Shown here: one piece after another, positions 1 through 46,988 of the stretch
How positions within the stretch are numbered: the first letter of the stretch is position 1
Layout: the number at the start of each line of letters is the position of its first letter
DNA from: Candidatus Woykebacteria bacterium RIFCSPLOWO2_01_FULL_43_14
GTDB taxonomy: Bacteria; Patescibacteriota; Microgenomatia; Woykebacterales; 2-01-FULL-43-14
Length of the DNA stretch: 46,988 nt
Assembly (NCBI GenBank): GCA_001816835.1
Contig: MHDB01000026.1
Location: 10,312 to 57,299 of the forward strand
Direction of reading: 5' to 3'
The notes under the pieces: generated by a model
What the model was told of the DNA's origin: nothing
Databases searched by the model: none
The model's input: only the letters and a program-made list of their open reading frames with translations
Position numbers and translations under genes: made by a program

Positions 1-1216
1 TAAAAGTAATAAAACTTAACGTTAGTATTAGCAACACTGATCTTAGGTTGAATGAGGTAACGATCTTTAGTAAACCTGATACTGCGAGCATATTAAGGAC
101 TGGAATAAACATGGCGTAGTAGCGCGACTCGTAATGCCAATAGGTACCCATGAGTAGGGTCATGATAGAAATTAAACAAATGATGGGAAGGAAGAAATAC
201 TTACGTTTGTCTTGGATTTTATAAATCTCAATAAGACTGAAGATGATGACGGTGTAGGGTACTAATAAGTCTTTGTAGATGAAGGTATCCACGCTGTAAC
301 GGAAGTAGGAGAAGTTTACCTTCAGAAAATCCAGTAAACCATAGTTAAGCCAAGTACTTAAGTTGGGAGGGTTATCGTAATAGATCCTAAAGATGTTTTC
401 ATAAGGGAAATATTTTATCAGATACCCTAAGTAATGTTCTGTAGGTAAAAGAAAAGTTCCGAATAAGATAAAATTTCGGATAAAAAACCCACCACTAATG
501 AGTAAGGTTGAGGCTATGAATATCAAACCTGGTGTTACGAATCTGGGGATGTTTCTCCGATAATAAAAGAAAAGAATTAGAAAATAGACAAAGGGAAAAA
601 GAGCGCCCATTGGTTTTTGGAGGATTGCTAAGCCCGAAAGTATCCCGAGCCCAACCATTAGCTTAAGGGATAGCTTACCTTCCTGGGCTGACAAGATAGC
701 GCGATAACCTAAGTAGAAAATAATTAAGGAAAGTAGTGCGAGAAAAATGTCGCTAGTAATCCAGGTGGTCGAGTAGACGATTAGGCTTGAATTAAGTCCA
801 GTAAGGATGCTAGCAACTAGGGCAACCTTTTTGTTAAAGAGTTTTTGACCAAAGAAATAAGTGAGGGCTACCAAAGCCGTCAAAAAGATAGCGTTTGGAA
901 GACGAGCGGCAAATGGGGTAATACCCAAGAAGAAAAAAGAAATTGCTAGAAAGACGGGTTGCAAAATTGGCCACATGTCCTCGGGATGAGTGAGCGTGTT
1001 GTAGTTAATGTAGTGGAAAGCGAGGTAGTCGACACTAAAGCCTTTACCTGATAGAAGATTTCTGGCTACATTAGCGTAGTTGGCGTAATCGCCTCTTCCT
1101 ATGAAAGAATAAGTTGAGTTAATATAGACTAATAGCCCGAAGTACAGGAGCAAAAATAAACCGAGGGTGTATTTTTGGTTTAGAGCTTTAGTAAGTTTCT
1201 TGAGTGAATTGAACAT
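1..1216 (-). CDS. GT-C fold membrane glycosyltransferase, ArnT/PMT_2-like (GT39/83-like); C-terminus runs off the window
   Basis: Absent from the ORF track because it is open to the window edge. My minus-strand translation from ATG (complement 1214-1216) reads MFNSLKKLTKALNQKYTLGLFLLLYFGLLVYINSTYSFIGRGDYANYANVARNLLSGKGFSVDY... It is polytopic and hydrophobic throughout, with the first-loop D..Y..A..L..GKG pattern typical of PMT_2/ArnT-like enzymes. Confidence 0.6.
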   Translation of the reverse strand, partial: MFNSLKKLTKALNQKYTLGLFLLLYFGLLVYINSTYSFIGRGDYANYANVARNLLSGKGFSVDYLAFHYINYNTLTHPEDMWPILQPVFLAISFFFLGITPFAARLPNAIFLTALVALTYFFGQKLFNKKVALVASILTGLNSSLIVYSTTWITSDIFLALLSLIIFYLGYRAILSAQEGKLSLKLMVGLGILSGLAILQKPMGALFPFVYFLILFFYYRRNIPRFVTPGLIFIASTLLISGGFFIRNFILFGTFLLPTEHYLGYLIKYFPYENIFRIYYDNPPNLSTWLNYGLLDFLKVNFSYFRYSVDTFIYKDLLVPYTVIIFSLIEIYKIQDKRKYFFLPIICLISIMTLLMGTYWHYESRYYAMFIPVLNMLAVSGLLKIVTSFNLRSVLLILTLSFITF

Positions 1217-1913
1217 GATAAATAAAGATCACCAAAGTAAGCAACTGAAATATTTTAACATCTACCAACCCCACCTGTACACTGATTTGAATAATTATAA
1301 CTTAAAGCTTGCGAGTAGGGTTAAAAACTCCATCCAACTAAGTCCGGGTCAAAAGATTTTAGAAGTAGGCGCTGGGGCAGGTAGGTTTAGCCTTCCCCTA
1401 AAGTCCTTGGGCGTTGAAGTAGAGGCTTTGGATTTTTCTGAAGTGTTGCTCGATGAGTTAAAAAAGAAAGACCCCCAGATAAAAGTTATCAGATCCGATA
1501 TTGATGAATTAGACGACAAGGATAAATACGACACGGTGGTTGGTTTTTATGTTTTGCACCACTTGGAAAACTTAGAAAAAAGTCTTGCAAGTATGTTTCG
1601 AGTCCTTAAAAATGGTGGTGAAATATGTTTTGTCGAACCAAATCCTAACAACCTTTTATACTATATTCAACCGTTTGTTTCCAAGAATATGAGTTGGAAT
1701 GAAGAAAAAGGTTTCTTGAAAATGCGCTCTGATTATTTAAAAACTGAATTTGAAAAAGCAGGTTTTACCGATTTTAAGATAACTAAATTTGGTTTCTTCC
1801 CACCCTTTGTGGTTAACACGTCATTGGGTCTGAGATTGGATAACTTATTAGAAAAATTTCCTCCATTTAAGCCGTTTCTTCCATTCCTCCTAATCCGAGC
1901 GGGCAAAGGCTGA
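1215..1913 (+). CDS. class I SAM-dependent methyltransferase
   Basis: Motif I ILEVGAGAGRFS, followed by an acidic EALDFS and a VLHHLEN post-motif. ATG at 1215 (MINKDHQ...) is preferred over the track's GTG at 1167, which lies inside the divergent gene. The two start codons overlap as CATG. Confidence 0.8.
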   Translation: MINKDHQSKQLKYFNIYQPHLYTDLNNYNLKLASRVKNSIQLSPGQKILEVGAGAGRFSLPLKSLGVEVEALDFSEVLLDELKKKDPQIKVIRSDIDELDDKDKYDTVVGFYVLHHLENLEKSLASMFRVLKNGGEICFVEPNPNNLLYYIQPFVSKNMSWNEEKGFLKMRSDYLKTEFEKAGFTDFKITKFGFFPPFVVNTSLGLRLDNLLEKFPPFKPFLPFLLIRAGKG

Positions 1914-1928
1914 TTCGAAAATAGTCTG

Positions 1929-1941
1929 CACACCAGGTGTG
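1929..1941. repeat. 13-nt palindrome CACACC-A-GGTGTG between convergent genes
   Basis: Read directly from the sequence. The same 13-mer recurs at 18346-18358, and the RAYT-flanking palindromes share the architecture CAC-N-CCNGG-N-GTG. Confidence 0.6.
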
Positions 1942-1946
1942 GGTAA

Positions 1947-3425
1947 TCATTTTCTTTTCAAAACGACAGTAGCATCCTTGTCAAAAACTACTTCATACCC
2001 TGGTAGACTTTTGACGTAAGTTAAGACCTCATCAAACTTCCCACTCGCTGGTCTCCAGTGAAAAGCGTTTTTGGATAAAATTATGTAGTCCACATCCGGG
2101 ACAGCGTAGTCTTGTATTGGGTCACTATCTTGTAGGTCTCCTCGGGGCTCATTGACCGCGAAAGAAGGATGGGGGTACATATAAATCTTTTTTCTCAAAG
2201 CTAAATGGGGCAGGAGTCCAGATTGAGTAGCCACGGAGATATTTGGGTCTGACGGAATCAGCGCTAAGGCTTGGTTGATGGTGACAACTCCAGCGGAAGT
2301 TTGATAAAAATTTGGAGTCAAAAGTTTGTAAAGGGGCATTTGATAATAAACACCGATCAGTATAGATACTAGGATAGTTAAAGATAGATAAAAACGGTAG
2401 AAATAGATCTTATTGGCAACAAACCGTTTCGCGATCTTTATTTTTTCAGCTAATTTAACTAGGTTTTCTAACCCCAAGACTTCTCCAAAACCCAAAATTG
2501 GTCCCTGATTGGCCGAGTAATGCATCCAGGGAGCCCATCTTTGAGTGACTGGGGAAGTAAATCTCGCCAATAAAAATGGAGCTACTATAAATAGGTAAGA
2601 GAGAGAAAGTAATGGCAGAAGTCCGAAGGAGCTAAAAAGTGAAGTAAGGGTTTTGGTTTTCTCAATTGGGATAAAGAAATCTTTGATCAAACCAATAGGA
2701 TTTAGAAATTTAGAATTTTGCGATTCTACGAGATAGGTGTAGGGCTGACCGTGTAAAAAGAAAGGCATGATCTGATAAATTACTAGGTAGAAATAAACAA
2801 GTGAGACCGCTGCGGTGATCAGACCTATCTTCCTATCCTTTCTCATAAAGAATAGATAAAGACCCAAGGCGAAAGTGAAAGTCGGGACATCCTCTTTGGA
2901 AAAAAGTGCGGCTACTAGAAAAATAAAATAGGGCAACCATTTTCTTTTATATGCAAACCAGAGGGTAAAGGAGATAAAGACACTACTGAGCGTTGCCCCA
3001 TGAAAAGGAAAAATGGCGGCGGACTGGAAGCCGTAAAAAAGTAAGTAACCACTGACTAGCAGGAGAGCGCTCAAGGTGTCTTTTAACCTTTCCTTGGCAA
3101 ACCAGTAGAGGGGTAGAGCACTCAAGACTACTGCGGTTGTCTGAACAATGATTAGCACCGAAGCCGAGCTCCAGATTTTGTAAAGTAGTGATATCCAAAA
3201 AAAATGGACTATAAAATGATCGCCGAAGATGTTGAAGGCCTTAAAAGTGTTCCCGTAACCAAAAATATCACCTTGAGAAAGATACCAGACGTGTTGGGCG
3301 TAAATTGCCAGATCAGCGTCCGTGGTGTTGAATTGGTAATGAAGAGTCAAGGAAAGGAAAAGATAGACAAATAAAAAAAGCCCTAAGACTATATAGATCG
3401 GGTTTTTCCCAAGGTAGGTTAACAT
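1947..3425 (-). CDS. DUF2079-family polytopic membrane protein (predicted GT-C-like)
   Basis: 492 aa and multi-TM. Motifs FGDHFIVHFFW, FPFHG and SKEDVP parallel LGDHFHPI, DFHE and VKEDMP in the clear DUF2079 paralog at 23207-24724. It has a soluble C-terminal tail. Confidence 0.65.
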   Translation of the reverse strand: MLTYLGKNPIYIVLGLFLFVYLFLSLTLHYQFNTTDADLAIYAQHVWYLSQGDIFGYGNTFKAFNIFGDHFIVHFFWISLLYKIWSSASVLIIVQTTAVVLSALPLYWFAKERLKDTLSALLLVSGYLLFYGFQSAAIFPFHGATLSSVFISFTLWFAYKRKWLPYFIFLVAALFSKEDVPTFTFALGLYLFFMRKDRKIGLITAAVSLVYFYLVIYQIMPFFLHGQPYTYLVESQNSKFLNPIGLIKDFFIPIEKTKTLTSLFSSFGLLPLLSLSYLFIVAPFLLARFTSPVTQRWAPWMHYSANQGPILGFGEVLGLENLVKLAEKIKIAKRFVANKIYFYRFYLSLTILVSILIGVYYQMPLYKLLTPNFYQTSAGVVTINQALALIPSDPNISVATQSGLLPHLALRKKIYMYPHPSFAVNEPRGDLQDSDPIQDYAVPDVDYIILSKNAFHWRPASGKFDEVLTYVKSLPGYEVVFDKDATVVLKRK

Positions 3426-3431
3426 TAATTG

Positions 3432-3437
3432 TATGAT
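3432..3437 (+). promoter_or_regulatory. -10-like TATGAT 11 nt upstream of the ATG of 3449-5392
   Basis: Read from the sequence. It overlaps the opposite-strand -10 within a 23-bp divergent intergenic region. Confidence 0.3.
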
Positions 3438-3441
3438 AACA
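3433..3441 (-). promoter_or_regulatory. extended -10 (TGT-TATCAT) 7 nt upstream of the ATG of 1947-3425
   Basis: The reverse complement of 3433-3441 is TGTTATCAT. The spacer is ACAATTA, followed by ATG, with no SD between them. Confidence 0.4.
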
Positions 3442-3448
3442 TAAAAAT

Positions 3449-5392
3449 ATGCCCCTTCTTAGAAAGATTTTATCCTTGAAATTTTACCTTTTACTAGCTT
3501 TACTAGTAGTGGTCTTTTATTGGCCTTTGATTGCTAACTTTAACTCTCTTACTTTTGGAAAAGACTTGGCTAGTAATTGGATGTTTGCTTTTTACACCAA
3601 ATATAATTTTTGGGAGTATGGTCAGTATGCTTTGTGGAACCATCAGTTTTTAAGTGGTTTTCCGATGGACACTAGCAACTTAGCTGCGATTTTTTATCCC
3701 CCGCATTGGCTTTTTATCTTTTTACCATTAAAGCTTTCTTTCAATCTCCTAACCTTAGCCCATGTCTATCTAATTGGGGTGGGAGTGTTTATCTTGTGTA
3801 AGTCAGAGTTTCGCCTATCTAACAAAAGTGCGTTCTTTGCCGCCATTTCGGTTATGCTCTCGCCAAAAATCTTCAATCATAATGACTTGGGGCATTTTAA
3901 TCTAGTTGAATCAATTCCGTGGGTAATCCTTAGCCTTATGTTTTTCCTAAAAGCAATTCGTACTAATAAACTTTACTTTGCTTTGGTTAGCGGCGTATTT
4001 CTGTCACTTTCCATCTTGGTTTTTTCCATTTTCTATATCTATGCCCTTTTTTGTTTGGGCTTTGCCACGCTTGTTATAACGTCCACAAGACTGCTCAACA
4101 AAGAAAAATTTTGGGTTCCTATAGTACATCTAATTACCAGTGTAGTGTTCTCATTAGGATTAAGTGGGGTCTTTCTCCTGCCATTTTTGCAGTTTTCCTC
4201 GCTTTCTCTTCGCTCGAAATTAGGTTTTTGGGAAGGCGCTTTTCCGTCTATCTACAAAGATACTCTCGCTCAGCTGTTTTACCTCTTTCCCCATAAATAT
4301 CATGACTCCGAGACACTTATCTATATTGGGGTATTTGTTTTGGGGTTAGCTCTAGTTGGGCTTTGGAGCTTCAGAAAGAGAAAAGAAGTTTGGATACTGG
4401 GGTTGATCGCAATGTTCTCGTTAAGTGTTTCGTTTGGCGCGAATGAAATTTTTTACAAAATATACTATGTGCTTCTCTCTGTATTTCATTTCATGCGTGC
4501 CCCTTTGAGAATCTGGATTTTGTTTATTATCAGTATGGGGATTTTGAGTGGTTTTGGAATGGAATATTTAACAACCCGATTTTCTCGACTTAAGAATTAT
4601 CTATTTGTGGGACTGACAGTATTGACGCTGATTACTTTTGTGATCTATGCCAAAGATTATTTTCACTTAGTTGATTACGATAAAGAAGAATCAAGACTTT
4701 TAGATATCATTCCTAATGATGGGAATCGCGTCTATTGTTTGAACAATTGTTTGTTTACACCAGAAGTAATGAAAAAAGGTTACCAGTTGGCCAGTGGTGG
4801 GGAAGTGGTTATGCTTAAGAATTATTATGATTACGTAAGGGCAGCGGGGGGTTATAAGTTTGACGGGTACTCCCTTTCCGTTCCGCCGTATCAAATATTT
4901 GGTGAAGAGAGTATCTATTTTGAAAAACAAAGCCCAAATCCAGAACTTTTGGGCAAGCTAAATATTAAATACGTTGTCGCCCCTTATGAGTTAATAAACC
5001 CTGGTTTAAAACAAATAGGATTGGAAGGTAGATATTTCGTGTACGAGAATTTGGCGGTTTTACCAAGATCTTACCTTGAAAATTCCTTAACACCCCTAAT
5101 CATCAAAAAATATACTCCTAACGAAGTGACTGTTAGCTTAACAGTGGGGCAAGATGAGAGGTTAGTATTAGCAGATTTGTATTATCCAGGATGGAAAGTT
5201 TTTGATAATGGACTGAGGAAAGAAATTGAGGCAAAGGATAACGTTGTTAGAGCGGTTAATCTAGAAAAGGGTACTCATGAAGTCACTTTCCGATACGAAT
5301 CTGATTTAGGCAAAATAGGATTATTGCTAAGTTTGTTAAGTCTTGTCTTTTTTCTAGGTGTGAGTTATAGAAGATTGAAGTTACGCTTCTAG
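3449..5392 (+). CDS. YfhO-family GT-C membrane glycosyltransferase
   Basis: 647 aa and polytopic. The N-terminus has [19 protein letters not shown]. The C-terminus has [13 protein letters not shown]...[14 protein letters not shown] followed by a final TM, which is the characteristic YfhO family tail. Confidence 0.7.
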
Positions 5393-6337
5393 GGCTAGGT
5401 CAGCATCAACCATCATTTTGACTAACTCTTCGAAGGTGACGGAAGGTGTCCAACCAAGTTTCTTTTTTGCCTTTGAAGAGTCTCCAACCAACAGGTCTAC
5501 CTCAGCCGGCCGGAAAAATCTTGGGTCGACTTTTACGTAGTCTTTGTAATCTAGACCGACATGCCCGAAAGCGAGCTCACAAAATTCCTTGACACTATGT
5601 GTCTTCCCAGTGGCTATGACATAGTCATCTGGTTTATCTTCTTGGAGCATTAGGTGCATCGCCTTAACGTAGTCTCCGGCGTAACCCCAGTCTCTCTTGG
5701 CTTCTAGATTACCTAGAGACAAATCGTTGACCTTTCCCAGTTTGATTTTGGCGATGGTATTAGTAATTTTCCGAGTTACGAATTCAAGCCCTCGGCGAGG
5801 AGATTCGTGATTAAAAAGAATACCGTTGCAGGCAAACATTTCATAACTCTCTCTGTAATTGACAGTCATGTAGTGTCCATAAGCCTTGGCACTGCCGTAA
5901 GGCGAACGAGGATGGAAAGGTGTCTCCTCAGTTTGGGGAACTTCTCTGACTTTGCCAAACATTTCTGAAGAAGATGCTTGATAGAACTTGATCTTTTTGT
6001 TTACCAGCTTAATTGCTTCAAGTAATCTGACAACCCCGAGTCCAGTAATTTCACCAACATTTACGGGTTGGTTCCAAGATAATGCCACGAAACTGATGGC
6101 GCCTAGGTTATATACTTCGTGAGGCTGAGTTACTTCCAGAGCGGCGACTAGAGATGATTGATCGAGCAGATCGCCTTCGATGAGATCAATGAAAGGAAAG
6201 TTTTGTTTGATTTTTTCAATCTTGGGATTATTTTGCCCGCGAACTAGTCCGTAAACCTTATAATTAAGAGAGTTTAAATGCTCGGCCAGGTACTGACCGT
6301 CTTGACCAGTAATGCCTGTAATCAATGCTGTTCTCAT
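5381..6337 (-). CDS. gmd: GDP-mannose 4,6-dehydratase
   Basis: [21 protein letters not shown]..., [19 protein letters not shown] and NHESPRRG are the canonical Gmd SDR motifs. Confidence 0.92.
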
Positions 6338-6343
6338 TACATA

Positions 6344-6352
6344 AGTCTAACA
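6344..6352 (-). promoter_or_regulatory. extended -10 (TGT-TAGACT) 6 nt upstream of the gmd ATG
   Basis: The reverse complement of 6344-6352 is TGTTAGACT. The spacer is TATGTA, followed by ATG. Confidence 0.4.
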
Positions 6353-6407
6353 TAGAAATTATTCTTTCGTCAAAAGGTTCTCGTAATCAGGGATTATGGC
6401 TCAGATT

Positions 6408-6416
6408 TGGTATACT
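6408..6416 (+). promoter_or_regulatory. extended -10 (TGG-TATACT) 10 nt upstream of ATG 6427
   Basis: Read from the sequence. It supports 6427 rather than 6325 as the true start. Confidence 0.4.
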
Positions 6417-6426
6417 TAGTTCGCTA

Positions 6427-7962
6427 ATGGTAAACTTAATTCGAAAAAACCCTACTGCAAGTTGCCTCTGTTTACTTCTTGTCTTTTCTCTTTGGAAGGT
6501 TATAAATACAAACGCAGGGATTGTTTCCCTTGAGCCTGACGAAGCAAACCATATTGAGGTAGTCCGTTCTCTTAGGGAATCTTTTATCCCAAGATATTTC
6601 GGTATCCCTTTTTTCTACGGACCGCCACTTTTTATGTATCTTAGTCTCCTAGTCTCTTTTTTCACCAGGGATGACTTTTTATCCGTTAGGCTAGTCTCAC
6701 TTCTTATGGCGACCCTTACATCGGTGGTTATTTTTTTCTATCTAAGGGAAAAAGTTAATACTATCGTTGGGTTAATAGGCGGTGCTTTTTATAGCTTAGC
6801 CCCATTGATTGTTTTTTATTCTCGGGTCGGACTGATCGAAACAACGCTTGGTTTTTTCAGCTTTTTGTTTTTCTACCTTTATGAAAAAGCAATAAACCAA
6901 AAGAGATATAGTTTGTTTTTGTTAGCTGGTGTCACTTTAGGTTTGGCTCTCCTAACTAAACTGACGGCTTTGGTTTTATTTCTTATCCCAGGGTTGTATA
7001 TACTGCTAAAACTTATTATGGTCTTTAGGAAAAAGGAGCCCTTAGATGCCCACGTTTTCCTCGGGACAATTTTAACGGGTTTAATTGCTGGTAGCATTGT
7101 TTTGCCTATACTTAGTTTTTATTACTTCTCTGAGAGCGTTTTTTTCAAAGAACAGGTCAAATATATTCTAAGCTACGGACCTAAAGCCGTCTCACTTGGG
7201 GAGATTGTTTTGGGTAGCGAAAAGTTTGTACGGATGTACTCTTGGGGAACACTACTATTCCTCCCGTTTGGTTTGGTGAGTGTAGCAAAAAACAAAAAGT
7301 TTCTTTTATTCAACCTAAGCTTTTTAAGTTTGCTTTTTGTCTTGCTGCGTAACCCTTTGTCAGTCGAAACTCTTCGATACTATGTTTTCTTCACCCCCTT
7401 TTTGTCGATTCCTTTAGCAGTAGGGGTGTGGCATGCTCTGAGGTTTGTGAGGTATAGACCTTTAATGTTAGTTATTTTTATCTCACTGCTGTTACCTTTT
7501 AGCGCCAAGGCTTTTCTTGGTTCAACTCATAGTGCAATCAAAGACACCGCACTATACTTGAAAGAAACTGCCCAGGATAAGTGGATTTATTATAATTATT
7601 GGCCGACCACCTTTGTTGTTTATACTGCTAACTTTAAAGGAACTTGGCTTAGTGGGAATAAGTTTGATACAGCGGCTTTCGCTGGTGGCGTGGGTAGCAA
7701 GTTCGAAAAAATAGACCAGCCTTCTTTAGCCACTCTAAAGAGTGATGGGGGTATCGTTGTCCTCCGGGACCCGTTTATTTTCGGAGAAAAATTTGGCCGA
7801 AAGGCTCTGGGGGAGATTATTAGCCAAAAAAGTGTAAAATTAGCTGAGTTTACCGACACAACGGCTTACTACCCACACCTTTTGGCAGGGGAACGTTTTA
7901 GTGTTTATCAAGTGACTCCTAACGATCTTGAAGGAGTGAACGAAACTGATTATGTTGAATAA
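6427..7962 (+). CDS. ArnT/PMT_2-like GT-C membrane glycosyltransferase (paralog of 11019-12596)
   Basis: Motifs EPDEANHIEVVRSL, FYSRVGLIETT and LLTKLTALVLFLIP align with EPDTVTHIEIVNNF, FYSRMGLIEMT and ILTKYTALIFCLVP in the paralog. The start is trimmed to ATG 6427 (MVNLIRKNP) because the track start at 6325 overlaps gmd. Confidence 0.7.
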   Translation: MVNLIRKNPTASCLCLLLVFSLWKVINTNAGIVSLEPDEANHIEVVRSLRESFIPRYFGIPFFYGPPLFMYLSLLVSFFTRDDFLSVRLVSLLMATLTSVVIFFYLREKVNTIVGLIGGAFYSLAPLIVFYSRVGLIETTLGFFSFLFFYLYEKAINQKRYSLFLLAGVTLGLALLTKLTALVLFLIPGLYILLKLIMVFRKKEPLDAHVFLGTILTGLIAGSIVLPILSFYYFSESVFFKEQVKYILSYGPKAVSLGEIVLGSEKFVRMYSWGTLLFLPFGLVSVAKNKKFLLFNLSFLSLLFVLLRNPLSVETLRYYVFFTPFLSIPLAVGVWHALRFVRYRPLMLVIFISLLLPFSAKAFLGSTHSAIKDTALYLKETAQDKWIYYNYWPTTFVVYTANFKGTWLSGNKFDTAAFAGGVGSKFEKIDQPSLATLKSDGGIVVLRDPFIFGEKFGRKALGEIISQKSVKLAEFTDTTAYYPHLLAGERFSVYQVTPNDLEGVNETDYVE

Positions 7963-9067
7963 AATACTTTTTGTGATAGGAACCAGGCCAGAAGCAATTA
8001 AAATGGCTCCGGTTATCAACGCGTTCAAACGTTATCCCAAGGTCGATAGGAAAGTCTTGATAAGTGGTCAGCATGAAGATCTTGTCAAGGATGTGCTAAA
8101 ACTTTTTGATATCCCTTTTGACCATGATTTGAAGATAATGGTGCCTAATCAAAGTTTAACTCAATCTTTTTCAAAAATAGTTCTGGGTTTGGATGAGTAT
8201 TTAAAATCAGAAGGCCGTCCTGACTTAATCTTGGTGCATGGCGATACCCTCACTGCCCTGGGAGCATCTTTAGTCAGCTTTTTTAATCAGACTACTCTAG
8301 GCCACGTTGAAGCTGGATTGCGTACTTATGTCAAATACGACCCTTTCCCAGAGGAAATTAGTCGATGTCTGATAGACTCAATTAGTGATTTCCATTTTGC
8401 TCCGACTGAGAGAGCTTACGACAATCTCATTAAAGAGGGGAAAAATCCTGATAGGATAGTAGTTACCGGGAACAGTGTCATTGATGCCTTGCTCTATGTT
8501 TCTAGAAAAGACCTACCGTTTGAGAATAAGGCACTTGAAAAAGTTGACTATTCCAAAAAGTTGATTTTGGTTACTACACACCGAAGAGAGAGCTTCGGTA
8601 CAACTCTTGAAGGGATACACCAAGCTATTTCACAAATAGTCCAAAATTTTGACGTCGAGGTGGTATTTCCGGTTCATCCCAATCCTAATGTGAGAAAGTC
8701 TGTTGAGAAAAACCTGACCAACTTAAAGGGAGTCCATTTAGTAGAACCTTTGTCATACCGGGATATGGTGGGAGTACTCAAAAAGTCTTATCTTGTGCTA
8801 ACTGATTCAGGGGGTCTTCAAGAAGAAGCTCCTGCTCTCGGTAAACCGGTCTTAGTGCTTCGCAAAACGACTGAGCGGCCTGAAGGAATCGAAGCAGGAA
8901 CAGTGCGTCTTGTTGGAACTAACAAAGAGGATATAATTAGAGAGACAAGGAAGTTATTAGAAGACTCTGTTGCGTATAAAAAAATGTCTCAGGCTGTTAA
9001 TCCCTATGGTGATGGTAGCGCATCAGAAAAAATAGTTGCGTTTGTTTTAAAAAACTATGACAAATAA
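7952..9067 (+). CDS. wecB: UDP-N-acetylglucosamine 2-epimerase (non-hydrolysing)
   Basis: Motifs ILFVIGTRPEAIKMAPV, HVEAGLRT and TDSGGLQEEAPALGKPVLVLRKTTERPEG. Confidence 0.92.
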   Translation: MLNKILFVIGTRPEAIKMAPVINAFKRYPKVDRKVLISGQHEDLVKDVLKLFDIPFDHDLKIMVPNQSLTQSFSKIVLGLDEYLKSEGRPDLILVHGDTLTALGASLVSFFNQTTLGHVEAGLRTYVKYDPFPEEISRCLIDSISDFHFAPTERAYDNLIKEGKNPDRIVVTGNSVIDALLYVSRKDLPFENKALEKVDYSKKLILVTTHRRESFGTTLEGIHQAISQIVQNFDVEVVFPVHPNPNVRKSVEKNLTNLKGVHLVEPLSYRDMVGVLKKSYLVLTDSGGLQEEAPALGKPVLVLRKTTERPEGIEAGTVRLVGTNKEDIIRETRKLLEDSVAYKKMSQAVNPYGDGSASEKIVAFVLKNYDK

Positions 9068-9794
9068 CAAAATTGGTTTAGTCCTTCCCATGTATAACGA
9101 GGAGGGAAATGTCGAGAGCCTGATTGAGGCTTTGTCTATGGTTAGGCAAAATCATTCTTTGGACTTGTTAGCTATCTGCGTGAACGATGGTTCAGCAGAC
9201 GACACCTTAAAGCTGCTACAAGAAGCGTCTACAAAGTATAACTTTGTCCGTTTGGTCAACCATGGGAAAAACAAAGGTTTGGGACAAGCCATAAGAAGTG
9301 GTATTGGCAAAGCCTTGGAACTAAAAGTTGATTTAATCGGTTTTATGGATGGTGACCTGACTCATGACCCGAACGATTTGCCTAAATTTGTAGCTAAGGT
9401 AAATGAAGGTTACGACTTTGTCATTGGGTCACGTTTCATCAAAGGTGGGGGAATGGTGCAAGTACCGCTTTTTCGACAATTATTTAGCATTTTTGGCAAC
9501 CTTGCTGCAAGGTTTATTTTGCGAGTTCCTGTTCGAGATTGTACAACAGGATATCGGGTAATAAAAAGAGAAGTCTTTGAGAAAATTAAGTTGGAGGAAC
9601 CTGGTTTTGGAATACAGTTGGAAGAGGTTGTCAAAGCTTATGCGGCTGGTTTCAAAATAGGAGAAGTACCCATAATACTAGGTAACCGAGTACATGGTAA
9701 ATCGAAAATGTTTTATGGCTATGATCTGGTAAAAAATTACTTAATTCTATTTAGAAAGTCTCTTAAATGGTTAAAAGAAATTGATAAAAAATAA
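9057..9794 (+). CDS. GT2 polyprenol/dolichol-phosphate sugar synthase (DPM1/Ppm1-like)
   Basis: 245 aa and soluble-sized. Motifs LVLPMYNEEGNV, NDGSADDT, MDGDLTHDP and GSRF. Confidence 0.8.
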   Translation: MTNNKIGLVLPMYNEEGNVESLIEALSMVRQNHSLDLLAICVNDGSADDTLKLLQEASTKYNFVRLVNHGKNKGLGQAIRSGIGKALELKVDLIGFMDGDLTHDPNDLPKFVAKVNEGYDFVIGSRFIKGGGMVQVPLFRQLFSIFGNLAARFILRVPVRDCTTGYRVIKREVFEKIKLEEPGFGIQLEEVVKAYAAGFKIGEVPIILGNRVHGKSKMFYGYDLVKNYLILFRKSLKWLKEIDKK

Positions 9795-11022
9795 ACTAGT
9801 TTTTAGTAGCCTTTTTTTATTTAGCGCGACTTTTGTCGGAAATATTTTCAACGCCGCTTACAATTTCATTATGGCTAGGTTTTTGGGGCCAGCCAACTAT
9901 GGTGATCTAATGGCTTTGATTTCCATTCTTTACATTTTGACCTTTCCCTCAACAGTTTTAAGTAATATCGTGACCAAGTTCTCGGCGATTTTTATTGCTC
10001 ACGAAGACTACAAAAAACTTCACTATTTGTCTGATTTTTTGACTAGAAAGATAATAATCTTCGGTCTGGTTGTAATAGTTGGTTTCGCCATTTTTACACC
10101 TTTTCTAGCCCAGAATCTAAAAATAACTCATACCTGGGCATTGTTTTTGGTAAGTGTGTTGGCAACTCTGGTGTTCTTGGTTACGCTTAACTTTGGTTTG
10201 TTAACGGGCGTGCTAAAGTTTAAGTCTCTCGCGGCTGCTAGCATAGCCTGGCCCGTGATTAGGCTCGCCTTTTCCGTAGGATTGATACTTCTTGGTTTTT
10301 CAGTCACTGGGGCCATTGTAGGATTCGTTCTCGCAACGGCTATTACCTATATCCTCACCCTTTACCCAATGCGTTTTTTAAACTACTTCAAGGAAAAGCA
10401 CATTTCTCTCAACTGGGCACAAGTAGGGGGTTATTCTCTTCCAGCGTCACTTTCGATACTCGGACTGACTCTTCTGACTAACACTGATATTTTGCTGGTG
10501 AAAGCTTTTTTCTCTAGTGATGAAGCAGGAGCCTACTCAGCCGTGTCGCTTCTCGCGAAAATAATTCTCTTCCTCTCATTACCAATTGTAAATATGATTT
10601 TTCCCGTGATTACTCAGGCATACGAAGCTAAAAGAAATTTCAGCCGTATCTTTCTCATTGCGTTAGGATTAATAACAGTCTTATCAGGAGGTACATTGGG
10701 ATTTTTCCTGTTGTTTCCTGAATTTAGCATTAGCCTGCTGTTCGGCAAGTCTTATCTTGGCGCTAGTCTTTATGTGGGGAGAATGAGTATATTCATTTTC
10801 GTTTACGCGCTGGTTTATCTATTTATAACCCTATGGTTGTCTATTGGAAGGCTAAAATTTGCCTTGGTTTCGGTGGTCGGGGCTTTGGTTCAGGCCATAC
10901 TTATTTATTTATACCACTCAGATCTTAATCAGGTTATCGATATTTCAGTCTACACCTGCTTAGGCTTGCTATTCTTAAACGTGGTCTACTACTTGTATAG
11001 TTTTAGAGGAAAGTTTAGATGA
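9781..11022 (+). CDS. Wzx-like oligosaccharide flippase (MOP/PST superfamily)
   Basis: 413 aa and about 12 TM. N-terminus FSATFVGNIFNAAYNFIMARFLGPANYGD. TTG start overlaps the upstream stop. Confidence 0.65.
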   Translation: MIKNKLVFSSLFLFSATFVGNIFNAAYNFIMARFLGPANYGDLMALISILYILTFPSTVLSNIVTKFSAIFIAHEDYKKLHYLSDFLTRKIIIFGLVVIVGFAIFTPFLAQNLKITHTWALFLVSVLATLVFLVTLNFGLLTGVLKFKSLAAASIAWPVIRLAFSVGLILLGFSVTGAIVGFVLATAITYILTLYPMRFLNYFKEKHISLNWAQVGGYSLPASLSILGLTLLTNTDILLVKAFFSSDEAGAYSAVSLLAKIILFLSLPIVNMIFPVITQAYEAKRNFSRIFLIALGLITVLSGGTLGFFLLFPEFSISLLFGKSYLGASLYVGRMSIFIFVYALVYLFITLWLSIGRLKFALVSVVGALVQAILIYLYHSDLNQVIDISVYTCLGLLFLNVVYYLYSFRGKFR

Positions 11023-12596
11023 AGAGGCTGGCTGTCTTGAACTCTGACAAGATTATTATTTTGGGTTTGGTTCTAGTGTCCCTACTTAAATTCGCAGATT
11101 TAAGTGGTGGTTTTGTTCTAGCCGAACCAGACACAGTAACCCATATTGAAATAGTCAACAATTTTCGAGATAAATTGTATCCTATGTGGAGTGGTCTTGG
11201 TTGGTATTTTGGTTTACCTCTTTACATGTTTCTTGGCTATCTGGTGGATTTGGTGTTAAATAATACGAGCCTGAGTTTGATAGTGGTTTCTATTCTCGCA
11301 TCAATTGGTCTAAACCTTGGTATTTATTGCTACGTTGCCCGAAAAATAAATAGGACTGCCGCATTGTTTGCTGCCCTTGCCTTTTTGTTGTCCCCGAGCG
11401 CGATTTTTTATTCTCGGATGGGTTTGATTGAAATGACGGTAATGCTTTTTGCGTTCCTATTCCTATTTTTGTTCGATCTTGGGGTTAGACACAAAAACTG
11501 GAAGTTAATTATTTTAGGGGGTATTTCTTTAGGAGCAGGAATTCTAACTAAGTACACGGCCCTCATCTTTTGCCTTGTCCCAGTGATTTATTTTGCGTTT
11601 GAACTTTTAAAAAACTTAGTTATACAAAAAACCAAATTTGTCAAAAAGCTCTCTTGGCTAACCTTTCCTTTTTGGTCGTCCGTTTTAACGGGTGTTTTGG
11701 CCATAATTATTCCGCTGCCGGTCGTTGCTTATTTCCTAATTGTTGATCCAATCCGGTTTAAGCTACTTACCAAAGCAAGTGTTTTGGAATCGCCTGAATT
11801 TTGGGGTCCTGTTGGGATCCATTTTTACTTTTCAGAATATGCTCAGCAACTTAGCTTTTTGGTAGGTAGTGTGATGTTAATCGCTGCCCTGCTGGGTATA
11901 GTTTATATATATGTGGAGAAGAAGTCGGAGTGGGTGTTATTTCTAACCGCAATGCTAACTGCTGGGTTCTTTGTGGTAAAGCGTAATCCCTACCCACGGT
12001 ATTTTGTGATTTTAATTCCTTTCTTTGCGATTCTTGCAGGTCTAGGTGCTTACTTCTTATACAAACTCATAACTTTCAACCTCCGAGGTTACAAAGCTAT
12101 CAACCTCGGAGGTTGTCTGCTTCTGTTTGTTTTGCTCTCTATTCCCGAGGCCTACTATAGCTTTGCTTCGGCTAATCACCAATTAGTCGAAGACACTGCC
12201 AATTATTTGAAAAAAGTAAATACGCAATCGAAACCTGTTTTTTCGACCTACTGGCCAAATCTATTCGCTTATGCGGGGACGGGGGAGAGAACTAGTTGGT
12301 TGACTGATTCCGCTTGGGATGTCGGGGCGTTTGGCAAAAATTGGCCTGAAGGACTAAACTCATTGCAGGTCCTGATAAAGGAGGGCGGATACGTGATTAT
12401 TGAAGATCGTTATTCTAACTACTTGTGGGATGAGATGGACAGGGTGGCCAAAGTCACGTCAAACGTCCGAAAACAACCCTCTGAGCTAATTGCTAAAACA
12501 AAAGAACCAATTATGGTTATAAAGGATAATCGGCCTAACTTTCCTTATTTTTCCAACACATGGGAGAATACTATAAAGATATATGAGTATCGGTAA
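11019..12596 (+). CDS. ArnT/PMT_2-like GT-C membrane glycosyltransferase (paralog of 6427-7962)
   Basis: See the paralog motifs under 6427-7962. The C-terminal soluble domains also align (STYWPNLFAYAG..SWLTDSAWDVGAFG versus NYWPTTFVVYTA..TWLSGNKFDTAAFAG). Confidence 0.7.
   Translation: MKRLAVLNSDKIIILGLVLVSLLKFADLSGGFVLAEPDTVTHIEIVNNFRDKLYPMWSGLGWYFGLPLYMFLGYLVDLVLNNTSLSLIVVSILASIGLNLGIYCYVARKINRTAALFAALAFLLSPSAIFYSRMGLIEMTVMLFAFLFLFLFDLGVRHKNWKLIILGGISLGAGILTKYTALIFCLVPVIYFAFELLKNLVIQKTKFVKKLSWLTFPFWSSVLTGVLAIIIPLPVVAYFLIVDPIRFKLLTKASVLESPEFWGPVGIHFYFSEYAQQLSFLVGSVMLIAALLGIVYIYVEKKSEWVLFLTAMLTAGFFVVKRNPYPRYFVILIPFFAILAGLGAYFLYKLITFNLRGYKAINLGGCLLLFVLLSIPEAYYSFASANHQLVEDTANYLKKVNTQSKPVFSTYWPNLFAYAGTGERTSWLTDSAWDVGAFGKNWPEGLNSLQVLIKEGGYVIIEDRYSNYLWDEMDRVAKVTSNVRKQPSELIAKTKEPIMVIKDNRPNFPYFSNTWENTIKIYEYR
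12077..12115 (+). repeat. perfect 14-bp stem / 11-nt loop hairpin (39 nt) inside the coding sequence
   Basis: CAACCTCCGAGGTT (12077-12090) pairs base-for-base with AACCTCGGAGGTTG (12102-12115). The loop is ACAAAGCTATC. Each arm is itself a 13-nt palindrome. Confidence 0.85.
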
Positions 12597-14028
12597 GCAA
12601 GCTCTAAAAGGCGTAATCTTTGTTACCTTGAGCAACAACATTGTGTTTCTCTTTAGCTTTGTGGCTAACAATATTATTTTGGCTAGATTACTGCCAATCG
12701 AAGCTTTTGGTCAGTTTGCACTTGCCACTTTTTTTGTAAGTCTGGTGGGTAGGGTCAGAGAGCTTGGTTTTGACTATGCGGTGGTGCACGCAAAACAAGA
12801 TTTGGTAAAGATAGGATCAGTTTATCTGACCTTACAGATTTTGCTAGGAGTGCTTGTGGCTATACTCACAGTACCAGCTTCACTTCTCGTTTCAGAGTTT
12901 TACGGAGTTGAGGTTGGTTTAGCCACCTTGCTACTCGGTTTCGGTTACCTGATTACCAATATTTATAACAGCCTGAATGCCCTTTTTGATAAGGAATTGC
13001 GTTTTCAGGAAAGTGCTGTTATAGGTGTTGTGAGCACTGCGGTATCGATTTTGGGTATGGTTATCATGGGTCTAGGAGGTTATGGTTTATGGAGTTTGAT
13101 TATCGGGGGAATTCCAGGGTCTATTTTAGGACTACTACTCCTTTTCGCTAAATTAAAATTTTCCTACCATTGGGACTTGGACCCCGAAATTGTTAAGTGG
13201 TTTTACAGCTTTGGTCCGTGGTGGCACTGGTTTATCTCCGCGACAGCCTCTCTCTTGGTTTTTCAGTTTGACAATTTTATAGTCGGTAATATTGTTGGAC
13301 TTAGTGTTCTAGGATTTTACACCAGAGCATATAGCTGGGCAACTATGCCTACAAGCCGGATTACGGCTATCATTTCCAAGGTGGCTTTTCCAGTCTACGC
13401 TAGGTTACAAGAGGACAAAGAAAAATTATCCAAAGCTTTTAGTCTTACTCTTTCCACAATCGCCTTACTGACGATTCCTTTGAGTTTGGTTAGCGTATTG
13501 GTGATAAGAGAAGCCATCTTAGTCTTAGTTGGGGAAAAATGGCTAGACATGATCCCACTCTTCTATTTACTTCTTGGTTATATGCTACTTCGACCAATAT
13601 TTGATGACGCTGGTGCCTTGCTTACTGCGGTCGGGAAGCCCAAAATTATAAATACCGCTCAGTTGATACAAAGTGGGGTTATGATCTCGGTGACTACCTT
13701 GTTGGTTTATCTTTATGGCGGAATAGGCGCGCCGATTGGGGTGGGAATTGTGATGATGGCTGGGGTCGGTTACCTTTACAGGCATTTGTTGGCAGTTGTT
13801 GATGTAAATCCGCTTAAGATCTTTTTGGTTCCAAGTTTTTGTGGATTAGTCTCACTGGTTGTGACCTTTTATCTAAAAAAGTTTTTTTTCTTATCCTTCG
13901 AACCTTTGATAACTCTTATATTGACTGGGATGAGTTTCAGTGTTTGTTACATCGGACTGATAGTGGCCTTAAAGGGAAGAAGTATTTACAAACAAATGAT
14001 TGATTTTCGGAAGGTATTTGTTGAATGA
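12583..14028 (+). CDS. Wzx-type polysaccharide flippase (polysaccharide biosynthesis protein family)
   Basis: 481 aa and multi-TM. N-terminus KGVIFVTLSNNIVFLFSFVANNIILARLLPIEAFGQFALA is typical of Wzx/PST proteins. Confidence 0.75.
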   Translation: MSIGKQALKGVIFVTLSNNIVFLFSFVANNIILARLLPIEAFGQFALATFFVSLVGRVRELGFDYAVVHAKQDLVKIGSVYLTLQILLGVLVAILTVPASLLVSEFYGVEVGLATLLLGFGYLITNIYNSLNALFDKELRFQESAVIGVVSTAVSILGMVIMGLGGYGLWSLIIGGIPGSILGLLLLFAKLKFSYHWDLDPEIVKWFYSFGPWWHWFISATASLLVFQFDNFIVGNIVGLSVLGFYTRAYSWATMPTSRITAIISKVAFPVYARLQEDKEKLSKAFSLTLSTIALLTIPLSLVSVLVIREAILVLVGEKWLDMIPLFYLLLGYMLLRPIFDDAGALLTAVGKPKIINTAQLIQSGVMISVTTLLVYLYGGIGAPIGVGIVMMAGVGYLYRHLLAVVDVNPLKIFLVPSFCGLVSLVVTFYLKKFFFLSFEPLITLILTGMSFSVCYIGLIVALKGRSIYKQMIDFRKVFVE

Positions 14029-14891
14029 TAAGCGTGATAATCCCCACCTATAAGAGAAAAGATAAATTAAGGCAGACTTTGGAGTCTGTCCTTAATCAGA
14101 GCATAAAAGATTATGAGGTAATCGTGGTTGAGGATGGGTCAAACGATGGGACAAAGGAGATGGTTACCGAGCTTCGTGACACACACAAGAATCTTAGTTA
14201 TTTCTATCAAACCAACAAGGGTCCGGCCGCTGCTCGGAATCAGGGGATAAGTAAAGCCAAGGGCGAAATAATTGCTTTTACTGATGACGACTGCGTGGTC
14301 CCGAGAGATTGGCTGGAAAGATTGCTCGCGGGCTTTAAGAAACATCCCGAAGTAGTAGGAGTTGGCGGGAAGCTAGAAGCCAGCGAGGATGAACTAAAAA
14401 AGAATGTCTATGCCCGCTACGAAAAATACATGAGTTTGAAAGCTTATGGAACCGGCGAAAAAGAGGTTATCGGAGGATTTGATTGCCCAGCCGGGGGGAC
14501 TAATAATCTTGCTTACAAGAAAAAAGTTCTTGTTGAGGTTGGGGGGTTTGATGAGACTTTCCCTGTGGCTGCCGGGGAGGATGCAGACATCAAAAAGAGA
14601 ATTACAGACAAAGGGTATAAGATTTTGTATCTTCCCCTGAAGGTGGAACACCACCAAGATTATTATTTCGGAGGATTTTTGAAGCAAAGTTACAATCGGG
14701 GTATTGGGTCGTACCATTTTCAAAAGAAATGGTCCCAACCTCCCACCAAACTAGAAATATATAAACAAATGTTGTTACTTGCGATTAAATCTAAATTTAA
14801 TTTACTCGTCAAACCACAGAAGTTTTTTGTGCTGCTAGACTTTATCTTCCAGTGGCAGGAGTACCGAGGAATGTTAAAGCATGTTAGTTAG
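14025..14891 (+). CDS. GT2 family glycosyltransferase
   Basis: Motifs ISVIIPTYKRKDKL, VVEDGSNDGT, FTDDDC and AGEDAD. Confidence 0.85.
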   Translation: MISVIIPTYKRKDKLRQTLESVLNQSIKDYEVIVVEDGSNDGTKEMVTELRDTHKNLSYFYQTNKGPAAARNQGISKAKGEIIAFTDDDCVVPRDWLERLLAGFKKHPEVVGVGGKLEASEDELKKNVYARYEKYMSLKAYGTGEKEVIGGFDCPAGGTNNLAYKKKVLVEVGGFDETFPVAAGEDADIKKRITDKGYKILYLPLKVEHHQDYYFGGFLKQSYNRGIGSYHFQKKWSQPPTKLEIYKQMLLLAIKSKFNLLVKPQKFFVLLDFIFQWQEYRGMLKHVS

Positions 14892-15951
14892 TTTGTTTGG
14901 GAATCTGAGAACGTTAGATTGGGCAAGTCCGAGTATGGACCGTTACTCTCAAGAGTTGTTTAATGGCCTTACCAGAAAAGGGATTGAGTCTACGCTTTTT
15001 GAACCAGCTCCGCCATTTTACGCCTCATTGCTACCTTCGAAAGTAAAGTTTAGTTATCTTCGCTATGATTTCTATCCAAAATTTGCTCGTTCAAAGGCCA
15101 CGGACATAAACCATATCACAGATCACAGTTACGCTCAGCTTGCTAAGTTTCTGCCACCTAAGAAGACCGTAGTCACTTGCCACGATCTGATACCGCTCCA
15201 CTATGAAAAAGATGATTTCGCGCTTTCTAAATTCAAAGAAAGTGTGAAATACCTTTCCCAAGTTGGTTTGGTGATTGCGGATTCCCAAGCAACTAAAAAA
15301 GATTTAGTGGAGTCCTTAGATATTGATCCTAATAAAATCAAAGTGATTTACCTTGGAGTAGGTGACGTTTTTAAGAAGCTTGGCGAAGATGTAACCTCAA
15401 AGTTTGTTACCAAGTATAATTTACCCCAAAAGCCCAAAATACTTCATGTAGGTAATAATTTGGCCTACAAGAACTTGGGTGGTCTGCTAAAGGCTTTAAA
15501 AATACTTGAGGATAAAGGCATTGATTTTGTTTTTATTAAAGTTGGCCCGGATATCAAACGAGAAAAAATCCAATTCGCCGCGGACAAGTATGCGCATATA
15601 GATAGTATTGAGGAGGAGTTACTACCAGCGCTTTATAGTAGTGTTGATGTTTTGGCTAGCCCTAGTTTGGTGGAGGGTTTTGGGTTCCCCACGTTGGAGG
15701 CGATGGCTTGTGGGACCAGTGTCGTGGTTTCCAAGGGAACGTCCTTAGAAGAAATAGCGGGTTTTTGCGGAATTTATGTTGAACCCGCCAGCCCTGATTC
15801 TATTGCTGAAGGGTTGCTAAAAGCTCTGAGTCTCAGCAAATCAGATAGGCTTGACTACGGAGACGCAGCGATAAAAAGAGCTTCCGGATTTAGTTGGGAA
15901 AAAACGCTTTTGGGTGTTATCGAGGCCTATCAGGAGCTGGCTCATGATTAA
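14881..15951 (+). CDS. GT4 family glycosyltransferase
   Basis: C-terminal EGFGFPTLEAMACGTSVVVS (E-x7-E region). Confidence 0.85.
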   Translation: MLVSLFGNLRTLDWASPSMDRYSQELFNGLTRKGIESTLFEPAPPFYASLLPSKVKFSYLRYDFYPKFARSKATDINHITDHSYAQLAKFLPPKKTVVTCHDLIPLHYEKDDFALSKFKESVKYLSQVGLVIADSQATKKDLVESLDIDPNKIKVIYLGVGDVFKKLGEDVTSKFVTKYNLPQKPKILHVGNNLAYKNLGGLLKALKILEDKGIDFVFIKVGPDIKREKIQFAADKYAHIDSIEEELLPALYSSVDVLASPSLVEGFGFPTLEAMACGTSVVVSKGTSLEEIAGFCGIYVEPASPDSIAEGLLKALSLSKSDRLDYGDAAIKRASGFSWEKTLLGVIEAYQELAHD

Positions 15952-17053
15952 AGTTTTGATATCTTCTCATGCTTATATAGTAGGTCTTAACCAGCAAAAA
16001 CTTGAGTCCCTGGCCAGAAATAAAGATCTGGAACTCTCCTTACTTGTTCCAAAGAAATGGCGCTCTGTGCTGCGAGAAATCTCACTCGAAAAGGTTGACG
16101 ACCCAGGATACAGTATTTACCCTACAGCAGCATTTTTCCAAGGAAAGAATGATCGATTCTTCTACAATCCCTTTGACCTTTTAAAAGTATTTCACAGTGT
16201 AGGGCCAGATGTTGTCCATATTGAAGAAGAACCCTGGAGTGTTGCCTGTCTAGAGCTTATGCTCGCAGCCAAGCTCTTCGGTGCTAAGGCACTTTTTTTC
16301 ACTTGGGAAAATTTGTCTAGGTCGCACAAGACCTGGTACGGCCTGATTGAGCGGATCAACCTTTTCTTAGCCGACGGCGCGATTGCCGGAAATAGTGAGG
16401 CGAAAGTAGTCTTAGAAACAAAAGGATTTAGAAGACCAGTCATTGTTCTTCCCCAGCTGGGCATTGATCTTGAAACATTCAAAAAAACCAATCCAGAAAA
16501 AGTGAAAAAAGAGCTCGGGCTAAAGGGGTTTGTAATTGGGTTTGTTGGTCGGCTTGACCCACAAAAGGGAATTAAAGACCTTGTAACAAGCGCACAAAAA
16601 CTTAGCTTCGATTGGCAGTTGTTTATCGTGGGGAACGGGCCATTGAAAGAATGGGTGGAAACAGAATCTAAAAAAGACCCTAGGATGCTCTATTATGGGG
16701 TCGCGGACCACTCTGATATGCCCAAGCTATTTAACGCGATGGACGTGTTCGTTTTGCCATCAGTAAGTACTGAGGTTTGGAAAGAACAATTTGGTCATAC
16801 CTTGATTGAAGCCATGGCCACGCAAGTTCCCGTAATCGGCTCAAATAGTGGAGCCATCCCAGAGGTAATAGGAGAAGCAGGTCTTATTTTCAAAGAAGGA
16901 AACGTAGAAGACTTAAGTGAAAAAATTAAGCAGGTGTACGAAGATAAAAAACTCCGAAAAGATTTATCATCAAAAGGTTTAGAAAGAGTTAAAAACCATT
17001 ACACCCACCAAGAAATAAGTTCCCAAACTCTCCCCTTCTACAAATCCTTATAA
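15944..17053 (+). CDS. GT4 family glycosyltransferase
   Basis: Motifs GRLDPQKG and EQFGHTLIEAMATQVPVIGSNSGAIPEVIG. ATG 15944 (MIKVLISSHAY) overlaps the upstream stop as ATGATTAA. Confidence 0.85.
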   Translation: MIKVLISSHAYIVGLNQQKLESLARNKDLELSLLVPKKWRSVLREISLEKVDDPGYSIYPTAAFFQGKNDRFFYNPFDLLKVFHSVGPDVVHIEEEPWSVACLELMLAAKLFGAKALFFTWENLSRSHKTWYGLIERINLFLADGAIAGNSEAKVVLETKGFRRPVIVLPQLGIDLETFKKTNPEKVKKELGLKGFVIGFVGRLDPQKGIKDLVTSAQKLSFDWQLFIVGNGPLKEWVETESKKDPRMLYYGVADHSDMPKLFNAMDVFVLPSVSTEVWKEQFGHTLIEAMATQVPVIGSNSGAIPEVIGEAGLIFKEGNVEDLSEKIKQVYEDKKLRKDLSSKGLERVKNHYTHQEISSQTLPFYKSL

Positions 17054-17078
17054 CCTAGTTCTAACCCCGAAAAAGATC

Positions 17079-17756
17079 CTACAAGTAAACTTTATTTTTT
17101 GATAGTGTAACAAAGAATCGAGCGGTATAGTATGTCGCAAATGCAACGCTAATATGCCACAAAAAGTGAGTTCCAACACCGTTTATTGGACATATTGTTA
17201 AATCAAAATATCTCATTAAAATTCCTAGTGAGTAAGAAATGACGATCGGAAATATTCCATTCACCATCTTACCGACTCTCCTGTATGCCCAAGATGATAA
17301 TGCAAGAATGAATAGTATGTTAAATAAATGAAATGTAGGCATGCCAAAAATAAAAAGGGGCAATTCCATAGCTCTAAAACCAATTTGAATAATAAATAAT
17401 GTTAGAGGTGTTCCTATACGAATAGCTGTACTCTTACTCAAAAAGCTTGTAAACGAATATAGAGAATAGAATACAAAAAAATAGATTGGTAGCAAGTCGA
17501 ACAAAGCTGTATATACATTATTGAATGCGTGGTAAACTGTACTTCCGAGACCGATTAGCATTACAAGTATTATTAAAAGATTAAACCTGAAGCCACTGAG
17601 GTTATACTTTTTATAAAGTCTGTAGATAAGATATGTTGCTATAAAAAATGCTATGTTTGAAACTGTATCAACTGGTTCAGATATTAAACCCCAGGCTTTC
17701 TCACAACGATCAGGAAGGGAAGCATATAGATTAAGATAACTTTGCCAGAAGTTCAT
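17079..17756 (-). CDS. 7-TM alkaline-ceramidase-like (CREST superfamily) putative lipid hydrolase
   Basis: 225 aa. N-terminal CEKAWGLISEPVDTVSNIAFF (the CE...EP.N..SN pattern), a His in TVYHAFNN, and C-terminal HFLWH (H-x3-H). Together these match the ceramidase Zn-binding His triad arrangement. Confidence 0.5.
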   Translation of the reverse strand: MNFWQSYLNLYASLPDRCEKAWGLISEPVDTVSNIAFFIATYLIYRLYKKYNLSGFRFNLLIILVMLIGLGSTVYHAFNNVYTALFDLLPIYFFVFYSLYSFTSFLSKSTAIRIGTPLTLFIIQIGFRAMELPLFIFGMPTFHLFNILFILALSSWAYRRVGKMVNGIFPIVISYSLGILMRYFDLTICPINGVGTHFLWHISVAFATYYTARFFVTLSKNKVYL

Positions 17757-17762
17757 ATTGGA

Positions 17763-17768
17763 ATTATA
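17763..17768 (-). promoter_or_regulatory. consensus -10 TATAAT 6 nt upstream of the ATG of 17079-17756
   Basis: The reverse complement of 17763-17768 is TATAAT. The spacer is TCCAAT, followed by ATG. Confidence 0.4.
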
Positions 17769-18046
17769 TCTGATTCATCGCCTTTTTTCTGGCGCTTCTC
17801 TAATAAACCCTGTTCTTAATTTACGAATGCAACTTAAATATAGGAGAAAGTTTCCACCTGTCCCCGCTACTGTTCACCGAAGGTGCATCCCTCATTGGGA
17901 ACATCAAGAATAGATTGATATAACGGTCTAATCTGATAATAATAGTTCGAGTTTTTTGGTAATTTATTTAGTCTTAGTTTTTTAGAACCCGATTGAGACT
18001 TCGAACCAATTGACTTTTTGTTTGTTATTCCAGGTAATAAATTCAT

Positions 18047-18214
18047 ATGAAATGTCCAAATTGCCAAACAGAAATGGAAAAAGGATCTTTGGTAGATAAC
18101 GGAGCAAGATGGCAAAAGAAAGAGATTAAAAAGGGTTTTATAGATACAGGTGGTGAAATTGTAGTTGCATATAGGTGCCCTAAATGTAAAAAGGTTGAAT
18201 TGGTCACAGAATAA
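18047..18214 (+). CDS. small zinc-ribbon protein (55 aa), below the ORF-track size cutoff
   Basis: My translation is MKCPNCQTEMEKGSLVDNGARWQKKEIKKGFIDTGGEIVVAYRCPKCKKVELVTE*. The two CPxC pairs are spaced as in a zinc ribbon. It conflicts with the low-complexity antisense ORF at 17867-18115. Confidence 0.55.
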   Translation: MKCPNCQTEMEKGSLVDNGARWQKKEIKKGFIDTGGEIVVAYRCPKCKKVELVTE

Positions 18215-18344
18215 GTCTCTCTTCGCTATAAATTACTCTTAATTTCTCTAACCAAGCTAGAGTTGGTTCAAACTGACATTCATTCGGGTCACATTCTTGC
18301 TTTTGGATTGTTTAAGTTTCAAAATCCTTATGTGTCTACCTAAC

Positions 18345-18359
18345 ACACACCAGGTGTGT
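18345..18359. repeat. 15-nt palindrome ACACACC-A-GGTGTGT (contains the 13-mer also seen at 1929-1941)
   Basis: Read directly from the sequence; intergenic. Confidence 0.6.
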
Positions 18360-18367
18360 ACAATTTT

Positions 18368-18403
18368 CCTAGGTGATCTATCTGTATCACTTCCCAGGTG
18401 ATC
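18368..18403 (+). promoter_or_regulatory. direct repeat CC(T/C)AGGTGATC x2 spaced 25 nt, with an intervening complementary ATCACTT; candidate operator
   Basis: The copies are 18368-18378 (CCTAGGTGATC) and 18393-18403 (CCCAGGTGATC). ATCAC(T)T at 18386-18392 can pair with either copy. A TATACT -10-like hexamer follows at 18409-18414. Confidence 0.35.
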
Positions 18404-18473
18404 GTGCCTATACTGTAATTGTTTAGTGAAATGTTCTTTACTATCTGTTATTATTACACCAGAGGAGGTATAT

Positions 18474-18668
18474 GTGAAAGTTTCGATATTTGCAGATTAC
18501 TCAAACCAATGGGTAGCAGTTAAACAAGACCTTAGCAAAGTTTACTACTCTGGAAAAACTTTTTCGGAGGTGTATAACGAAATAGAAAAACGGTATAAAA
18601 AAGTTGACTTAATGTTAATGTATGTTCCTCCTATTGACCAATTTATAGCGCCTCATGAGTACTCTTGA
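18474..18668 (+). CDS. small protein (64 aa), DUF5678-like by eye; partner of the downstream protease
   Basis: GTG 18474 is preceded by GGAGG (18464-18468) with a 5-nt spacer. The alternative start is GTG 18426 (80 aa). The sequence ..NQWVAVKQDLSKVYYSGKTFSEVYNEIEKRYKKVDLMLMYVPP resembles that family. The stop overlaps the next ATG (ATGAGTACTCTTGA). Confidence 0.5.
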   Translation: MKVSIFADYSNQWVAVKQDLSKVYYSGKTFSEVYNEIEKRYKKVDLMLMYVPPIDQFIAPHEYS

Positions 18669-19080
18669 AGTTACTTATACACCTATGCCTAGGAAAAAAC
18701 CTGATGGCACCCTAAAAGAAGTTTTCCTTCCCTATTTAAAGATATACCTCTCATATAAACATAATCTAAATAAAATACCAATTCCTTGCTTATTAGATTC
18801 TGGGGCTGATATGAACTTATTTCCTGCACAGTGGGGTGAAACTGTAGGCATCAAAATTAAATCAGTAGAGAGTGAGAAAATCAGTGGTATTGGTATGACT
18901 GAGATATACGGATATAAGCATAAGGTTAAATTGTTTGTCGTGGGAGGTAAGAGCTTTGAATCTGAAGTTTACTTCTGTTATTCTCAGCAGATGCCGCTAC
19001 TAGGCAGAAACGGATTCTTCGACAAGTTTAAACAAATAACCTTCTTCGAAACAGTAAAAAAAATCATACTTGATTATTAA
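18655..19080 (+). CDS. retropepsin-like (clan AA) single-domain aspartic protease
   Basis: 141 aa. Catalytic LLDSGAD (D-S-G-A) and a C-terminal MPLLGRNGFFDKF (LLG flap/dimer motif). Confidence 0.75.
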   Translation: MSTLEVTYTPMPRKKPDGTLKEVFLPYLKIYLSYKHNLNKIPIPCLLDSGADMNLFPAQWGETVGIKIKSVESEKISGIGMTEIYGYKHKVKLFVVGGKSFESEVYFCYSQQMPLLGRNGFFDKFKQITFFETVKKIILDY

Positions 19081-19160
19081 GGCTTTATTTTGTAACCAGT
19101 AATGAGAGGGGTTGAATTGCTTGGGTTTTAGGATGTCTTGGAATAAACACAAACCAAAAA

Positions 19161-19349
19161 TTAGAAATCGAAACGGTAGCCCATGATGTTTTCCTGGTCG
19201 TAAAATTTTTTCGCCCCTAGGACTTCACTTATTAATAACTCCGCGTCTCCCAAAGTTTTGTTTGAACCTTCCCTGAAAAAATGTTTATGAATCAAAATAT
19301 ATTTGACCTTAAGGTCAGTGAAAGTTTTTCTAACTAGTTCCTTGTTATG
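19161..19349 (-). other. open, protein-like reading frame with no start codon at its 5' end, abutting the stop of 19334-20911 (probable frameshifted C-terminus)
   Basis: My translation in the adjacent frame is HNKELVRKTFTDLKVKYILIHKHFFREGSNKTLGDAELLISEVLGAKKFYDQENIMGYRFDF*. The frame opens right after two stops and has no ATG or GTG near its 5' end. Confidence 0.5.
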
Positions 19350-20911
19350 TCATCCTTATCCGGGACCCGGTCAGGTTGGGCAATGTATTTTAGTAACGGA
19401 ATCGTTTTATAGTAAAAGACATTTTGGATTGGTAGCCGGGCCACCGTACCTCGGAAAATCTTTTTCTCATGTCCTGATTGGTAGAACTGAAGCGTACCGA
19501 CAGGGCCGAAGCCAAATAAAAAGTTACCTGTATTCCAGCCAACCGGGATATCCAGAACACTGAAATCAGTGGGATCAGCTTTTATCTGCGAATAGACTTC
19601 TGGAATAGTCATATCTGTAGTGGGCAAGGGCGTGGGAATATATTCGATCAAAATAAAGGTAATAGTAAGGGCAACAAAGGCGTACCCTGCTACCCGTATG
19701 CGTATCTTAGTCAAAATGAAAGATACGCTGAAACCCACCAAGGTGGCTAATCCGAGCATAGTCAACGGTTGAAAACGCATCGGTTCCTGAATTCCTCCGA
19801 TGAGGGGGAGTAGCTGATAAATGATAAAGGGCAAGGGTATTTTCGTATCATTGCCGAAAAAGTGAAGCCATGGACCCAAGCTTAGGATAAAGAAAGCTCC
19901 TGAGATAAGTATAAACAAACCAATTAGAAGCCTTTTCTTAAGAAAATCTATTTTGTATAGATAAATACTGACCCCAGCTAGAAATAGGGTTGTGTAGCCT
20001 AAGTAGAGTGTGGATTCCACGGAGCGTACCAACCCTGTTCGAGAAAAAATACCTAGAAAAGGATTAGTGGGCGCGGGGTGTAGGAAGTAGTAAATATCAG
20101 CTGACCAAAGACTTTGGACATATAAAGGTACTTCAGGCTTAAAGCCCTTAGAAATGGTATATAAGGCCAAAATGAACATGGGTGAAAAGATGATAATAAA
20201 GCTAACTCCAAAAGTAAGTAAGAGCTTTAGGTGTTTAAGATTAAATACGTCCCTAAATTTAAAGATGAAAAAATAAGCTATTACTAGACCGCTTAGAGCC
20301 ATGTTAAAGGAGCCGTAAGTCAGGTCGTTTAGTCCCTGCAGTCCCAACACTAGTCCAGCAAGAAGGGCATAGCGGTATTTTTTTTCCTCAAAGGCCTTTA
20401 ACAAAAACAAAATAAGCAGGGGACTAAACCAGATAGTTGTAAGGTTGGTGTGATTGTCCATGGCTTGAGCCAAGACATAAGGGAAGAAAGCGTACACAGT
20501 TCCGCTGATTAACCCAGCCAATTTGGACTTAGTCAAATACGCTACCAGTAGAAACGAATTCAGCCCGGAAAGAACAAAAGAAAGAAAGAAAACAATGTTT
20601 GAGGCCGCTATTAGACCAAACAAATACTGGAAGGGGAGACTGATAAAGGCGTTTACAAAAGTGTGGATGTCAAAAGTTCGATTGATTACCTGCGGATAAT
20701 AAATGTAATCAGTAAATATTGGATTAATGTGAGCGTCAAAAAGGGAATACTTAAACCACCAGAGAAGCCACACATGAGTGGGGGCGTCCTCTTCCCCGCC
20801 AGGGATGTGTGATGAGAAATTTAAGATCAAGGGATAGGTAAAGACAATGGCGATAACTAGGTAAAAAAGAATAACCGGTAGATAGGACTTAACTAAAGGC
20901 TGTAATTTCAC
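19334..20911 (-). CDS. polytopic membrane protein, GT-C-like (unclassified)
   Basis: 525 aa with a GTG start. The N-terminal pattern YPLILNFSSHIPGGEEDAPTHVWLLWW, about 12 TM, and a soluble tail resemble the other GT-C candidates here. No family could be assigned by eye. Confidence 0.45.
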   Translation of the reverse strand: MKLQPLVKSYLPVILFYLVIAIVFTYPLILNFSSHIPGGEEDAPTHVWLLWWFKYSLFDAHINPIFTDYIYYPQVINRTFDIHTFVNAFISLPFQYLFGLIAASNIVFFLSFVLSGLNSFLLVAYLTKSKLAGLISGTVYAFFPYVLAQAMDNHTNLTTIWFSPLLILFLLKAFEEKKYRYALLAGLVLGLQGLNDLTYGSFNMALSGLVIAYFFIFKFRDVFNLKHLKLLLTFGVSFIIIFSPMFILALYTISKGFKPEVPLYVQSLWSADIYYFLHPAPTNPFLGIFSRTGLVRSVESTLYLGYTTLFLAGVSIYLYKIDFLKKRLLIGLFILISGAFFILSLGPWLHFFGNDTKIPLPFIIYQLLPLIGGIQEPMRFQPLTMLGLATLVGFSVSFILTKIRIRVAGYAFVALTITFILIEYIPTPLPTTDMTIPEVYSQIKADPTDFSVLDIPVGWNTGNFLFGFGPVGTLQFYQSGHEKKIFRGTVARLPIQNVFYYKTIPLLKYIAQPDRVPDKDDITRN

Positions 20912-20918
20912 AACCCTA

Positions 20919-20924
20919 AGTATA
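20919..20924 (-). promoter_or_regulatory. -10 TATACT 7 nt upstream of the GTG start of 19334-20911
   Basis: The reverse complement of 20919-20924 is TATACT. The spacer is TAGGGTT, followed by GTG. Confidence 0.35.
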
Positions 20925-20980
20925 ACGGTAATGAGGCAGTTATGAAAAGGTTGTTTGTTGTTAAGAGAACTGCTGGAATA

Positions 20981-20989
20981 TGATAAAGT
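20981..20989 (+). promoter_or_regulatory. extended -10 (TGA-TAAAGT) 9 nt upstream of ATG 20999
   Basis: Read from the sequence; there is no SD in the spacer AATGGGTAC. Confidence 0.35.
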
Positions 20990-20998
20990 AATGGGTAC

Positions 20999-22090
20999 AT
21001 GAAGATATTGATGATTAATGATTCCTTAAAGCCTAGTGGCGGGGCTGAAGAGGTCTTTTTGGACGAAGCAGCTGGGTTGGAAAAAAGAGGCCATCAGATA
21101 ATTCTTAGAGATGAACAAAACTTACACCTAGGATCCTTTGCAAGTGAAACATTTGATTTGATCAGCCTCCACAATGTCTTTGATCCCGATTTGTATGAAA
21201 AGTTAGTGAGTATTGCCCCAACGATTCACTATGTCCATGACCACCGAACTTACTCCGTAGGCTCTAGCCGTTATCATTTCAGGAGTAACGAGATTTGCAC
21301 TGCTCCCCTTGGACTAACCCATAATCTTTCCTATGCTTACCTGGAGAAATGTGCGAGCCGTAACTTGCTCAAATTAATTACCGAAACATTTAGAAAGAAA
21401 CGACTGCTTAAGATTCATAATCAGCTTAAGAAGGTAATTGCCAACAGTAACTATGTCAAAGATCAGTTGGTAAAAAACGGAGTCAATAAAGACCTCATCG
21501 AAGTTGTTTATCCCTCTAGAGCAGAATATAGGGTTGAAGGACAAGTTACAACAGACAAGCCGGTGGTTCTTTTCGCCGGGCGACTTTTTGTGGAAAAAGG
21601 GGCAGAGTACGCTATCAGGGCGATGCAAAAGGTGGGAAATGCCTACCTTTGGATATTGGGGACAGGTTGGGATGAAAGTCGTTTGAAGACTATGGTCAAA
21701 GAGCTCAACTTAGAAACAAAAGTCAAGTTCCTTGGTTGGTTGGACAAAAAAGAGATTGGTAAGATTTATGAGGCTGCAACGGTGGGAGTAGTACCTTCTA
21801 TCTGGCCCGAGCCTTTTGGATTGAGTGGGACTAACTTCATGAGTTTGGGAAAGCCGGTAGTAGGATTTGATTCCGGTGGCATAAAAGAGTGGTTGACTGA
21901 TGGCGAAACTGGTTTTTTGGTCAAAAGACTTGATGTACAAAGCCTTGCCAGCTCTATTAACACTCTTTTGGAAGACGACACGCTAAGAAAAAAAATGGGT
22001 GCTAGGGCTAAAGCAGTGTTTGAAGAAAAATTTAGTCTTAATGTTCATTTGGACAAGATGGAGCAGGTTTTCTCGGAGGTGGTTAAATGA
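20999..22090 (+). CDS. GT4 family glycosyltransferase
   Basis: Motifs GRLFVEKG and EPFGLSGTNFMSLGKPVVGFDSGGIKEWLTDGETGFLV. Confidence 0.85.
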   Translation: MKILMINDSLKPSGGAEEVFLDEAAGLEKRGHQIILRDEQNLHLGSFASETFDLISLHNVFDPDLYEKLVSIAPTIHYVHDHRTYSVGSSRYHFRSNEICTAPLGLTHNLSYAYLEKCASRNLLKLITETFRKKRLLKIHNQLKKVIANSNYVKDQLVKNGVNKDLIEVVYPSRAEYRVEGQVTTDKPVVLFAGRLFVEKGAEYAIRAMQKVGNAYLWILGTGWDESRLKTMVKELNLETKVKFLGWLDKKEIGKIYEAATVGVVPSIWPEPFGLSGTNFMSLGKPVVGFDSGGIKEWLTDGETGFLVKRLDVQSLASSINTLLEDDTLRKKMGARAKAVFEEKFSLNVHLDKMEQVFSEVVK

Positions 22091-23232
22091 AAGTTGGCAT
22101 TGACGCTAGAGTTTTGGGGACGCAAAGAGCCCTAGATGTCTACCTGCGCAACATTTTAGTTTCCTATCCCAAGACACGTCCCGAAGATCAGATCACTCTA
22201 CTAGTTAGTAACGAAAGCCAGAAAACCTTGGTTCCCAAAGATAGATTCCAATTTAGACTCGTTCCAGCGTCCCACACCTTTATTGAACATTTTAACTTCA
22301 AGAAAAACATCGTTGACTTTGATGTTTTTTGGCATCCCGATAACCGCGAATTTATTAACTGTATTTCTAATAGCGTTGTAACTATTCACGATTTGCTACC
22401 GATTAAGTTTCCGGAAATTGTCCTTAGTAAAGACCCATTTTTGAATTTTCGTCAAAAAGTATACTTTCGGATGCTCAAAAGCGCCTGGAAAAAAGCCAAA
22501 ACGATTATTACAGTTTCCCAGAGTAGTGCTAGCGACATCGAAGAAATAATTGGCGTAAGTAAGAATAAGATAAATGTAGTTTATAACGGCGTCTCTAGGG
22601 ACTTTTTCAAAATCAGGACCGATGAAGAAAAGAAAAAAGCCCAAGCAAAGTATAGGATTGAAAGCCCTTACATTTTTTACATCGGTGGTCTGAACGCCCA
22701 CAAAAATGTCGCGACTCTAATAAGGGCGATGAGTCTTGTAAAGCACAAAAATATTCGGCTGGTGATAGGAGGAAAGACAGATTCTGATAACTCATCTGGT
22801 CAGAATATCTACCAAGAGATTCTAAGCCAGGCTAAGAAATTAGGAGTTAGCGATAGACTTGTTTTTAGCGGTTTTATACAAGATGAGGATTTACCCGCTA
22901 TCTACCAGGGGGCGAAAGTATTCGTGTACCCGTCTTTTTACGAAGGTTTTGGTTTGCCACCACTCGAGGCTCTAGCTTCAGGGGTTCCGGTGATTTGCTC
23001 TAATAGCGCGAGTTTACCTGAGGTGGTTGGGGAAGCAGGGATTCTAATTGATCCAAATGATTACGAAGGTTTTGCTAAAGGTGTGGATAGGATTTTGGAA
23101 GACAGCAAGCTTGCAAACAGCTTGATAAATAAAGGTTTGCTTAGAGCATCTGAATTTAGCTGGGAGAAAGCTGCCGGAGACGTGTATAATATATTGATTG
23201 AGTCCTATGCTAAAAATCAGGCAAAGAATTAG
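22087..23232 (+). CDS. GT4 family glycosyltransferase (mannosyltransferase-like)
   Basis: Motif [38 protein letters not shown]. An SD (GGAGGTGG) lies 6 nt upstream. Confidence 0.88.
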
Positions 23233-24724
23233 GCGTACTCTTTCCTTACTCGCTGAGGATATAACCAGACACAGGCTGTTGTGGTTCTTTCTTGCCTTTT
23301 TTAGTTTTTTTTATTCAATTTGGGTTCTCACCAGACATAATTTTTTTGGAACAGATGCAGTTGATTTAGGCATTTTTGACCAAATAATCTGGAAATATTC
23401 TCAGTTTAAGGAACCTCTTAGTACGGTCAAGTTTTCCACCTATCCTGGAGTAAATATCCTTGGAGACCACTTTCATCCCATAATAGCCATCCTGTCACCG
23501 CTACTTTGGTTTTGGAATAATGTAGCAGCGATACTTATTGCTCAAGTTTTGTTGGTGGTAGGGAGTGCCTGGCCGATATATAAGATAGCCTTAGTAAAGT
23601 TTAATTCCAAAATGTTGGCTCTGGGGATGAGTGTCTCTTACCTCTCCTTCATTGGCTTACAAACACTTTTGGAATACGATTTCCATGAGGTCGCCTTTGC
23701 CTTGCCACTCCTAAGCTTCTCATTCTACTTTCTTGAACTGAAAAAACATTTCTATTTTTATGTATGTCTAGCTTTAAGCTTTTTGGTGAAAGAGGATATG
23801 CCTTTAGTTATGGCCACACTAGGAATTTGGGCTTTTTTACGCCTGCGTGAGTACAAGCTCGGACTGATTACTTTCGGTGTTTCCGGAGTCTTTTATTTCC
23901 TGGTTACTAGATTCATCATCCCTTATTTCAAAGGGGCTCCTTTTGACTACGAACACCTTGACCCCTCTGTCGGGAAGAGTACTTCTGACCTACTCTTGAC
24001 TGCCGTGACAGATCCATTGCTTGTGATAAGAACAGCATTTTATGATGGGGATTGGATAAAACTTAGAACCATGCTCAACCTTGCGAGCTCCTATTTGTTT
24101 TTACCCTTGATTTCCCCAACCTCCCTGATAATGCTTATCCCGAACATCGTCAGTCGGTTTCTAACCGAATTGCCTCAAAGGTGGATAATAAGGTTTCAGT
24201 ACAGTGCCATTTGGGACCCGATCTTGGCTATTGGTACGATCTACGCTATCAAAAATCTTTTATCATTTTCCAACAAGTTTCATCTCGGGCAAAAACTGTC
24301 ACGGAAGGCGTTACCAATCTTAGGTTTAGCGCTGATTGCGTCCTCTCTTTACGTAACCTGGAAAATAAACGGCCCACTTACACATCGAATTTTTAACCCT
24401 AGTTTTTATAAGCCTTTAGATAGGTACGCGCAAAACTACACCCTCCTTGCCCTTATCCCCCCTGAGGCTTCGGTCATGGCTCAATCGGCTTTTGTACCGC
24501 ATTTGTCACACCGAGACCAGATTTATCGCTACGACGACACAATTTTTGCTAAAAAAATCTTTCCCGATTACATTATAATGAGTACCGAGGAGCATTCTGA
24601 TCCTCCCTATACCCAGGAGGACCTAACCAAAAGAGTTTTGCAGCTAAAGGAAAATACTCTCTATCAGGTACTCAGTTGGGATGGTGCTAGACTTCTCCTA
24701 AGGAAAAACAATGAAAATAACTAG
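23207..24724 (+). CDS. DUF2079-family polytopic membrane protein (predicted GT-C-like)
   Basis: Motifs NILGDHFHPIIAILSPLLW, YDFHEVAFALPLL and LVKEDMPLV. ATG 23207 is chosen over the track's TTG 23198. Confidence 0.7.
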   Translation: MLKIRQRIRRTLSLLAEDITRHRLLWFFLAFFSFFYSIWVLTRHNFFGTDAVDLGIFDQIIWKYSQFKEPLSTVKFSTYPGVNILGDHFHPIIAILSPLLWFWNNVAAILIAQVLLVVGSAWPIYKIALVKFNSKMLALGMSVSYLSFIGLQTLLEYDFHEVAFALPLLSFSFYFLELKKHFYFYVCLALSFLVKEDMPLVMATLGIWAFLRLREYKLGLITFGVSGVFYFLVTRFIIPYFKGAPFDYEHLDPSVGKSTSDLLLTAVTDPLLVIRTAFYDGDWIKLRTMLNLASSYLFLPLISPTSLIMLIPNIVSRFLTELPQRWIIRFQYSAIWDPILAIGTIYAIKNLLSFSNKFHLGQKLSRKALPILGLALIASSLYVTWKINGPLTHRIFNPSFYKPLDRYAQNYTLLALIPPEASVMAQSAFVPHLSHRDQIYRYDDTIFAKKIFPDYIIMSTEEHSDPPYTQEDLTKRVLQLKENTLYQVLSWDGARLLLRKNNENN

Positions 24725-26240
24725 ATTTAATTTATTAGTGGCCTTGGTTTTTTTGGTTGGAGTTGGACTGCGGCTTTATTATTTTCTGACTCCTGATACT
24801 AAAATAAGCATGGACGAGGCCACTTACGGCGTTCAGGCGTTCCATATTCTAAAGGGGGAGAGATCTGTATTCTTTTACAATCAGCCTTATACGGGCACAT
24901 TATCAGCTTACCTAGCAGCCATGCTTTTTAGTATCTTTGGCGTTAGTGATGTTTGGCTAAAGACAGTGCCGTTCATCTTTTCAGTGTTATTTTTGCTTAC
25001 TACTTATTATCTTGCCTGGGAAGTGTTTAAGAACAAATATATTTGTTTAATTTCCTTACTTTTTATTTCCGTTACCTCGCCGTTTTGGGTTAACTGGACT
25101 ACTCGCACCGGGACAGGTTATCCGGAGATGATGGTTTTCGGTAACCTAATATTGATACTGACTTTAAAGATAGTTTTCGCTTCTCTACCAAAAAGACAGG
25201 GGCTGTATTTCTTTCTGTTAGGCTTGTGTGCCGGAATAGGTTATTGGATACAACCGGCCATTATTTACTATGGTTTAGCTGCAATGACCATGATTTTTCT
25301 GTGGAAGCCTACTTTTTTCCTTCTGCCGACTTTTTATCTCGTTCCTCTAGGGTTCTTTCTGGGAGCTATGCCGGCTTTAATTTGGAACTTTCAAAACAGT
25401 AATTTGACCAATCGATCGTTGTTCCATAAGCCATTTGGGGTTTTGGGTTCTATTAGGGATTTCTTTCTTTTGGGACTGCCTGTGATTATTGGGGTAAGAA
25501 AACCTTTTTCCGAAACCGATTTCTTCACTCCCTTAGCGCTAGTTACTGAGGCAATATATGGATTAGCCATCGGCTACAGCATGTTTAACAGATTGAAGGA
25601 TACCCTTTCTTTGGGTTTGGGTAAACTATTCGCTAGCCTTATTAGACTCAGGAGTCTTAAGGAGTACTTAAAGCCTCAAGACATTCTTATTCTGAACATG
25701 CTATTTGTTTTAGTGGTGTTTAGTCTTTCCTCTCCCTTCAATCAGTTTGTCATCGAACCGAGGTACATCTCAGCCTTGTATACCTCCTTACCAATACTCC
25801 TGGCAGCTTTTGTGTGCCTTATGTGGAATCGGGTTAAGATTCTTGGAGTTTTTCTAGGAGGAATTGTTTTGGCTAACAACGTCTATGGTTTATATTCTGT
25901 GCCACCTAACAAATTTTTAGACCAATATAAACTTGACCCTATCATAAGTTATCTGGGTGAGCGGGGAGTAAAGTACGTTTATGGGGAATTTGACTTTAGC
26001 TACCGACTGGTGTTTGAGACGCAGGAAGATATCATCGCCACGCCAGGGGATAATCTGTTTGGTGCTCATCGTTACCCTGAGTATATTAAAAAAGTCCAAC
26101 TTGCACCCATTACCCAAAAAGCGTGTGTTTTCCGGTTAACCAAGGGGGATAACTGCGCAAATATATTTGGCCCTCAAACACCTGAGACAAAAATGGTAGA
26201 AATTAACGGTTTTAGAGTTATTACCTACGAGGGAATATGA
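24711..26240 (+). CDS. ArnT/PMT_2-like GT-C membrane glycosyltransferase
   Basis: 509 aa. First loop SMDEATYGVQAFHILKGE, polytopic, with a soluble C-terminal domain. Confidence 0.7.
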   Translation: MKITRFNLLVALVFLVGVGLRLYYFLTPDTKISMDEATYGVQAFHILKGERSVFFYNQPYTGTLSAYLAAMLFSIFGVSDVWLKTVPFIFSVLFLLTTYYLAWEVFKNKYICLISLLFISVTSPFWVNWTTRTGTGYPEMMVFGNLILILTLKIVFASLPKRQGLYFFLLGLCAGIGYWIQPAIIYYGLAAMTMIFLWKPTFFLLPTFYLVPLGFFLGAMPALIWNFQNSNLTNRSLFHKPFGVLGSIRDFFLLGLPVIIGVRKPFSETDFFTPLALVTEAIYGLAIGYSMFNRLKDTLSLGLGKLFASLIRLRSLKEYLKPQDILILNMLFVLVVFSLSSPFNQFVIEPRYISALYTSLPILLAAFVCLMWNRVKILGVFLGGIVLANNVYGLYSVPPNKFLDQYKLDPIISYLGERGVKYVYGEFDFSYRLVFETQEDIIATPGDNLFGAHRYPEYIKKVQLAPITQKACVFRLTKGDNCANIFGPQTPETKMVEINGFRVITYEGI

Positions 26241-27355
26241 GAATTTTTCAAATAACACCCCGGTACTACCCTCTGATTGGTGGCGGTCAAGAAGTGGTAA
26301 AAAGATACGCCGAAGGGTTGTCTTCGCTCGGTCACGAAGTGGTGGTACTTACCTCTAATGACGGGTCAAAAATAAAAAAAGAGGTTATCAATGGGGTGGA
26401 AGTAAGAAGGTTTTCTAAACTTCCCCTACCCAATAATCTTCCTTACCAACCTATTACACCCGGGTTGTTTGTGGAACTGCTTAGGGAGAAGGCTGATATT
26501 TATCATGTGCACGGAAACAAGTGGTTTACGAGCGATATTGCCGGTTTGGTGCTGAATAAAAAATCGGGCAAGCTTGTCTTTACCCCTCTTGCCGGACAGT
26601 TTGGAACTAGTTTGTTAGGTAGACTACACAACCAATTGCTGGGCGGTCTTACCTTTGGTGCCCAACTAGTGCTTCCCGCCTCGGAATTTGAAAAGGGTCT
26701 CTTGGTCAGAGGAGGAATAGACCCTAAAAATATGAAAGTGTTTCCTCATGGAGTTGACCTAGAAGAATTTAAAAACACCAGAAAAGGCTTTTTTGACAAC
26801 ATTGGTTGGAAAGAAACATCAGTAGTAATCTCAGTGAGTAGGTTAGTCCCTCATAAAAACATTGACCTTTTGATTAAGGCTGTGGGATTACTAGCTAAGA
26901 GGGACTACGCTATTAGGTTGGCAGTGGTAGGGCCTGATGGTGGTGAGGGTGAAAGACTAAAAAACTTGGTTCAGAGCTTAAACTTAGCCGATAAAATAAT
27001 TTTCCTAGGTGGCTTAAGTCGGGAAAAGATGATTGAGGCTTTAACGGGTGCGAGCGTTTTTTGTCTGCCGTCTAGCTCTGAGTCTTTCGGGATAGCTTAC
27101 ATCGATGCACTAGCGGCCAGAGTGCCTGTTGTGGCCACTAATTTATGCGCGACCCCAGAAATTATCAAGGACGGGGAAAACGGACTTTTGTGCGATCTTG
27201 ATGAAAAAAGCATTGCGCTAAAGATTGAAACGCTTTTAAAAGATAAAAGCTTGGCTAAGAAATTTGCCGATAATGGTTACAGAACAGTTCAAGAGAAATA
27301 CAACTGGGATAAGATTATAAAAAAATTAGAAGGTTTGTATACAGAATTACTATGA
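26237..27355 (+). CDS. GT4 family glycosyltransferase
   Basis: Motifs RLVPHKN and SESFGIAYIDALAARVPVVATNLCATPEIIKDGENGLL. Confidence 0.85.
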   Translation: MRIFQITPRYYPLIGGGQEVVKRYAEGLSSLGHEVVVLTSNDGSKIKKEVINGVEVRRFSKLPLPNNLPYQPITPGLFVELLREKADIYHVHGNKWFTSDIAGLVLNKKSGKLVFTPLAGQFGTSLLGRLHNQLLGGLTFGAQLVLPASEFEKGLLVRGGIDPKNMKVFPHGVDLEEFKNTRKGFFDNIGWKETSVVISVSRLVPHKNIDLLIKAVGLLAKRDYAIRLAVVGPDGGEGERLKNLVQSLNLADKIIFLGGLSREKMIEALTGASVFCLPSSSESFGIAYIDALAARVPVVATNLCATPEIIKDGENGLLCDLDEKSIALKIETLLKDKSLAKKFADNGYRTVQEKYNWDKIIKKLEGLYTELL

Positions 27356-28536
27356 AATTAATTGTTATGACTTACGACTTGCCTTATCCGCCCGAGTCAG
27401 GTGGAAAGACAAGAGCTTATAATCTCTTAAAGTTCCTTTCCAAGAGTAATAAGATAACTCTTTTGTCCTTTGTTAGGGAAGCGCCGAATCCTGCGTCAAT
27501 AGCTGAACTTAAAAATATTTGTGACGATGTGAAAGTAGTGACTCGATCCAAAGTCTGGACGATTGGTAATCTCACGAGAACCGCTTTGTCGATGGATCCT
27601 TTGGCTATCAATACGTACAAGTCTAGAGAAATGGAGAGATTAATTGCTGAGACACTTTCCCATCAGAAATATGATGCTGTGTTGCTTGAGTCTTTCTATA
27701 CCAGCAACTATGCAGATAAATTTCCTGGATTGAAAGTTATTCTAGGCACCGAGAATTTAGAGTATTTGGTTTACCGTCGTTATGTCGACAACGTGGGGTT
27801 TGCTCCTTTGCGGCCTTTTATGTATCTGGACGTTTTGAAGATGAAAAGGTTCGAAGAAATTTCTTGGTCTAGAGCCGATATTATTTTGGCTGTATCTGAT
27901 CGGGATGCTTTTGAGATAAAGAAAAAATCACTCAAACCGGTGATTCTTGTCCCAAACGGTGTTGACATTGACTTTTTTAGTAATCTAGGGGTCAAAAGGG
28001 CAGCTGAAAAAAGAGCTCTGTTCGTTGGTAATTGGAGTTATATTCAGAACACCGACGCGGCTTTTTTCCTGATAGAAGAAGTCTGGCCGCTCATAAAAAA
28101 AGAGATTCCTGTGCTCAAGCTTTGGTTAGTAGGTAGAAACCCGCTCCAAAAGCTACTAAAATTAGGAACTAAGGACATCGTTTTTGTGACGGACGCTGAT
28201 GATATTCGGGATGTCTACGCTAATGTGGACGTATCGCTTATCCCAATCAGAGCAGCCTCTGGCACCAGATTAAAAGCCTTAGAATCTTTGGCTTCAAATG
28301 TGCCAGTTGTATCGACTAGTATAGGCATCGAGGGTATTGAGGTAACAAATGGTGAGAGCGTCCTGATCGCAGACACACCCAAAGAATTTGCAGAGAAAGT
28401 TAAACTTGTGCTAGAGGATAAGACTTTGAGAGAAAAGATGACTCGAAGGGCGAAACAACTAATTAGCCAAAAATATAGCTGGGAAAGTATTGTAAAAAAT
28501 CTTGAAAAAGGTTTAGAAAATGAATCTGCTAGATAA
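27352..28536 (+). CDS. GT4 family glycosyltransferase
   Basis: N-terminal YDLPYPPESGGKTRAYNLLKFL and C-terminal SGTRLKALESLASNVPVVSTSIGIEGI. Confidence 0.8.
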   Translation: MKLIVMTYDLPYPPESGGKTRAYNLLKFLSKSNKITLLSFVREAPNPASIAELKNICDDVKVVTRSKVWTIGNLTRTALSMDPLAINTYKSREMERLIAETLSHQKYDAVLLESFYTSNYADKFPGLKVILGTENLEYLVYRRYVDNVGFAPLRPFMYLDVLKMKRFEEISWSRADIILAVSDRDAFEIKKKSLKPVILVPNGVDIDFFSNLGVKRAAEKRALFVGNWSYIQNTDAAFFLIEEVWPLIKKEIPVLKLWLVGRNPLQKLLKLGTKDIVFVTDADDIRDVYANVDVSLIPIRAASGTRLKALESLASNVPVVSTSIGIEGIEVTNGESVLIADTPKEFAEKVKLVLEDKTLREKMTRRAKQLISQKYSWESIVKNLEKGLENESAR

Positions 28537-31369
28537 GAGTATAAAAATACTAATTACAATTTTTGTTCTGTTCCTACCGCTAACCAACAGGGACTTATTT
28601 AGTTTTGGTATCGATTTTCTTATTCCTGTTAGGATTGTATTTTTGATTCTTTTGGTCTGCATAGCATTTAAAGCAATCATTTTTTGGAAAAAGTGTGGTT
28701 TGAGTGTGCTTAAGAAATACCTAAAAACCCAGGCCAAAGATAGGCTTCTTATTCTTCTCAGCATACTCTGGCTGGTCAGGGTAGTTTCTTTCGTGAATTC
28801 CAAGAACATTTCTGCCAGCCTTAATCTAATCGCTTTTTACACCTCTATGATAGTACTCTATGTCCTTCTGAAATATATTTTTAGTAAGGACGCTAAATTT
28901 AGCTTTTTCCTTTTTAAGACTTATCTACTCTCAATTATCTTTAGCGTTTTTTATGCCTTGGTTCAAATACTCTCAAACCTGCTACTTGGGGTGACCTTAC
29001 CAGGACTTCTGGTTGGCGGTAACTACTACCGTGTTCCAGGGCCTTTTTATGATGCCAACCACCTCCCAGCCTTCTTGATTACCGGTATTCCTAGTTTTGT
29101 CGCGAGGGGGTTTTACCACAACGCTCTCTGGAAGAAAATCATTCTTTATGCCTCGGCTTTGACATGCGCGATTGTTCTTTTTCTAACCTTTTCCAGGAGT
29201 GGATTTATAGGTTTTGGAGTGAGTATTATAGTTGCCCTTTTCTTAATTATTCGTTACCGATATTGGGCAAAACTTTTGATCCCTCTGGCCTTAGTAGGCT
29301 TTCTGATACTGATAGTATTTCTATCTGACAGAACCAGCCACTCTTTAGTAGACCGAATGTTTAGCGTTTTTAACCAAGCAGAGAGATCTACGGCCGCACA
29401 CACGATCCTTTTGCAAGGTGAGATTGATTTGTACCTGAAGAATCCTATTCTGGGTGTCGGCTACGGCAGTTTTAGTGAGCATTTTAGGGATTCTTATTAT
29501 GGCCAGGAGCATTTGAAAATAGATCCAACTAGAGATATACGATTACCACCACATAGTATTTGGCTAGAGGTGCTTACTGAAACGGGGACCATAGGGTTTA
29601 TAGTTTATTGCGCGATCATGTTCACCATACTGCGTAAGCTTTTAGGAGCTATTAATAGGGCCTTGAATAAACAATGGCGAATTTACTTTATTGCCCTTTT
29701 CGCCAGTGTGGTCGGGATACTTTCGAGCGGTTTTTTCTACTCATACAACCTCGAACTCTTTTGGTTTTTCCTCTTTTATTCTTATTTACTAGCTGCTAAT
29801 TACCACCGATTTACTAGTAACTCAGGGGACGCGGACTTAAATGAGAGTGAATACGTGAATTGGACGGAAGTATTGATACCAGTTACCGTAATGATAGTTT
29901 CATTTCTGGTGATATTTGGTGGTTTGGGGAGTAACGCCCTAATTGAGTTTGATGAAGGAATATATGGCTTGATCGCCAAAAATATGAGCAGTACTGGTGA
30001 TTACTTAGTCGCCACTGTTAGGTCAAATACGCCTTGGTTTGAAAAACCTCCCTTGTATATGTGGCTTACGGCTCCGATGATAAAACTCTTTGGGGTGGAT
30101 GCTTTCAGTGTGAAATTCTGGTCCGCAATGTTTAGTGTCTCAACCGTTCTAGCGACCTATTTTCTAGCGAAACTGTTAACCAGAAGCCGATACCTCGGAG
30201 TCTTAGCCTCATTAGTCCTTCTCACCACTTTCCATTTCCTGAGGTATTCTCGGATGGGGATGCTTGATGTGACCGTGACCTTTTTCATGACCCTCAGTGT
30301 CCTATTACTACTATTAGCAAGGCGAAGAGCGATTTTTTGGCTGTTAGCTGGTCTATCACTAGGTTTGGGATTTATGACCAAGGATTTTGTGTCTCTTTTA
30401 ATCCTGCCCGTATTAGGATTAATTCTTTTTAGTTACCGTAAGGATTACGTTTTTAGAAAATCCTGGCTGTTCTTAGTCGGATTTGCTTTGGTTAGTGCTC
30501 CATGGCATATCTATACTTATCAGCGGTTTGGGTTTGATTTTTTGAATTCTTATGTTGGTTACCATATTATCTCTCGTTTTTCTTCAGACATAGAAGGAAA
30601 AACAGGGCCATTGCTTGTCTATGTAGACGTGCTGAAAAATAGTTTACGAATTTGGTTTCCTATTCTGGGGTTAAGCCTGATTTTCTTCATTACCAGATTC
30701 TTGGGCTTGAGAAAATTAGGACTGAAAAAATTAAATGATTATCTCAGCAGATTAGGTTTTAATCGTTCTCCGGACTTTAAGGTCCTGGGAATTCTGTTTG
30801 TCTGGGCATTGAGTATCCTCGTCCCTCTTAGCTTGTCTAGAACAAAACTTATATGGTACATCGTTCCTGTTTACCCTGTTTTAGCAGTGATAATTAGCAT
30901 CTTTTTTGCGGATTTGAGCGGGATGATATTTTCTCAGGCACGTAGATTTAATTTAAAGATGAAAACAGAGCAGTTAAAATTTGTTATTTATACGATCATC
31001 TTGTTAAGCTTAAGCATTATCTCGTTTATCTATCTTTATATGAAGTGGAATTTGGTGGACGGTAGAGATTTTAATGGCGATATGGTTAAACTGATATACA
31101 TAAAGCAACAGATTGAACCTAGTGGTAAAATACCTTTGGCTTTTGTTGATGTGGGGGAGGCTGTACCTAGATTTTATGCTGAGGGGACCGTCGAGATTTG
31201 GCCTCCAGAGATGCTCAGGTCCTTAGGTTTGATTGAGAGAACCCGGTATTTGATTGCCAAACGCGATTTTGCTTATAAAGTTATGTCCACATACACAGAA
31301 GAAAACCCACTCCGTATAGAAGCCTCTTTGGGAGACTTTATATTAATGAAAAGGCAGGGTCCAGAATGA
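28520..31369 (+). CDS. fusion protein: O-antigen ligase/polymerase-like (Wzy_C) N-terminal half plus ArnT/PMT_2-like GT-C C-terminal half
   Basis: 949 aa. The N-terminal half has FSRSGFIGFGVSIIVALF and GVGYGSF...PHSIWLEVLTETGTIGFIVY (Wzy_C hallmarks). After a linker near aa 430-445 come FDEGIYGLIAKNMSSTGDY, WFEKPPLYMWL and GFMTKDFVSLLILP (ArnT/PMT_2 hallmarks). Confidence 0.7.
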   Translation: MNLLDKSIKILITIFVLFLPLTNRDLFSFGIDFLIPVRIVFLILLVCIAFKAIIFWKKCGLSVLKKYLKTQAKDRLLILLSILWLVRVVSFVNSKNISASLNLIAFYTSMIVLYVLLKYIFSKDAKFSFFLFKTYLLSIIFSVFYALVQILSNLLLGVTLPGLLVGGNYYRVPGPFYDANHLPAFLITGIPSFVARGFYHNALWKKIILYASALTCAIVLFLTFSRSGFIGFGVSIIVALFLIIRYRYWAKLLIPLALVGFLILIVFLSDRTSHSLVDRMFSVFNQAERSTAAHTILLQGEIDLYLKNPILGVGYGSFSEHFRDSYYGQEHLKIDPTRDIRLPPHSIWLEVLTETGTIGFIVYCAIMFTILRKLLGAINRALNKQWRIYFIALFASVVGILSSGFFYSYNLELFWFFLFYSYLLAANYHRFTSNSGDADLNESEYVNWTEVLIPVTVMIVSFLVIFGGLGSNALIEFDEGIYGLIAKNMSSTGDYLVATVRSNTPWFEKPPLYMWLTAPMIKLFGVDAFSVKFWSAMFSVSTVLATYFLAKLLTRSRYLGVLASLVLLTTFHFLRYSRMGMLDVTVTFFMTLSVLLLLLARRRAIFWLLAGLSLGLGFMTKDFVSLLILPVLGLILFSYRKDYVFRKSWLFLVGFALVSAPWHIYTYQRFGFDFLNSYVGYHIISRFSSDIEGKTGPLLVYVDVLKNSLRIWFPILGLSLIFFITRFLGLRKLGLKKLNDYLSRLGFNRSPDFKVLGILFVWALSILVPLSLSRTKLIWYIVPVYPVLAVIISIFFADLSGMIFSQARRFNLKMKTEQLKFVIYTIILLSLSIISFIYLYMKWNLVDGRDFNGDMVKLIYIKQQIEPSGKIPLAFVDVGEAVPRFYAEGTVEIWPPEMLRSLGLIERTRYLIAKRDFAYKVMSTYTEENPLRIEASLGDFILMKRQGPE

Positions 31370-32268
31370 GTAAGGTTGATTTGTCAGTTATTATTCTAAA
31401 TTTTAACACTTCAGAATTGCTAGATGGTGCCCTCAGCTCACTTGAGAAAATTGATAAAGACAACTTTAATTTCGAAGTTATTGTTGCTGATAATGGCTCT
31501 AAAGACGGTAGTATTGAGATGGTTAAGAAAAAACACCCTAAAGTAATTTTAGTCGATAACAAGGCTAATCTAGGCTTCGCTGCGGGTAATAATCGTGCGG
31601 TTCCTAAAAGCCGCGGGCGTCTCGTGTTATTTCTGAACTCGGATACAATTGTACCAAAGGAAACGTTACCTTTTATGGTTGACTATATGGATAGAAACCT
31701 TGGTGTTGGTATCAGCACCTGTAAACTTGTTCTCGCGAGTGGCGAACTCGACCCAGACTGTCATAGGGGCTTTCCAACACCTTGGAATTCGCTGTGCTAC
31801 TTTTCTGGTTTATCAAAGTTATTTCCAAAAAGCGTTTTGTTTAATAGTTACCACATGGGACAACTGGACATGACCAAAACTCACGAGATTGACGCTTGCG
31901 TGGGCGCTTTTTTGCTAACTCGGCGTGAGGTTGGTGAAAAAGTTGGATGGTGGGACGAGGACTATTTTTTCTATGGTGAAGATCTGGAATTTTGTTACCG
32001 GGTTAAAAACCTTGGTTTGAAAATTATGTATGTGCCTCAGGTTTTCATAACACATCTTAAAGGTGCTTCTAGTGGTTTAAGACGCGAAACAGCTAAAATA
32101 ACAAGGGTTTCGCCGGAAGTTAGAAGAAAAGTGGCGAAGGCTTCAATTGACGCCATGAAAATTTTTTACCAAAAACATTATGAAGATAAATATCCAAAGA
32201 TACTTAAATGGCTAATATTTGTGATTCTGGGGATAAAGTATCAGCTTAGGTTAAGGGGTATTAAATGA
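31366..32268 (+). CDS. GT2 family glycosyltransferase
   Basis: Motifs LSVIILNFNTSELL, VADNGSKDGS, LNSDT and YGEDLEFCYR. Confidence 0.85.
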   Translation: MSKVDLSVIILNFNTSELLDGALSSLEKIDKDNFNFEVIVADNGSKDGSIEMVKKKHPKVILVDNKANLGFAAGNNRAVPKSRGRLVLFLNSDTIVPKETLPFMVDYMDRNLGVGISTCKLVLASGELDPDCHRGFPTPWNSLCYFSGLSKLFPKSVLFNSYHMGQLDMTKTHEIDACVGAFLLTRREVGEKVGWWDEDYFFYGEDLEFCYRVKNLGLKIMYVPQVFITHLKGASSGLRRETAKITRVSPEVRRKVAKASIDAMKIFYQKHYEDKYPKILKWLIFVILGIKYQLRLRGIK

Positions 32269-32963
32269 GTTTAGTAAAAGAAATATCGGTCTTCTTCCCT
32301 GCCTATAATGAAGCGGAAAATATCACAGAAGTGGTAAGGAAAGCCCTAGCGGTTTTAGAAGAGATTGCGGACAACTATGAGGTTTTGGTGATTAATGATG
32401 GAAGTTCGGATAACACCGTTGAAGTAGTGACTAACCTGATTAAGGATAATAAATCCGTAAAACTCATAACGCATAGGGAAAACCAAGGTTATGGTGGGGC
32501 GATAAAAACTGGCCTGTATAGTTCTCGATACGATTTAATAGCTTTTAATGATGGTGACGGGCAGTTTGATTTTTCACAAATTAGAGGTTTTTTGCCAAAA
32601 CTTAGCGGGGCAGATTTGGTTATCGGGTATCGCAAGAAAAGATCCGATCCTTTTTTCCGATTGATTAACGCCAAGTTGTACTCTATATTTTTGTTCGCTC
32701 TGTTTGGTCTAAGAGTTCGGGATGTTGATTGCGCTTTCAAGTTAATAAAAAAAGAGGTTGTAGATGCGCTTCCCAATCTGGAATCAAACGGCGCATTGAT
32801 TTCAGCGGAATTGCTAATTAGAGCGAGAAAAAAAGGTTTTCGGATTGCTCAGGTGCCTGTTAATCATTTTCCTCGGACCTTTGGTAGCCCAACCGGCGCG
32901 AATCTGAAAGTGATTGTAAAAATGTTTGGTGAAGTACTGAAACTTTATCGTGACTTAAAATGA
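32265..32963 (+). CDS. GT2 polyprenol-phosphate sugar synthase (DPM1/GtrB/ArnC-like)
   Basis: 232 aa. Motifs ISVFFPAYNEAENI, NDGSSDNT, NDGDGQFD and DVDCAFKL. Confidence 0.8.
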   Translation: MSLVKEISVFFPAYNEAENITEVVRKALAVLEEIADNYEVLVINDGSSDNTVEVVTNLIKDNKSVKLITHRENQGYGGAIKTGLYSSRYDLIAFNDGDGQFDFSQIRGFLPKLSGADLVIGYRKKRSDPFFRLINAKLYSIFLFALFGLRVRDVDCAFKLIKKEVVDALPNLESNGALISAELLIRARKKGFRIAQVPVNHFPRTFGSPTGANLKVIVKMFGEVLKLYRDLK

Positions 32964-34222
32964 AAATTGGCATAATTGGGGCGGGAGCTTTGGGTCTGAC
33001 CTGTGCTTATGAATTGAGCAAAAAAGGTCACCAAGTCGAGGTTCTAGAAAAAGAAAATAGTGTCGGAGGACTAGCGGTGGATTTTGAATATGAAGGGTGG
33101 CATCTTGAGAAATTCTACCATCATTTATTTAGAACAGACACCACTATCACCTCTTTAATTCACGAGATTGGACTAGGTGACAAATTAATCTGGAAAAAGC
33201 CAAATACCTCTGTTTACTACCGAGGGGTGGTTTATCCAATTGACAGTCCGATGGCTGTTTTAAGATTCACCCCTATTAGCTTAATAGATAGGTTAAGACT
33301 TGGTTTGGTGATGGTGTATCTTAAAATTCAACCCAACTTTAAACTTTTTGAAGGTATAACGGCTGTGTATTGGTTAAAGAAGTATCTGGGTAAGGCAAGT
33401 TACTCTGTTTTGTGGGAGCCACTTCTCAAAGCCAAATTTGGCGATTTTTACGACAAAATTGCCATGAGCTGGTTTTGGGCAAGAGTTCATTATCGAACAG
33501 CCCAACTAGGCTATTTAAAAGAAGGGTTTTACCAATTTTATGAAAAACTTAAAGAAGCATTTTTGAGCAAAGGTGGTAAAATTACGTTTGGGGTTAACAT
33601 TGACAGAATTGGTTCTGAGAATACGCGGCCCTATGTGATAGTTGGAGGAAGGAAAAGTTATTTTGACAAGCTAGTAGTCTGCACCCCTACGCCAGTTTTT
33701 TTCAAATTATGTCCAGATATTCCTTTGGAATACCGTGAAAAGTATCACTTACCTCAATATTTTGGGGCTCAAGTAGTAGTTTTACAAACTAAGCGTAAGG
33801 TTATGGATGTGTACTGGTGCAATATCAACGACGCTGCGATACCTTTTATGGCCTATGTGGAACATACGAACTTTATGGACCCAAAAGACTATGGAGACTC
33901 TCATCTAATTTATTTGGGAAATTACTTTTCTCCCGAGGACGCTAGGTATAATAAGGAGCCTGATAAGGTGATCAAAGAATACATAGAGGGTCTAAAAAAA
34001 CTTAAAGGCGATTTCGACGACTCCTGGATACTAAAAAGTTGGGTTTTTCGTACTCCCTTTGCCCAACCAATCGTGGATATAGACTACTATAAGCAAATTC
34101 CACCTTTCGAAACATCTTTGCAAAACGTTTACTTGGCCAATATGGCCCAGGTTTATCCCCAAGATCGAGGCCAGAATTATAGTGTTGCATTGGGTAAAAA
34201 AATAGCTGAGGCAATCTCGTGA
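32960..34222 (+). CDS. FAD/NAD(P)-dependent oxidoreductase (amine-oxidase / protoporphyrinogen-phytoene-desaturase-like fold)
   Basis: N-terminal Rossmann motif KIGIIGAGALGLTCAYELSKKGHQVEVLEKENSVGG. 420 aa. Translationally coupled to the upstream GT2 (ATGA overlap). Confidence 0.7.
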   Translation: MKIGIIGAGALGLTCAYELSKKGHQVEVLEKENSVGGLAVDFEYEGWHLEKFYHHLFRTDTTITSLIHEIGLGDKLIWKKPNTSVYYRGVVYPIDSPMAVLRFTPISLIDRLRLGLVMVYLKIQPNFKLFEGITAVYWLKKYLGKASYSVLWEPLLKAKFGDFYDKIAMSWFWARVHYRTAQLGYLKEGFYQFYEKLKEAFLSKGGKITFGVNIDRIGSENTRPYVIVGGRKSYFDKLVVCTPTPVFFKLCPDIPLEYREKYHLPQYFGAQVVVLQTKRKVMDVYWCNINDAAIPFMAYVEHTNFMDPKDYGDSHLIYLGNYFSPEDARYNKEPDKVIKEYIEGLKKLKGDFDDSWILKSWVFRTPFAQPIVDIDYYKQIPPFETSLQNVYLANMAQVYPQDRGQNYSVALGKKIAEAIS

Positions 34223-35355
34223 GGATTGGTATTGATGCACGGTTTCTCGGTCCAGAAGGGACTGGTATCGGTAGATATGTGGGGCATTTGCTTGAAAATC
34301 TTGAAAAGATTGACCAAGAAAATTTTTATGTAGTATTTCTCCGTAAGTCCAATTGGCATTTATTTAACCCCAAATCTAACAATTTTACTAAAGTTTTAGC
34401 TGATGCCAAATGGTATACGTTAAAAGAGCAGATACTGCTTCCCTGGGTGATGAGCAAAGCGCAATTGGACATTGTGCATGTTCCTCACTTTAACATTCCG
34501 ATCTTATATCGAGGGAAAATGGTTATCACTATCCATGATTTGATTAAGTCTGAGTTTAGCAGTCTAAGTTCTACCACCCGTAATAGATTCGTTTACGGTT
34601 TTAAGCATAAGGTGTACGAATGGGTTATCAAAAGGGCTGCACAAAAAGCACAACATATTCTCACTCCGACTCAGTATATTAAGTCCAAAGTTGAAAAGGA
34701 GCTGGGTATTGAGGCTGAGAAAATTACGACCACTTATGAAGCAGCAGATCAAAAGTTTTTTGTTTGGCAAAAGAAAAAGTTAAGTGAGGGCCAGATCAAA
34801 CAGGTACTCTATAGATACAATATCAAAGAGCCTTTTCTTATCTATGTTGGCAATGCTTACCCCTACAAAAATTTGGATAAACTGTTAGAAGCAATGACGC
34901 ATTTGAATCCTAAGATTCAACTTGTAAACCCATGTGTGCGATCGGCGTTTTATGACAGATTAGCCGGCAAAGTTCACAGACTTGGTTTAGAACACAGGGT
35001 TATTTTACCTGGTTTTGTTCCAGACGCTGATTTGGCAATTCTTTACAGAAGGGCTGAGGCCTACGTATTCCCATCCTTATCAGAAGGTTTTGGCTTACCT
35101 GCAATCGAAGCTATGGCTTCAGGTTTGCCTGTGGTGTGTTCCAACATCCCAGTTCTAAAGGAAGTTTGTGGGGAAGCGGCGCTTTATTTTGATCCTTATG
35201 ATGCGGAATCCATAGCAAGAGCCGTAAATAAAGTTATAGAAGACCAGGATTTGAGAGACTTGTTAGTAAAAAAAGGTTTCGCCTGTTCCAAGCAGTATAG
35301 CTGGGAAAGAACGGCAAAACAGACTTTAAGTGTATATGAAGAGTCCGCGAAATAG
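34219..35355 (+). CDS. GT4 family glycosyltransferase (mannosyltransferase-like)
   Basis: Motif EGFGLPAIEAMASGLPVVCSNIPVLKEVCGEAALYFDP. GTG start. Confidence 0.88.
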   Translation: MRIGIDARFLGPEGTGIGRYVGHLLENLEKIDQENFYVVFLRKSNWHLFNPKSNNFTKVLADAKWYTLKEQILLPWVMSKAQLDIVHVPHFNIPILYRGKMVITIHDLIKSEFSSLSSTTRNRFVYGFKHKVYEWVIKRAAQKAQHILTPTQYIKSKVEKELGIEAEKITTTYEAADQKFFVWQKKKLSEGQIKQVLYRYNIKEPFLIYVGNAYPYKNLDKLLEAMTHLNPKIQLVNPCVRSAFYDRLAGKVHRLGLEHRVILPGFVPDADLAILYRRAEAYVFPSLSEGFGLPAIEAMASGLPVVCSNIPVLKEVCGEAALYFDPYDAESIARAVNKVIEDQDLRDLLVKKGFACSKQYSWERTAKQTLSVYEESAK

Positions 35356-36514
35356 CTTTTTGGTAAGCGTGCTTATAGACGCGCTTCACTCTGGTGGTGT
35401 TGAGAAAGTAGCTTTGAATCAAGTTTTAAACCTTAATAAGATTGGAGTTAAATCAAACCTAGTTGTACTAAGACGTACTGATTACTCTAACCACCCGTTT
35501 AAGGAACTAATTCATAAAGTACCAATTGTTTTTCTAGATGATTTGTTACCACCGATCCTGAGGACTTCCTTTAAGGTTCCATTTTTCTCTTTCCTTTCTT
35601 TATACCATTTCAGCTACCCAATTCTCTTGCCTTTTGTTATCGCCAAAAAAGAGCTTGGGCTAGTTATTTCTCATGGCACTTATACTTGTTTTTCGGCCAT
35701 CCTTTTTCGGTTAACAAAGGGTGTAGATTTCTATGCTTATATTTGGGACCCTATATACTACATTTTGCAGAAAGTATACCTTGCTGGACCGATCCACATT
35801 GCAAGTCCGATACTTTTGCCCGTAGCGAGAATAGTTGATTGGGTGATTGTAAAAAGTGCCAAAGGAGTTTTGGTGGGAGGTAAATCTCATGTTAACTATT
35901 TGAAAAGTCTTGGTGCACAAAACGTAAACATAATTTATCCTGGTATAGAGCCCCTTAAGAAAATTTCCACTAAAAAAAATTACCTGGTTAGTGTTACTGC
36001 TTGGAAAGAGGGCAAAAATCCTGAGTATAACCTAGAGATTATCAGTCAACTCCCAAACAGCCGTTTGGTGATGGCTGGAAGTTGGTACCCTAGTCAGCTT
36101 GAAAGAGATTTTCGTGATCAAGTTAGGAAAAGGGGTTTGGCCCACCAAGTTGAAGTAAAGGGGAAAATCAGTGAGACTGATCTCAAACGACTATACTCTA
36201 AGGCTTTGGTTTTCCTTCAGACCCATGATGATCGTGGTTTTGGACTATCGACGCTGGAAGCTGCAAGTTGTGGGACTACATTTGTAATTCCAGAGGGCCA
36301 AGGAGTATGTGAACTTTTCGAAAATGGGGTTGATGGCTATTTTTTACCAGAACACGACACAACAGGTATAGTAAAAAAACTTGCTCTATTATTGGCCAAC
36401 CCAAGCCAGGCAAAAGCGATGGGGGAGCACGCCTGGAAGAAAGTTGTAGCCAACTACTCTTGGGAAAAGCACGCGTTAGCTATTGCTAACCTCATAAAAG
36501 GAGAAAGGGATTGA
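35336..36514 (+). CDS. GT4 family glycosyltransferase
   Basis: Motifs HSGGVEKVALNQV and DDRGFGLSTLEAASCGTTFVIPEGQGVCELFENGVDGYF. ATG 35336 is preferred to GTG 35330. Confidence 0.8.
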   Translation: MKSPRNSFLVSVLIDALHSGGVEKVALNQVLNLNKIGVKSNLVVLRRTDYSNHPFKELIHKVPIVFLDDLLPPILRTSFKVPFFSFLSLYHFSYPILLPFVIAKKELGLVISHGTYTCFSAILFRLTKGVDFYAYIWDPIYYILQKVYLAGPIHIASPILLPVARIVDWVIVKSAKGVLVGGKSHVNYLKSLGAQNVNIIYPGIEPLKKISTKKNYLVSVTAWKEGKNPEYNLEIISQLPNSRLVMAGSWYPSQLERDFRDQVRKRGLAHQVEVKGKISETDLKRLYSKALVFLQTHDDRGFGLSTLEAASCGTTFVIPEGQGVCELFENGVDGYFLPEHDTTGIVKKLALLLANPSQAKAMGEHAWKKVVANYSWEKHALAIANLIKGERD

Positions 36515-37665
36515 GAATTCACATATTGCATACGGGATTTGTTTCCAAAACTTCCATGAGTGGTGGAGATCAGCTGATTTTTGATATCGTCTCACGACTT
36601 CCCAAAGAGTGGGAATTTGTGGTTATCACCCCGGAGTTTGCCAAAGTTTTTTGGAAAACTGTGTCTCACCCCTATCTAGAGTTTCGGTATCTACCGAGTA
36701 ATAGATTTGATTTTCGGGGTGACCCATTTTCTACTTTTTGGTCCTACGTTATCCGGGCTTGGCAGACTTATCAAATTCTTAAAAGGGAGAGAGATATTAA
36801 GGTAGTTTATTCCTGTTCAGACGTTGCATACGCTGATGTTTGGCCGGCTTTTCTGATTGCCCGCACTGAAAAGCTAAAATGGATTTCTCGGGTTTATCAT
36901 GTCCTCTTACCGCCCGGTGTTCGTCAAGGGAATCTATTTATCAACTTAGTCGCGGTTTGGCTTCAGAGATTGAGTTTTTGGTCAATGAAAAAAAGAAGTT
37001 GGGTAACTCTCGCTTTGAATGAGAAGTTGCGCCTTGAACTTATAGAACTTGGTTTTTCCGAGTCTAAAACCAAGATTTTAGGAGCTGGGATTGACTTTAA
37101 TTATATCCATAACTATAAACCATCAAAAAAGTATGAGTATGAAGTTGTCGCTTTAGGGAGAGTGGCGGCTGTGAAGGGTATTTTTGACACTGTCAAAATC
37201 TGGAAAGAAGTGCATAAATATAATCCAAAATGGAAACTTTGCTGGATTGGTCAGGGTGACCCAGGTACTACCCAACAAATACGACACAAGATAAAAAAAG
37301 AAGGTCTCCAAAACTCGTTCCTGATGAAGGGTTTTTTGGAAAAAAGAGTTGTCCTGGACATTTTTAAGAGCGCCAAGGTTTTTATTTGTCCTGATCACGA
37401 AAACGGCTGGGGTTTGGCTGTAAGTGAGGCGATGTCCGCGTCCCTCCCAGTGGTGTCCTACAGTATTGATATTTTCGGCAGTGTATATAAAAAAGGATTC
37501 CTGTCATGCCCACTGTTCGATACTCAAGCTTTTGCTGCCAATTTAATCCGGGTTCTTGAGGACAAGAATTTGAGAGATAAATCAGCGCGACAGGCTCGTG
37601 AACAGGCTTCACAATTTGATCTGGATAAGGTAGTTAGGGATTTTGCGAAGATACTTGGGAGTTAA
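36511..37665 (+). CDS. GT4 family glycosyltransferase
   Basis: Motifs MSGGDQLIFDI and ENGWGLAVSEAMSASLPVVSY. TTG start preceded by AAGGAGAAAGGGA. Confidence 0.78.
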   Translation: MRIHILHTGFVSKTSMSGGDQLIFDIVSRLPKEWEFVVITPEFAKVFWKTVSHPYLEFRYLPSNRFDFRGDPFSTFWSYVIRAWQTYQILKRERDIKVVYSCSDVAYADVWPAFLIARTEKLKWISRVYHVLLPPGVRQGNLFINLVAVWLQRLSFWSMKKRSWVTLALNEKLRLELIELGFSESKTKILGAGIDFNYIHNYKPSKKYEYEVVALGRVAAVKGIFDTVKIWKEVHKYNPKWKLCWIGQGDPGTTQQIRHKIKKEGLQNSFLMKGFLEKRVVLDIFKSAKVFICPDHENGWGLAVSEAMSASLPVVSYSIDIFGSVYKKGFLSCPLFDTQAFAANLIRVLEDKNLRDKSARQAREQASQFDLDKVVRDFAKILGS

Positions 37666-38773
37666 TTTTTTTGTAGGCGCTGACGAGGCGTTCGCCGTAA
37701 CTTTCCCAGGTATACTGCTGCGCTTTGTGTCTAGCCGCTAGACTCATTTTTTGGCGAAGTTCAGTTTTGTCATAAAGGGTTTGGATTTTCTCTCCGATAA
37801 ATCTAGAATCGCCTGCGGGTATAATGAACCCTTCATCCCCATCCACCACTACTGAGCCACTAGCCTGAGTTGTGATGACAGGGAGGCCACAGGCAAGGGC
37901 TTCATAGGTCACTAGTGCGCTTCCTTCTTCAAGTGAGGGAAACACAAAGACATCAGCTTGTTGGTATAGAGGTAAGGTCGGGGTAAAACCGGCAAAAGTA
38001 ATGCTGGGATCTTGTCGGAAGCGTGTCAGGAACTCTACGATTGTGGGGTCGATCTGACCAACTATTGTGAGATGGGCGTCTTTCAACTGTAGCTCTTTCC
38101 AGGCTTCCAAGAGATATGGGATGCCTTTGCGAAATCCGACTTGCCCAACAAAAAGAACTTCAAAACGTCCTCCTGATTTTTGGCCTGGTTTGAAACCCTT
38201 TGTATCAACTCCAAATGGAAGCTGGATAAGTTTTTCTGTGGGAACATTGTTCTCAACCATGCTTTGATACGAAAAAGGAGAGGGCACAGTAATATAGTCG
38301 CACTCTCTGAATTCTTGAAGAAGCTTTTTCATATTTAGGGAAAGCATTTGATATGAGTTCAGACCTCGTTTGCGGAACTCCTTACTTAGGATTTCAACTT
38401 GGGTGGTGGGGTGAGACGAAGCTCTTTCAATCACAATTTTCGCTCCTTTTCGCTTAAACTTGCGTAAAGAAAGCAAGCTGTGACCATTCCAGCCGTGGAA
38501 AATATCTACTGGGTGTGCTTGAAATGACACCAGAAGATCGTGGTAGTTGTCCTTTAAAAACCACTGGTAAACACTTGGAACTAATCGAATATTTTCGATA
38601 AATGAGGAGTTGGTGCTTTTGATATAGCTTTGGGGAATATCGCGGAGTCGGTACGAAGAGCAATACACTTTGTCCAAGTTCTGATGGTCGTAGACCCCTT
38701 TTACCGCATGATACGAGGTTGTTCCGATACCCGACCCCCCAAATTGAGTAGCAACACTATACGCAACCTTCAT
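37634..38773 (-). CDS. GT4 family glycosyltransferase (opposite strand, converging on and overlapping the previous gene by 32 nt)
   Basis: Motifs GQVGFRKG and EEGSALVTYEALACGLPVITTQASGSVVVDGDEGFII. Confidence 0.85.
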   Translation of the reverse strand: MKVAYSVATQFGGSGIGTTSYHAVKGVYDHQNLDKVYCSSYRLRDIPQSYIKSTNSSFIENIRLVPSVYQWFLKDNYHDLLVSFQAHPVDIFHGWNGHSLLSLRKFKRKGAKIVIERASSHPTTQVEILSKEFRKRGLNSYQMLSLNMKKLLQEFRECDYITVPSPFSYQSMVENNVPTEKLIQLPFGVDTKGFKPGQKSGGRFEVLFVGQVGFRKGIPYLLEAWKELQLKDAHLTIVGQIDPTIVEFLTRFRQDPSITFAGFTPTLPLYQQADVFVFPSLEEGSALVTYEALACGLPVITTQASGSVVVDGDEGFIIPAGDSRFIGEKIQTLYDKTELRQKMSLAARHKAQQYTWESYGERLVSAYKKINSQVSSQNP

Positions 38774-38780
38774 TTGCTCA

Positions 38781-38789
38781 AGTATATCA
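38781..38789 (-). promoter_or_regulatory. extended -10 (TGA-TATACT) 7 nt upstream of the ATG of 37634-38773
   Basis: The reverse complement of 38781-38789 is TGATATACT. The spacer is TGAGCAA, followed by ATG. Confidence 0.4.
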
Positions 38790-38815
38790 TGTACTAACTT
38801 TTAGTTAAAAAGACT

Positions 38816-38828
38816 CACTCCGGGAGTG
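38816..38828. repeat. left palindrome CACTCC-G-GGAGTG
   Basis: Read directly from the sequence. Confidence 0.8.
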
Positions 38829-38836
38829 ACTTATAC

Positions 38837-38864
38837 TTGACACATAGGAAAATGTGGTTAAAAT
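38837..38864 (+). promoter_or_regulatory. sigma70-like promoter: TTGACA, 16-nt spacer, TAAAAT; the -10 ends 8 nt before ATG 38873
   Basis: TTGACA lies at 38837-38842 and TAAAAT at 38859-38864. There is no SD before the ATG. Confidence 0.45.
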
Positions 38865-38872
38865 TAAACTCG

Positions 38873-39544
38873 ATGCCCAGAAGAAAAACTATCTTCGCTA
38901 TCGGCGAGTACTACCATATTTTTAATAGAAGCCTTTATAAAAGACCCATTTTCGTAAATAATCCAGACTGTAAACGAGCAATTACTGCCCTCTCCTATTA
39001 TCGTTACCCGAACCCACCGCACAGGTTGTCTTATTACTTATCATTTGGGGTAGATAAGCGCGAAGATATTTTGACTAAACTAGCAAAGAAAGACAAACTT
39101 GTAGAAATAATAAGTTATTGTTTCATGCCCAACCACTACCACCTGCTTCTTAAACAAAATCTAGAAAATGGGATTTCAAATTTTATTAGACTTTTCCAAA
39201 ATAGTTATACAAGGTATTTTAACACCAAATATAGATCTGCAGGTTATTTATTCGAAGGACAGTTTAAATCCAAGTATGTTGAAGATGAAAACTATTTGCT
39301 CCACCTAAACCGCTACATTCATTTAAACCCATATTCCTCCCACGTAATCAAGGATCTAAATGAAATAATTACCTACCCCTATTCCTCCTTCTCGGCCTAC
39401 TTGAAAGAAAGTATTGATTCTTTTGTAAGTCCAGAAATAATAACGTCACAGTTTAAAAACAAAGTTGAATATAGAAATTTCGTTTTAGATTATGCTGATC
39501 ATCAAAAGGAGTTACAGAGAATAAAGCACCTAGTACTGGAATGA
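38873..39544 (+). CDS. HUH-Y1 transposase, RAYT / IS200-like (Y1_Tnp family)
   Basis: Motifs MPRRKTIFAIGEYYHIFNR, an HUH motif in CFMPNHYHLLL, and a catalytic Tyr context in LNRYIHLNPY. The start is trimmed to ATG 38873. Confidence 0.8.
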   Translation: MPRRKTIFAIGEYYHIFNRSLYKRPIFVNNPDCKRAITALSYYRYPNPPHRLSYYLSFGVDKREDILTKLAKKDKLVEIISYCFMPNHYHLLLKQNLENGISNFIRLFQNSYTRYFNTKYRSAGYLFEGQFKSKYVEDENYLLHLNRYIHLNPYSSHVIKDLNEIITYPYSSFSAYLKESIDSFVSPEIITSQFKNKVEYRNFVLDYADHQKELQRIKHLVLE

Positions 39545-39569
39545 ACGTACCGATATGTTAGCTATAAAA

Positions 39570-39582
39570 CACTCCCGGAGTG
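39570..39582. repeat. right palindrome CACTCC-C-GGAGTG (reverse complement of the left copy)
   Basis: Read directly from the sequence. Confidence 0.8.
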
Positions 39583-39605
39583 ATAGATGACATTTAAATA
39601 AGAAG

Positions 39606-39638
39606 GGCGGCTGCTTTCTTTCAAGGAAGACAACCGCC
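39606..39638. terminator. putative bidirectional stem-loop between convergent genes
   Basis: GGCGGCTG (39606-39613) pairs with CAACCGCC (39631-39638), giving 7 of 8 Watson-Crick pairs (G-U on the minus-strand RNA). The minus-strand transcript continues into CTTCTTATTT. Confidence 0.35.
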
Positions 39639-39642
39639 GTAG

Positions 39643-40002
39643 TTAATGAAGAATCCAGCCTGTGATGGTTTTCTGGTTCCTTCGGAAATTCTCTTCCGAT
39701 GCAGCCCGAATTGCTTCATGATCATCGGGTTTAGGAGGAGGCAGAATTCCCAGCTTCTTAAGCACAATCTGCATCAAGAAGCGTAGTAAAGTTCCTGCTG
39801 GGATCTCTATCCCGCAAACAAGCTTTTCAGGGGTTTTCAGAAAGACCGAACTAGTTCCGACAACTACCCCGTAATGAGAAGGAGATTCCTGAGCTTGCTG
39901 AACCCACATCCGATTGGCTAAGTCGCCGGTTTCAGCAAATTTACTAAGACGCTCTCTGTGCCAAAGTTTTGGCACACGTTTTCCAGACAACCAAAATCTC
40001 AT
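39643..40002 (-). CDS. hypothetical protein (119 aa), no family recognised
   Basis: ATG at complement 40000-40002 is preceded by a strong SD, AAGGAGGTG, with a 6-nt spacer. Composition is visibly GC-richer than the surroundings. Confidence 0.55.
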   Translation of the reverse strand: MRFWLSGKRVPKLWHRERLSKFAETGDLANRMWVQQAQESPSHYGVVVGTSSVFLKTPEKLVCGIEIPAGTLLRFLMQIVLKKLGILPPPKPDDHEAIRAASEENFRRNQKTITGWILH

Positions 40003-40008
40003 GATCTG

Positions 40009-40035
40009 CACCTCCTTGAAACTGCGAACATTATA
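40009..40035 (-). promoter_or_regulatory. TATAAT -10 (complement 40030-40035) plus SD AAGGAGGTG (complement 40009-40017): a leadered transcript, unlike its neighbours
   Basis: Read from the reverse complement: ..CCAGTATAATGTTCGCAGTTTCAAGGAGGTGCAGATCATG. Confidence 0.45.
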
Positions 40036-40096
40036 CTGGATCGACAACCTTTAATCAGGCTATAGGTTTACAATGGTCTAAAAAGAGTTGGTGAGG

Positions 40097-40102
40097 TATA
40101 AT
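40097..40102 (+). promoter_or_regulatory. consensus -10 TATAAT 8 nt upstream of ATG 40111
   Basis: GGTATAATCAAAAGACATG, with no SD. Confidence 0.4.
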
Positions 40103-40110
40103 CAAAAGAC

Positions 40111-41232
40111 ATGAAAGTGGCGATTGTGCATGACTACTTAAACCAATACGGCGGGGCTGAGCGGGTGCTTGAAGCGCTGCATGAACTGTGGCCCGACGCT
40201 CCCGTATACACAAGCATGTATGATCGGAAGTTGATGAAGTCGTACGGGTTTGATGATACTGGTTGGGATATTCGCGCTTCGTTTATGCAGAAAATCCCTA
40301 TGCGTGCTTCACTTCCTAGGTCTTACCTTACCTTTTTGTATCCCCAGGCGTTTGCGTCGTTTGATCTGCGTGGGTATGATGTTATCATTTCTAGCTCAAG
40401 TTACGCGTCGAAAAATATCACCAAGCCTTCAGGAAGTATCCATATTTGTTACTGCCATACCCCGCCTCGGTTTTTATATGGATTCGATCAAGAAACAACC
40501 CTAGCAGACATGACGTGGTGGGAGAAATTAGCTTCTAGAGTTTTTATTCCGTATTTACGAAGCCTTGATCAACAAGCAGCGCAGGCAGTAGACTTTTTTA
40601 TTGCCAATTCTGTGGTGGTTCAAAAGCGCATTAAAATGATTTACAAAAAAGATGCGCTAGTCATTTACCCACCAGTGGATACGCAGCGGTTTGAGAAAAA
40701 ACAGCAGCTTTCTAAAGAAATAGACAAACCCTACTTTCTGGTAATCTCCCGTTTAGGGGAGTACAAGCGCGTTGATTTGGTAATAGAAGCGTTTAATAAA
40801 CTTGGTACACCACTCAAAGTAATAGGGACGGGCCCTAGGCTTAGCCATCTTAAATCCTTAGCACAAGCGAACATTGAATTTTTGGGTCGACTTTCGGATG
40901 AAGAGACGACGGCCTACTTACAAAACGCTGAAGCTTTGATTTTTCCGACTGAGGAGGATTTTGGGATTACGCCAGTAGAAGCACTGGCTGCAGGTAAAGC
41001 GGTGATTGCTTATAAAGGAGGAGGCGCTCTTGAAACTTTGGATCAGAAAACAGCGTTGTTTTTTTCTCCCCAAACCGCCCAGGCTTTAGTAGAAGCAGTT
41101 AAAAATTTTGACCCCTCGTTGTATAATCCATATACGTCCAAAAAACGAGCAAGTAAATTTTCCCGAGAGTTATTTAAAACTAGTCTTCGAAAATTCGTGG
41201 AGGATAATTTAAAATCCGATGAACACAAATGA
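40111..41232 (+). CDS. GT4 family glycosyltransferase
   Basis: Motifs MKVAIVHDYLNQYGGAERVLEAL and EEDFGITPVEALAAGKAVIAYKGGGALETL. Confidence 0.85.
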   Translation: MKVAIVHDYLNQYGGAERVLEALHELWPDAPVYTSMYDRKLMKSYGFDDTGWDIRASFMQKIPMRASLPRSYLTFLYPQAFASFDLRGYDVIISSSSYASKNITKPSGSIHICYCHTPPRFLYGFDQETTLADMTWWEKLASRVFIPYLRSLDQQAAQAVDFFIANSVVVQKRIKMIYKKDALVIYPPVDTQRFEKKQQLSKEIDKPYFLVISRLGEYKRVDLVIEAFNKLGTPLKVIGTGPRLSHLKSLAQANIEFLGRLSDEETTAYLQNAEALIFPTEEDFGITPVEALAAGKAVIAYKGGGALETLDQKTALFFSPQTAQALVEAVKNFDPSLYNPYTSKKRASKFSRELFKTSLRKFVEDNLKSDEHK

Positions 41233-42316
41233 TATATATGCAGTAATTATGGCTGGGGGTGGTGGTTCCAGACTCTGGCCAAAATCCCGTAATAGACGGC
41301 CAAAGCAGTTCCTCAAACTGATTTCGTCTAAAACCATGCTCCAGGAAACAGTGGATAGGATAAGGTCGCTTGTTAATATAGAAAATGTGTTCGTGGTAAC
41401 CTCGGCCCAGTATGTTAATGAGGTTAAAAGTGAGATTAACGGCCTGCCCGAAGAAAATATTTTGACTGAGCCGCAGGCCAAAAATACTGCTATAGCTATT
41501 GGTCTTGCTGCGGCCAAAATTTATAAACTTAATCCCAAAGCAGTTATTGCCACCTTAGCTTCTGATCATCTCATCAAAAATCCACGCGAGTTCAGATCGA
41601 CTCTGCTCAGAGCCCTAAAGGCTGCTAGTAAAGGAAACTATCTAGTGACTATAGGTATTCATCCCACTGAACCTCACATTGGGTTTGGTTATATCCATAG
41701 CAACGGTCTCAAATTTAAAATAGATTCAAAGCCAGTATTTAATGTTGAGAGCTTTACAGAGAAGCCTAATTTGGTGACCGCTCAAGCTTATATTGCTACA
41801 GGACTGTATTTCTGGAATGCCAACATAAATGCTTACTCTGCTAGCTCAATTCTTGAGGCATTTAAGACAAATATGCCCAAACTTTACAAAGGGTTAACTA
41901 GAATAAGAGATTCTTTTGGTAAATCCGACTATCAGGAAGTGGTTACTAGTGTCTATGAAAATGCTGAGAGTATTGCCATTGACACGGGTATTTTGGAAAA
42001 AGCTAACAATGTCTTGATGGTTCCAGGAGATTTTGGTTGGAGTGATATTGGCAGTTGGAAAGAGTTACACGAGCTGTCTCCTATCTCAGTTGAGGGTAAT
42101 GTTATGTTGGGTGACGAGTCAGGAGAGCATCTTTTTATTGATACCAAAAATTGCTTAATTCATAGCAGTGGTCGATTGGTGGCCACAATAGGTGTAGAAG
42201 ATTTGATTATCGTGGATACGGTTGATGCTCTTTTGGTTTGTCCCAAAGACCGTGCTCAAGAAGTAAAGAGTTTGGTCGAGAGGATCAAAAAAGAGAAAAG
42301 AGTTGAGTATCTCTAA
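41219..42316 (+). CDS. manC: mannose-1-phosphate guanylyltransferase
   Basis: Motifs IYAVIMAGGGGSRLWPKSRNRRPKQFL, ASDH, FTEKP and GWSDIGSW. 365 aa, with no fused cupin/PMI domain. Confidence 0.9.
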   Translation: MNTNDIYAVIMAGGGGSRLWPKSRNRRPKQFLKLISSKTMLQETVDRIRSLVNIENVFVVTSAQYVNEVKSEINGLPEENILTEPQAKNTAIAIGLAAAKIYKLNPKAVIATLASDHLIKNPREFRSTLLRALKAASKGNYLVTIGIHPTEPHIGFGYIHSNGLKFKIDSKPVFNVESFTEKPNLVTAQAYIATGLYFWNANINAYSASSILEAFKTNMPKLYKGLTRIRDSFGKSDYQEVVTSVYENAESIAIDTGILEKANNVLMVPGDFGWSDIGSWKELHELSPISVEGNVMLGDESGEHLFIDTKNCLIHSSGRLVATIGVEDLIIVDTVDALLVCPKDRAQEVKSLVERIKKEKRVEYL

Positions 42317-42317
42317 C

Positions 42318-42944
42318 ATGTTATACGAATTTGTAAAAAGAGTTATTGATTTGATAGGCGCTAGTGTCGGTCTAGGCATTTCTGCGCCGATTTGTCTTGT
42401 TGCTTATGTCCTTATCAAACTTGACTCGCCTGGTCCAGTAGTGTTTTCCCAAGAGCGTATTAGCAAAGGGGGGAAGACTTTTAAACTTTATAAATTTCGT
42501 TCTATGATAGATGACGCCGAAAACATTCTTTACGCTGATCCGAAACTCTTAAAGGAATACGAATCAAACAGTTACAAAATAAAAAACGATCCTAGGTTAA
42601 CCAGAATCGGTAAGTTTTTAAGAAAGTCCTCTATTGATGAAATCCCACAGCTTTGGAATGTTCTGATGGGGGACATGAGCTTGGTTGGGCCGCGTGCTTA
42701 TCGCCCAGTAGAGCTTGCTAATCAGCAGGAAGTCTACCCTGAAACCAAAAAGTATGTTTCCACTTTACTAAGAGTAAAACCAGGGGTTACTGGACCCTGG
42801 CAAGTGGCTGGTCGATCCAAAATTAATTTTGAACAACGAGTCAGAATGGACGCCGAATATGCTAGCAGGATGTCTTTAGCGTATGATTTCCTGATCCTAT
42901 TAAAAACTATACCGGCAGTTCTCTCCGCGGAAGGAGCTGGATAA
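42318..42944 (+). CDS. initiating polyprenyl-phosphate sugar-1-phosphate transferase (bacterial sugar transferase family, small WbaP/PglC-type)
   Basis: Motifs KRVIDLIGASVGL, SPGPVVFSQERISKGGKTFKLYKFRSM and DEIPQLWNVLMGDMSLVGPRA. ATG 42318 lies 2 nt after the manC stop. Confidence 0.9.
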   Translation: MLYEFVKRVIDLIGASVGLGISAPICLVAYVLIKLDSPGPVVFSQERISKGGKTFKLYKFRSMIDDAENILYADPKLLKEYESNSYKIKNDPRLTRIGKFLRKSSIDEIPQLWNVLMGDMSLVGPRAYRPVELANQQEVYPETKKYVSTLLRVKPGVTGPWQVAGRSKINFEQRVRMDAEYASRMSLAYDFLILLKTIPAVLSAEGAG

Positions 42945-42950
42945 GAAACA

Positions 42951-44834
42951 ATGAAATTTTTGGAAGTAACCTACTCAGCTTTCAAAAAAAGGCCATTTTT
43001 AAATCCAAAGCATCGTAAGGTCGTTAAAGTTATTGTAATATCGACTTTGATTTTGGTGCTTTTGGGCATACTTTACTTCCTGATTAGTTACCCACACGTT
43101 CAGTCAACTTACGCCGCAGTGAAAAAAACAGCTGAGCGAGCCAAGTCTCTTCAACAAAGCCTAAAAGATCAAGATGTGGTTGGCGTGCGGGAGCAATCGA
43201 TTTTGCTTCAGACTGATCTCAAGGAGACTAAAAAAGAAGTTGACTATTTCTGGGTACTAGGTTATATACCGATACTTAATTGGTACTATAGTGATGGTGT
43301 TCACCTACTCAATGCGGGGAGTATTTCAACAGAGGCTGCCGTAATAGCCTCAGATGCCTTGATCCCTTTTGCCGACAGTTTAGGTCTTCGGGGAGGCACT
43401 GATGACGGTAACGCTGAAGAAAAAGCCTCAAAGCTTGTCCAAATTATGCCCAAGATTCTTCCCGAGATAGATGTTCTCCAAGAAAAAATTACCCAAGTTA
43501 GGAAAGAAATTTCTCCGATTAACCCTAATATTTATCCAGAGCAAGTAGGCGGTATCAAGATAAAATCAGCTCTTAACACCTTCAAAGGATTAATTGAAAC
43601 AGCCAATAGTATAGCGCCAGAACTAAAACCGATTCTTACTATTTTGCCCAGCAGCCTGGGGGACCCTAAGCCCAAAACTTATATGGTTATCCTCCAAAAT
43701 GATGCCGAAATCCGTTCAACCGGCGGATTTATTACCTCAGTTGCTTACATAACACTCTCAAAAGGCAGGATTGTTTCGGTCAAGAGTGAGGATATTTACC
43801 GACTTGACGAAAGAATCAGGAATCACCCGGTAGCTCCTGAACAAATTAGAAAGTATCTTAAGCAAGAGAAACTTTTCCTAAGGGATACGAACCTTTCAGC
43901 CGATTTTGTGGTGTCTATGGATGCTTTCAACTCCTTATACCAATCCTCAGACGAAGTGGTGAGCTACGATGGTTTTATTGCCTTAGATACCAAATTTGTG
44001 GAAAAACTACTGAGTGTGACTGGACCGGTCACCACTGATGCTTACGGGGAGACTTTTTCGGCTGACCCTTCGGTGAATGGAATTTCAGACGTTGTTTATA
44101 AACTTGAGCTGTATTCTCAAAAGTTGCTTAGACAAACTGATGACCGTAAGGAACTCTTAGGTGATTTGTTAGATAGCCTTATGAAAACGGTTCTTAGGTC
44201 CCCGACCGAAAAATGGCAACCTTTGATACAAGTTACTATCGAGTCTGGTCAAGAGAAACATCTGATGGTCTATTCTTTTGACAAAAACACCCAAACCTTG
44301 ATTGAAAAGTATAATCTGGCTGGAAGAATTATCGATTATGATGGAGACTATTTACACGTCAATGAAAACAACTATGGTGGTCTGAAATCTAACCTTTTCG
44401 TAAACGAGGTGTTTGAGCAAGAAATAGATATCGGAAACGATGGCGAAGTAACTAAAACTGTTAAGATCCACCTAAACAACCCTTTTCGGGACGATGGTTG
44501 GCTCAACGGGACTTACAATGATTACCTGCGGCTTTATGTCCCTCAAGGTTCTAAATTGGATAAAGCGAGCTCAAGCACTTCAGCAATTGATACCTCGACT
44601 GACTTTGGTAAAACAGTTTTCACGACATTCGTGAGCGTTGGCCCCGAAAGTAGTAAAACAGTTGAGATTACCTATAAGTTACCGTTCAAAGTGAAAAAAG
44701 GCCAGCCATATAAGATGATGGTTCAAAAACAGCCTGGCGCTAAGTCTCATCAAATGATTGTTAAAATTAACGGCAATCAAGTAGAGAATACTAAACTAGC
44801 AACAGATAAAGAATTCAGCTTCAAGATTCCCTAA
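42951..44834 (+). CDS. DUF4012-family protein (N-terminal TM anchor plus large extracytoplasmic domain)
   Basis: One TM (VIVISTLILVLLGILYFLISY) and the family-typical block YMVILQNDAEIRSTGGFITSVAYITLSKGRI. Confidence 0.7.
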   Translation: MKFLEVTYSAFKKRPFLNPKHRKVVKVIVISTLILVLLGILYFLISYPHVQSTYAAVKKTAERAKSLQQSLKDQDVVGVREQSILLQTDLKETKKEVDYFWVLGYIPILNWYYSDGVHLLNAGSISTEAAVIASDALIPFADSLGLRGGTDDGNAEEKASKLVQIMPKILPEIDVLQEKITQVRKEISPINPNIYPEQVGGIKIKSALNTFKGLIETANSIAPELKPILTILPSSLGDPKPKTYMVILQNDAEIRSTGGFITSVAYITLSKGRIVSVKSEDIYRLDERIRNHPVAPEQIRKYLKQEKLFLRDTNLSADFVVSMDAFNSLYQSSDEVVSYDGFIALDTKFVEKLLSVTGPVTTDAYGETFSADPSVNGISDVVYKLELYSQKLLRQTDDRKELLGDLLDSLMKTVLRSPTEKWQPLIQVTIESGQEKHLMVYSFDKNTQTLIEKYNLAGRIIDYDGDYLHVNENNYGGLKSNLFVNEVFEQEIDIGNDGEVTKTVKIHLNNPFRDDGWLNGTYNDYLRLYVPQGSKLDKASSSTSAIDTSTDFGKTVFTTFVSVGPESSKTVEITYKLPFKVKKGQPYKMMVQKQPGAKSHQMIVKINGNQVENTKLATDKEFSFKIP

Positions 44835-44869
44835 CTAGCAGTCCATTTTTGTTCTCGAGGTTAAGTGGG

Positions 44870-44875
44870 TATAAT
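44870..44875 (+). promoter_or_regulatory. consensus -10 TATAAT 9 nt upstream of the recO ATG 44885
   Basis: GGGTATAATAATAGGTGTATG, with no SD. Confidence 0.4.
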
Positions 44876-44884
44876 AATAGGTGT

Positions 44885-45649
44885 ATGAGTTCTTACCGAA
44901 CTGAGGCTGTAGTAATTAAGAGTAGCGATTTTGGTGAGGCAGATAGGCTTCTCACCCTCTACACTAGGAACAAAGGTAAACTAAGCGCGATTGCCAAGGG
45001 TGTTAAAAAACCTGAGAGCCGTAAGGCCGGTAGTGTTGACCTTTTAAGCCATGTGTCTCTTTATCTGGCCGAAGGTCGTAGTCTAGATATTATTTTAGAA
45101 GCCTCTCTTCTTAATACCTTTTCCAACCTAAGACAAAATCTGCATTTAATCGCTTCCTGCTACGCGATACTAGAGTTGGTTGACCAAATTACTCCTGATC
45201 GGCAGGAGAACATAGAACTGTTTAGGCTGCTAACCCAAGTTCTCACAAAGTTAGACGAAGTAGTGAAAGATGAAGATGCTGGGAAAATTCTAACAGCTTT
45301 TAAAATTAAGCTTCTAACTAACACTGGATTCAGACCTCAATTGGTAAAGTGTGCCAACTGTTCTTCAATCTTGACTACTGCGAGTAATCGTTTTAGTGCC
45401 GCTTTAGGTGGTGTTTTATGCGGTGCTTGTGGTAATCTGGATAAAGCTAGCAGGCCGATTTCTAGCCAGGCCATAAAGATCTTAAGATTTATTCAAGATG
45501 AGGATTATGATCAGGTTATGAAACTTGATTACCCAAAAGTACTAGGTATGGAAGTAGAGCAACAAATTCGGTATTATTTGGAGTATTTACTAGAAAAAGA
45601 ACTTAAGTCAAACCACTTTGTAGAGAAAGTTAATGGTCTAAGTAGTTAA
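44885..45649 (+). CDS. recO: DNA repair protein RecO
   Basis: OB-fold N-terminus YRTEAVVIKSSDFGEADRLLTLYTRNKGKLSAIAKGVKK and a C-terminal zinc motif, CANC...CGACG. The start is trimmed to ATG 44885. Confidence 0.9.
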   Translation: MSSYRTEAVVIKSSDFGEADRLLTLYTRNKGKLSAIAKGVKKPESRKAGSVDLLSHVSLYLAEGRSLDIILEASLLNTFSNLRQNLHLIASCYAILELVDQITPDRQENIELFRLLTQVLTKLDEVVKDEDAGKILTAFKIKLLTNTGFRPQLVKCANCSSILTTASNRFSAALGGVLCGACGNLDKASRPISSQAIKILRFIQDEDYDQVMKLDYPKVLGMEVEQQIRYYLEYLLEKELKSNHFVEKVNGLSS

Positions 45650-45654
45650 ATCAT

Positions 45655-46988
45655 ATGGATGATCAAAACCAAGACAACTTAATGACAGAAATAACCTCCC
45701 TTTGTAAACGTCGAGGATTTATTTACCCTGGGTCGGAAATATATGGTGGTCTCGCAGGAACTTGGGATTATGGTCCGGTAGGCGCCTTGCTTAAGAAAAA
45801 TCTAAAAGATCTGTGGTGGAAGGAAATGGTCCAACTTCGGGATGACATAGTGGGCGTTGATGCAGCGATTATGATGAATCCTAAGGCTTGGGAAGCAAGT
45901 GGTCATGTCGAAGCTTTCACCGATCCGTTAGTTGAGTGTAAGCTTTGTCATAGACGGTTTAGGTCTGACAAAGAAGATGAAATTAAAGGGCATGAAAGAG
46001 AACACGAAAGTGACAAAAGTTTACAAAGAGAGAAAATGGCATGGACGGAGCCACAACAATTCAATCTTTTAGTCAAGGCGTATTTAGGAATTGTGGAAGG
46101 TAAACAGTCCGAGATTTTCTTGCGTGGGGAAATTACTAACGGAGTCCAGGTTAACTTTCGTAATGTGGTCGACTCGACACGGGTCAAGATTCCTTTTGGG
46201 ATTGCCCAAATCGGGAAGGCTTTTCGTAATGAAATAACTCCGGGAAACTTCACGTTTCGTTCTCGGGAGTTTGAACAAATGGAAGTCCAGTTTTATGTCA
46301 AACCTGATGAAGCCGAGGGAACAAAATGGTTTGATTACTGGAAGCAAAATCGAATGGATTTTTACCTTTCCTTGGGTATGAAGAAGGAAAATCTTCGTTT
46401 TCGTGACCACGCACCGGATGAGCGAGCTCATTATGCCAAGATGGCAACTGATATCGAGTATAATGCTCCTTTTGGTTGGTCGGAGTTTATGGGAATTCAC
46501 CATCGGGGAGACTGGGATCTCAAAAGGCATCAAGAGTATTCGGGACAGGATATGAGCTATTTTGACCAAGTGAGTGGGGAGCGGTTTATCCCTTGGGATA
46601 TAGAGACTTCGGCGGGAGTGGATCGCTCACTGCTGTTTGTTTTAATTGACTCATACACAGAAGATGGTGAGCGAGTGTATCTAAAACTTCATCCGAAACT
46701 AGCCCCCTACAAAGCCGCCGTTTTTCCTTTACTGGCAAATAAAGAAGAGTTAGTATCCAAGGCGAGAAAAATTTACGAAGATCTAAAATCTAGTTTCATG
46801 GTCGCGTGGGATGACCGAGGAAATATCGGAAAACGCTACGCAGCTCAGGATGAAATTGGAACACCCTTCTGTATCACGGTAGACTTCGATTCCCTTCAAG
46901 ATGAAGCAGTGACTATCCGAAATCGTGATAGTGCCACCCAAGAACGCGTTGCTATAAAAGATCTCAGATCTTTCATCTCTGATAAAAT
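45655..46988 (+). CDS. glyQS: glycine--tRNA ligase (class II, single-chain GlyQS type); 3' end truncated by the window
   Basis: Not in the ORF track because it has no stop in the window. My translation reads MDDQNQDNLMTEITSLCKRRGFIYPGSEIYGGLAGTWDYGPVGALLKKNLKDLWWKEMV...GIAQIGKAFRNEITPGNFTFRSREFEQMEVQFY...GNIGKRYAAQDEIGTPFCITVD. Confidence 0.92.
   Translation, partial: MDDQNQDNLMTEITSLCKRRGFIYPGSEIYGGLAGTWDYGPVGALLKKNLKDLWWKEMVQLRDDIVGVDAAIMMNPKAWEASGHVEAFTDPLVECKLCHRRFRSDKEDEIKGHEREHESDKSLQREKMAWTEPQQFNLLVKAYLGIVEGKQSEIFLRGEITNGVQVNFRNVVDSTRVKIPFGIAQIGKAFRNEITPGNFTFRSREFEQMEVQFYVKPDEAEGTKWFDYWKQNRMDFYLSLGMKKENLRFRDHAPDERAHYAKMATDIEYNAPFGWSEFMGIHHRGDWDLKRHQEYSGQDMSYFDQVSGERFIPWDIETSAGVDRSLLFVLIDSYTEDGERVYLKLHPKLAPYKAAVFPLLANKEELVSKARKIYEDLKSSFMVAWDDRGNIGKRYAAQDEIGTPFCITVDFDSLQDEAVTIRNRDSATQERVAIKDLRSFISDK

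Follow-up and report, generated by a model that had tools for sequence, protein, structure and literature searches.

A densely packed glycan cluster of a Candidatus Woykebacteria genome: a probable Wzx/Wzy-type core with transmembrane glycosylation modules around a conserved Wzy_C-ArnT fusion

The combination of a GT-A glycosyltransferase (GT), a Wzx-type flippase and a PMT_2-type GT-C enzyme is known from GacI, which works with GacK and GacL (PMC8035078), and a phosphoglycosyl transferase (PGT) lies next to a DUF4012 gene in a Bifidobacterium EPS locus (PMC5412050). WWE3 genomes were called GT-rich in 2013 by Kantor et al., who suggested a polysaccharide, a glycoprotein or a glycosylated S-layer as the product and reported no complete peptidoglycan pathway (PMC3812714). 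The locus described here comes from a Candidatus Woykebacteria bacterium of the candidate phyla radiation (CPR), a groundwater organism with a very small genome, assembled as a MAG from the Rifle aquifer. In the window (the whole stretch of DNA analyzed, 46,988 nucleotides), positions 1-44834 hold 39 genes, 25 of which encode GTs. Pfam scans of every ORF gave nine GT-C, eleven GT4 and four GT2 enzymes and one PGT, the very counts of the original prediction, which had been made from the sequence alone. The dense packing that it noted is equally evident: the GT genes take up 70.7% of bases 1-44834, glycan-related genes together (33/39) 92%, and most adjacent genes overlap by 4-38 nt. The cluster, ~50 kb and nearly without gaps, continues ~5 kb past the window start and is bordered on the right by the housekeeping genes recO and glyS (44849-46986); non-glycan genes break it at 17079-19080 and 38837-40047. 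Two operons were delimited, one of nine genes (6325-17053) opening with GT-C no. 4 and one of 13 genes (20999-37665) beginning with the GT4 genes at 20999 and 22087. In both, GT-C genes are translationally coupled to GT4, GT2 and Wzx genes, which argues for joint function. Identity among all paralogues is at most 33%; they are thus old, and the GTs probably differ from one another in specificity.

Table 1. Features of the cluster and its right border, in window coordinates
Feature	Position	Strand	Evidence
GT-C no. 1, PMT_2	<1-1219, runs off window start	-	Pfam PMT_2 37.9 bits
SAM-dependent methyltransferase, candidate sugar methyltransferase	1215-1913	+	Methyltransf_23/11/25 ~60 bits
GT-C no. 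2, DUF2079	1947-3425	-	Pfam DUF2079 157.9 bits; 31% identity to modelled paralogue 23198-24724
GT-C no. 3, distant YfhO family	3449-5392	+	Pfam YfhO 29.5 bits, C-terminal 80 residues only
GDP-mannose 4,6-dehydratase (Gmd)	5381-6337	-	TIGR01472 433.6 bits, cutoff 415
GT-C no. 4, PMT_2	6325-7962	+	PMT_2 55 bits, PMT 37 bits; first-loop PDEA motif
UDP-GlcNAc 2-epimerase (WecB), UDP-ManNAc supply	7952-9067	+	TIGR00236 463.6 bits
Small soluble GT2, candidate polyprenyl-phosphate sugar synthase (DPMS/GtrB/GacI-like)	9057-9794	+	PDB match 5MLZ
MOP/Wzx-type flippase a	9781-11022	+	Polysacc_synt_3 51 bits, Polysacc_synt 50 bits; ~12 TM helices
GT-C no. 5, PMT_2	11019-12596	+	PMT_2 47.7 bits; first-loop Asp kept
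MOP/Wzx-type flippase b	12583-14028	+	Polysacc_synt_3 186.8 bits; NCBIfam MOP flippase 136 bits
GT2, cytoplasmic	14025-14891	+	Glycos_transf_2 134 bits
GT4, cytoplasmic	14881-15951	+	Glycos_transf_1 78 bits
GT4, cytoplasmic	15914-17053	+	Glycos_transf_1 115 bits
GT-C no. 6, PMT_2	19334-20911	-	PMT_2 28.8 bits
Two GT4 (starts 20999, 22087)	20999-23232	+	Glycos_transf_1 131.6 and 138.7 bits
GT-C no. 7, DUF2079	23198-24724	+	DUF2079 216.9 bits
GT-C no. 8, PMT_2	24711-26240	+	PMT_2 30.8 bits; first-loop MDEA motif
Two GT4 (starts 26237, 27352)	26237-28536	+	Glycos_transf_1 149 bits, Glyco_trans_1_4 80 bits
GT-C no. 9, fusion, 949 aa	28520-31369	+	Wzy_C 72 bits, PMT_2 65 bits, PMT 65 bits
GT2, 300 aa, cytoplasmic transferase	31366-32268	+	Glycos_transf_2 78.6 bits
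Second small soluble GT2, candidate polyprenyl-phosphate sugar synthase (ArnC/GtrB-like)	32265-32963	+	ArnC match
FAD-dependent oxidoreductase, amine-oxidase/phytoene-desaturase superfamily	32960-34222	+	Amino_oxidase 90.7 bits
GT4	34219-35355	+	Glycos_transf_1, 87-121 bits across the four GT4s of 34219-38773
GT4	35330-36514	+	Glycos_transf_1, same range
GT4	36511-37665	+	Glycos_transf_1, same range
GT4	37634-38773	-	Glycos_transf_1, same range
GT4	40111-41232	+	Glycos_transf_1 89 bits
Mannose-1-phosphate guanylyltransferase (ManC)	41219-42316	+	NTP_transferase 141 bits, ManC_GMP_beta-helix 80.6 bits
Small initiating PGT, 213 aa	42303-42944	+	Bac_transf 212.4 bits
DUF4012 protein	42951-44834	+	DUF4012 87.4 bits
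recO	44849-45649	+	RecO_N/RecO_C
Glycyl-tRNA synthetase (glyS)	45655 to past window end	+	HGTP_anticodon, tRNA-synt_2b

The nine polytopic proteins are all GT-C enzymes, as had been proposed. Every PMT_2 domain (n = 6-7) has the ArnT-type first-loop Asp, which in GT-C no. 1 aligns to ArnT D55. This protein has 536 aa in the NCBI assembly, with its C-terminal part outside the window; in locus L073 the complete gene is followed by a third small GT2. GT-C nos. 4 and 5 share 29% identity, and no. 6 is shortened because, compared with sister contigs, one nucleotide has been deleted (a G between 19347 and 19348); its counterpart in L001 has 583 aa. No solved relative was retrieved by sequence for the YfhO-like protein (no. 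3) or the DUF2079 protein no. 7, the two covered by AlphaFold modelling. The model of no. 3 (pLDDT 90.5; ~12 TM helices and a beta-rich outer domain at the C-terminus) had only GT-C proteins among its 38 best Foldseek matches (STT3, PglB, AglB, AftD, AftA, Emb, ArnT, DPY19, Pmt4, PimE), and so did the top 20 for no. 7 (pLDDT 95.9; STT3, DPY19, ALG9, AftA, PglB, ArnT). Homologues of no. 3 carry PF09586, some being fused to a GT2, and D56, H91, H163 and E199 of no. 7 are invariant across 57 homologues. The other DUF2079 protein (no. 2) is assigned to GT-C because of its Pfam score and its identity to the modelled paralogue. Nos. 7 and 8 are retained as a DUF2079-PMT_2 pair in L007 and L071.

Wzy_C domains belong to the O-antigen ligase/polymerase superfamily. 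In the fusion protein such a domain (N-terminal, ~1-430) is joined to an ArnT-like PMT_2 domain (C-terminal, ~445-949), and the two form one ORF in more than 40 genomes. The protein matches ArnT 5EZM with E=1e-14 as a single sequence and 1.6e-42 as a profile, its DEGxY and FEKPP motifs aligning with those of ArnT. Both halves retain conserved polar residues: across 45 homologues R171, D178, H181, R226, H294, H345 and E350 are invariant (R226 and H345 lying in the Wzy_C half), and E479 of the ArnT-like half is found in 43. The Wzy_C half retrieved no solved WaaL by sequence.

The genes remain together in related genomes. By the original prediction's own account, scattered genes there, or polytopic proteins mostly outside GT-C, would have spoken against it; neither was observed. 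Relatives at 40-50% identity retain the gene order, and ~30 WWE3/Patescibacteria genomes have in common a core of GT4-GT4-fusion-Wzx-GT4s-PGT-DUF4012-recO-glyS. The two GT4 genes at 26237 and 27352, immediately 5' of the fusion gene, keep this order throughout WWE3, where an orthologue of the GT4 at 40111 also lies just 5' of the PGT gene, with or without manC between them. The GT2 at 31366 has orthologues 3' of the fusion gene in L007, L008 and L071, the oxidoreductase (NCBIfam PRK07233, 456 bits) also follows a small GT2 in L007 and L071, and the position of the methyltransferase gene is retained in L070. The DUF4012 protein, with one N-terminal TM helix, a large outer domain and no PDB relative, is always paired with the PGT, the order PGT-DUF4012-recO-glyS recurring in ~30 loci.

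The claim that this is not a conventional O-antigen or capsule locus seems overstated: the conserved core has the conventional components, with a small PGT and GT4s beside Wzx and a Wzy_C protein. Since the core is of this kind, a polyprenyl-diphosphate-linked glycan is indicated, not a phosphatidylinositol-anchored one. From the gene content we suggest that this is probably the main envelope glycan cluster of a monoderm CPR bacterium, with a Wzx/Wzy-type core and transmembrane glycosylation modules. In the inherited core, the PGT (one hydrophobic helix; TIGR03025 266.7 bits, catalytic domain only), already predicted as a PglC/WbaP-type initiator, would prime polyprenyl phosphate, and up to 13 cytoplasmic GT4 and GT2 enzymes would lengthen the lipid-linked oligosaccharide, with ManC supplying GDP-mannose, Gmd a GDP-6-deoxyhexose derivative and WecB UDP-ManNAc. 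A Wzx-type flippase would then transfer it outward, where the Wzy_C domain of the fusion would polymerize it or ligate it to an acceptor, candidates being a wall polymer, a lipid or a surface protein. Profile searches recovered manC, gmd, wecB, two Wzx genes and DUF4012, as predicted; ManC has no PMI domain and matches TIGR01479 (311 bits) over positions 1-353 of 467. The product had been called mannose-rich from manC only, and gmd and wecB equally indicate 6-deoxyhexose and ManNAc. Within the window there is no chain-length regulator (Wzz/PCP), LCP-type ligase or acceptor gene, nor, in agreement with the prediction, any GtrA-type flippase or LPS or outer-membrane gene.

Several multi-component modules of the GacI/K/L or CsbB/YfhO type would have been added onto this core; such a module consists of a GT2 (soluble, DPMS/ArnC-like), a flippase of the Wzx type and a GT-C. 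The small GT2s at 9057 and 32265, together with the third past the left end, would charge polyprenyl phosphate with single sugars. The closest solved relatives support the two predicted synthases: the best match of the first is 5MLZ, the Dol-P-Man synthase of P. furiosus (E=1e-31, residues 4-244), followed by GtrB and ArnC, and that of the second ArnC (E=4e-23 to 4e-21, residues 4-222), followed by GtrB and DPMS. Like GacI, both span the catalytic domain and have no TM helix; no GacJ/DPM3-like small membrane partner was found. Their products would probably be flipped by a GacK-like Wzx-type protein, for which flippase a, flanked by a small GT2 and a GT-C, is the candidate, and the nine GT-Cs (one being the ArnT-like domain of the fusion) would transfer the sugars at the outer face as branches or chain extension. 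Nine GT-Cs for two or three donor synthases exceed the need of simple one-sugar decoration, and this ratio is equally compatible with decoration and with chains being built outside the membrane.

Two or three independent glycan pathways might instead merely lie side by side and differ in products and acceptors, for example a wall-polymer decoration operon on the left and an EPS/capsule operon on the right, which we consider a minority possibility. The island at 17079-19080 splits the cluster, both Wzx genes lie in the left operon and the sole PGT far to the right, and WWE3 genomes retain the right-hand core only; the left operon could thus be an independent pathway with its initiating enzyme elsewhere. 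However, one relative (~50% identity) keeps both halves next to each other with their order unchanged, the right half being syntenic in a second (~39%), and the right operon lacks a flippase gene in the window, so that it seems dependent on the left one. Somewhat less probable, and in our view unlikely, is general O-glycosylation of S-layer, pilin or other surface proteins, with Wzy_C as a PglL/WsaB-like O-oligosaccharyltransferase moving the lipid-linked glycan to Ser/Thr/Tyr and the PMT_2-type GT-Cs placing or lengthening sugars directly on proteins. O-oligosaccharyltransferases do belong to the Wzy_C family, weak NCBIfam matches name the fusion a 'putative O-glycosylation ligase' (39 bits) and flippase b an 'O-glycosylation flippase' (95 bits), the L071 cluster includes a sortase and a PMT/PMT_4TMC gene, and glycoproteins or a glycosylated S-layer are what Kantor et al. 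proposed for WWE3 (PMC3812714). Yet ligases, O-oligosaccharyltransferases and polymerases are inseparable by sequence within Wzy_C, the window holds no gene for an S-layer, pilin or other acceptor protein, and none of its GT-Cs has a PMT_4TMC domain (NCBIfam Pmt 33 bits, cutoff 800), which also speaks against the protein O-mannosylation originally envisaged.

The original prediction had preferred a reading akin to PIM/LM/LAM assembly. Many GT-Cs per few donor synthases are typical of mycobacterial LM/LAM, but a LAM-like lipoglycan or wall polymer, its chain mostly built outside by successive GT-Cs from polyprenyl-phosphate sugars, is quite improbable: the nine anciently diverged GT-Cs, the presence of ManC and a DPMS-like GT2, and the space left for another major polymer by the incomplete WWE3 peptidoglycan pathway would suit it, whereas the window GT-Cs fall into no family beyond PMT_2, DUF2079, YfhO and Wzy_C (no GT87/DUF2029 or Arabinose_trans match), nothing points to a phosphatidylinositol anchor, and PGT, Wzx and Wzy_C form a polyprenyl-diphosphate-linked route.

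A Wzx/Wzy-type core with added transmembrane modules thus remains our preferred reading. The earlier interpretation is supported for the GT-C folds, the candidate synthases and the co-localization, and lacks support or goes too far for the LAM and PMT analogies, the mannose-rich product and the non-conventional character. It had also called the system undescribed: we found no paper on the locus, the fusion protein or DUF2079, although the three-part modules and the GT abundance of WWE3 were known. Known kinds of component are thus brought together on an unusual scale, around a ligase/transferase fusion; new here are the conserved Wzy_C-ArnT fusion and the multiplicity of GT-C enzymes in a very small genome.

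The glycan gene cluster (1-44834) comprises 39 genes and is followed by recO and the glycyl-tRNA synthetase gene, as established by listing all ORFs and scanning each with Pfam and NCBIfam. It encodes 25 glycosyltransferases (GTs): nine GT-C membrane proteins, 11 GT4, four GT2 and one phosphoglycosyl transferase (PGT) of the Bac_transf family, exactly the counts of the original prediction. Among the GT-Cs, five are free-standing PMT_2 proteins, two belong to DUF2079, one is YfhO-like and one is a fusion of Wzy_C and PMT_2 domains. The window also encodes two MOP/Wzx proteins and one DUF4012 protein; gmd and wecB pass their NCBI equivalog cutoffs, and manC specifies a guanylyltransferase without the isomerase domain. 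GT genes account for 70.7% of the bases in 1-44834 and glycan-related genes for 92%, and gene junctions are mostly overlaps of 4-38 nt, which delimit two long operons plus a further run of genes. No RNA genes turned up in the window in Rfam or tRNA scans. Recent tandem duplication can be ruled out as the source of this density: every pair of paralogues is at most 33% identical, and the density is therefore old.

Features of the cluster and of related loci (window positions unless another locus is named; a single figure is the start of a gene; strand given where noted)
Feature	Position	Length	Assignment or score
PMT_2 GT-C, first	<1-1219(-)		Pfam PMT_2
DUF2079 GT-C	1947-3425(-)		Pfam DUF2079
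YfhO-like GT-C	3449-5392		weak Pfam YfhO match
First long operon	6325-17053	9 genes	junction overlap
PMT_2 GT-C	6325		Pfam PMT_2
GT2-Wzx-PMT_2 triad	9057-12596	3 genes	contiguous
Small GT2	9057	245 aa	P. furiosus Dol-P-Man synthase, E=1e-31, whole protein length
Wzx a	9781-11022		Polysacc_synt_3, 51 bits
PMT_2 GT-C	11019		Pfam PMT_2
Wzx b	12583-14028		Polysacc_synt_3, 186.8 bits
Non-glycan island	17079-19080		alkaline ceramidase family membrane protein (225 aa; 47.8 bits, above cutoff); DUF6487 zinc-ribbon; DUF5678; retropepsin-like aspartyl protease
PMT_2 GT-C	19334(-)	525 aa	Pfam PMT_2
Second long operon	20999-37665	13 genes	junction overlap
DUF2079 GT-C	23198-24724		Pfam DUF2079
PMT_2 GT-C	24711		Pfam PMT_2
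Wzy_C + PMT_2 fusion	28520-31369(+)	949 aa	Pfam; Wzy_C 72.2 bits (cutoff 31.7)
Small GT2	32265	232 aa	ArnC, E=4e-23
FAD oxidoreductase	32960-34222		NCBIfam PRK07233 'hypothetical protein', 456 bits
Y1 transposase gene with arms	38815-39583	235 aa	weak match to REP-associated tyrosine transposases, 41.6 bits (cutoff 80)
134-aa ORF	39643-40047(-)	134 aa	no assignment
Further run of overlapping genes	40111 onward		junction overlap
PGT	42303		Bac_transf, 212 bits (cutoff 27)
Left extension of the cluster (same organism)	L073 12210-17681	~5 kb	rest of first PMT_2 gene (536 aa); third small GT2 (236 aa); 639-aa protein, no Pfam family; DegT-type aminotransferase
LPG_synthase_TM gene	L007 14357-15316		MprF flippase-like
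Sortase and PMT/PMT_4TMC genes	L071 17711-19572	389 aa (PMT/PMT_4TMC)	precede DUF4012

All nine polytopic proteins proved to be GT-Cs, as had been predicted. Aligned with the corresponding segment of ArnT, all seven PMT_2 domains carry the first-loop Asp. Sequence searches of the PDB gave no match for the YfhO-like and DUF2079 proteins; for these we collected and aligned homologues, predicted structures with AF2 and compared the models with the PDB using Foldseek. The YfhO-like model (pLDDT 90.5, pTM 0.92) has only GT-C enzymes among its 38 best matches (STT3, PglB, AglB, AftD, AftA, Emb, ArnT, DPY19, Pmt4 and PimE), and the 20 best matches of the model for the second DUF2079 protein (pLDDT 95.9) are STT3, DPY19, ALG9, AftA, PglB and ArnT. 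The first DUF2079 protein is assigned by a Pfam match of 157.9 bits and by 31% identity to the modelled one. DUF2079 homologues share an invariant Asp (D56) soon after the first helices, together with invariant His and Glu residues; an acidic outer-loop motif is thus present in the PMT_2 domains (first-loop Asp) and in DUF2079 (D56). That most of them might instead be transporters is ruled out by the Pfam matches, the ArnT alignments and the structural comparison, in which transporters appeared only at E>0.1 and a TM-score of ~0.1.

The most distinctive part of the cluster is the fusion protein. In over 40 independent genomes and metagenomes one ORF encodes the whole protein, which rules out an assembly or frameshift artefact. 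Database names for it vary (hypothetical, 'O-antigen ligase family', 'GT39 family', 'bicarbonate transporter'), and our literature search found no publication on it. The C-terminal half matches ArnT (5EZM) over ~340 residues, with E=1e-14 for the single sequence and 1.6e-42 for a profile of 45 sequences, and the DEGxY first-loop and FEKPP motifs line up between the two; searched against the PDB, the family profile finds ArnT, AglB and STT3 with this half. Within the DE pair, Glu is kept in 43 of the 45 sequences and Asp in 24, including the window protein and its close relatives. The protein scores 83 bits against the NCBIfam ArnT equivalog, far short of the cutoff of 567. ArnT (GT83), the 4-amino-arabinose transferase of lipid A, shares fold and motifs with the C-terminal half, but the fusion carries Wzy_C in addition and no lipid A genes are in view for this organism; CPR (candidate phyla radiation) bacteria are without LPS (PMC3812714). 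Conservation is higher in the N-terminal half, where R171, D178, N180, H181, R226, H294, H345, E350 and E354 are invariant in the 45 sequences. Its Pfam domain and conserved outer-loop His and Arg place it in the Wzy_C superfamily, and a profile search of the PDB returned no WaaL or other solved relative for it. The Wzy_C family takes in ligases and O-OTases as well as Wzy polymerases. The union in one polypeptide of a domain of the kind that uses polyprenyl-diphosphate-linked glycans with one of the kind that uses polyprenyl-phosphate sugars suggests that the fusion may couple two steps on one acceptor.

The cluster is conserved. OGY31784.1, from a Candidatus Woykebacteria MAG (Rifle aquifer), matches the fusion protein at 100% identity, and GCA_001816795.1 as well as several ENA assemblies contain the DNA of the window. 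When one genome per species was scanned, relatives of the fusion came up at 63 loci. Full-length matches are mostly labelled candidate division WWE3, Patescibacteria group or Candidatus Saccharibacteria, and matches from other phyla span the PMT_2 half only. Several MAGs labelled 'uncultured Gammaproteobacteria' or 'Woesearchaeota archaeon' carry the Patescibacteria-type fusion with syntenic neighbours (L007, L009 and L065 are among these loci), and they are probably mislabelled or mis-binned. Mapping the window proteins onto the fusion loci revealed a core, GT4-GT4-fusion-(Wzx)-GT4s-PGT-DUF4012-recO-glyS, in ~30 genomes. In the closest species-representative genome (L007, whose fusion shares 39% identity) the DUF2079-PMT_2 pair, fusion, GT2, small GT2, FAD oxidoreductase, GT4s, manC, PGT and DUF4012 follow one another as in the window, and a Logan contig of 89.5 kb (50% identity for the fusion) contains both halves of the cluster in the same order, again with nine GT-C genes. 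The genes are therefore co-localised in relatives rather than scattered, in line with the original prediction.

Contig L073, from the same organism, shows that the cluster runs ~5 kb beyond the left end of the window, after which ATP-citrate-lyase-like genes follow. A profile comparison of the 639-aa protein of this extension with the YfhO-like alignment gave no similarity. The aminotransferase found there would fit, together with gmd, a GDP-4-amino-4,6-dideoxyhexose. In a relative of ~50% identity (L071), sortase and PMT/PMT_4TMC genes lie inside the cluster, a hint that in this lineage the system is connected with the anchoring or glycosylation of surface proteins.

The two small GT2s of the window (9057 and 32265) also match GtrB and have no TM helices. 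Judged by these similarities they are closest to enzymes that load sugars onto polyprenyl phosphate, and are candidate synthases of such donors; their scores are all far below the NCBIfam equivalog cutoffs. The first lies immediately before Wzx a and a PMT_2 gene in a contiguous triad. The first PMT_2 gene and the small GT2 just left of the window form a second GT2/GT-C neighbourhood, and the fusion gene, separated by one gene from 32265, a third. Some homologues of the YfhO-like GT-C (P0004, P0008) carry a GT2 domain in the same polypeptide; this joins donor-making and donor-using enzymes, and so supports their functional pairing. MOP-family Wzx flippases are present in the window, and WWE3 loci carry a Wzx gene beside the fusion gene; Pfam gave no GtrA-type flippase match in any window ORF. 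We found no candidate small ORF for a GacJ/DPM3-like membrane partner of the soluble GT2s in the listed gaps, intergenic space being nearly nil, and the 134-aa ORF, considered for this role, has no predicted TM helix. In L007 the small GT2 and FAD oxidoreductase genes are separated by an LPG_synthase_TM gene, absent from the window, whose product is a possible flippase for the lipid-linked monosaccharide. The FAD oxidoreductase belongs to the amine-oxidase/phytoene-desaturase superfamily; its gene shows translational coupling with that of the ArnC-like GT2, and L007 and L071 have it in the same place. The enzyme might act on the polyprenyl-phosphate sugar or, just as well, on the lipid carrier.

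Taken together, the observed families, folds, motifs, operon coupling and synteny make it most likely that the system would consist of a Wzx/Wzy_C core with multiple GT-A/flippase/GT-C modules, parts of known kinds. The conserved core would follow the polyprenyl-diphosphate route. In the order of steps that we infer, the small PGT would prime the lipid carrier and cytoplasmic GT4 and GT2 enzymes would lengthen the glycan. Their putative substrates are the only donors to which the genes of the window point: GDP-Man, UDP-ManNAc and a GDP-6-deoxy sugar derived through Gmd. The Wzx protein presumed to pair with this lipid would flip it, and the Wzy_C domain, acting as polymerase or as ligase, would polymerise the flipped glycan or ligate it to a presumed acceptor. 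GT-A/flippase/GT-C modules of the multi-component transmembrane glycosylation type may build an outer layer on this core.

Both components have counterparts. In multi-component transmembrane glycosylation (Rismondo, Gillis, Gründling; PMC8035078), a C55-P-sugar made by a cytoplasmic GT-A (GT2) is carried across the membrane by a flippase of GtrA or Wzx type, and a PMT_2/YfhO-type GT-C then adds the sugar to a polymer on the outside. GacI/GacJ/GacK/GacL of the Streptococcus pyogenes group A carbohydrate side chain, CsbB/GtcA/YfhO, GtsABC and CsdAB/CD/EF resemble the triad of the window and share the GT-C families PMT_2 and YfhO with it; the closest variant is the GacI/GacK/GacL type, whose soluble GT-A and Wzx-type flippase are mirrored by the triad genes 9057, 9781 and 11019. 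The window differs in having nine GT-Cs in one cluster, where the known systems have one each, in two DUF2079-type GT-Cs, in the fusion of one GT-C to Wzy_C, in lacking a GacJ-like partner and a GtrA-type flippase, and in a backbone that is not an ABC-exported rhamnan. With Wzx/Wzy pathways for secondary cell wall polysaccharide (SCWP), EPS or O-antigen (such as the Bacillus anthracis SCWP model and Bifidobacterium longum 105-A EPS) it shares the PGT, cytoplasmic GTs, Wzx, a Wzy_C protein and sugar-nucleotide genes including wecB, and in B. longum, too, DUF4012 directly follows the PGT. Méheust et al. (2019) listed DUF4012 among families enriched in CPR and Gram-positives and tied it to a Bifidobacterium EPS locus in which the priming transferase precedes it (PMC6744442, PMC5412050); our DUF4012 protein had no match in a sequence search of the PDB. 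Unlike those pathways, the window has neither Wzz/PCP, tyrosine kinase nor LCP genes (no window ORF matches the Pfam families for Wzz/PCP or LytR_cpsA_psr, whose genes may be located outside the window), its 13 cytoplasmic GTs are far above the need of one ordinary repeat unit, and its Wzy_C protein has the added ArnT-like domain. The original prediction was thus right in proposing extracytoplasmic GT-C chemistry, but overstated how unconventional the locus is.

It had also likened the cluster to actinobacterial PIM/LM/LAM assembly. In the mycobacterial pathway (Ppm1 with PimE/MptA-C/Emb/Aft), many GT-C paralogues are likewise fed by few polyprenyl-phosphate sugar synthases; GDP-mannose supply and cytoplasmic GT4s are common to both. 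Nine GT-Cs for two or three candidate donor synthases exceed what simple decoration would need, so that LAM-like extension of a chain outside the membrane by GT-Cs is possible. Nevertheless, the LAM-specific GT-C families GT87 (PimE/Mpt) and Emb/Aft are matched by none of the nine, which match only PMT_2/PMT, DUF2079, YfhO and Wzy_C, and a route anchored on phosphatidylinositol fits poorly with the PGT/Wzx/Wzy_C core; the window contains no PI synthase, and none of the 11 GT4 enzymes reaches any equivalog cutoff. A bolder reading, which we consider rather unlikely, is that the Woykebacteria/WWE3 cluster makes the principal wall polymer, a large glycan built outside by a relay of GT-Cs, with a bifunctional fusion that would first transfer a primer sugar from a polyprenyl-phosphate donor to the acceptor and then ligate or polymerise the polyprenyl-diphosphate-linked glycan onto that sugar. 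If true, one protein would couple two lipid-linked donor chemistries in a new way, and DUF2079 would gain its first assigned function. The suggested likeness to protein O-mannosylation was not upheld: PMT (PF02366) matches only three window proteins, no window GT-C has a PMT_4TMC domain, and NCBIfam Pmt reaches 33 bits against a cutoff of 800.

Several interruptions and variants occur inside the cluster. One G present in two sister assemblies of the same population is absent between 19347 and 19348 in the window, shortening the PMT_2 product from 583 to 525 aa, with the last 58 codons out of frame (19161-19333). The cause is either an assembly error or a difference between strains, by which the GT-C is shortened or inactivated. 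The cluster is divided by a non-glycan island of slightly lower GC; its lipid hydrolase, placed among envelope genes, may merit attention in an organism for which lipid scavenging is assumed. Between two GT4 genes lie the 134-aa ORF and an IS200/IS605-type element whose Y1 transposase gene lies between inverted arms of 34 nt. The palindrome CACTCCGGGAGTG is part of both arms and absent from the rest of the window. In relatives, this site holds other cargo (a cupredoxin/CopC protein in L007, a sortase in L071).

The logic of each part of the system is already known from work on Gram-positive wall polysaccharides; what is notable here is the scale in a very small genome and the conserved Wzy_C-ArnT fusion. 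CPR bacteria (Patescibacteria) have genomes of ~1 Mb and live attached to other cells, and to our knowledge almost nothing is known of their envelopes. WWE3 was described as rich in GTs, with polysaccharides, glycoproteins or a glycosylated S-layer suggested, and was reported to lack a complete peptidoglycan pathway (Kantor et al. 2013; PMC3812714). Our literature search found no treatment of this cluster, of DUF2079 or of GT-C enzymes in Patescibacteria, and for CPR S-layer glycosylation it returned one archaeal paper only. The fusion, as a lineage-marking protein, offers a handle for experiments, as do DUF2079 and the distant YfhO branch, GT-C families without a studied member or solved structure, and the compact GT2-Wzx-GT-C modules are suited to tests in heterologous hosts. 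That such a genome gives several percent of its length, a conserved cluster of ~50 kb, to a single glycan system indicates that the surface glycan is central to CPR biology, where it may serve in host attachment, in protection or in replacing missing wall polymers.

What the first reader, a model, noticed from the sequence alone, without database searches (positions are those of the whole stretch)
28520..31369. Single 949-aa ORF fusing an O-antigen-ligase/polymerase-like (Wzy_C) module to an ArnT/PMT-like GT-C module
Seen in the sequence:
- The N-terminal half (about aa 1-430) carries Wzy_C hallmarks: FSRSGFIGFG and GVGYGSF....PHSIWLEVLTETGTIGFIVY.
- A short acidic linker (SGDADLNESEY, about nt 29811-29860) follows.
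- The C-terminal half (about 500 aa) has ArnT/PMT_2 hallmarks: FDEGIYGLIAKNMSSTGDY, WFEKPPLYMW and MTKDFVSLL.

Established knowledge: the two are normally separate enzymes with different chemistries. Wzy_C enzymes use an undecaprenyl-PP-oligosaccharide donor for en-bloc transfer or polymerisation. ArnT/PMT-like enzymes use a polyprenol-P-monosaccharide donor for single-sugar transfer.

Inference: a physical fusion would couple attachment or polymerisation of a lipid-linked glycan with its in-situ decoration, or create the acceptor sugar and then ligate onto it. I do not recall this architecture being characterised.
Basis: partly seen in the sequence, partly recalled or inferred. Interest (0 to 1): 0.7.

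Follow-up and report, generated by a model that had tools for sequence, protein, structure and literature searches.

The report
Fused glycan ligase and sugar transferase
One 949-residue membrane protein of an uncultured Candidate-Phyla-Radiation bacterium really does join a WaaL-type glycan ligase to an ArnT-type sugar transferase; the pairing is conserved (fused or as adjacent genes) across its relatives and has not been studied, so it gives a handle on how these bacteria build their surface sugars.

Summary
ORF 28520-31369 (+) encodes 949 aa with two separate, significant modules. Wzy_C covers aa 212-364 and PMT/PMT_2 covers aa 485-669. An AlphaFold2 model (pLDDT 90.6) matches the WaaL ligase and the ArnT transferase independently.

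It is not an assembly artefact. At least 41 protein clusters (50% identity), all labelled Woykebacteria, WWE3 or Patescibacteria where named, carry the same architecture down to about 27% identity, in conserved synteny. Relatives also exist in which the two halves are adjacent separate genes in the same order.

Both active sites look intact. The ligase half keeps R226 and H345 (WaaL Arg-191 and His-313). The GT-C half keeps D478/E479, E508/K509, D583, R686 and Y780 (ArnT D55/E56, E84/K85, D158, R270, Y345). The locus supplies both donor types: a PglC-type primer enzyme, GT4s and Wzx flippases for a lipid-PP-oligosaccharide, and an ArnC/DPMS-like GT2 for a polyprenol-P-sugar.

Best reading: a bifunctional outer-face enzyme that couples single-sugar transfer with en-bloc glycan ligation. 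The acceptor and the order of steps are unknown. A nested sister clade keeps the ligase half but has a degenerate GT-C half. The closest precedent is WadA (GT25 fused to a ligase). I rate it a new variant of a known kind, of moderate interest.

The parts
28520..31369 (+). Whole 949-aa bimodular ORF, stop codon included
   Evidence: ORF list. A 100% identical public protein, P0001, comes from Candidatus Woykebacteria. AF2 model pLDDT 90.6, pTM 0.89.
28520..29815 (+). N-terminal WaaL-like (Wzy_C, GT-C_B type) lipid-PP-glycan ligase module, aa 1-432
   Evidence: Pfam Wzy_C at aa 212-364, 72 bits. Foldseek to WaaL 7TPG: E 2e-6, TMt 0.64. Profile hit to 7TPG at E 1.3e-7. 25 of the 26 invariant columns across 47 homologues lie in this half.
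29195..29197 (+). Codon for R226 (in FSRSG), equivalent to WaaL Arg-191, which binds the Und-PP phosphate
   Evidence: Alignment to 7TPG. Invariant in 47/47 homologues. Residue role from PMC10920833.
29399..29401 (+). Codon for H294, an invariant His at the position aligned with WaaL Arg-265
   Evidence: The second phosphate-binding Arg is not conserved as Arg at this aligned column. R341 (46/47) and R171 (47/47) are other conserved Arg residues in this half.
29552..29599 (+). H345 and the motif H-S-x9-G-x-x-G (HSIWLEVLTETGTIG), equivalent to WaaL His-313, the proposed acceptor-activating base
   Evidence: Alignment to 7TPG. H345, W348, E350, E354, T355, G356 and G359 are invariant. Ligases have His here, whereas polymerases of the same clan have Asp or Glu.
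29816..29860 (+). Linker of variable length, aa 433-447, inferred to be cytoplasmic
   Evidence: pLDDT is lowest here, about 69. Length and sequence vary among homologues. In the split relatives the stop and restart fall at this position.
29861..31063 (+). ArnT/PMT-like GT-C_A membrane module, aa 448-848
   Evidence: Pfam PMT_2 and PMT. ArnT 5EZM by sequence at E 1e-14, and by profile at 1.5e-35. Foldseek to 5F15: E 2e-12, TMt 0.65.
29951..29956 (+). D478-E479, the GT-C 'DE' catalytic motif in the first outer loop (ArnT D55/E56)
   Evidence: Alignment, where chain numbering is literature numbering +3. Role from PMC7801869. 21/21 conserved in group A.
30041..30046 (+). E508-K509 of FEKPP (ArnT E84/K85; K85 contacts the lipid-carrier phosphate)
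30266..30268 (+). D583 (ArnT D158)
   Evidence: Alignment. 20/21 conserved in group A. That ArnT D158 is functionally important is my recollection of Petrou et al. 2016, which I could not read here.
30575..30577 (+). R686 (ArnT R270)
   Evidence: 21/21 conserved in group A and deleted in group B.
30857..30859 (+). Y780 (ArnT Y345, close to the carrier phosphate in 5F15)
   Evidence: 21/21 conserved in group A and deleted in group B.
31064..31366 (+). C-terminal soluble alpha/beta domain, aa 849-949, inferred to be extracytoplasmic like ArnT's periplasmic domain
   Evidence: DSSP of the model shows alternating strands and helices from aa 853 to 945. The Foldseek alignment to ArnT has 579 columns for a 541-residue target, so it probably includes ArnT's periplasmic domain, though the residue-level alignment was not shown.
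32265..32963 (+). Small GT2 (232 aa), ArnC/GtrB/DPMS-like polyprenol-phosphate sugar synthase; likely makes the donor for the GT-C module
   Evidence: NCBIfam best hits are ArnC, PgfS, dolichyl-P hexose transferase and PpgS, all below their equivalog cutoffs. PDB hits: ArnC 9HWJ at E 4e-23, GtrB 5EKE, DPMS 5MLZ. An orthologue at 43-63% identity is present in 5 of 5 related loci tested, including the split and group B loci.
31366..32268 (+). GT2 (300 aa), translationally coupled to the fusion by an ATGA overlap
   Evidence: Pfam. Orthologues at 47-65% identity sit next to the fusion in L009, L012 and L013.
32960..34222 (+). FAD/NAD-binding amine-oxidase-type oxidoreductase (PRK07233); conserved neighbour of the small GT2, role unknown
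   Evidence: NCBIfam 456 bits against a cutoff of 252. Conserved in L009, L010 and L012. Only its Rossmann N-terminus resembles solved structures.
26237..28536 (+). Two GT4 glycosyltransferase genes immediately upstream (26237-27355 and 27352-28536), conserved in synteny
   Evidence: Pfam. Synteny.
23198..26240 (+). A DUF2079 membrane protein (23198-24724) and a standalone PMT_2 GT-C (24711-26240), a conserved upstream pair
   Evidence: Pfam. Synteny.
42303..42944 (+). Small PglC-type polyprenyl-phosphate phosphoglycosyl transferase (Bac_transf), likely initiator of the lipid-PP-linked glycan
   Evidence: Pfam at 212 bits. NCBIfam EPS_sugtrans, WbaP and WcaJ C-terminal domains. Conserved in L012 and L013.
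9781..14028 (+). Two Wzx-type flippase genes (9781-11022 and 12583-14028) flanking a further PMT_2 gene
   Evidence: Pfam Polysacc_synt and Polysacc_synt_3.

Best explanation
The ORF encodes a real bifunctional integral-membrane glycan-assembly enzyme of a Candidatus Woykebacteria (CPR/Patescibacteria) bacterium. The N-terminal module (aa 1-432) has the WaaL fold. It takes an oligosaccharide assembled on undecaprenyl-type diphosphate and transfers it en bloc to an acceptor hydroxyl. That oligosaccharide would be started by the locus's PglC-type transferase, extended by its many GT4 and GT2 enzymes, and flipped by its Wzx proteins. In the transfer step, R226 would bind the diphosphate and H345 would activate the acceptor. 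A short linker, inferred to be cytoplasmic, leads into an ArnT-like GT-C module (aa 448-848, plus an outer soluble domain). This module transfers one sugar from a polyprenol-monophosphate sugar, made by the ArnC/DPMS-like GT2 two genes downstream, using D478/E479, K509, D583, R686 and Y780. Both active sites face the outside of the membrane. The two reactions are consecutive steps on the same surface glycoconjugate. Most likely the GT-C module installs or completes the sugar onto which, or next to which, the ligase module attaches the glycan. Shown here: the two folds, intact catalytic residues, conservation of the pairing in both fused and split forms, and co-location with the enzymes for both donor types. 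Inferred: the donor identities, the order of the two steps, the topology of the linker, and the acceptor. Because CPR bacteria are reported to lack LPS, the acceptor is probably a protein, glycolipid or wall polymer rather than lipid A-core.
For: Two domains pass Pfam's curated cutoffs in non-overlapping halves.

The AF2 model has pLDDT 90.6 and pTM 0.89. Foldseek matches ArnT 5F15 (E 2e-12, TMt 0.65) and WaaL 7TPG (E 2e-6, TMt 0.64), both at probability 1.00.

Ligase residues: R226 = Arg-191 and H345 = His-313 within H-S-x9-G-x-x-G. Both are invariant in 47/47 homologues. His at this position marks ligases, whereas polymerases of the clan have Asp or Glu. O-oligosaccharyltransferases share this His.

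GT-C residues: D478/E479, E508/K509, D583, R686 and Y780 align with ArnT D55/E56, E84/K85, D158, R270 and Y345 (roles). Each is conserved in 20-21 of 21 group A members.

Not an artefact: 47 clusters at 90% identity. 41 of the best 64 representatives at 50% identity are 784-1160 aa. 8 of 8 distant ones tested carry both domains.

Functional link: true split forms have a Wzy_C gene followed by an orthologous PMT_2 gene, in L016 and in L017/L018 on 6 contigs. The downstream genes match the C-half at E 5e-48 and 4e-61, against E >= 4e-7 for the window's own paralogues.

Donor supply: PglC-type PGT, two Wzx, about 12 GT4, ManC, GDP-mannose dehydratase and UDP-GlcNAc 2-epimerase. The ArnC/GtrB/DPMS-like GT2 has an orthologue in 5 of 5 related loci. 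Synteny is conserved at 37-50% identity.

Precedent: WadA is a ligase fused to the GT that makes its acceptor sugar.
Against: There is no biochemical or genetic evidence, and the organism is uncultured.

The second phosphate-binding Arg of WaaL (Arg-265) aligns with an invariant His (H294), not an Arg. ArnT's Zn-binding His pair is not conserved: Y681 and I683 occupy those positions.

All NCBIfam equivalog scores are far below their cutoffs, for example ArnT at 83 against 567 and IctB at 57 against 366. Neither half is therefore an orthologue of a characterised enzyme.

In a nested sister clade (group B) the GT-C half has lost its catalytic residues while the small GT2 stays adjacent. So the ligase does not universally need catalysis by its fused partner, and the GT2 may instead serve one of the several standalone PMT_2 paralogues.

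I could not inspect model coordinates or PAE, so the geometry between the two active sites is unknown.

The linker is acidic rather than basic, so its cytoplasmic placement rests on homology to the WaaL and ArnT topologies, not on the positive-inside rule.
Confidence: 0.62

Rival explanations
1. Protein O-glycosylation machine. The N-half is a PglL/PilO/WsaB-type O-oligosaccharyltransferase and the C-half a PMT-like protein O-glycosyltransferase. Both act on secreted, pilin or S-layer proteins as they emerge at the membrane. This is a more specific version of the main explanation, with protein as the acceptor.
For: O-OTases share the Wzy_C fold and the catalytic His aligned with WaaL's. The C-half passes Pfam's PMT model, PF02366. 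ArnT is also the best structural homologue of the TMTCs, which work in a protein O-mannosylation pathway and are predicted O-mannosyltransferases, so closeness to ArnT does not imply a lipid acceptor. From general knowledge, CPR bacteria lack LPS and carry pili and S-layers. A sortase and a PMT+PMT_4TMC gene lie near the fusion in L009.
Against: No MIR domain, PMT_4TMC or PglL_A domain was detected in the protein. No candidate acceptor protein gene was recognised in the window. ArnT, not PMT, is the best match by both sequence and structure.
Confidence: 0.3
2. The N-half is a Wzy-type repeat-unit polymerase rather than a ligase. The fused GT-C adds a side-branch sugar to each repeat as the polymer grows, similar to Gtr-type O-antigen modification.
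For: It is the only Wzy_C protein in a locus with two Wzx flippases, and no other polymerase family was detected. A few family members give weak NCBIfam hits to TuaE and to 'oligosaccharide repeat unit polymerase'. The PDB depositors themselves named the 7TPG chain 'polymerase/ligase'.
Against: The catalytic position holds an invariant His, as in ligases, not the Asp or Glu of clan GT-C1 polymerases. No Wzz/PCP chain-length regulator was detected in the window. A related genome carries a second, standalone Wzy_C next to Wzx, which could be the polymerase, although that paralogue also has the His.
Confidence: 0.2
3. The GT-C half of this particular protein is a non-catalytic scaffold or acceptor-binding module, as it appears to be in group B, and only the ligase half is an enzyme.
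For: Group B relatives keep a reduced ArnT-like fold without the catalytic residues. This shows that the module can persist without catalysis.
Against: The window's protein belongs to group A. In this group D478, E479, K509, K621, R686 and Y780 are conserved in 21/21 members, and E508, D583 and K776 in 20/21. Conservation at that level indicates selection for catalysis and donor binding.
Confidence: 0.05
4. Assembly or gene-calling artefact: two adjacent genes joined by a missed stop codon or frameshift.
For: Split gene pairs do exist in some relatives.
Against: The reading frame is continuous in the window. The fused form recurs in dozens of independent assemblies from different samples and sources, with a variable but always in-frame linker. 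The identical protein was seen on 10 contigs.
Confidence: 0.01

Closest known systems
WadA of Brucella and Mesorhizobium (a bifunctional O-antigen ligase: GT25 domain plus GT121 ligase domain)
   Same: A WaaL-type ligase module is covalently fused to a glycosyltransferase that acts in the same pathway. In WadA the partner GT makes the sugar onto which the ligase attaches the glycan (PMC9938171; PMC10920833). It sets the precedent for a 'prime and ligate' logic.
   Different: WadA's partner is a soluble, cytoplasmic, nucleotide-sugar-dependent GT25 at the N-terminus, so its two sites lie on opposite faces of the membrane. Here the partner is a polytopic GT-C at the C-terminus that uses a polyprenol-P-sugar, and both sites are inferred to face outward. 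No GT25 domain is present. WadA's acceptor is LPS core, which CPR bacteria are reported to lack.
WaaL O-antigen ligase (Cupriavidus metallidurans, PDB 7TPG/7TPJ; CAZy GT121, Pfam Wzy_C)
   Same: Same fold (TMt 0.64). The Arg-191 and His-313 equivalents and the H-[NS]-x9-G-x-x-G motif are conserved.
   Different: Only a profile-level sequence match (E 1.3e-7). His replaces Arg at the Arg-265 column. The lineage is reported to lack lipid A-core as an acceptor. The protein carries a roughly 500-aa GT-C extension.
ArnT (lipid A L-Ara4N transferase, PDB 5EZM/5F15; GT83) and the wider PMT clan (GT39)
   Same: Same GT-C_A fold (TMt 0.65). The DE motif, FEKPP (E84/K85), D158, R270 and Y345 equivalents are conserved, and there is a C-terminal soluble domain. 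A partner ArnC-like GT2 is encoded nearby.
   Different: NCBIfam's ArnT equivalog scores 83 bits against a cutoff of 567. The Zn-binding His pair is not conserved. No MIR domains as in eukaryotic PMTs. The acceptor is unknown.
Three-component extracytoplasmic glycosylation systems (GtrA/GtrB/Gtr-type GT-C for O-antigen; CsbB/GtcA/YfhO for lipoteichoic acid; GacI/GacL-type for streptococcal rhamnan). Recalled from general knowledge.
   Same: The logic is the same: a GT2 makes a polyprenol-P-sugar and a GT-C transfers that sugar onto a surface polymer outside the membrane.
   Different: In those systems the GT-C is a free-standing protein, not fused to the ligase or polymerase of the main glycan.
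O-oligosaccharyltransferases PglL, PglS and PilO (Wzy_C family)
   Same: Wzy_C fold with a catalytic His aligned to WaaL's, and en-bloc transfer from Und-PP-glycan. They are plausible functional analogues in an organism without LPS.
   Different: No PglL_A or Wzy_C_2 domain was detected here. Those enzymes are not fused to a GT-C.

Membership tests
Wzy_C / O-antigen-ligase-like superfamily (Pfam PF04932; fold class GT-C_B) | Passes the curated Pfam HMM cutoff | tested here: met
   72.2 bits against a cutoff of 31.7, aa 212-364.
Wzy_C / O-antigen-ligase-like superfamily (Pfam PF04932; fold class GT-C_B) | Polytopic WaaL/SEDS-like fold with a large outer loop near the C-terminus | tested here: met
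   Foldseek to 7TPG_B: probability 1.00, TMt 0.64. FtsW and RodA give weaker matches. The helical outer region at aa 270-346 appears in the model.
O-antigen ligase proper (WaaL, CAZy GT121) | First Und-PP-binding Arg (Arg-191 of 7TPG) | tested here: met
   R226 aligns with it and is invariant in 47/47 homologues.
O-antigen ligase proper (WaaL, CAZy GT121) | Second Und-PP-binding Arg (Arg-265 of 7TPG) | tested here: not met
   The aligned column holds an invariant His, H294. Other conserved Arg residues (R171, R341) might substitute, but this was not shown.
O-antigen ligase proper (WaaL, CAZy GT121) | Catalytic His (His-313), as opposed to the Asp/Glu of polymerases | tested here: met
   H345 lies in H-S-x9-G-x-x-G and is invariant. 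The criterion comes from PMC10920833.
O-antigen ligase proper (WaaL, CAZy GT121) | Acceptor is lipid A-core oligosaccharide | not testable with these tools
   The source is a CPR (Woykebacteria) MAG. From general knowledge CPR bacteria lack LPS biosynthesis, so orthologous function is unlikely. I therefore describe the module as WaaL-like and do not file it as WaaL.
GT-C_A lipid-P-sugar glycosyltransferases (Pfam PMT_2 PF13231 / PMT PF02366; ArnT GT83, PMT GT39) | Passes the curated Pfam HMM cutoffs | tested here: met
   PMT_2 at 65.2 bits against 26.1, and PMT at 64.9 bits against 22.7.
GT-C_A lipid-P-sugar glycosyltransferases (Pfam PMT_2 PF13231 / PMT PF02366; ArnT GT83, PMT GT39) | Acidic D-[DE] catalytic motif in the first outer loop | tested here: met
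   D478-E479 align with ArnT D55/E56. Conserved in 21/21 group A members.
GT-C_A lipid-P-sugar glycosyltransferases (Pfam PMT_2 PF13231 / PMT PF02366; ArnT GT83, PMT GT39) | Residues that bind the carrier phosphate (ArnT K85, R270, Y345) | tested here: met
   K509, R686 and Y780 align with them. Each is conserved in 21/21 group A members.
GT-C_A lipid-P-sugar glycosyltransferases (Pfam PMT_2 PF13231 / PMT PF02366; ArnT GT83, PMT GT39) | GT-C_A fold | tested here: met
   Foldseek to 5F15: E 2e-12, TMt 0.65. STT3, ALG12, ALG9 and Pmt4 follow.
ArnT orthologue (lipid A L-Ara4N transferase) | NCBIfam equivalog score, and the Zn site E84/H265/H267 | tested here: not met
   83 bits against a cutoff of 567. 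The H265 and H267 columns hold Y681 and I683. It works like ArnT but is not an ArnT orthologue.
Canonical protein O-mannosyltransferase (GT39) | MIR domains and/or the PMT_4TMC C-terminal module | tested here: not met
   No MIR or PMT_4TMC hit at E <= 0.01. NCBIfam PrMnsylTfPmt scores 33 bits against a cutoff of 800.
WadA-type bifunctional O-antigen ligase | GT25 domain fused to a GT121 ligase domain | tested here: not met
   No GT25 domain is present, and the partner here is a C-terminal GT-C. It is analogous in logic only.
Wzy repeat-unit polymerase (clan GT-C1 BP-Pols) | Conserved Asp/Glu at the position of the ligase His | tested here: not met
   An invariant His (H345) occupies that position.

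The most novel reading that the evidence does not exclude
[quoted passage not shown] The GT-C module uses a polyprenol-P-sugar to install the acceptor sugar on a non-LPS target, such as a protein Ser/Thr or a membrane glycolipid. The adjacent WaaL-like module then ligates a large Und-PP-linked oligosaccharide onto that very sugar, and the target is handed from one site to the other within a single polypeptide. In the group B sister clade the catalytically dead GT-C remnant would survive as the acceptor-recognition subunit of the ligase. If true, this would be the first example of a GT-C_A and a GT-C_B enzyme fused into one catalytic unit, and it would reveal what Wzy_C 'ligases' do in bacteria without LPS.
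Probability: 0.3. Interest if true: 0.7.

Novelty: new variant of a known kind. Interest (0 to 1): 0.52.

Why it matters
Wzy_C/GT121 'O-antigen ligase' homologues are widespread in bacteria that have no LPS, and their acceptors are unknown; PMC10920833 raises this question itself. This family links such a ligase to an ArnT-type polyprenol-P-sugar transferase, either covalently or as an adjacent gene pair. It sits inside a conserved, very glycosyltransferase-dense locus of CPR bacteria, whose envelopes are almost uncharacterised.

That gives a concrete, testable hypothesis: two consecutive outer-face steps act on one acceptor. It also gives a compact two-activity protein that could be expressed in glyco-engineering hosts. 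The naturally degenerate group B forms offer a built-in comparison for separating the catalytic role of the GT-C module from any scaffolding role.

The finding extends the single characterised precedent for a bifunctional ligase (WadA) to a different partner fold and a different membrane face.

Tried and rejected
1. Assembly artefact or missed stop. Rejected: dozens of independent fused homologues exist, and the identical protein was seen on 10 contigs.

2. Recent fusion with a neighbouring paralogue. Rejected: the C-half matches the window's own PMT_2 proteins only at E >= 4e-7, whereas it matches the split-form partners at E 4e-61 and 5e-48.

3. Short (about 430-460 aa) relatives taken as standalone ligases. 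P0052 and P0056 are merely cut off by contig ends. P0059, P0065 and probably P0062 are true split pairs. P0060 is a real standalone paralogue. P0066 was not on record.

4. Single-sequence search of the PDB found ArnT but not WaaL. A profile of the N-half was needed to reach WaaL.

5. The loss of catalytic residues in group B might have been a MAFFT artefact. It was checked with an independent HMM built from group A alone, and the result held.

6. Literature searches found nothing describing this architecture: Wzy_C + PMT_2; O-antigen ligase + Candidate Phyla Radiation; Patescibacteria + O-antigen ligase; O-antigen ligase + GT-C + fused. The primary WaaL and ArnT structure papers were not held, so residue roles are cited from secondary sources.

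7. My Kyte-Doolittle transmembrane prediction was too crude to use. Topology is therefore inferred from the model's helices and from homology.

8. The scan of GTDB representative genomes returned only 8 loci, too few for a quantitative taxonomic survey.

9. The neighbouring FAD oxidoreductase could not be assigned a substrate.

10. No tRNA genes are present in the window, and no candidate acceptor protein was seen in the unannotated stretch at 17-19.3 kb.

Full report
**1. Observation.** The window holds a continuous ATG-initiated ORF at 28520..31369 (+) encoding 949 aa. It overlaps the upstream GT4 gene by 17 nt and the downstream GT2 gene by 4 nt (ATGA), which suggests one tightly packed, probably co-transcribed gene array. 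Pfam assigns Wzy_C to aa 212-364 (E 5e-20, 72 bits, cutoff 31.7). It assigns PMT_2 and PMT to aa 485-669 (E 1e-17, 65 bits, cutoffs 26.1 and 22.7), with no overlap between the two regions.

**2. Source and reality of the fusion.** An identical protein is in public databases as 'hypothetical protein A3A61_02175' of a Candidatus Woykebacteria MAG, seen on 10 contigs. The word-indexed search found 47 clusters of 729-1015 aa. Most carry precomputed Wzy_C plus PMT_2 hits, at 29-51% identity.

An exhaustive HMMER search with the N-half alone against 1.84 billion representatives found 41 hits at E <= 1e-30 and 186 at E <= 1e-10. Of the best 64 hits, 41 are 784-1160 aa. All 8 distant long ones that I scanned (27-35% identity) carry both domains. 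Every source name attached to a member, and most record titles of the 8 loci found in GTDB representative genomes, say Woykebacteria, WWE3, Saccharibacteria, Patescibacteria or unclassified 'bacterium'. Two titles read 'uncultured Gammaproteobacteria', which look like automatic labels. The fusion is therefore real, old and apparently confined to the CPR.

**3. Two folds.** An AlphaFold2 model built on the 47-sequence alignment has mean pLDDT 90.6 and pTM 0.89, and the only weak stretch is the linker, at about 69. Foldseek against the PDB returns ArnT (5F15: E 2e-12, TMt 0.65) and WaaL (7TPG: E 2e-6, TMt 0.64) as separate top hits, both at probability 1.00. Other GT-C_A enzymes (STT3, ALG12, ALG9, Pmt4) follow, and SEDS proteins match more weakly. 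By sequence, ArnT is hit directly (E 1e-14; profile 1.5e-35). WaaL is reached with a profile of the N-half (E 1.3e-7).

**4. Active sites.** The HMMER alignment to 7TPG places R226 on Arg-191 and H345 on His-313, within H-S-x9-G-x-x-G. It places the invariant H294 on Arg-265. According to PMC10920833, the two Args bind the Und-PP phosphates and the His activates the acceptor. Polymerases of the same clan carry Asp or Glu at the His position, and O-oligosaccharyltransferases share the His. R171, R226, H294, H345, E350 and E354 are invariant in all 47 homologues. On the catalytic-residue criterion the N-half therefore looks like a ligase or oligosaccharyltransferase, not a polymerase. One of the two canonical Args is not conserved as Arg.

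For the C-half, the alignment to 5EZM (chain numbering = literature +3) gives these correspondences: D478/E479 = D55/E56, E508/K509 = E84/K85, D583 = D158, R686 = R270 and Y780 = Y345. The Zn-binding His pair is not conserved. The roles of the DE motif, K85 and Y345 are summarised in PMC7801869.

**5. Topology (inferred).** In the model, three membrane helices (347-380, 384-403, 412-426) separate the outer catalytic loop of the ligase half from the linker. One helix (448-466) separates the linker from the DE motif. From general knowledge, WaaL ends in the cytoplasm and ArnT starts there. This places the linker inside the cell and both catalytic centres outside.

**6. Genomic context.** The 47-kb window is almost entirely one glycan-assembly locus. 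It contains:

- a PglC-type phosphoglycosyl transferase and two Wzx flippases;
- about 12 GT4 and four GT2 enzymes;
- ManC, GDP-mannose 4,6-dehydratase and UDP-GlcNAc 2-epimerase;
- eight GT-C-type membrane proteins: the fusion, four standalone PMT_2, two DUF2079 and one weak YfhO-like.

The fusion is the only Wzy_C protein. The 232-aa GT2 two genes downstream (32265-32963) is most similar to ArnC, GtrB and DPMS, that is, to polyprenol-phosphate sugar synthases.

The gene order DUF2079 - PMT_2 - GT4 - GT4 - fusion - GT2 - small GT2 - FAD oxidoreductase - GT4 is kept in the closest loci, and the far end ... PGT - DUF4012 - RecO recurs in others; overall the synteny holds at 37-50% identity. Orthologues of the small GT2 (43-63% identity) occur in all five related loci tested. 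The locus therefore supplies both donor classes that the two modules need.

**7. Split forms.** In L016, and in L017/L018 (6 contigs, one of 285 kb), a 431- or 460-aa Wzy_C gene ends with a stop codon. A separate 483- or 497-aa PMT_2 gene follows 9 or 55 nt later. These downstream proteins match our C-half at E 5e-48 and 4e-61. The window's own PMT_2 paralogues reach only E 4e-7. L019 is a third, fragmented example. In a rough NJ tree of the ligase halves, the split forms are interleaved with fused ones. The same two proteins thus occur fused or adjacent, which is classic evidence that they work together.

**8. A degenerate sister clade.** The family divides sharply into two groups. Group A (21 sequences, including this protein) keeps D478, E479, K509, K621, R686 and Y780 in 21/21 members, and E508, D583 and K776 in 20/21. 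Group B (26 sequences, about 840 aa, plus two of about 730 aa) keeps every invariant ligase residue. In its GT-C half, however, D478 survives in 3/26, E508 in 0/26 and D583 in 2-3/26, and about 120 positions containing R686, K776 and Y780 are deleted. An independent HMM alignment confirmed this.

Group B's ligase half is closer to ours (37-46% identity, 39-46% for all but one member) than that of distant group A members (28-30%). In the tree it forms a nested clade, so the degeneration is a derived state. A group B model (pLDDT 85.6) still matches WaaL at TMt 0.64, but matches ArnT only at 0.50. The GT-C module can therefore persist without catalysis, which hints at a structural or acceptor-binding role in addition to its enzymatic one. 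It also warns that the ligase does not always depend on its partner's chemistry.

**9. Mechanism.** The best-supported reading is a bifunctional outer-face enzyme. The GT-C module transfers one sugar from a polyprenol-P-sugar, and the WaaL-like module transfers a polyprenol-PP-linked oligosaccharide en bloc, in consecutive steps on one glycoconjugate. Three things remain undetermined: the order of the steps (prime then ligate, complete the donor glycan then ligate, or ligate then decorate), the sugars involved, and the acceptor. Since CPR bacteria are reported to lack LPS (general knowledge), the acceptor should be a protein, glycolipid or wall polymer. Closeness to ArnT does not argue against a protein acceptor, because the TMTCs of the protein O-mannosylation pathway also have ArnT as their best structural homologue.

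**10. Comparison and novelty.** The nearest characterised analogue is WadA of Brucella, described as the first bifunctional O-antigen ligase. In WadA a cytoplasmic GT25 that adds the acceptor sugar is fused to a ligase domain. The present architecture differs in three ways: the partner fold (a polytopic GT-C), the partner's donor (lipid-P-sugar) and the membrane face (both sites outside).

It is not an orthologue of WaaL, ArnT or PMT, because the equivalog cutoffs are missed by wide margins, and it is not a WadA member. Searches of the held literature found no description of a Wzy_C-GT-C fusion. Public annotations read only 'hypothetical protein', 'O-antigen ligase family protein' or 'glycosyltransferase family 39 protein'.

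I classify it as a new variant of a known kind. Interest is moderate at 0.52. The finding is real, conserved and mechanistically suggestive, and it bears on the open question of what GT121-like ligases do outside LPS biology. Domain fusions of pathway partners are not in themselves surprising, though, and nothing here is demonstrated biochemically.

Noticed in passing
Homologues P0018-P0047 (for example L012:10001-12535); not in the window: A nested sister clade of about 840-aa fusions (group B) keeps all invariant ligase residues but has lost the GT-C catalytic and donor-binding residues, along with about 120 positions. It looks like a pseudo-GT-C retained next to an active ligase.
   Followed up: yes
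L016:3358-6114; L017:6001-8932; L018:1165-4096; L019:529-3195: These loci carry split versions of the same pair: a Wzy_C gene followed directly by an orthologous PMT_2 gene. In a rough tree they are interleaved with fused forms, so fusion or fission has happened more than once.
   Followed up: yes
window 32960-34222 (+): An FAD/NAD-binding amine-oxidase-type oxidoreductase (NCBIfam PRK07233, 456 bits) is conserved next to the ArnC/DPMS-like small GT2 in L009, L010 and L012. It might modify the polyprenol-P-sugar or a nucleotide sugar, but only its Rossmann N-terminus resembles any solved structure.
   Followed up: partly
window 1947-26240, both strands: The density of GT-C-type membrane proteins in one locus is unusual: four standalone PMT_2 (6325, 11019, 19334 on the minus strand, 24711), two DUF2079 (1947 on the minus strand, 23198) and a weak YfhO-like protein (3449), besides the fusion. 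About 12 GT4 genes are also present. Roughly 30 of about 40 genes are glycan-related.
   Followed up: partly
window 42303-45649 (+): The gene order PglC-type PGT - DUF4012 (627 aa) - RecO is conserved in L012 and L013. DUF4012 is a constant companion of the priming transferase and could be a chain-length or export factor. No NCBIfam family matched it.
   Followed up: no
window 38837-39544 (+): An IS200-like Y1 transposase domain protein (235 aa, TTG start) sits inside the glycan locus, between oppositely oriented genes (37634-38773 minus strand and 39643-40047 minus strand).
   Followed up: no
window 17000-19330: A low-GC stretch (34-35% against about 40%) interrupts the locus. It holds a ceramidase-family 7-TM protein (17079-17756, minus strand), a 55-aa ORF with paired CxxC motifs (zinc-ribbon-like by eye, not tested; 18047-18214) and a retropepsin-like aspartyl protease ORF (18655-19080). 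A similar Asp_protease_2 gene lies near the related cluster in L020.
   Followed up: no
P0092-P0094, P0099-P0101, P0048 (about 680-750 aa); not in the window: A separate clade of related Wzy_C proteins carries a C-terminal extension of roughly 280 aa that has no Pfam match. It is another uncharacterised bimodular form of the ligase.
   Followed up: no
L020:5001-6287 (P0060): A second, standalone Wzy_C paralogue lies next to a Wzx flippase in the same 285-kb contig that carries the split pair. It is 38% identical to the window's N-half and also keeps the catalytic His. It may be the polymerase, or a second ligase, of that locus.
   Followed up: partly
L001, L003 (GTDB representative genomes): Two loci encoding clear family members come from records titled 'uncultured Gammaproteobacteria bacterium'. 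Given that all other labels are CPR, these titles look like automatic mislabels.
   Followed up: no
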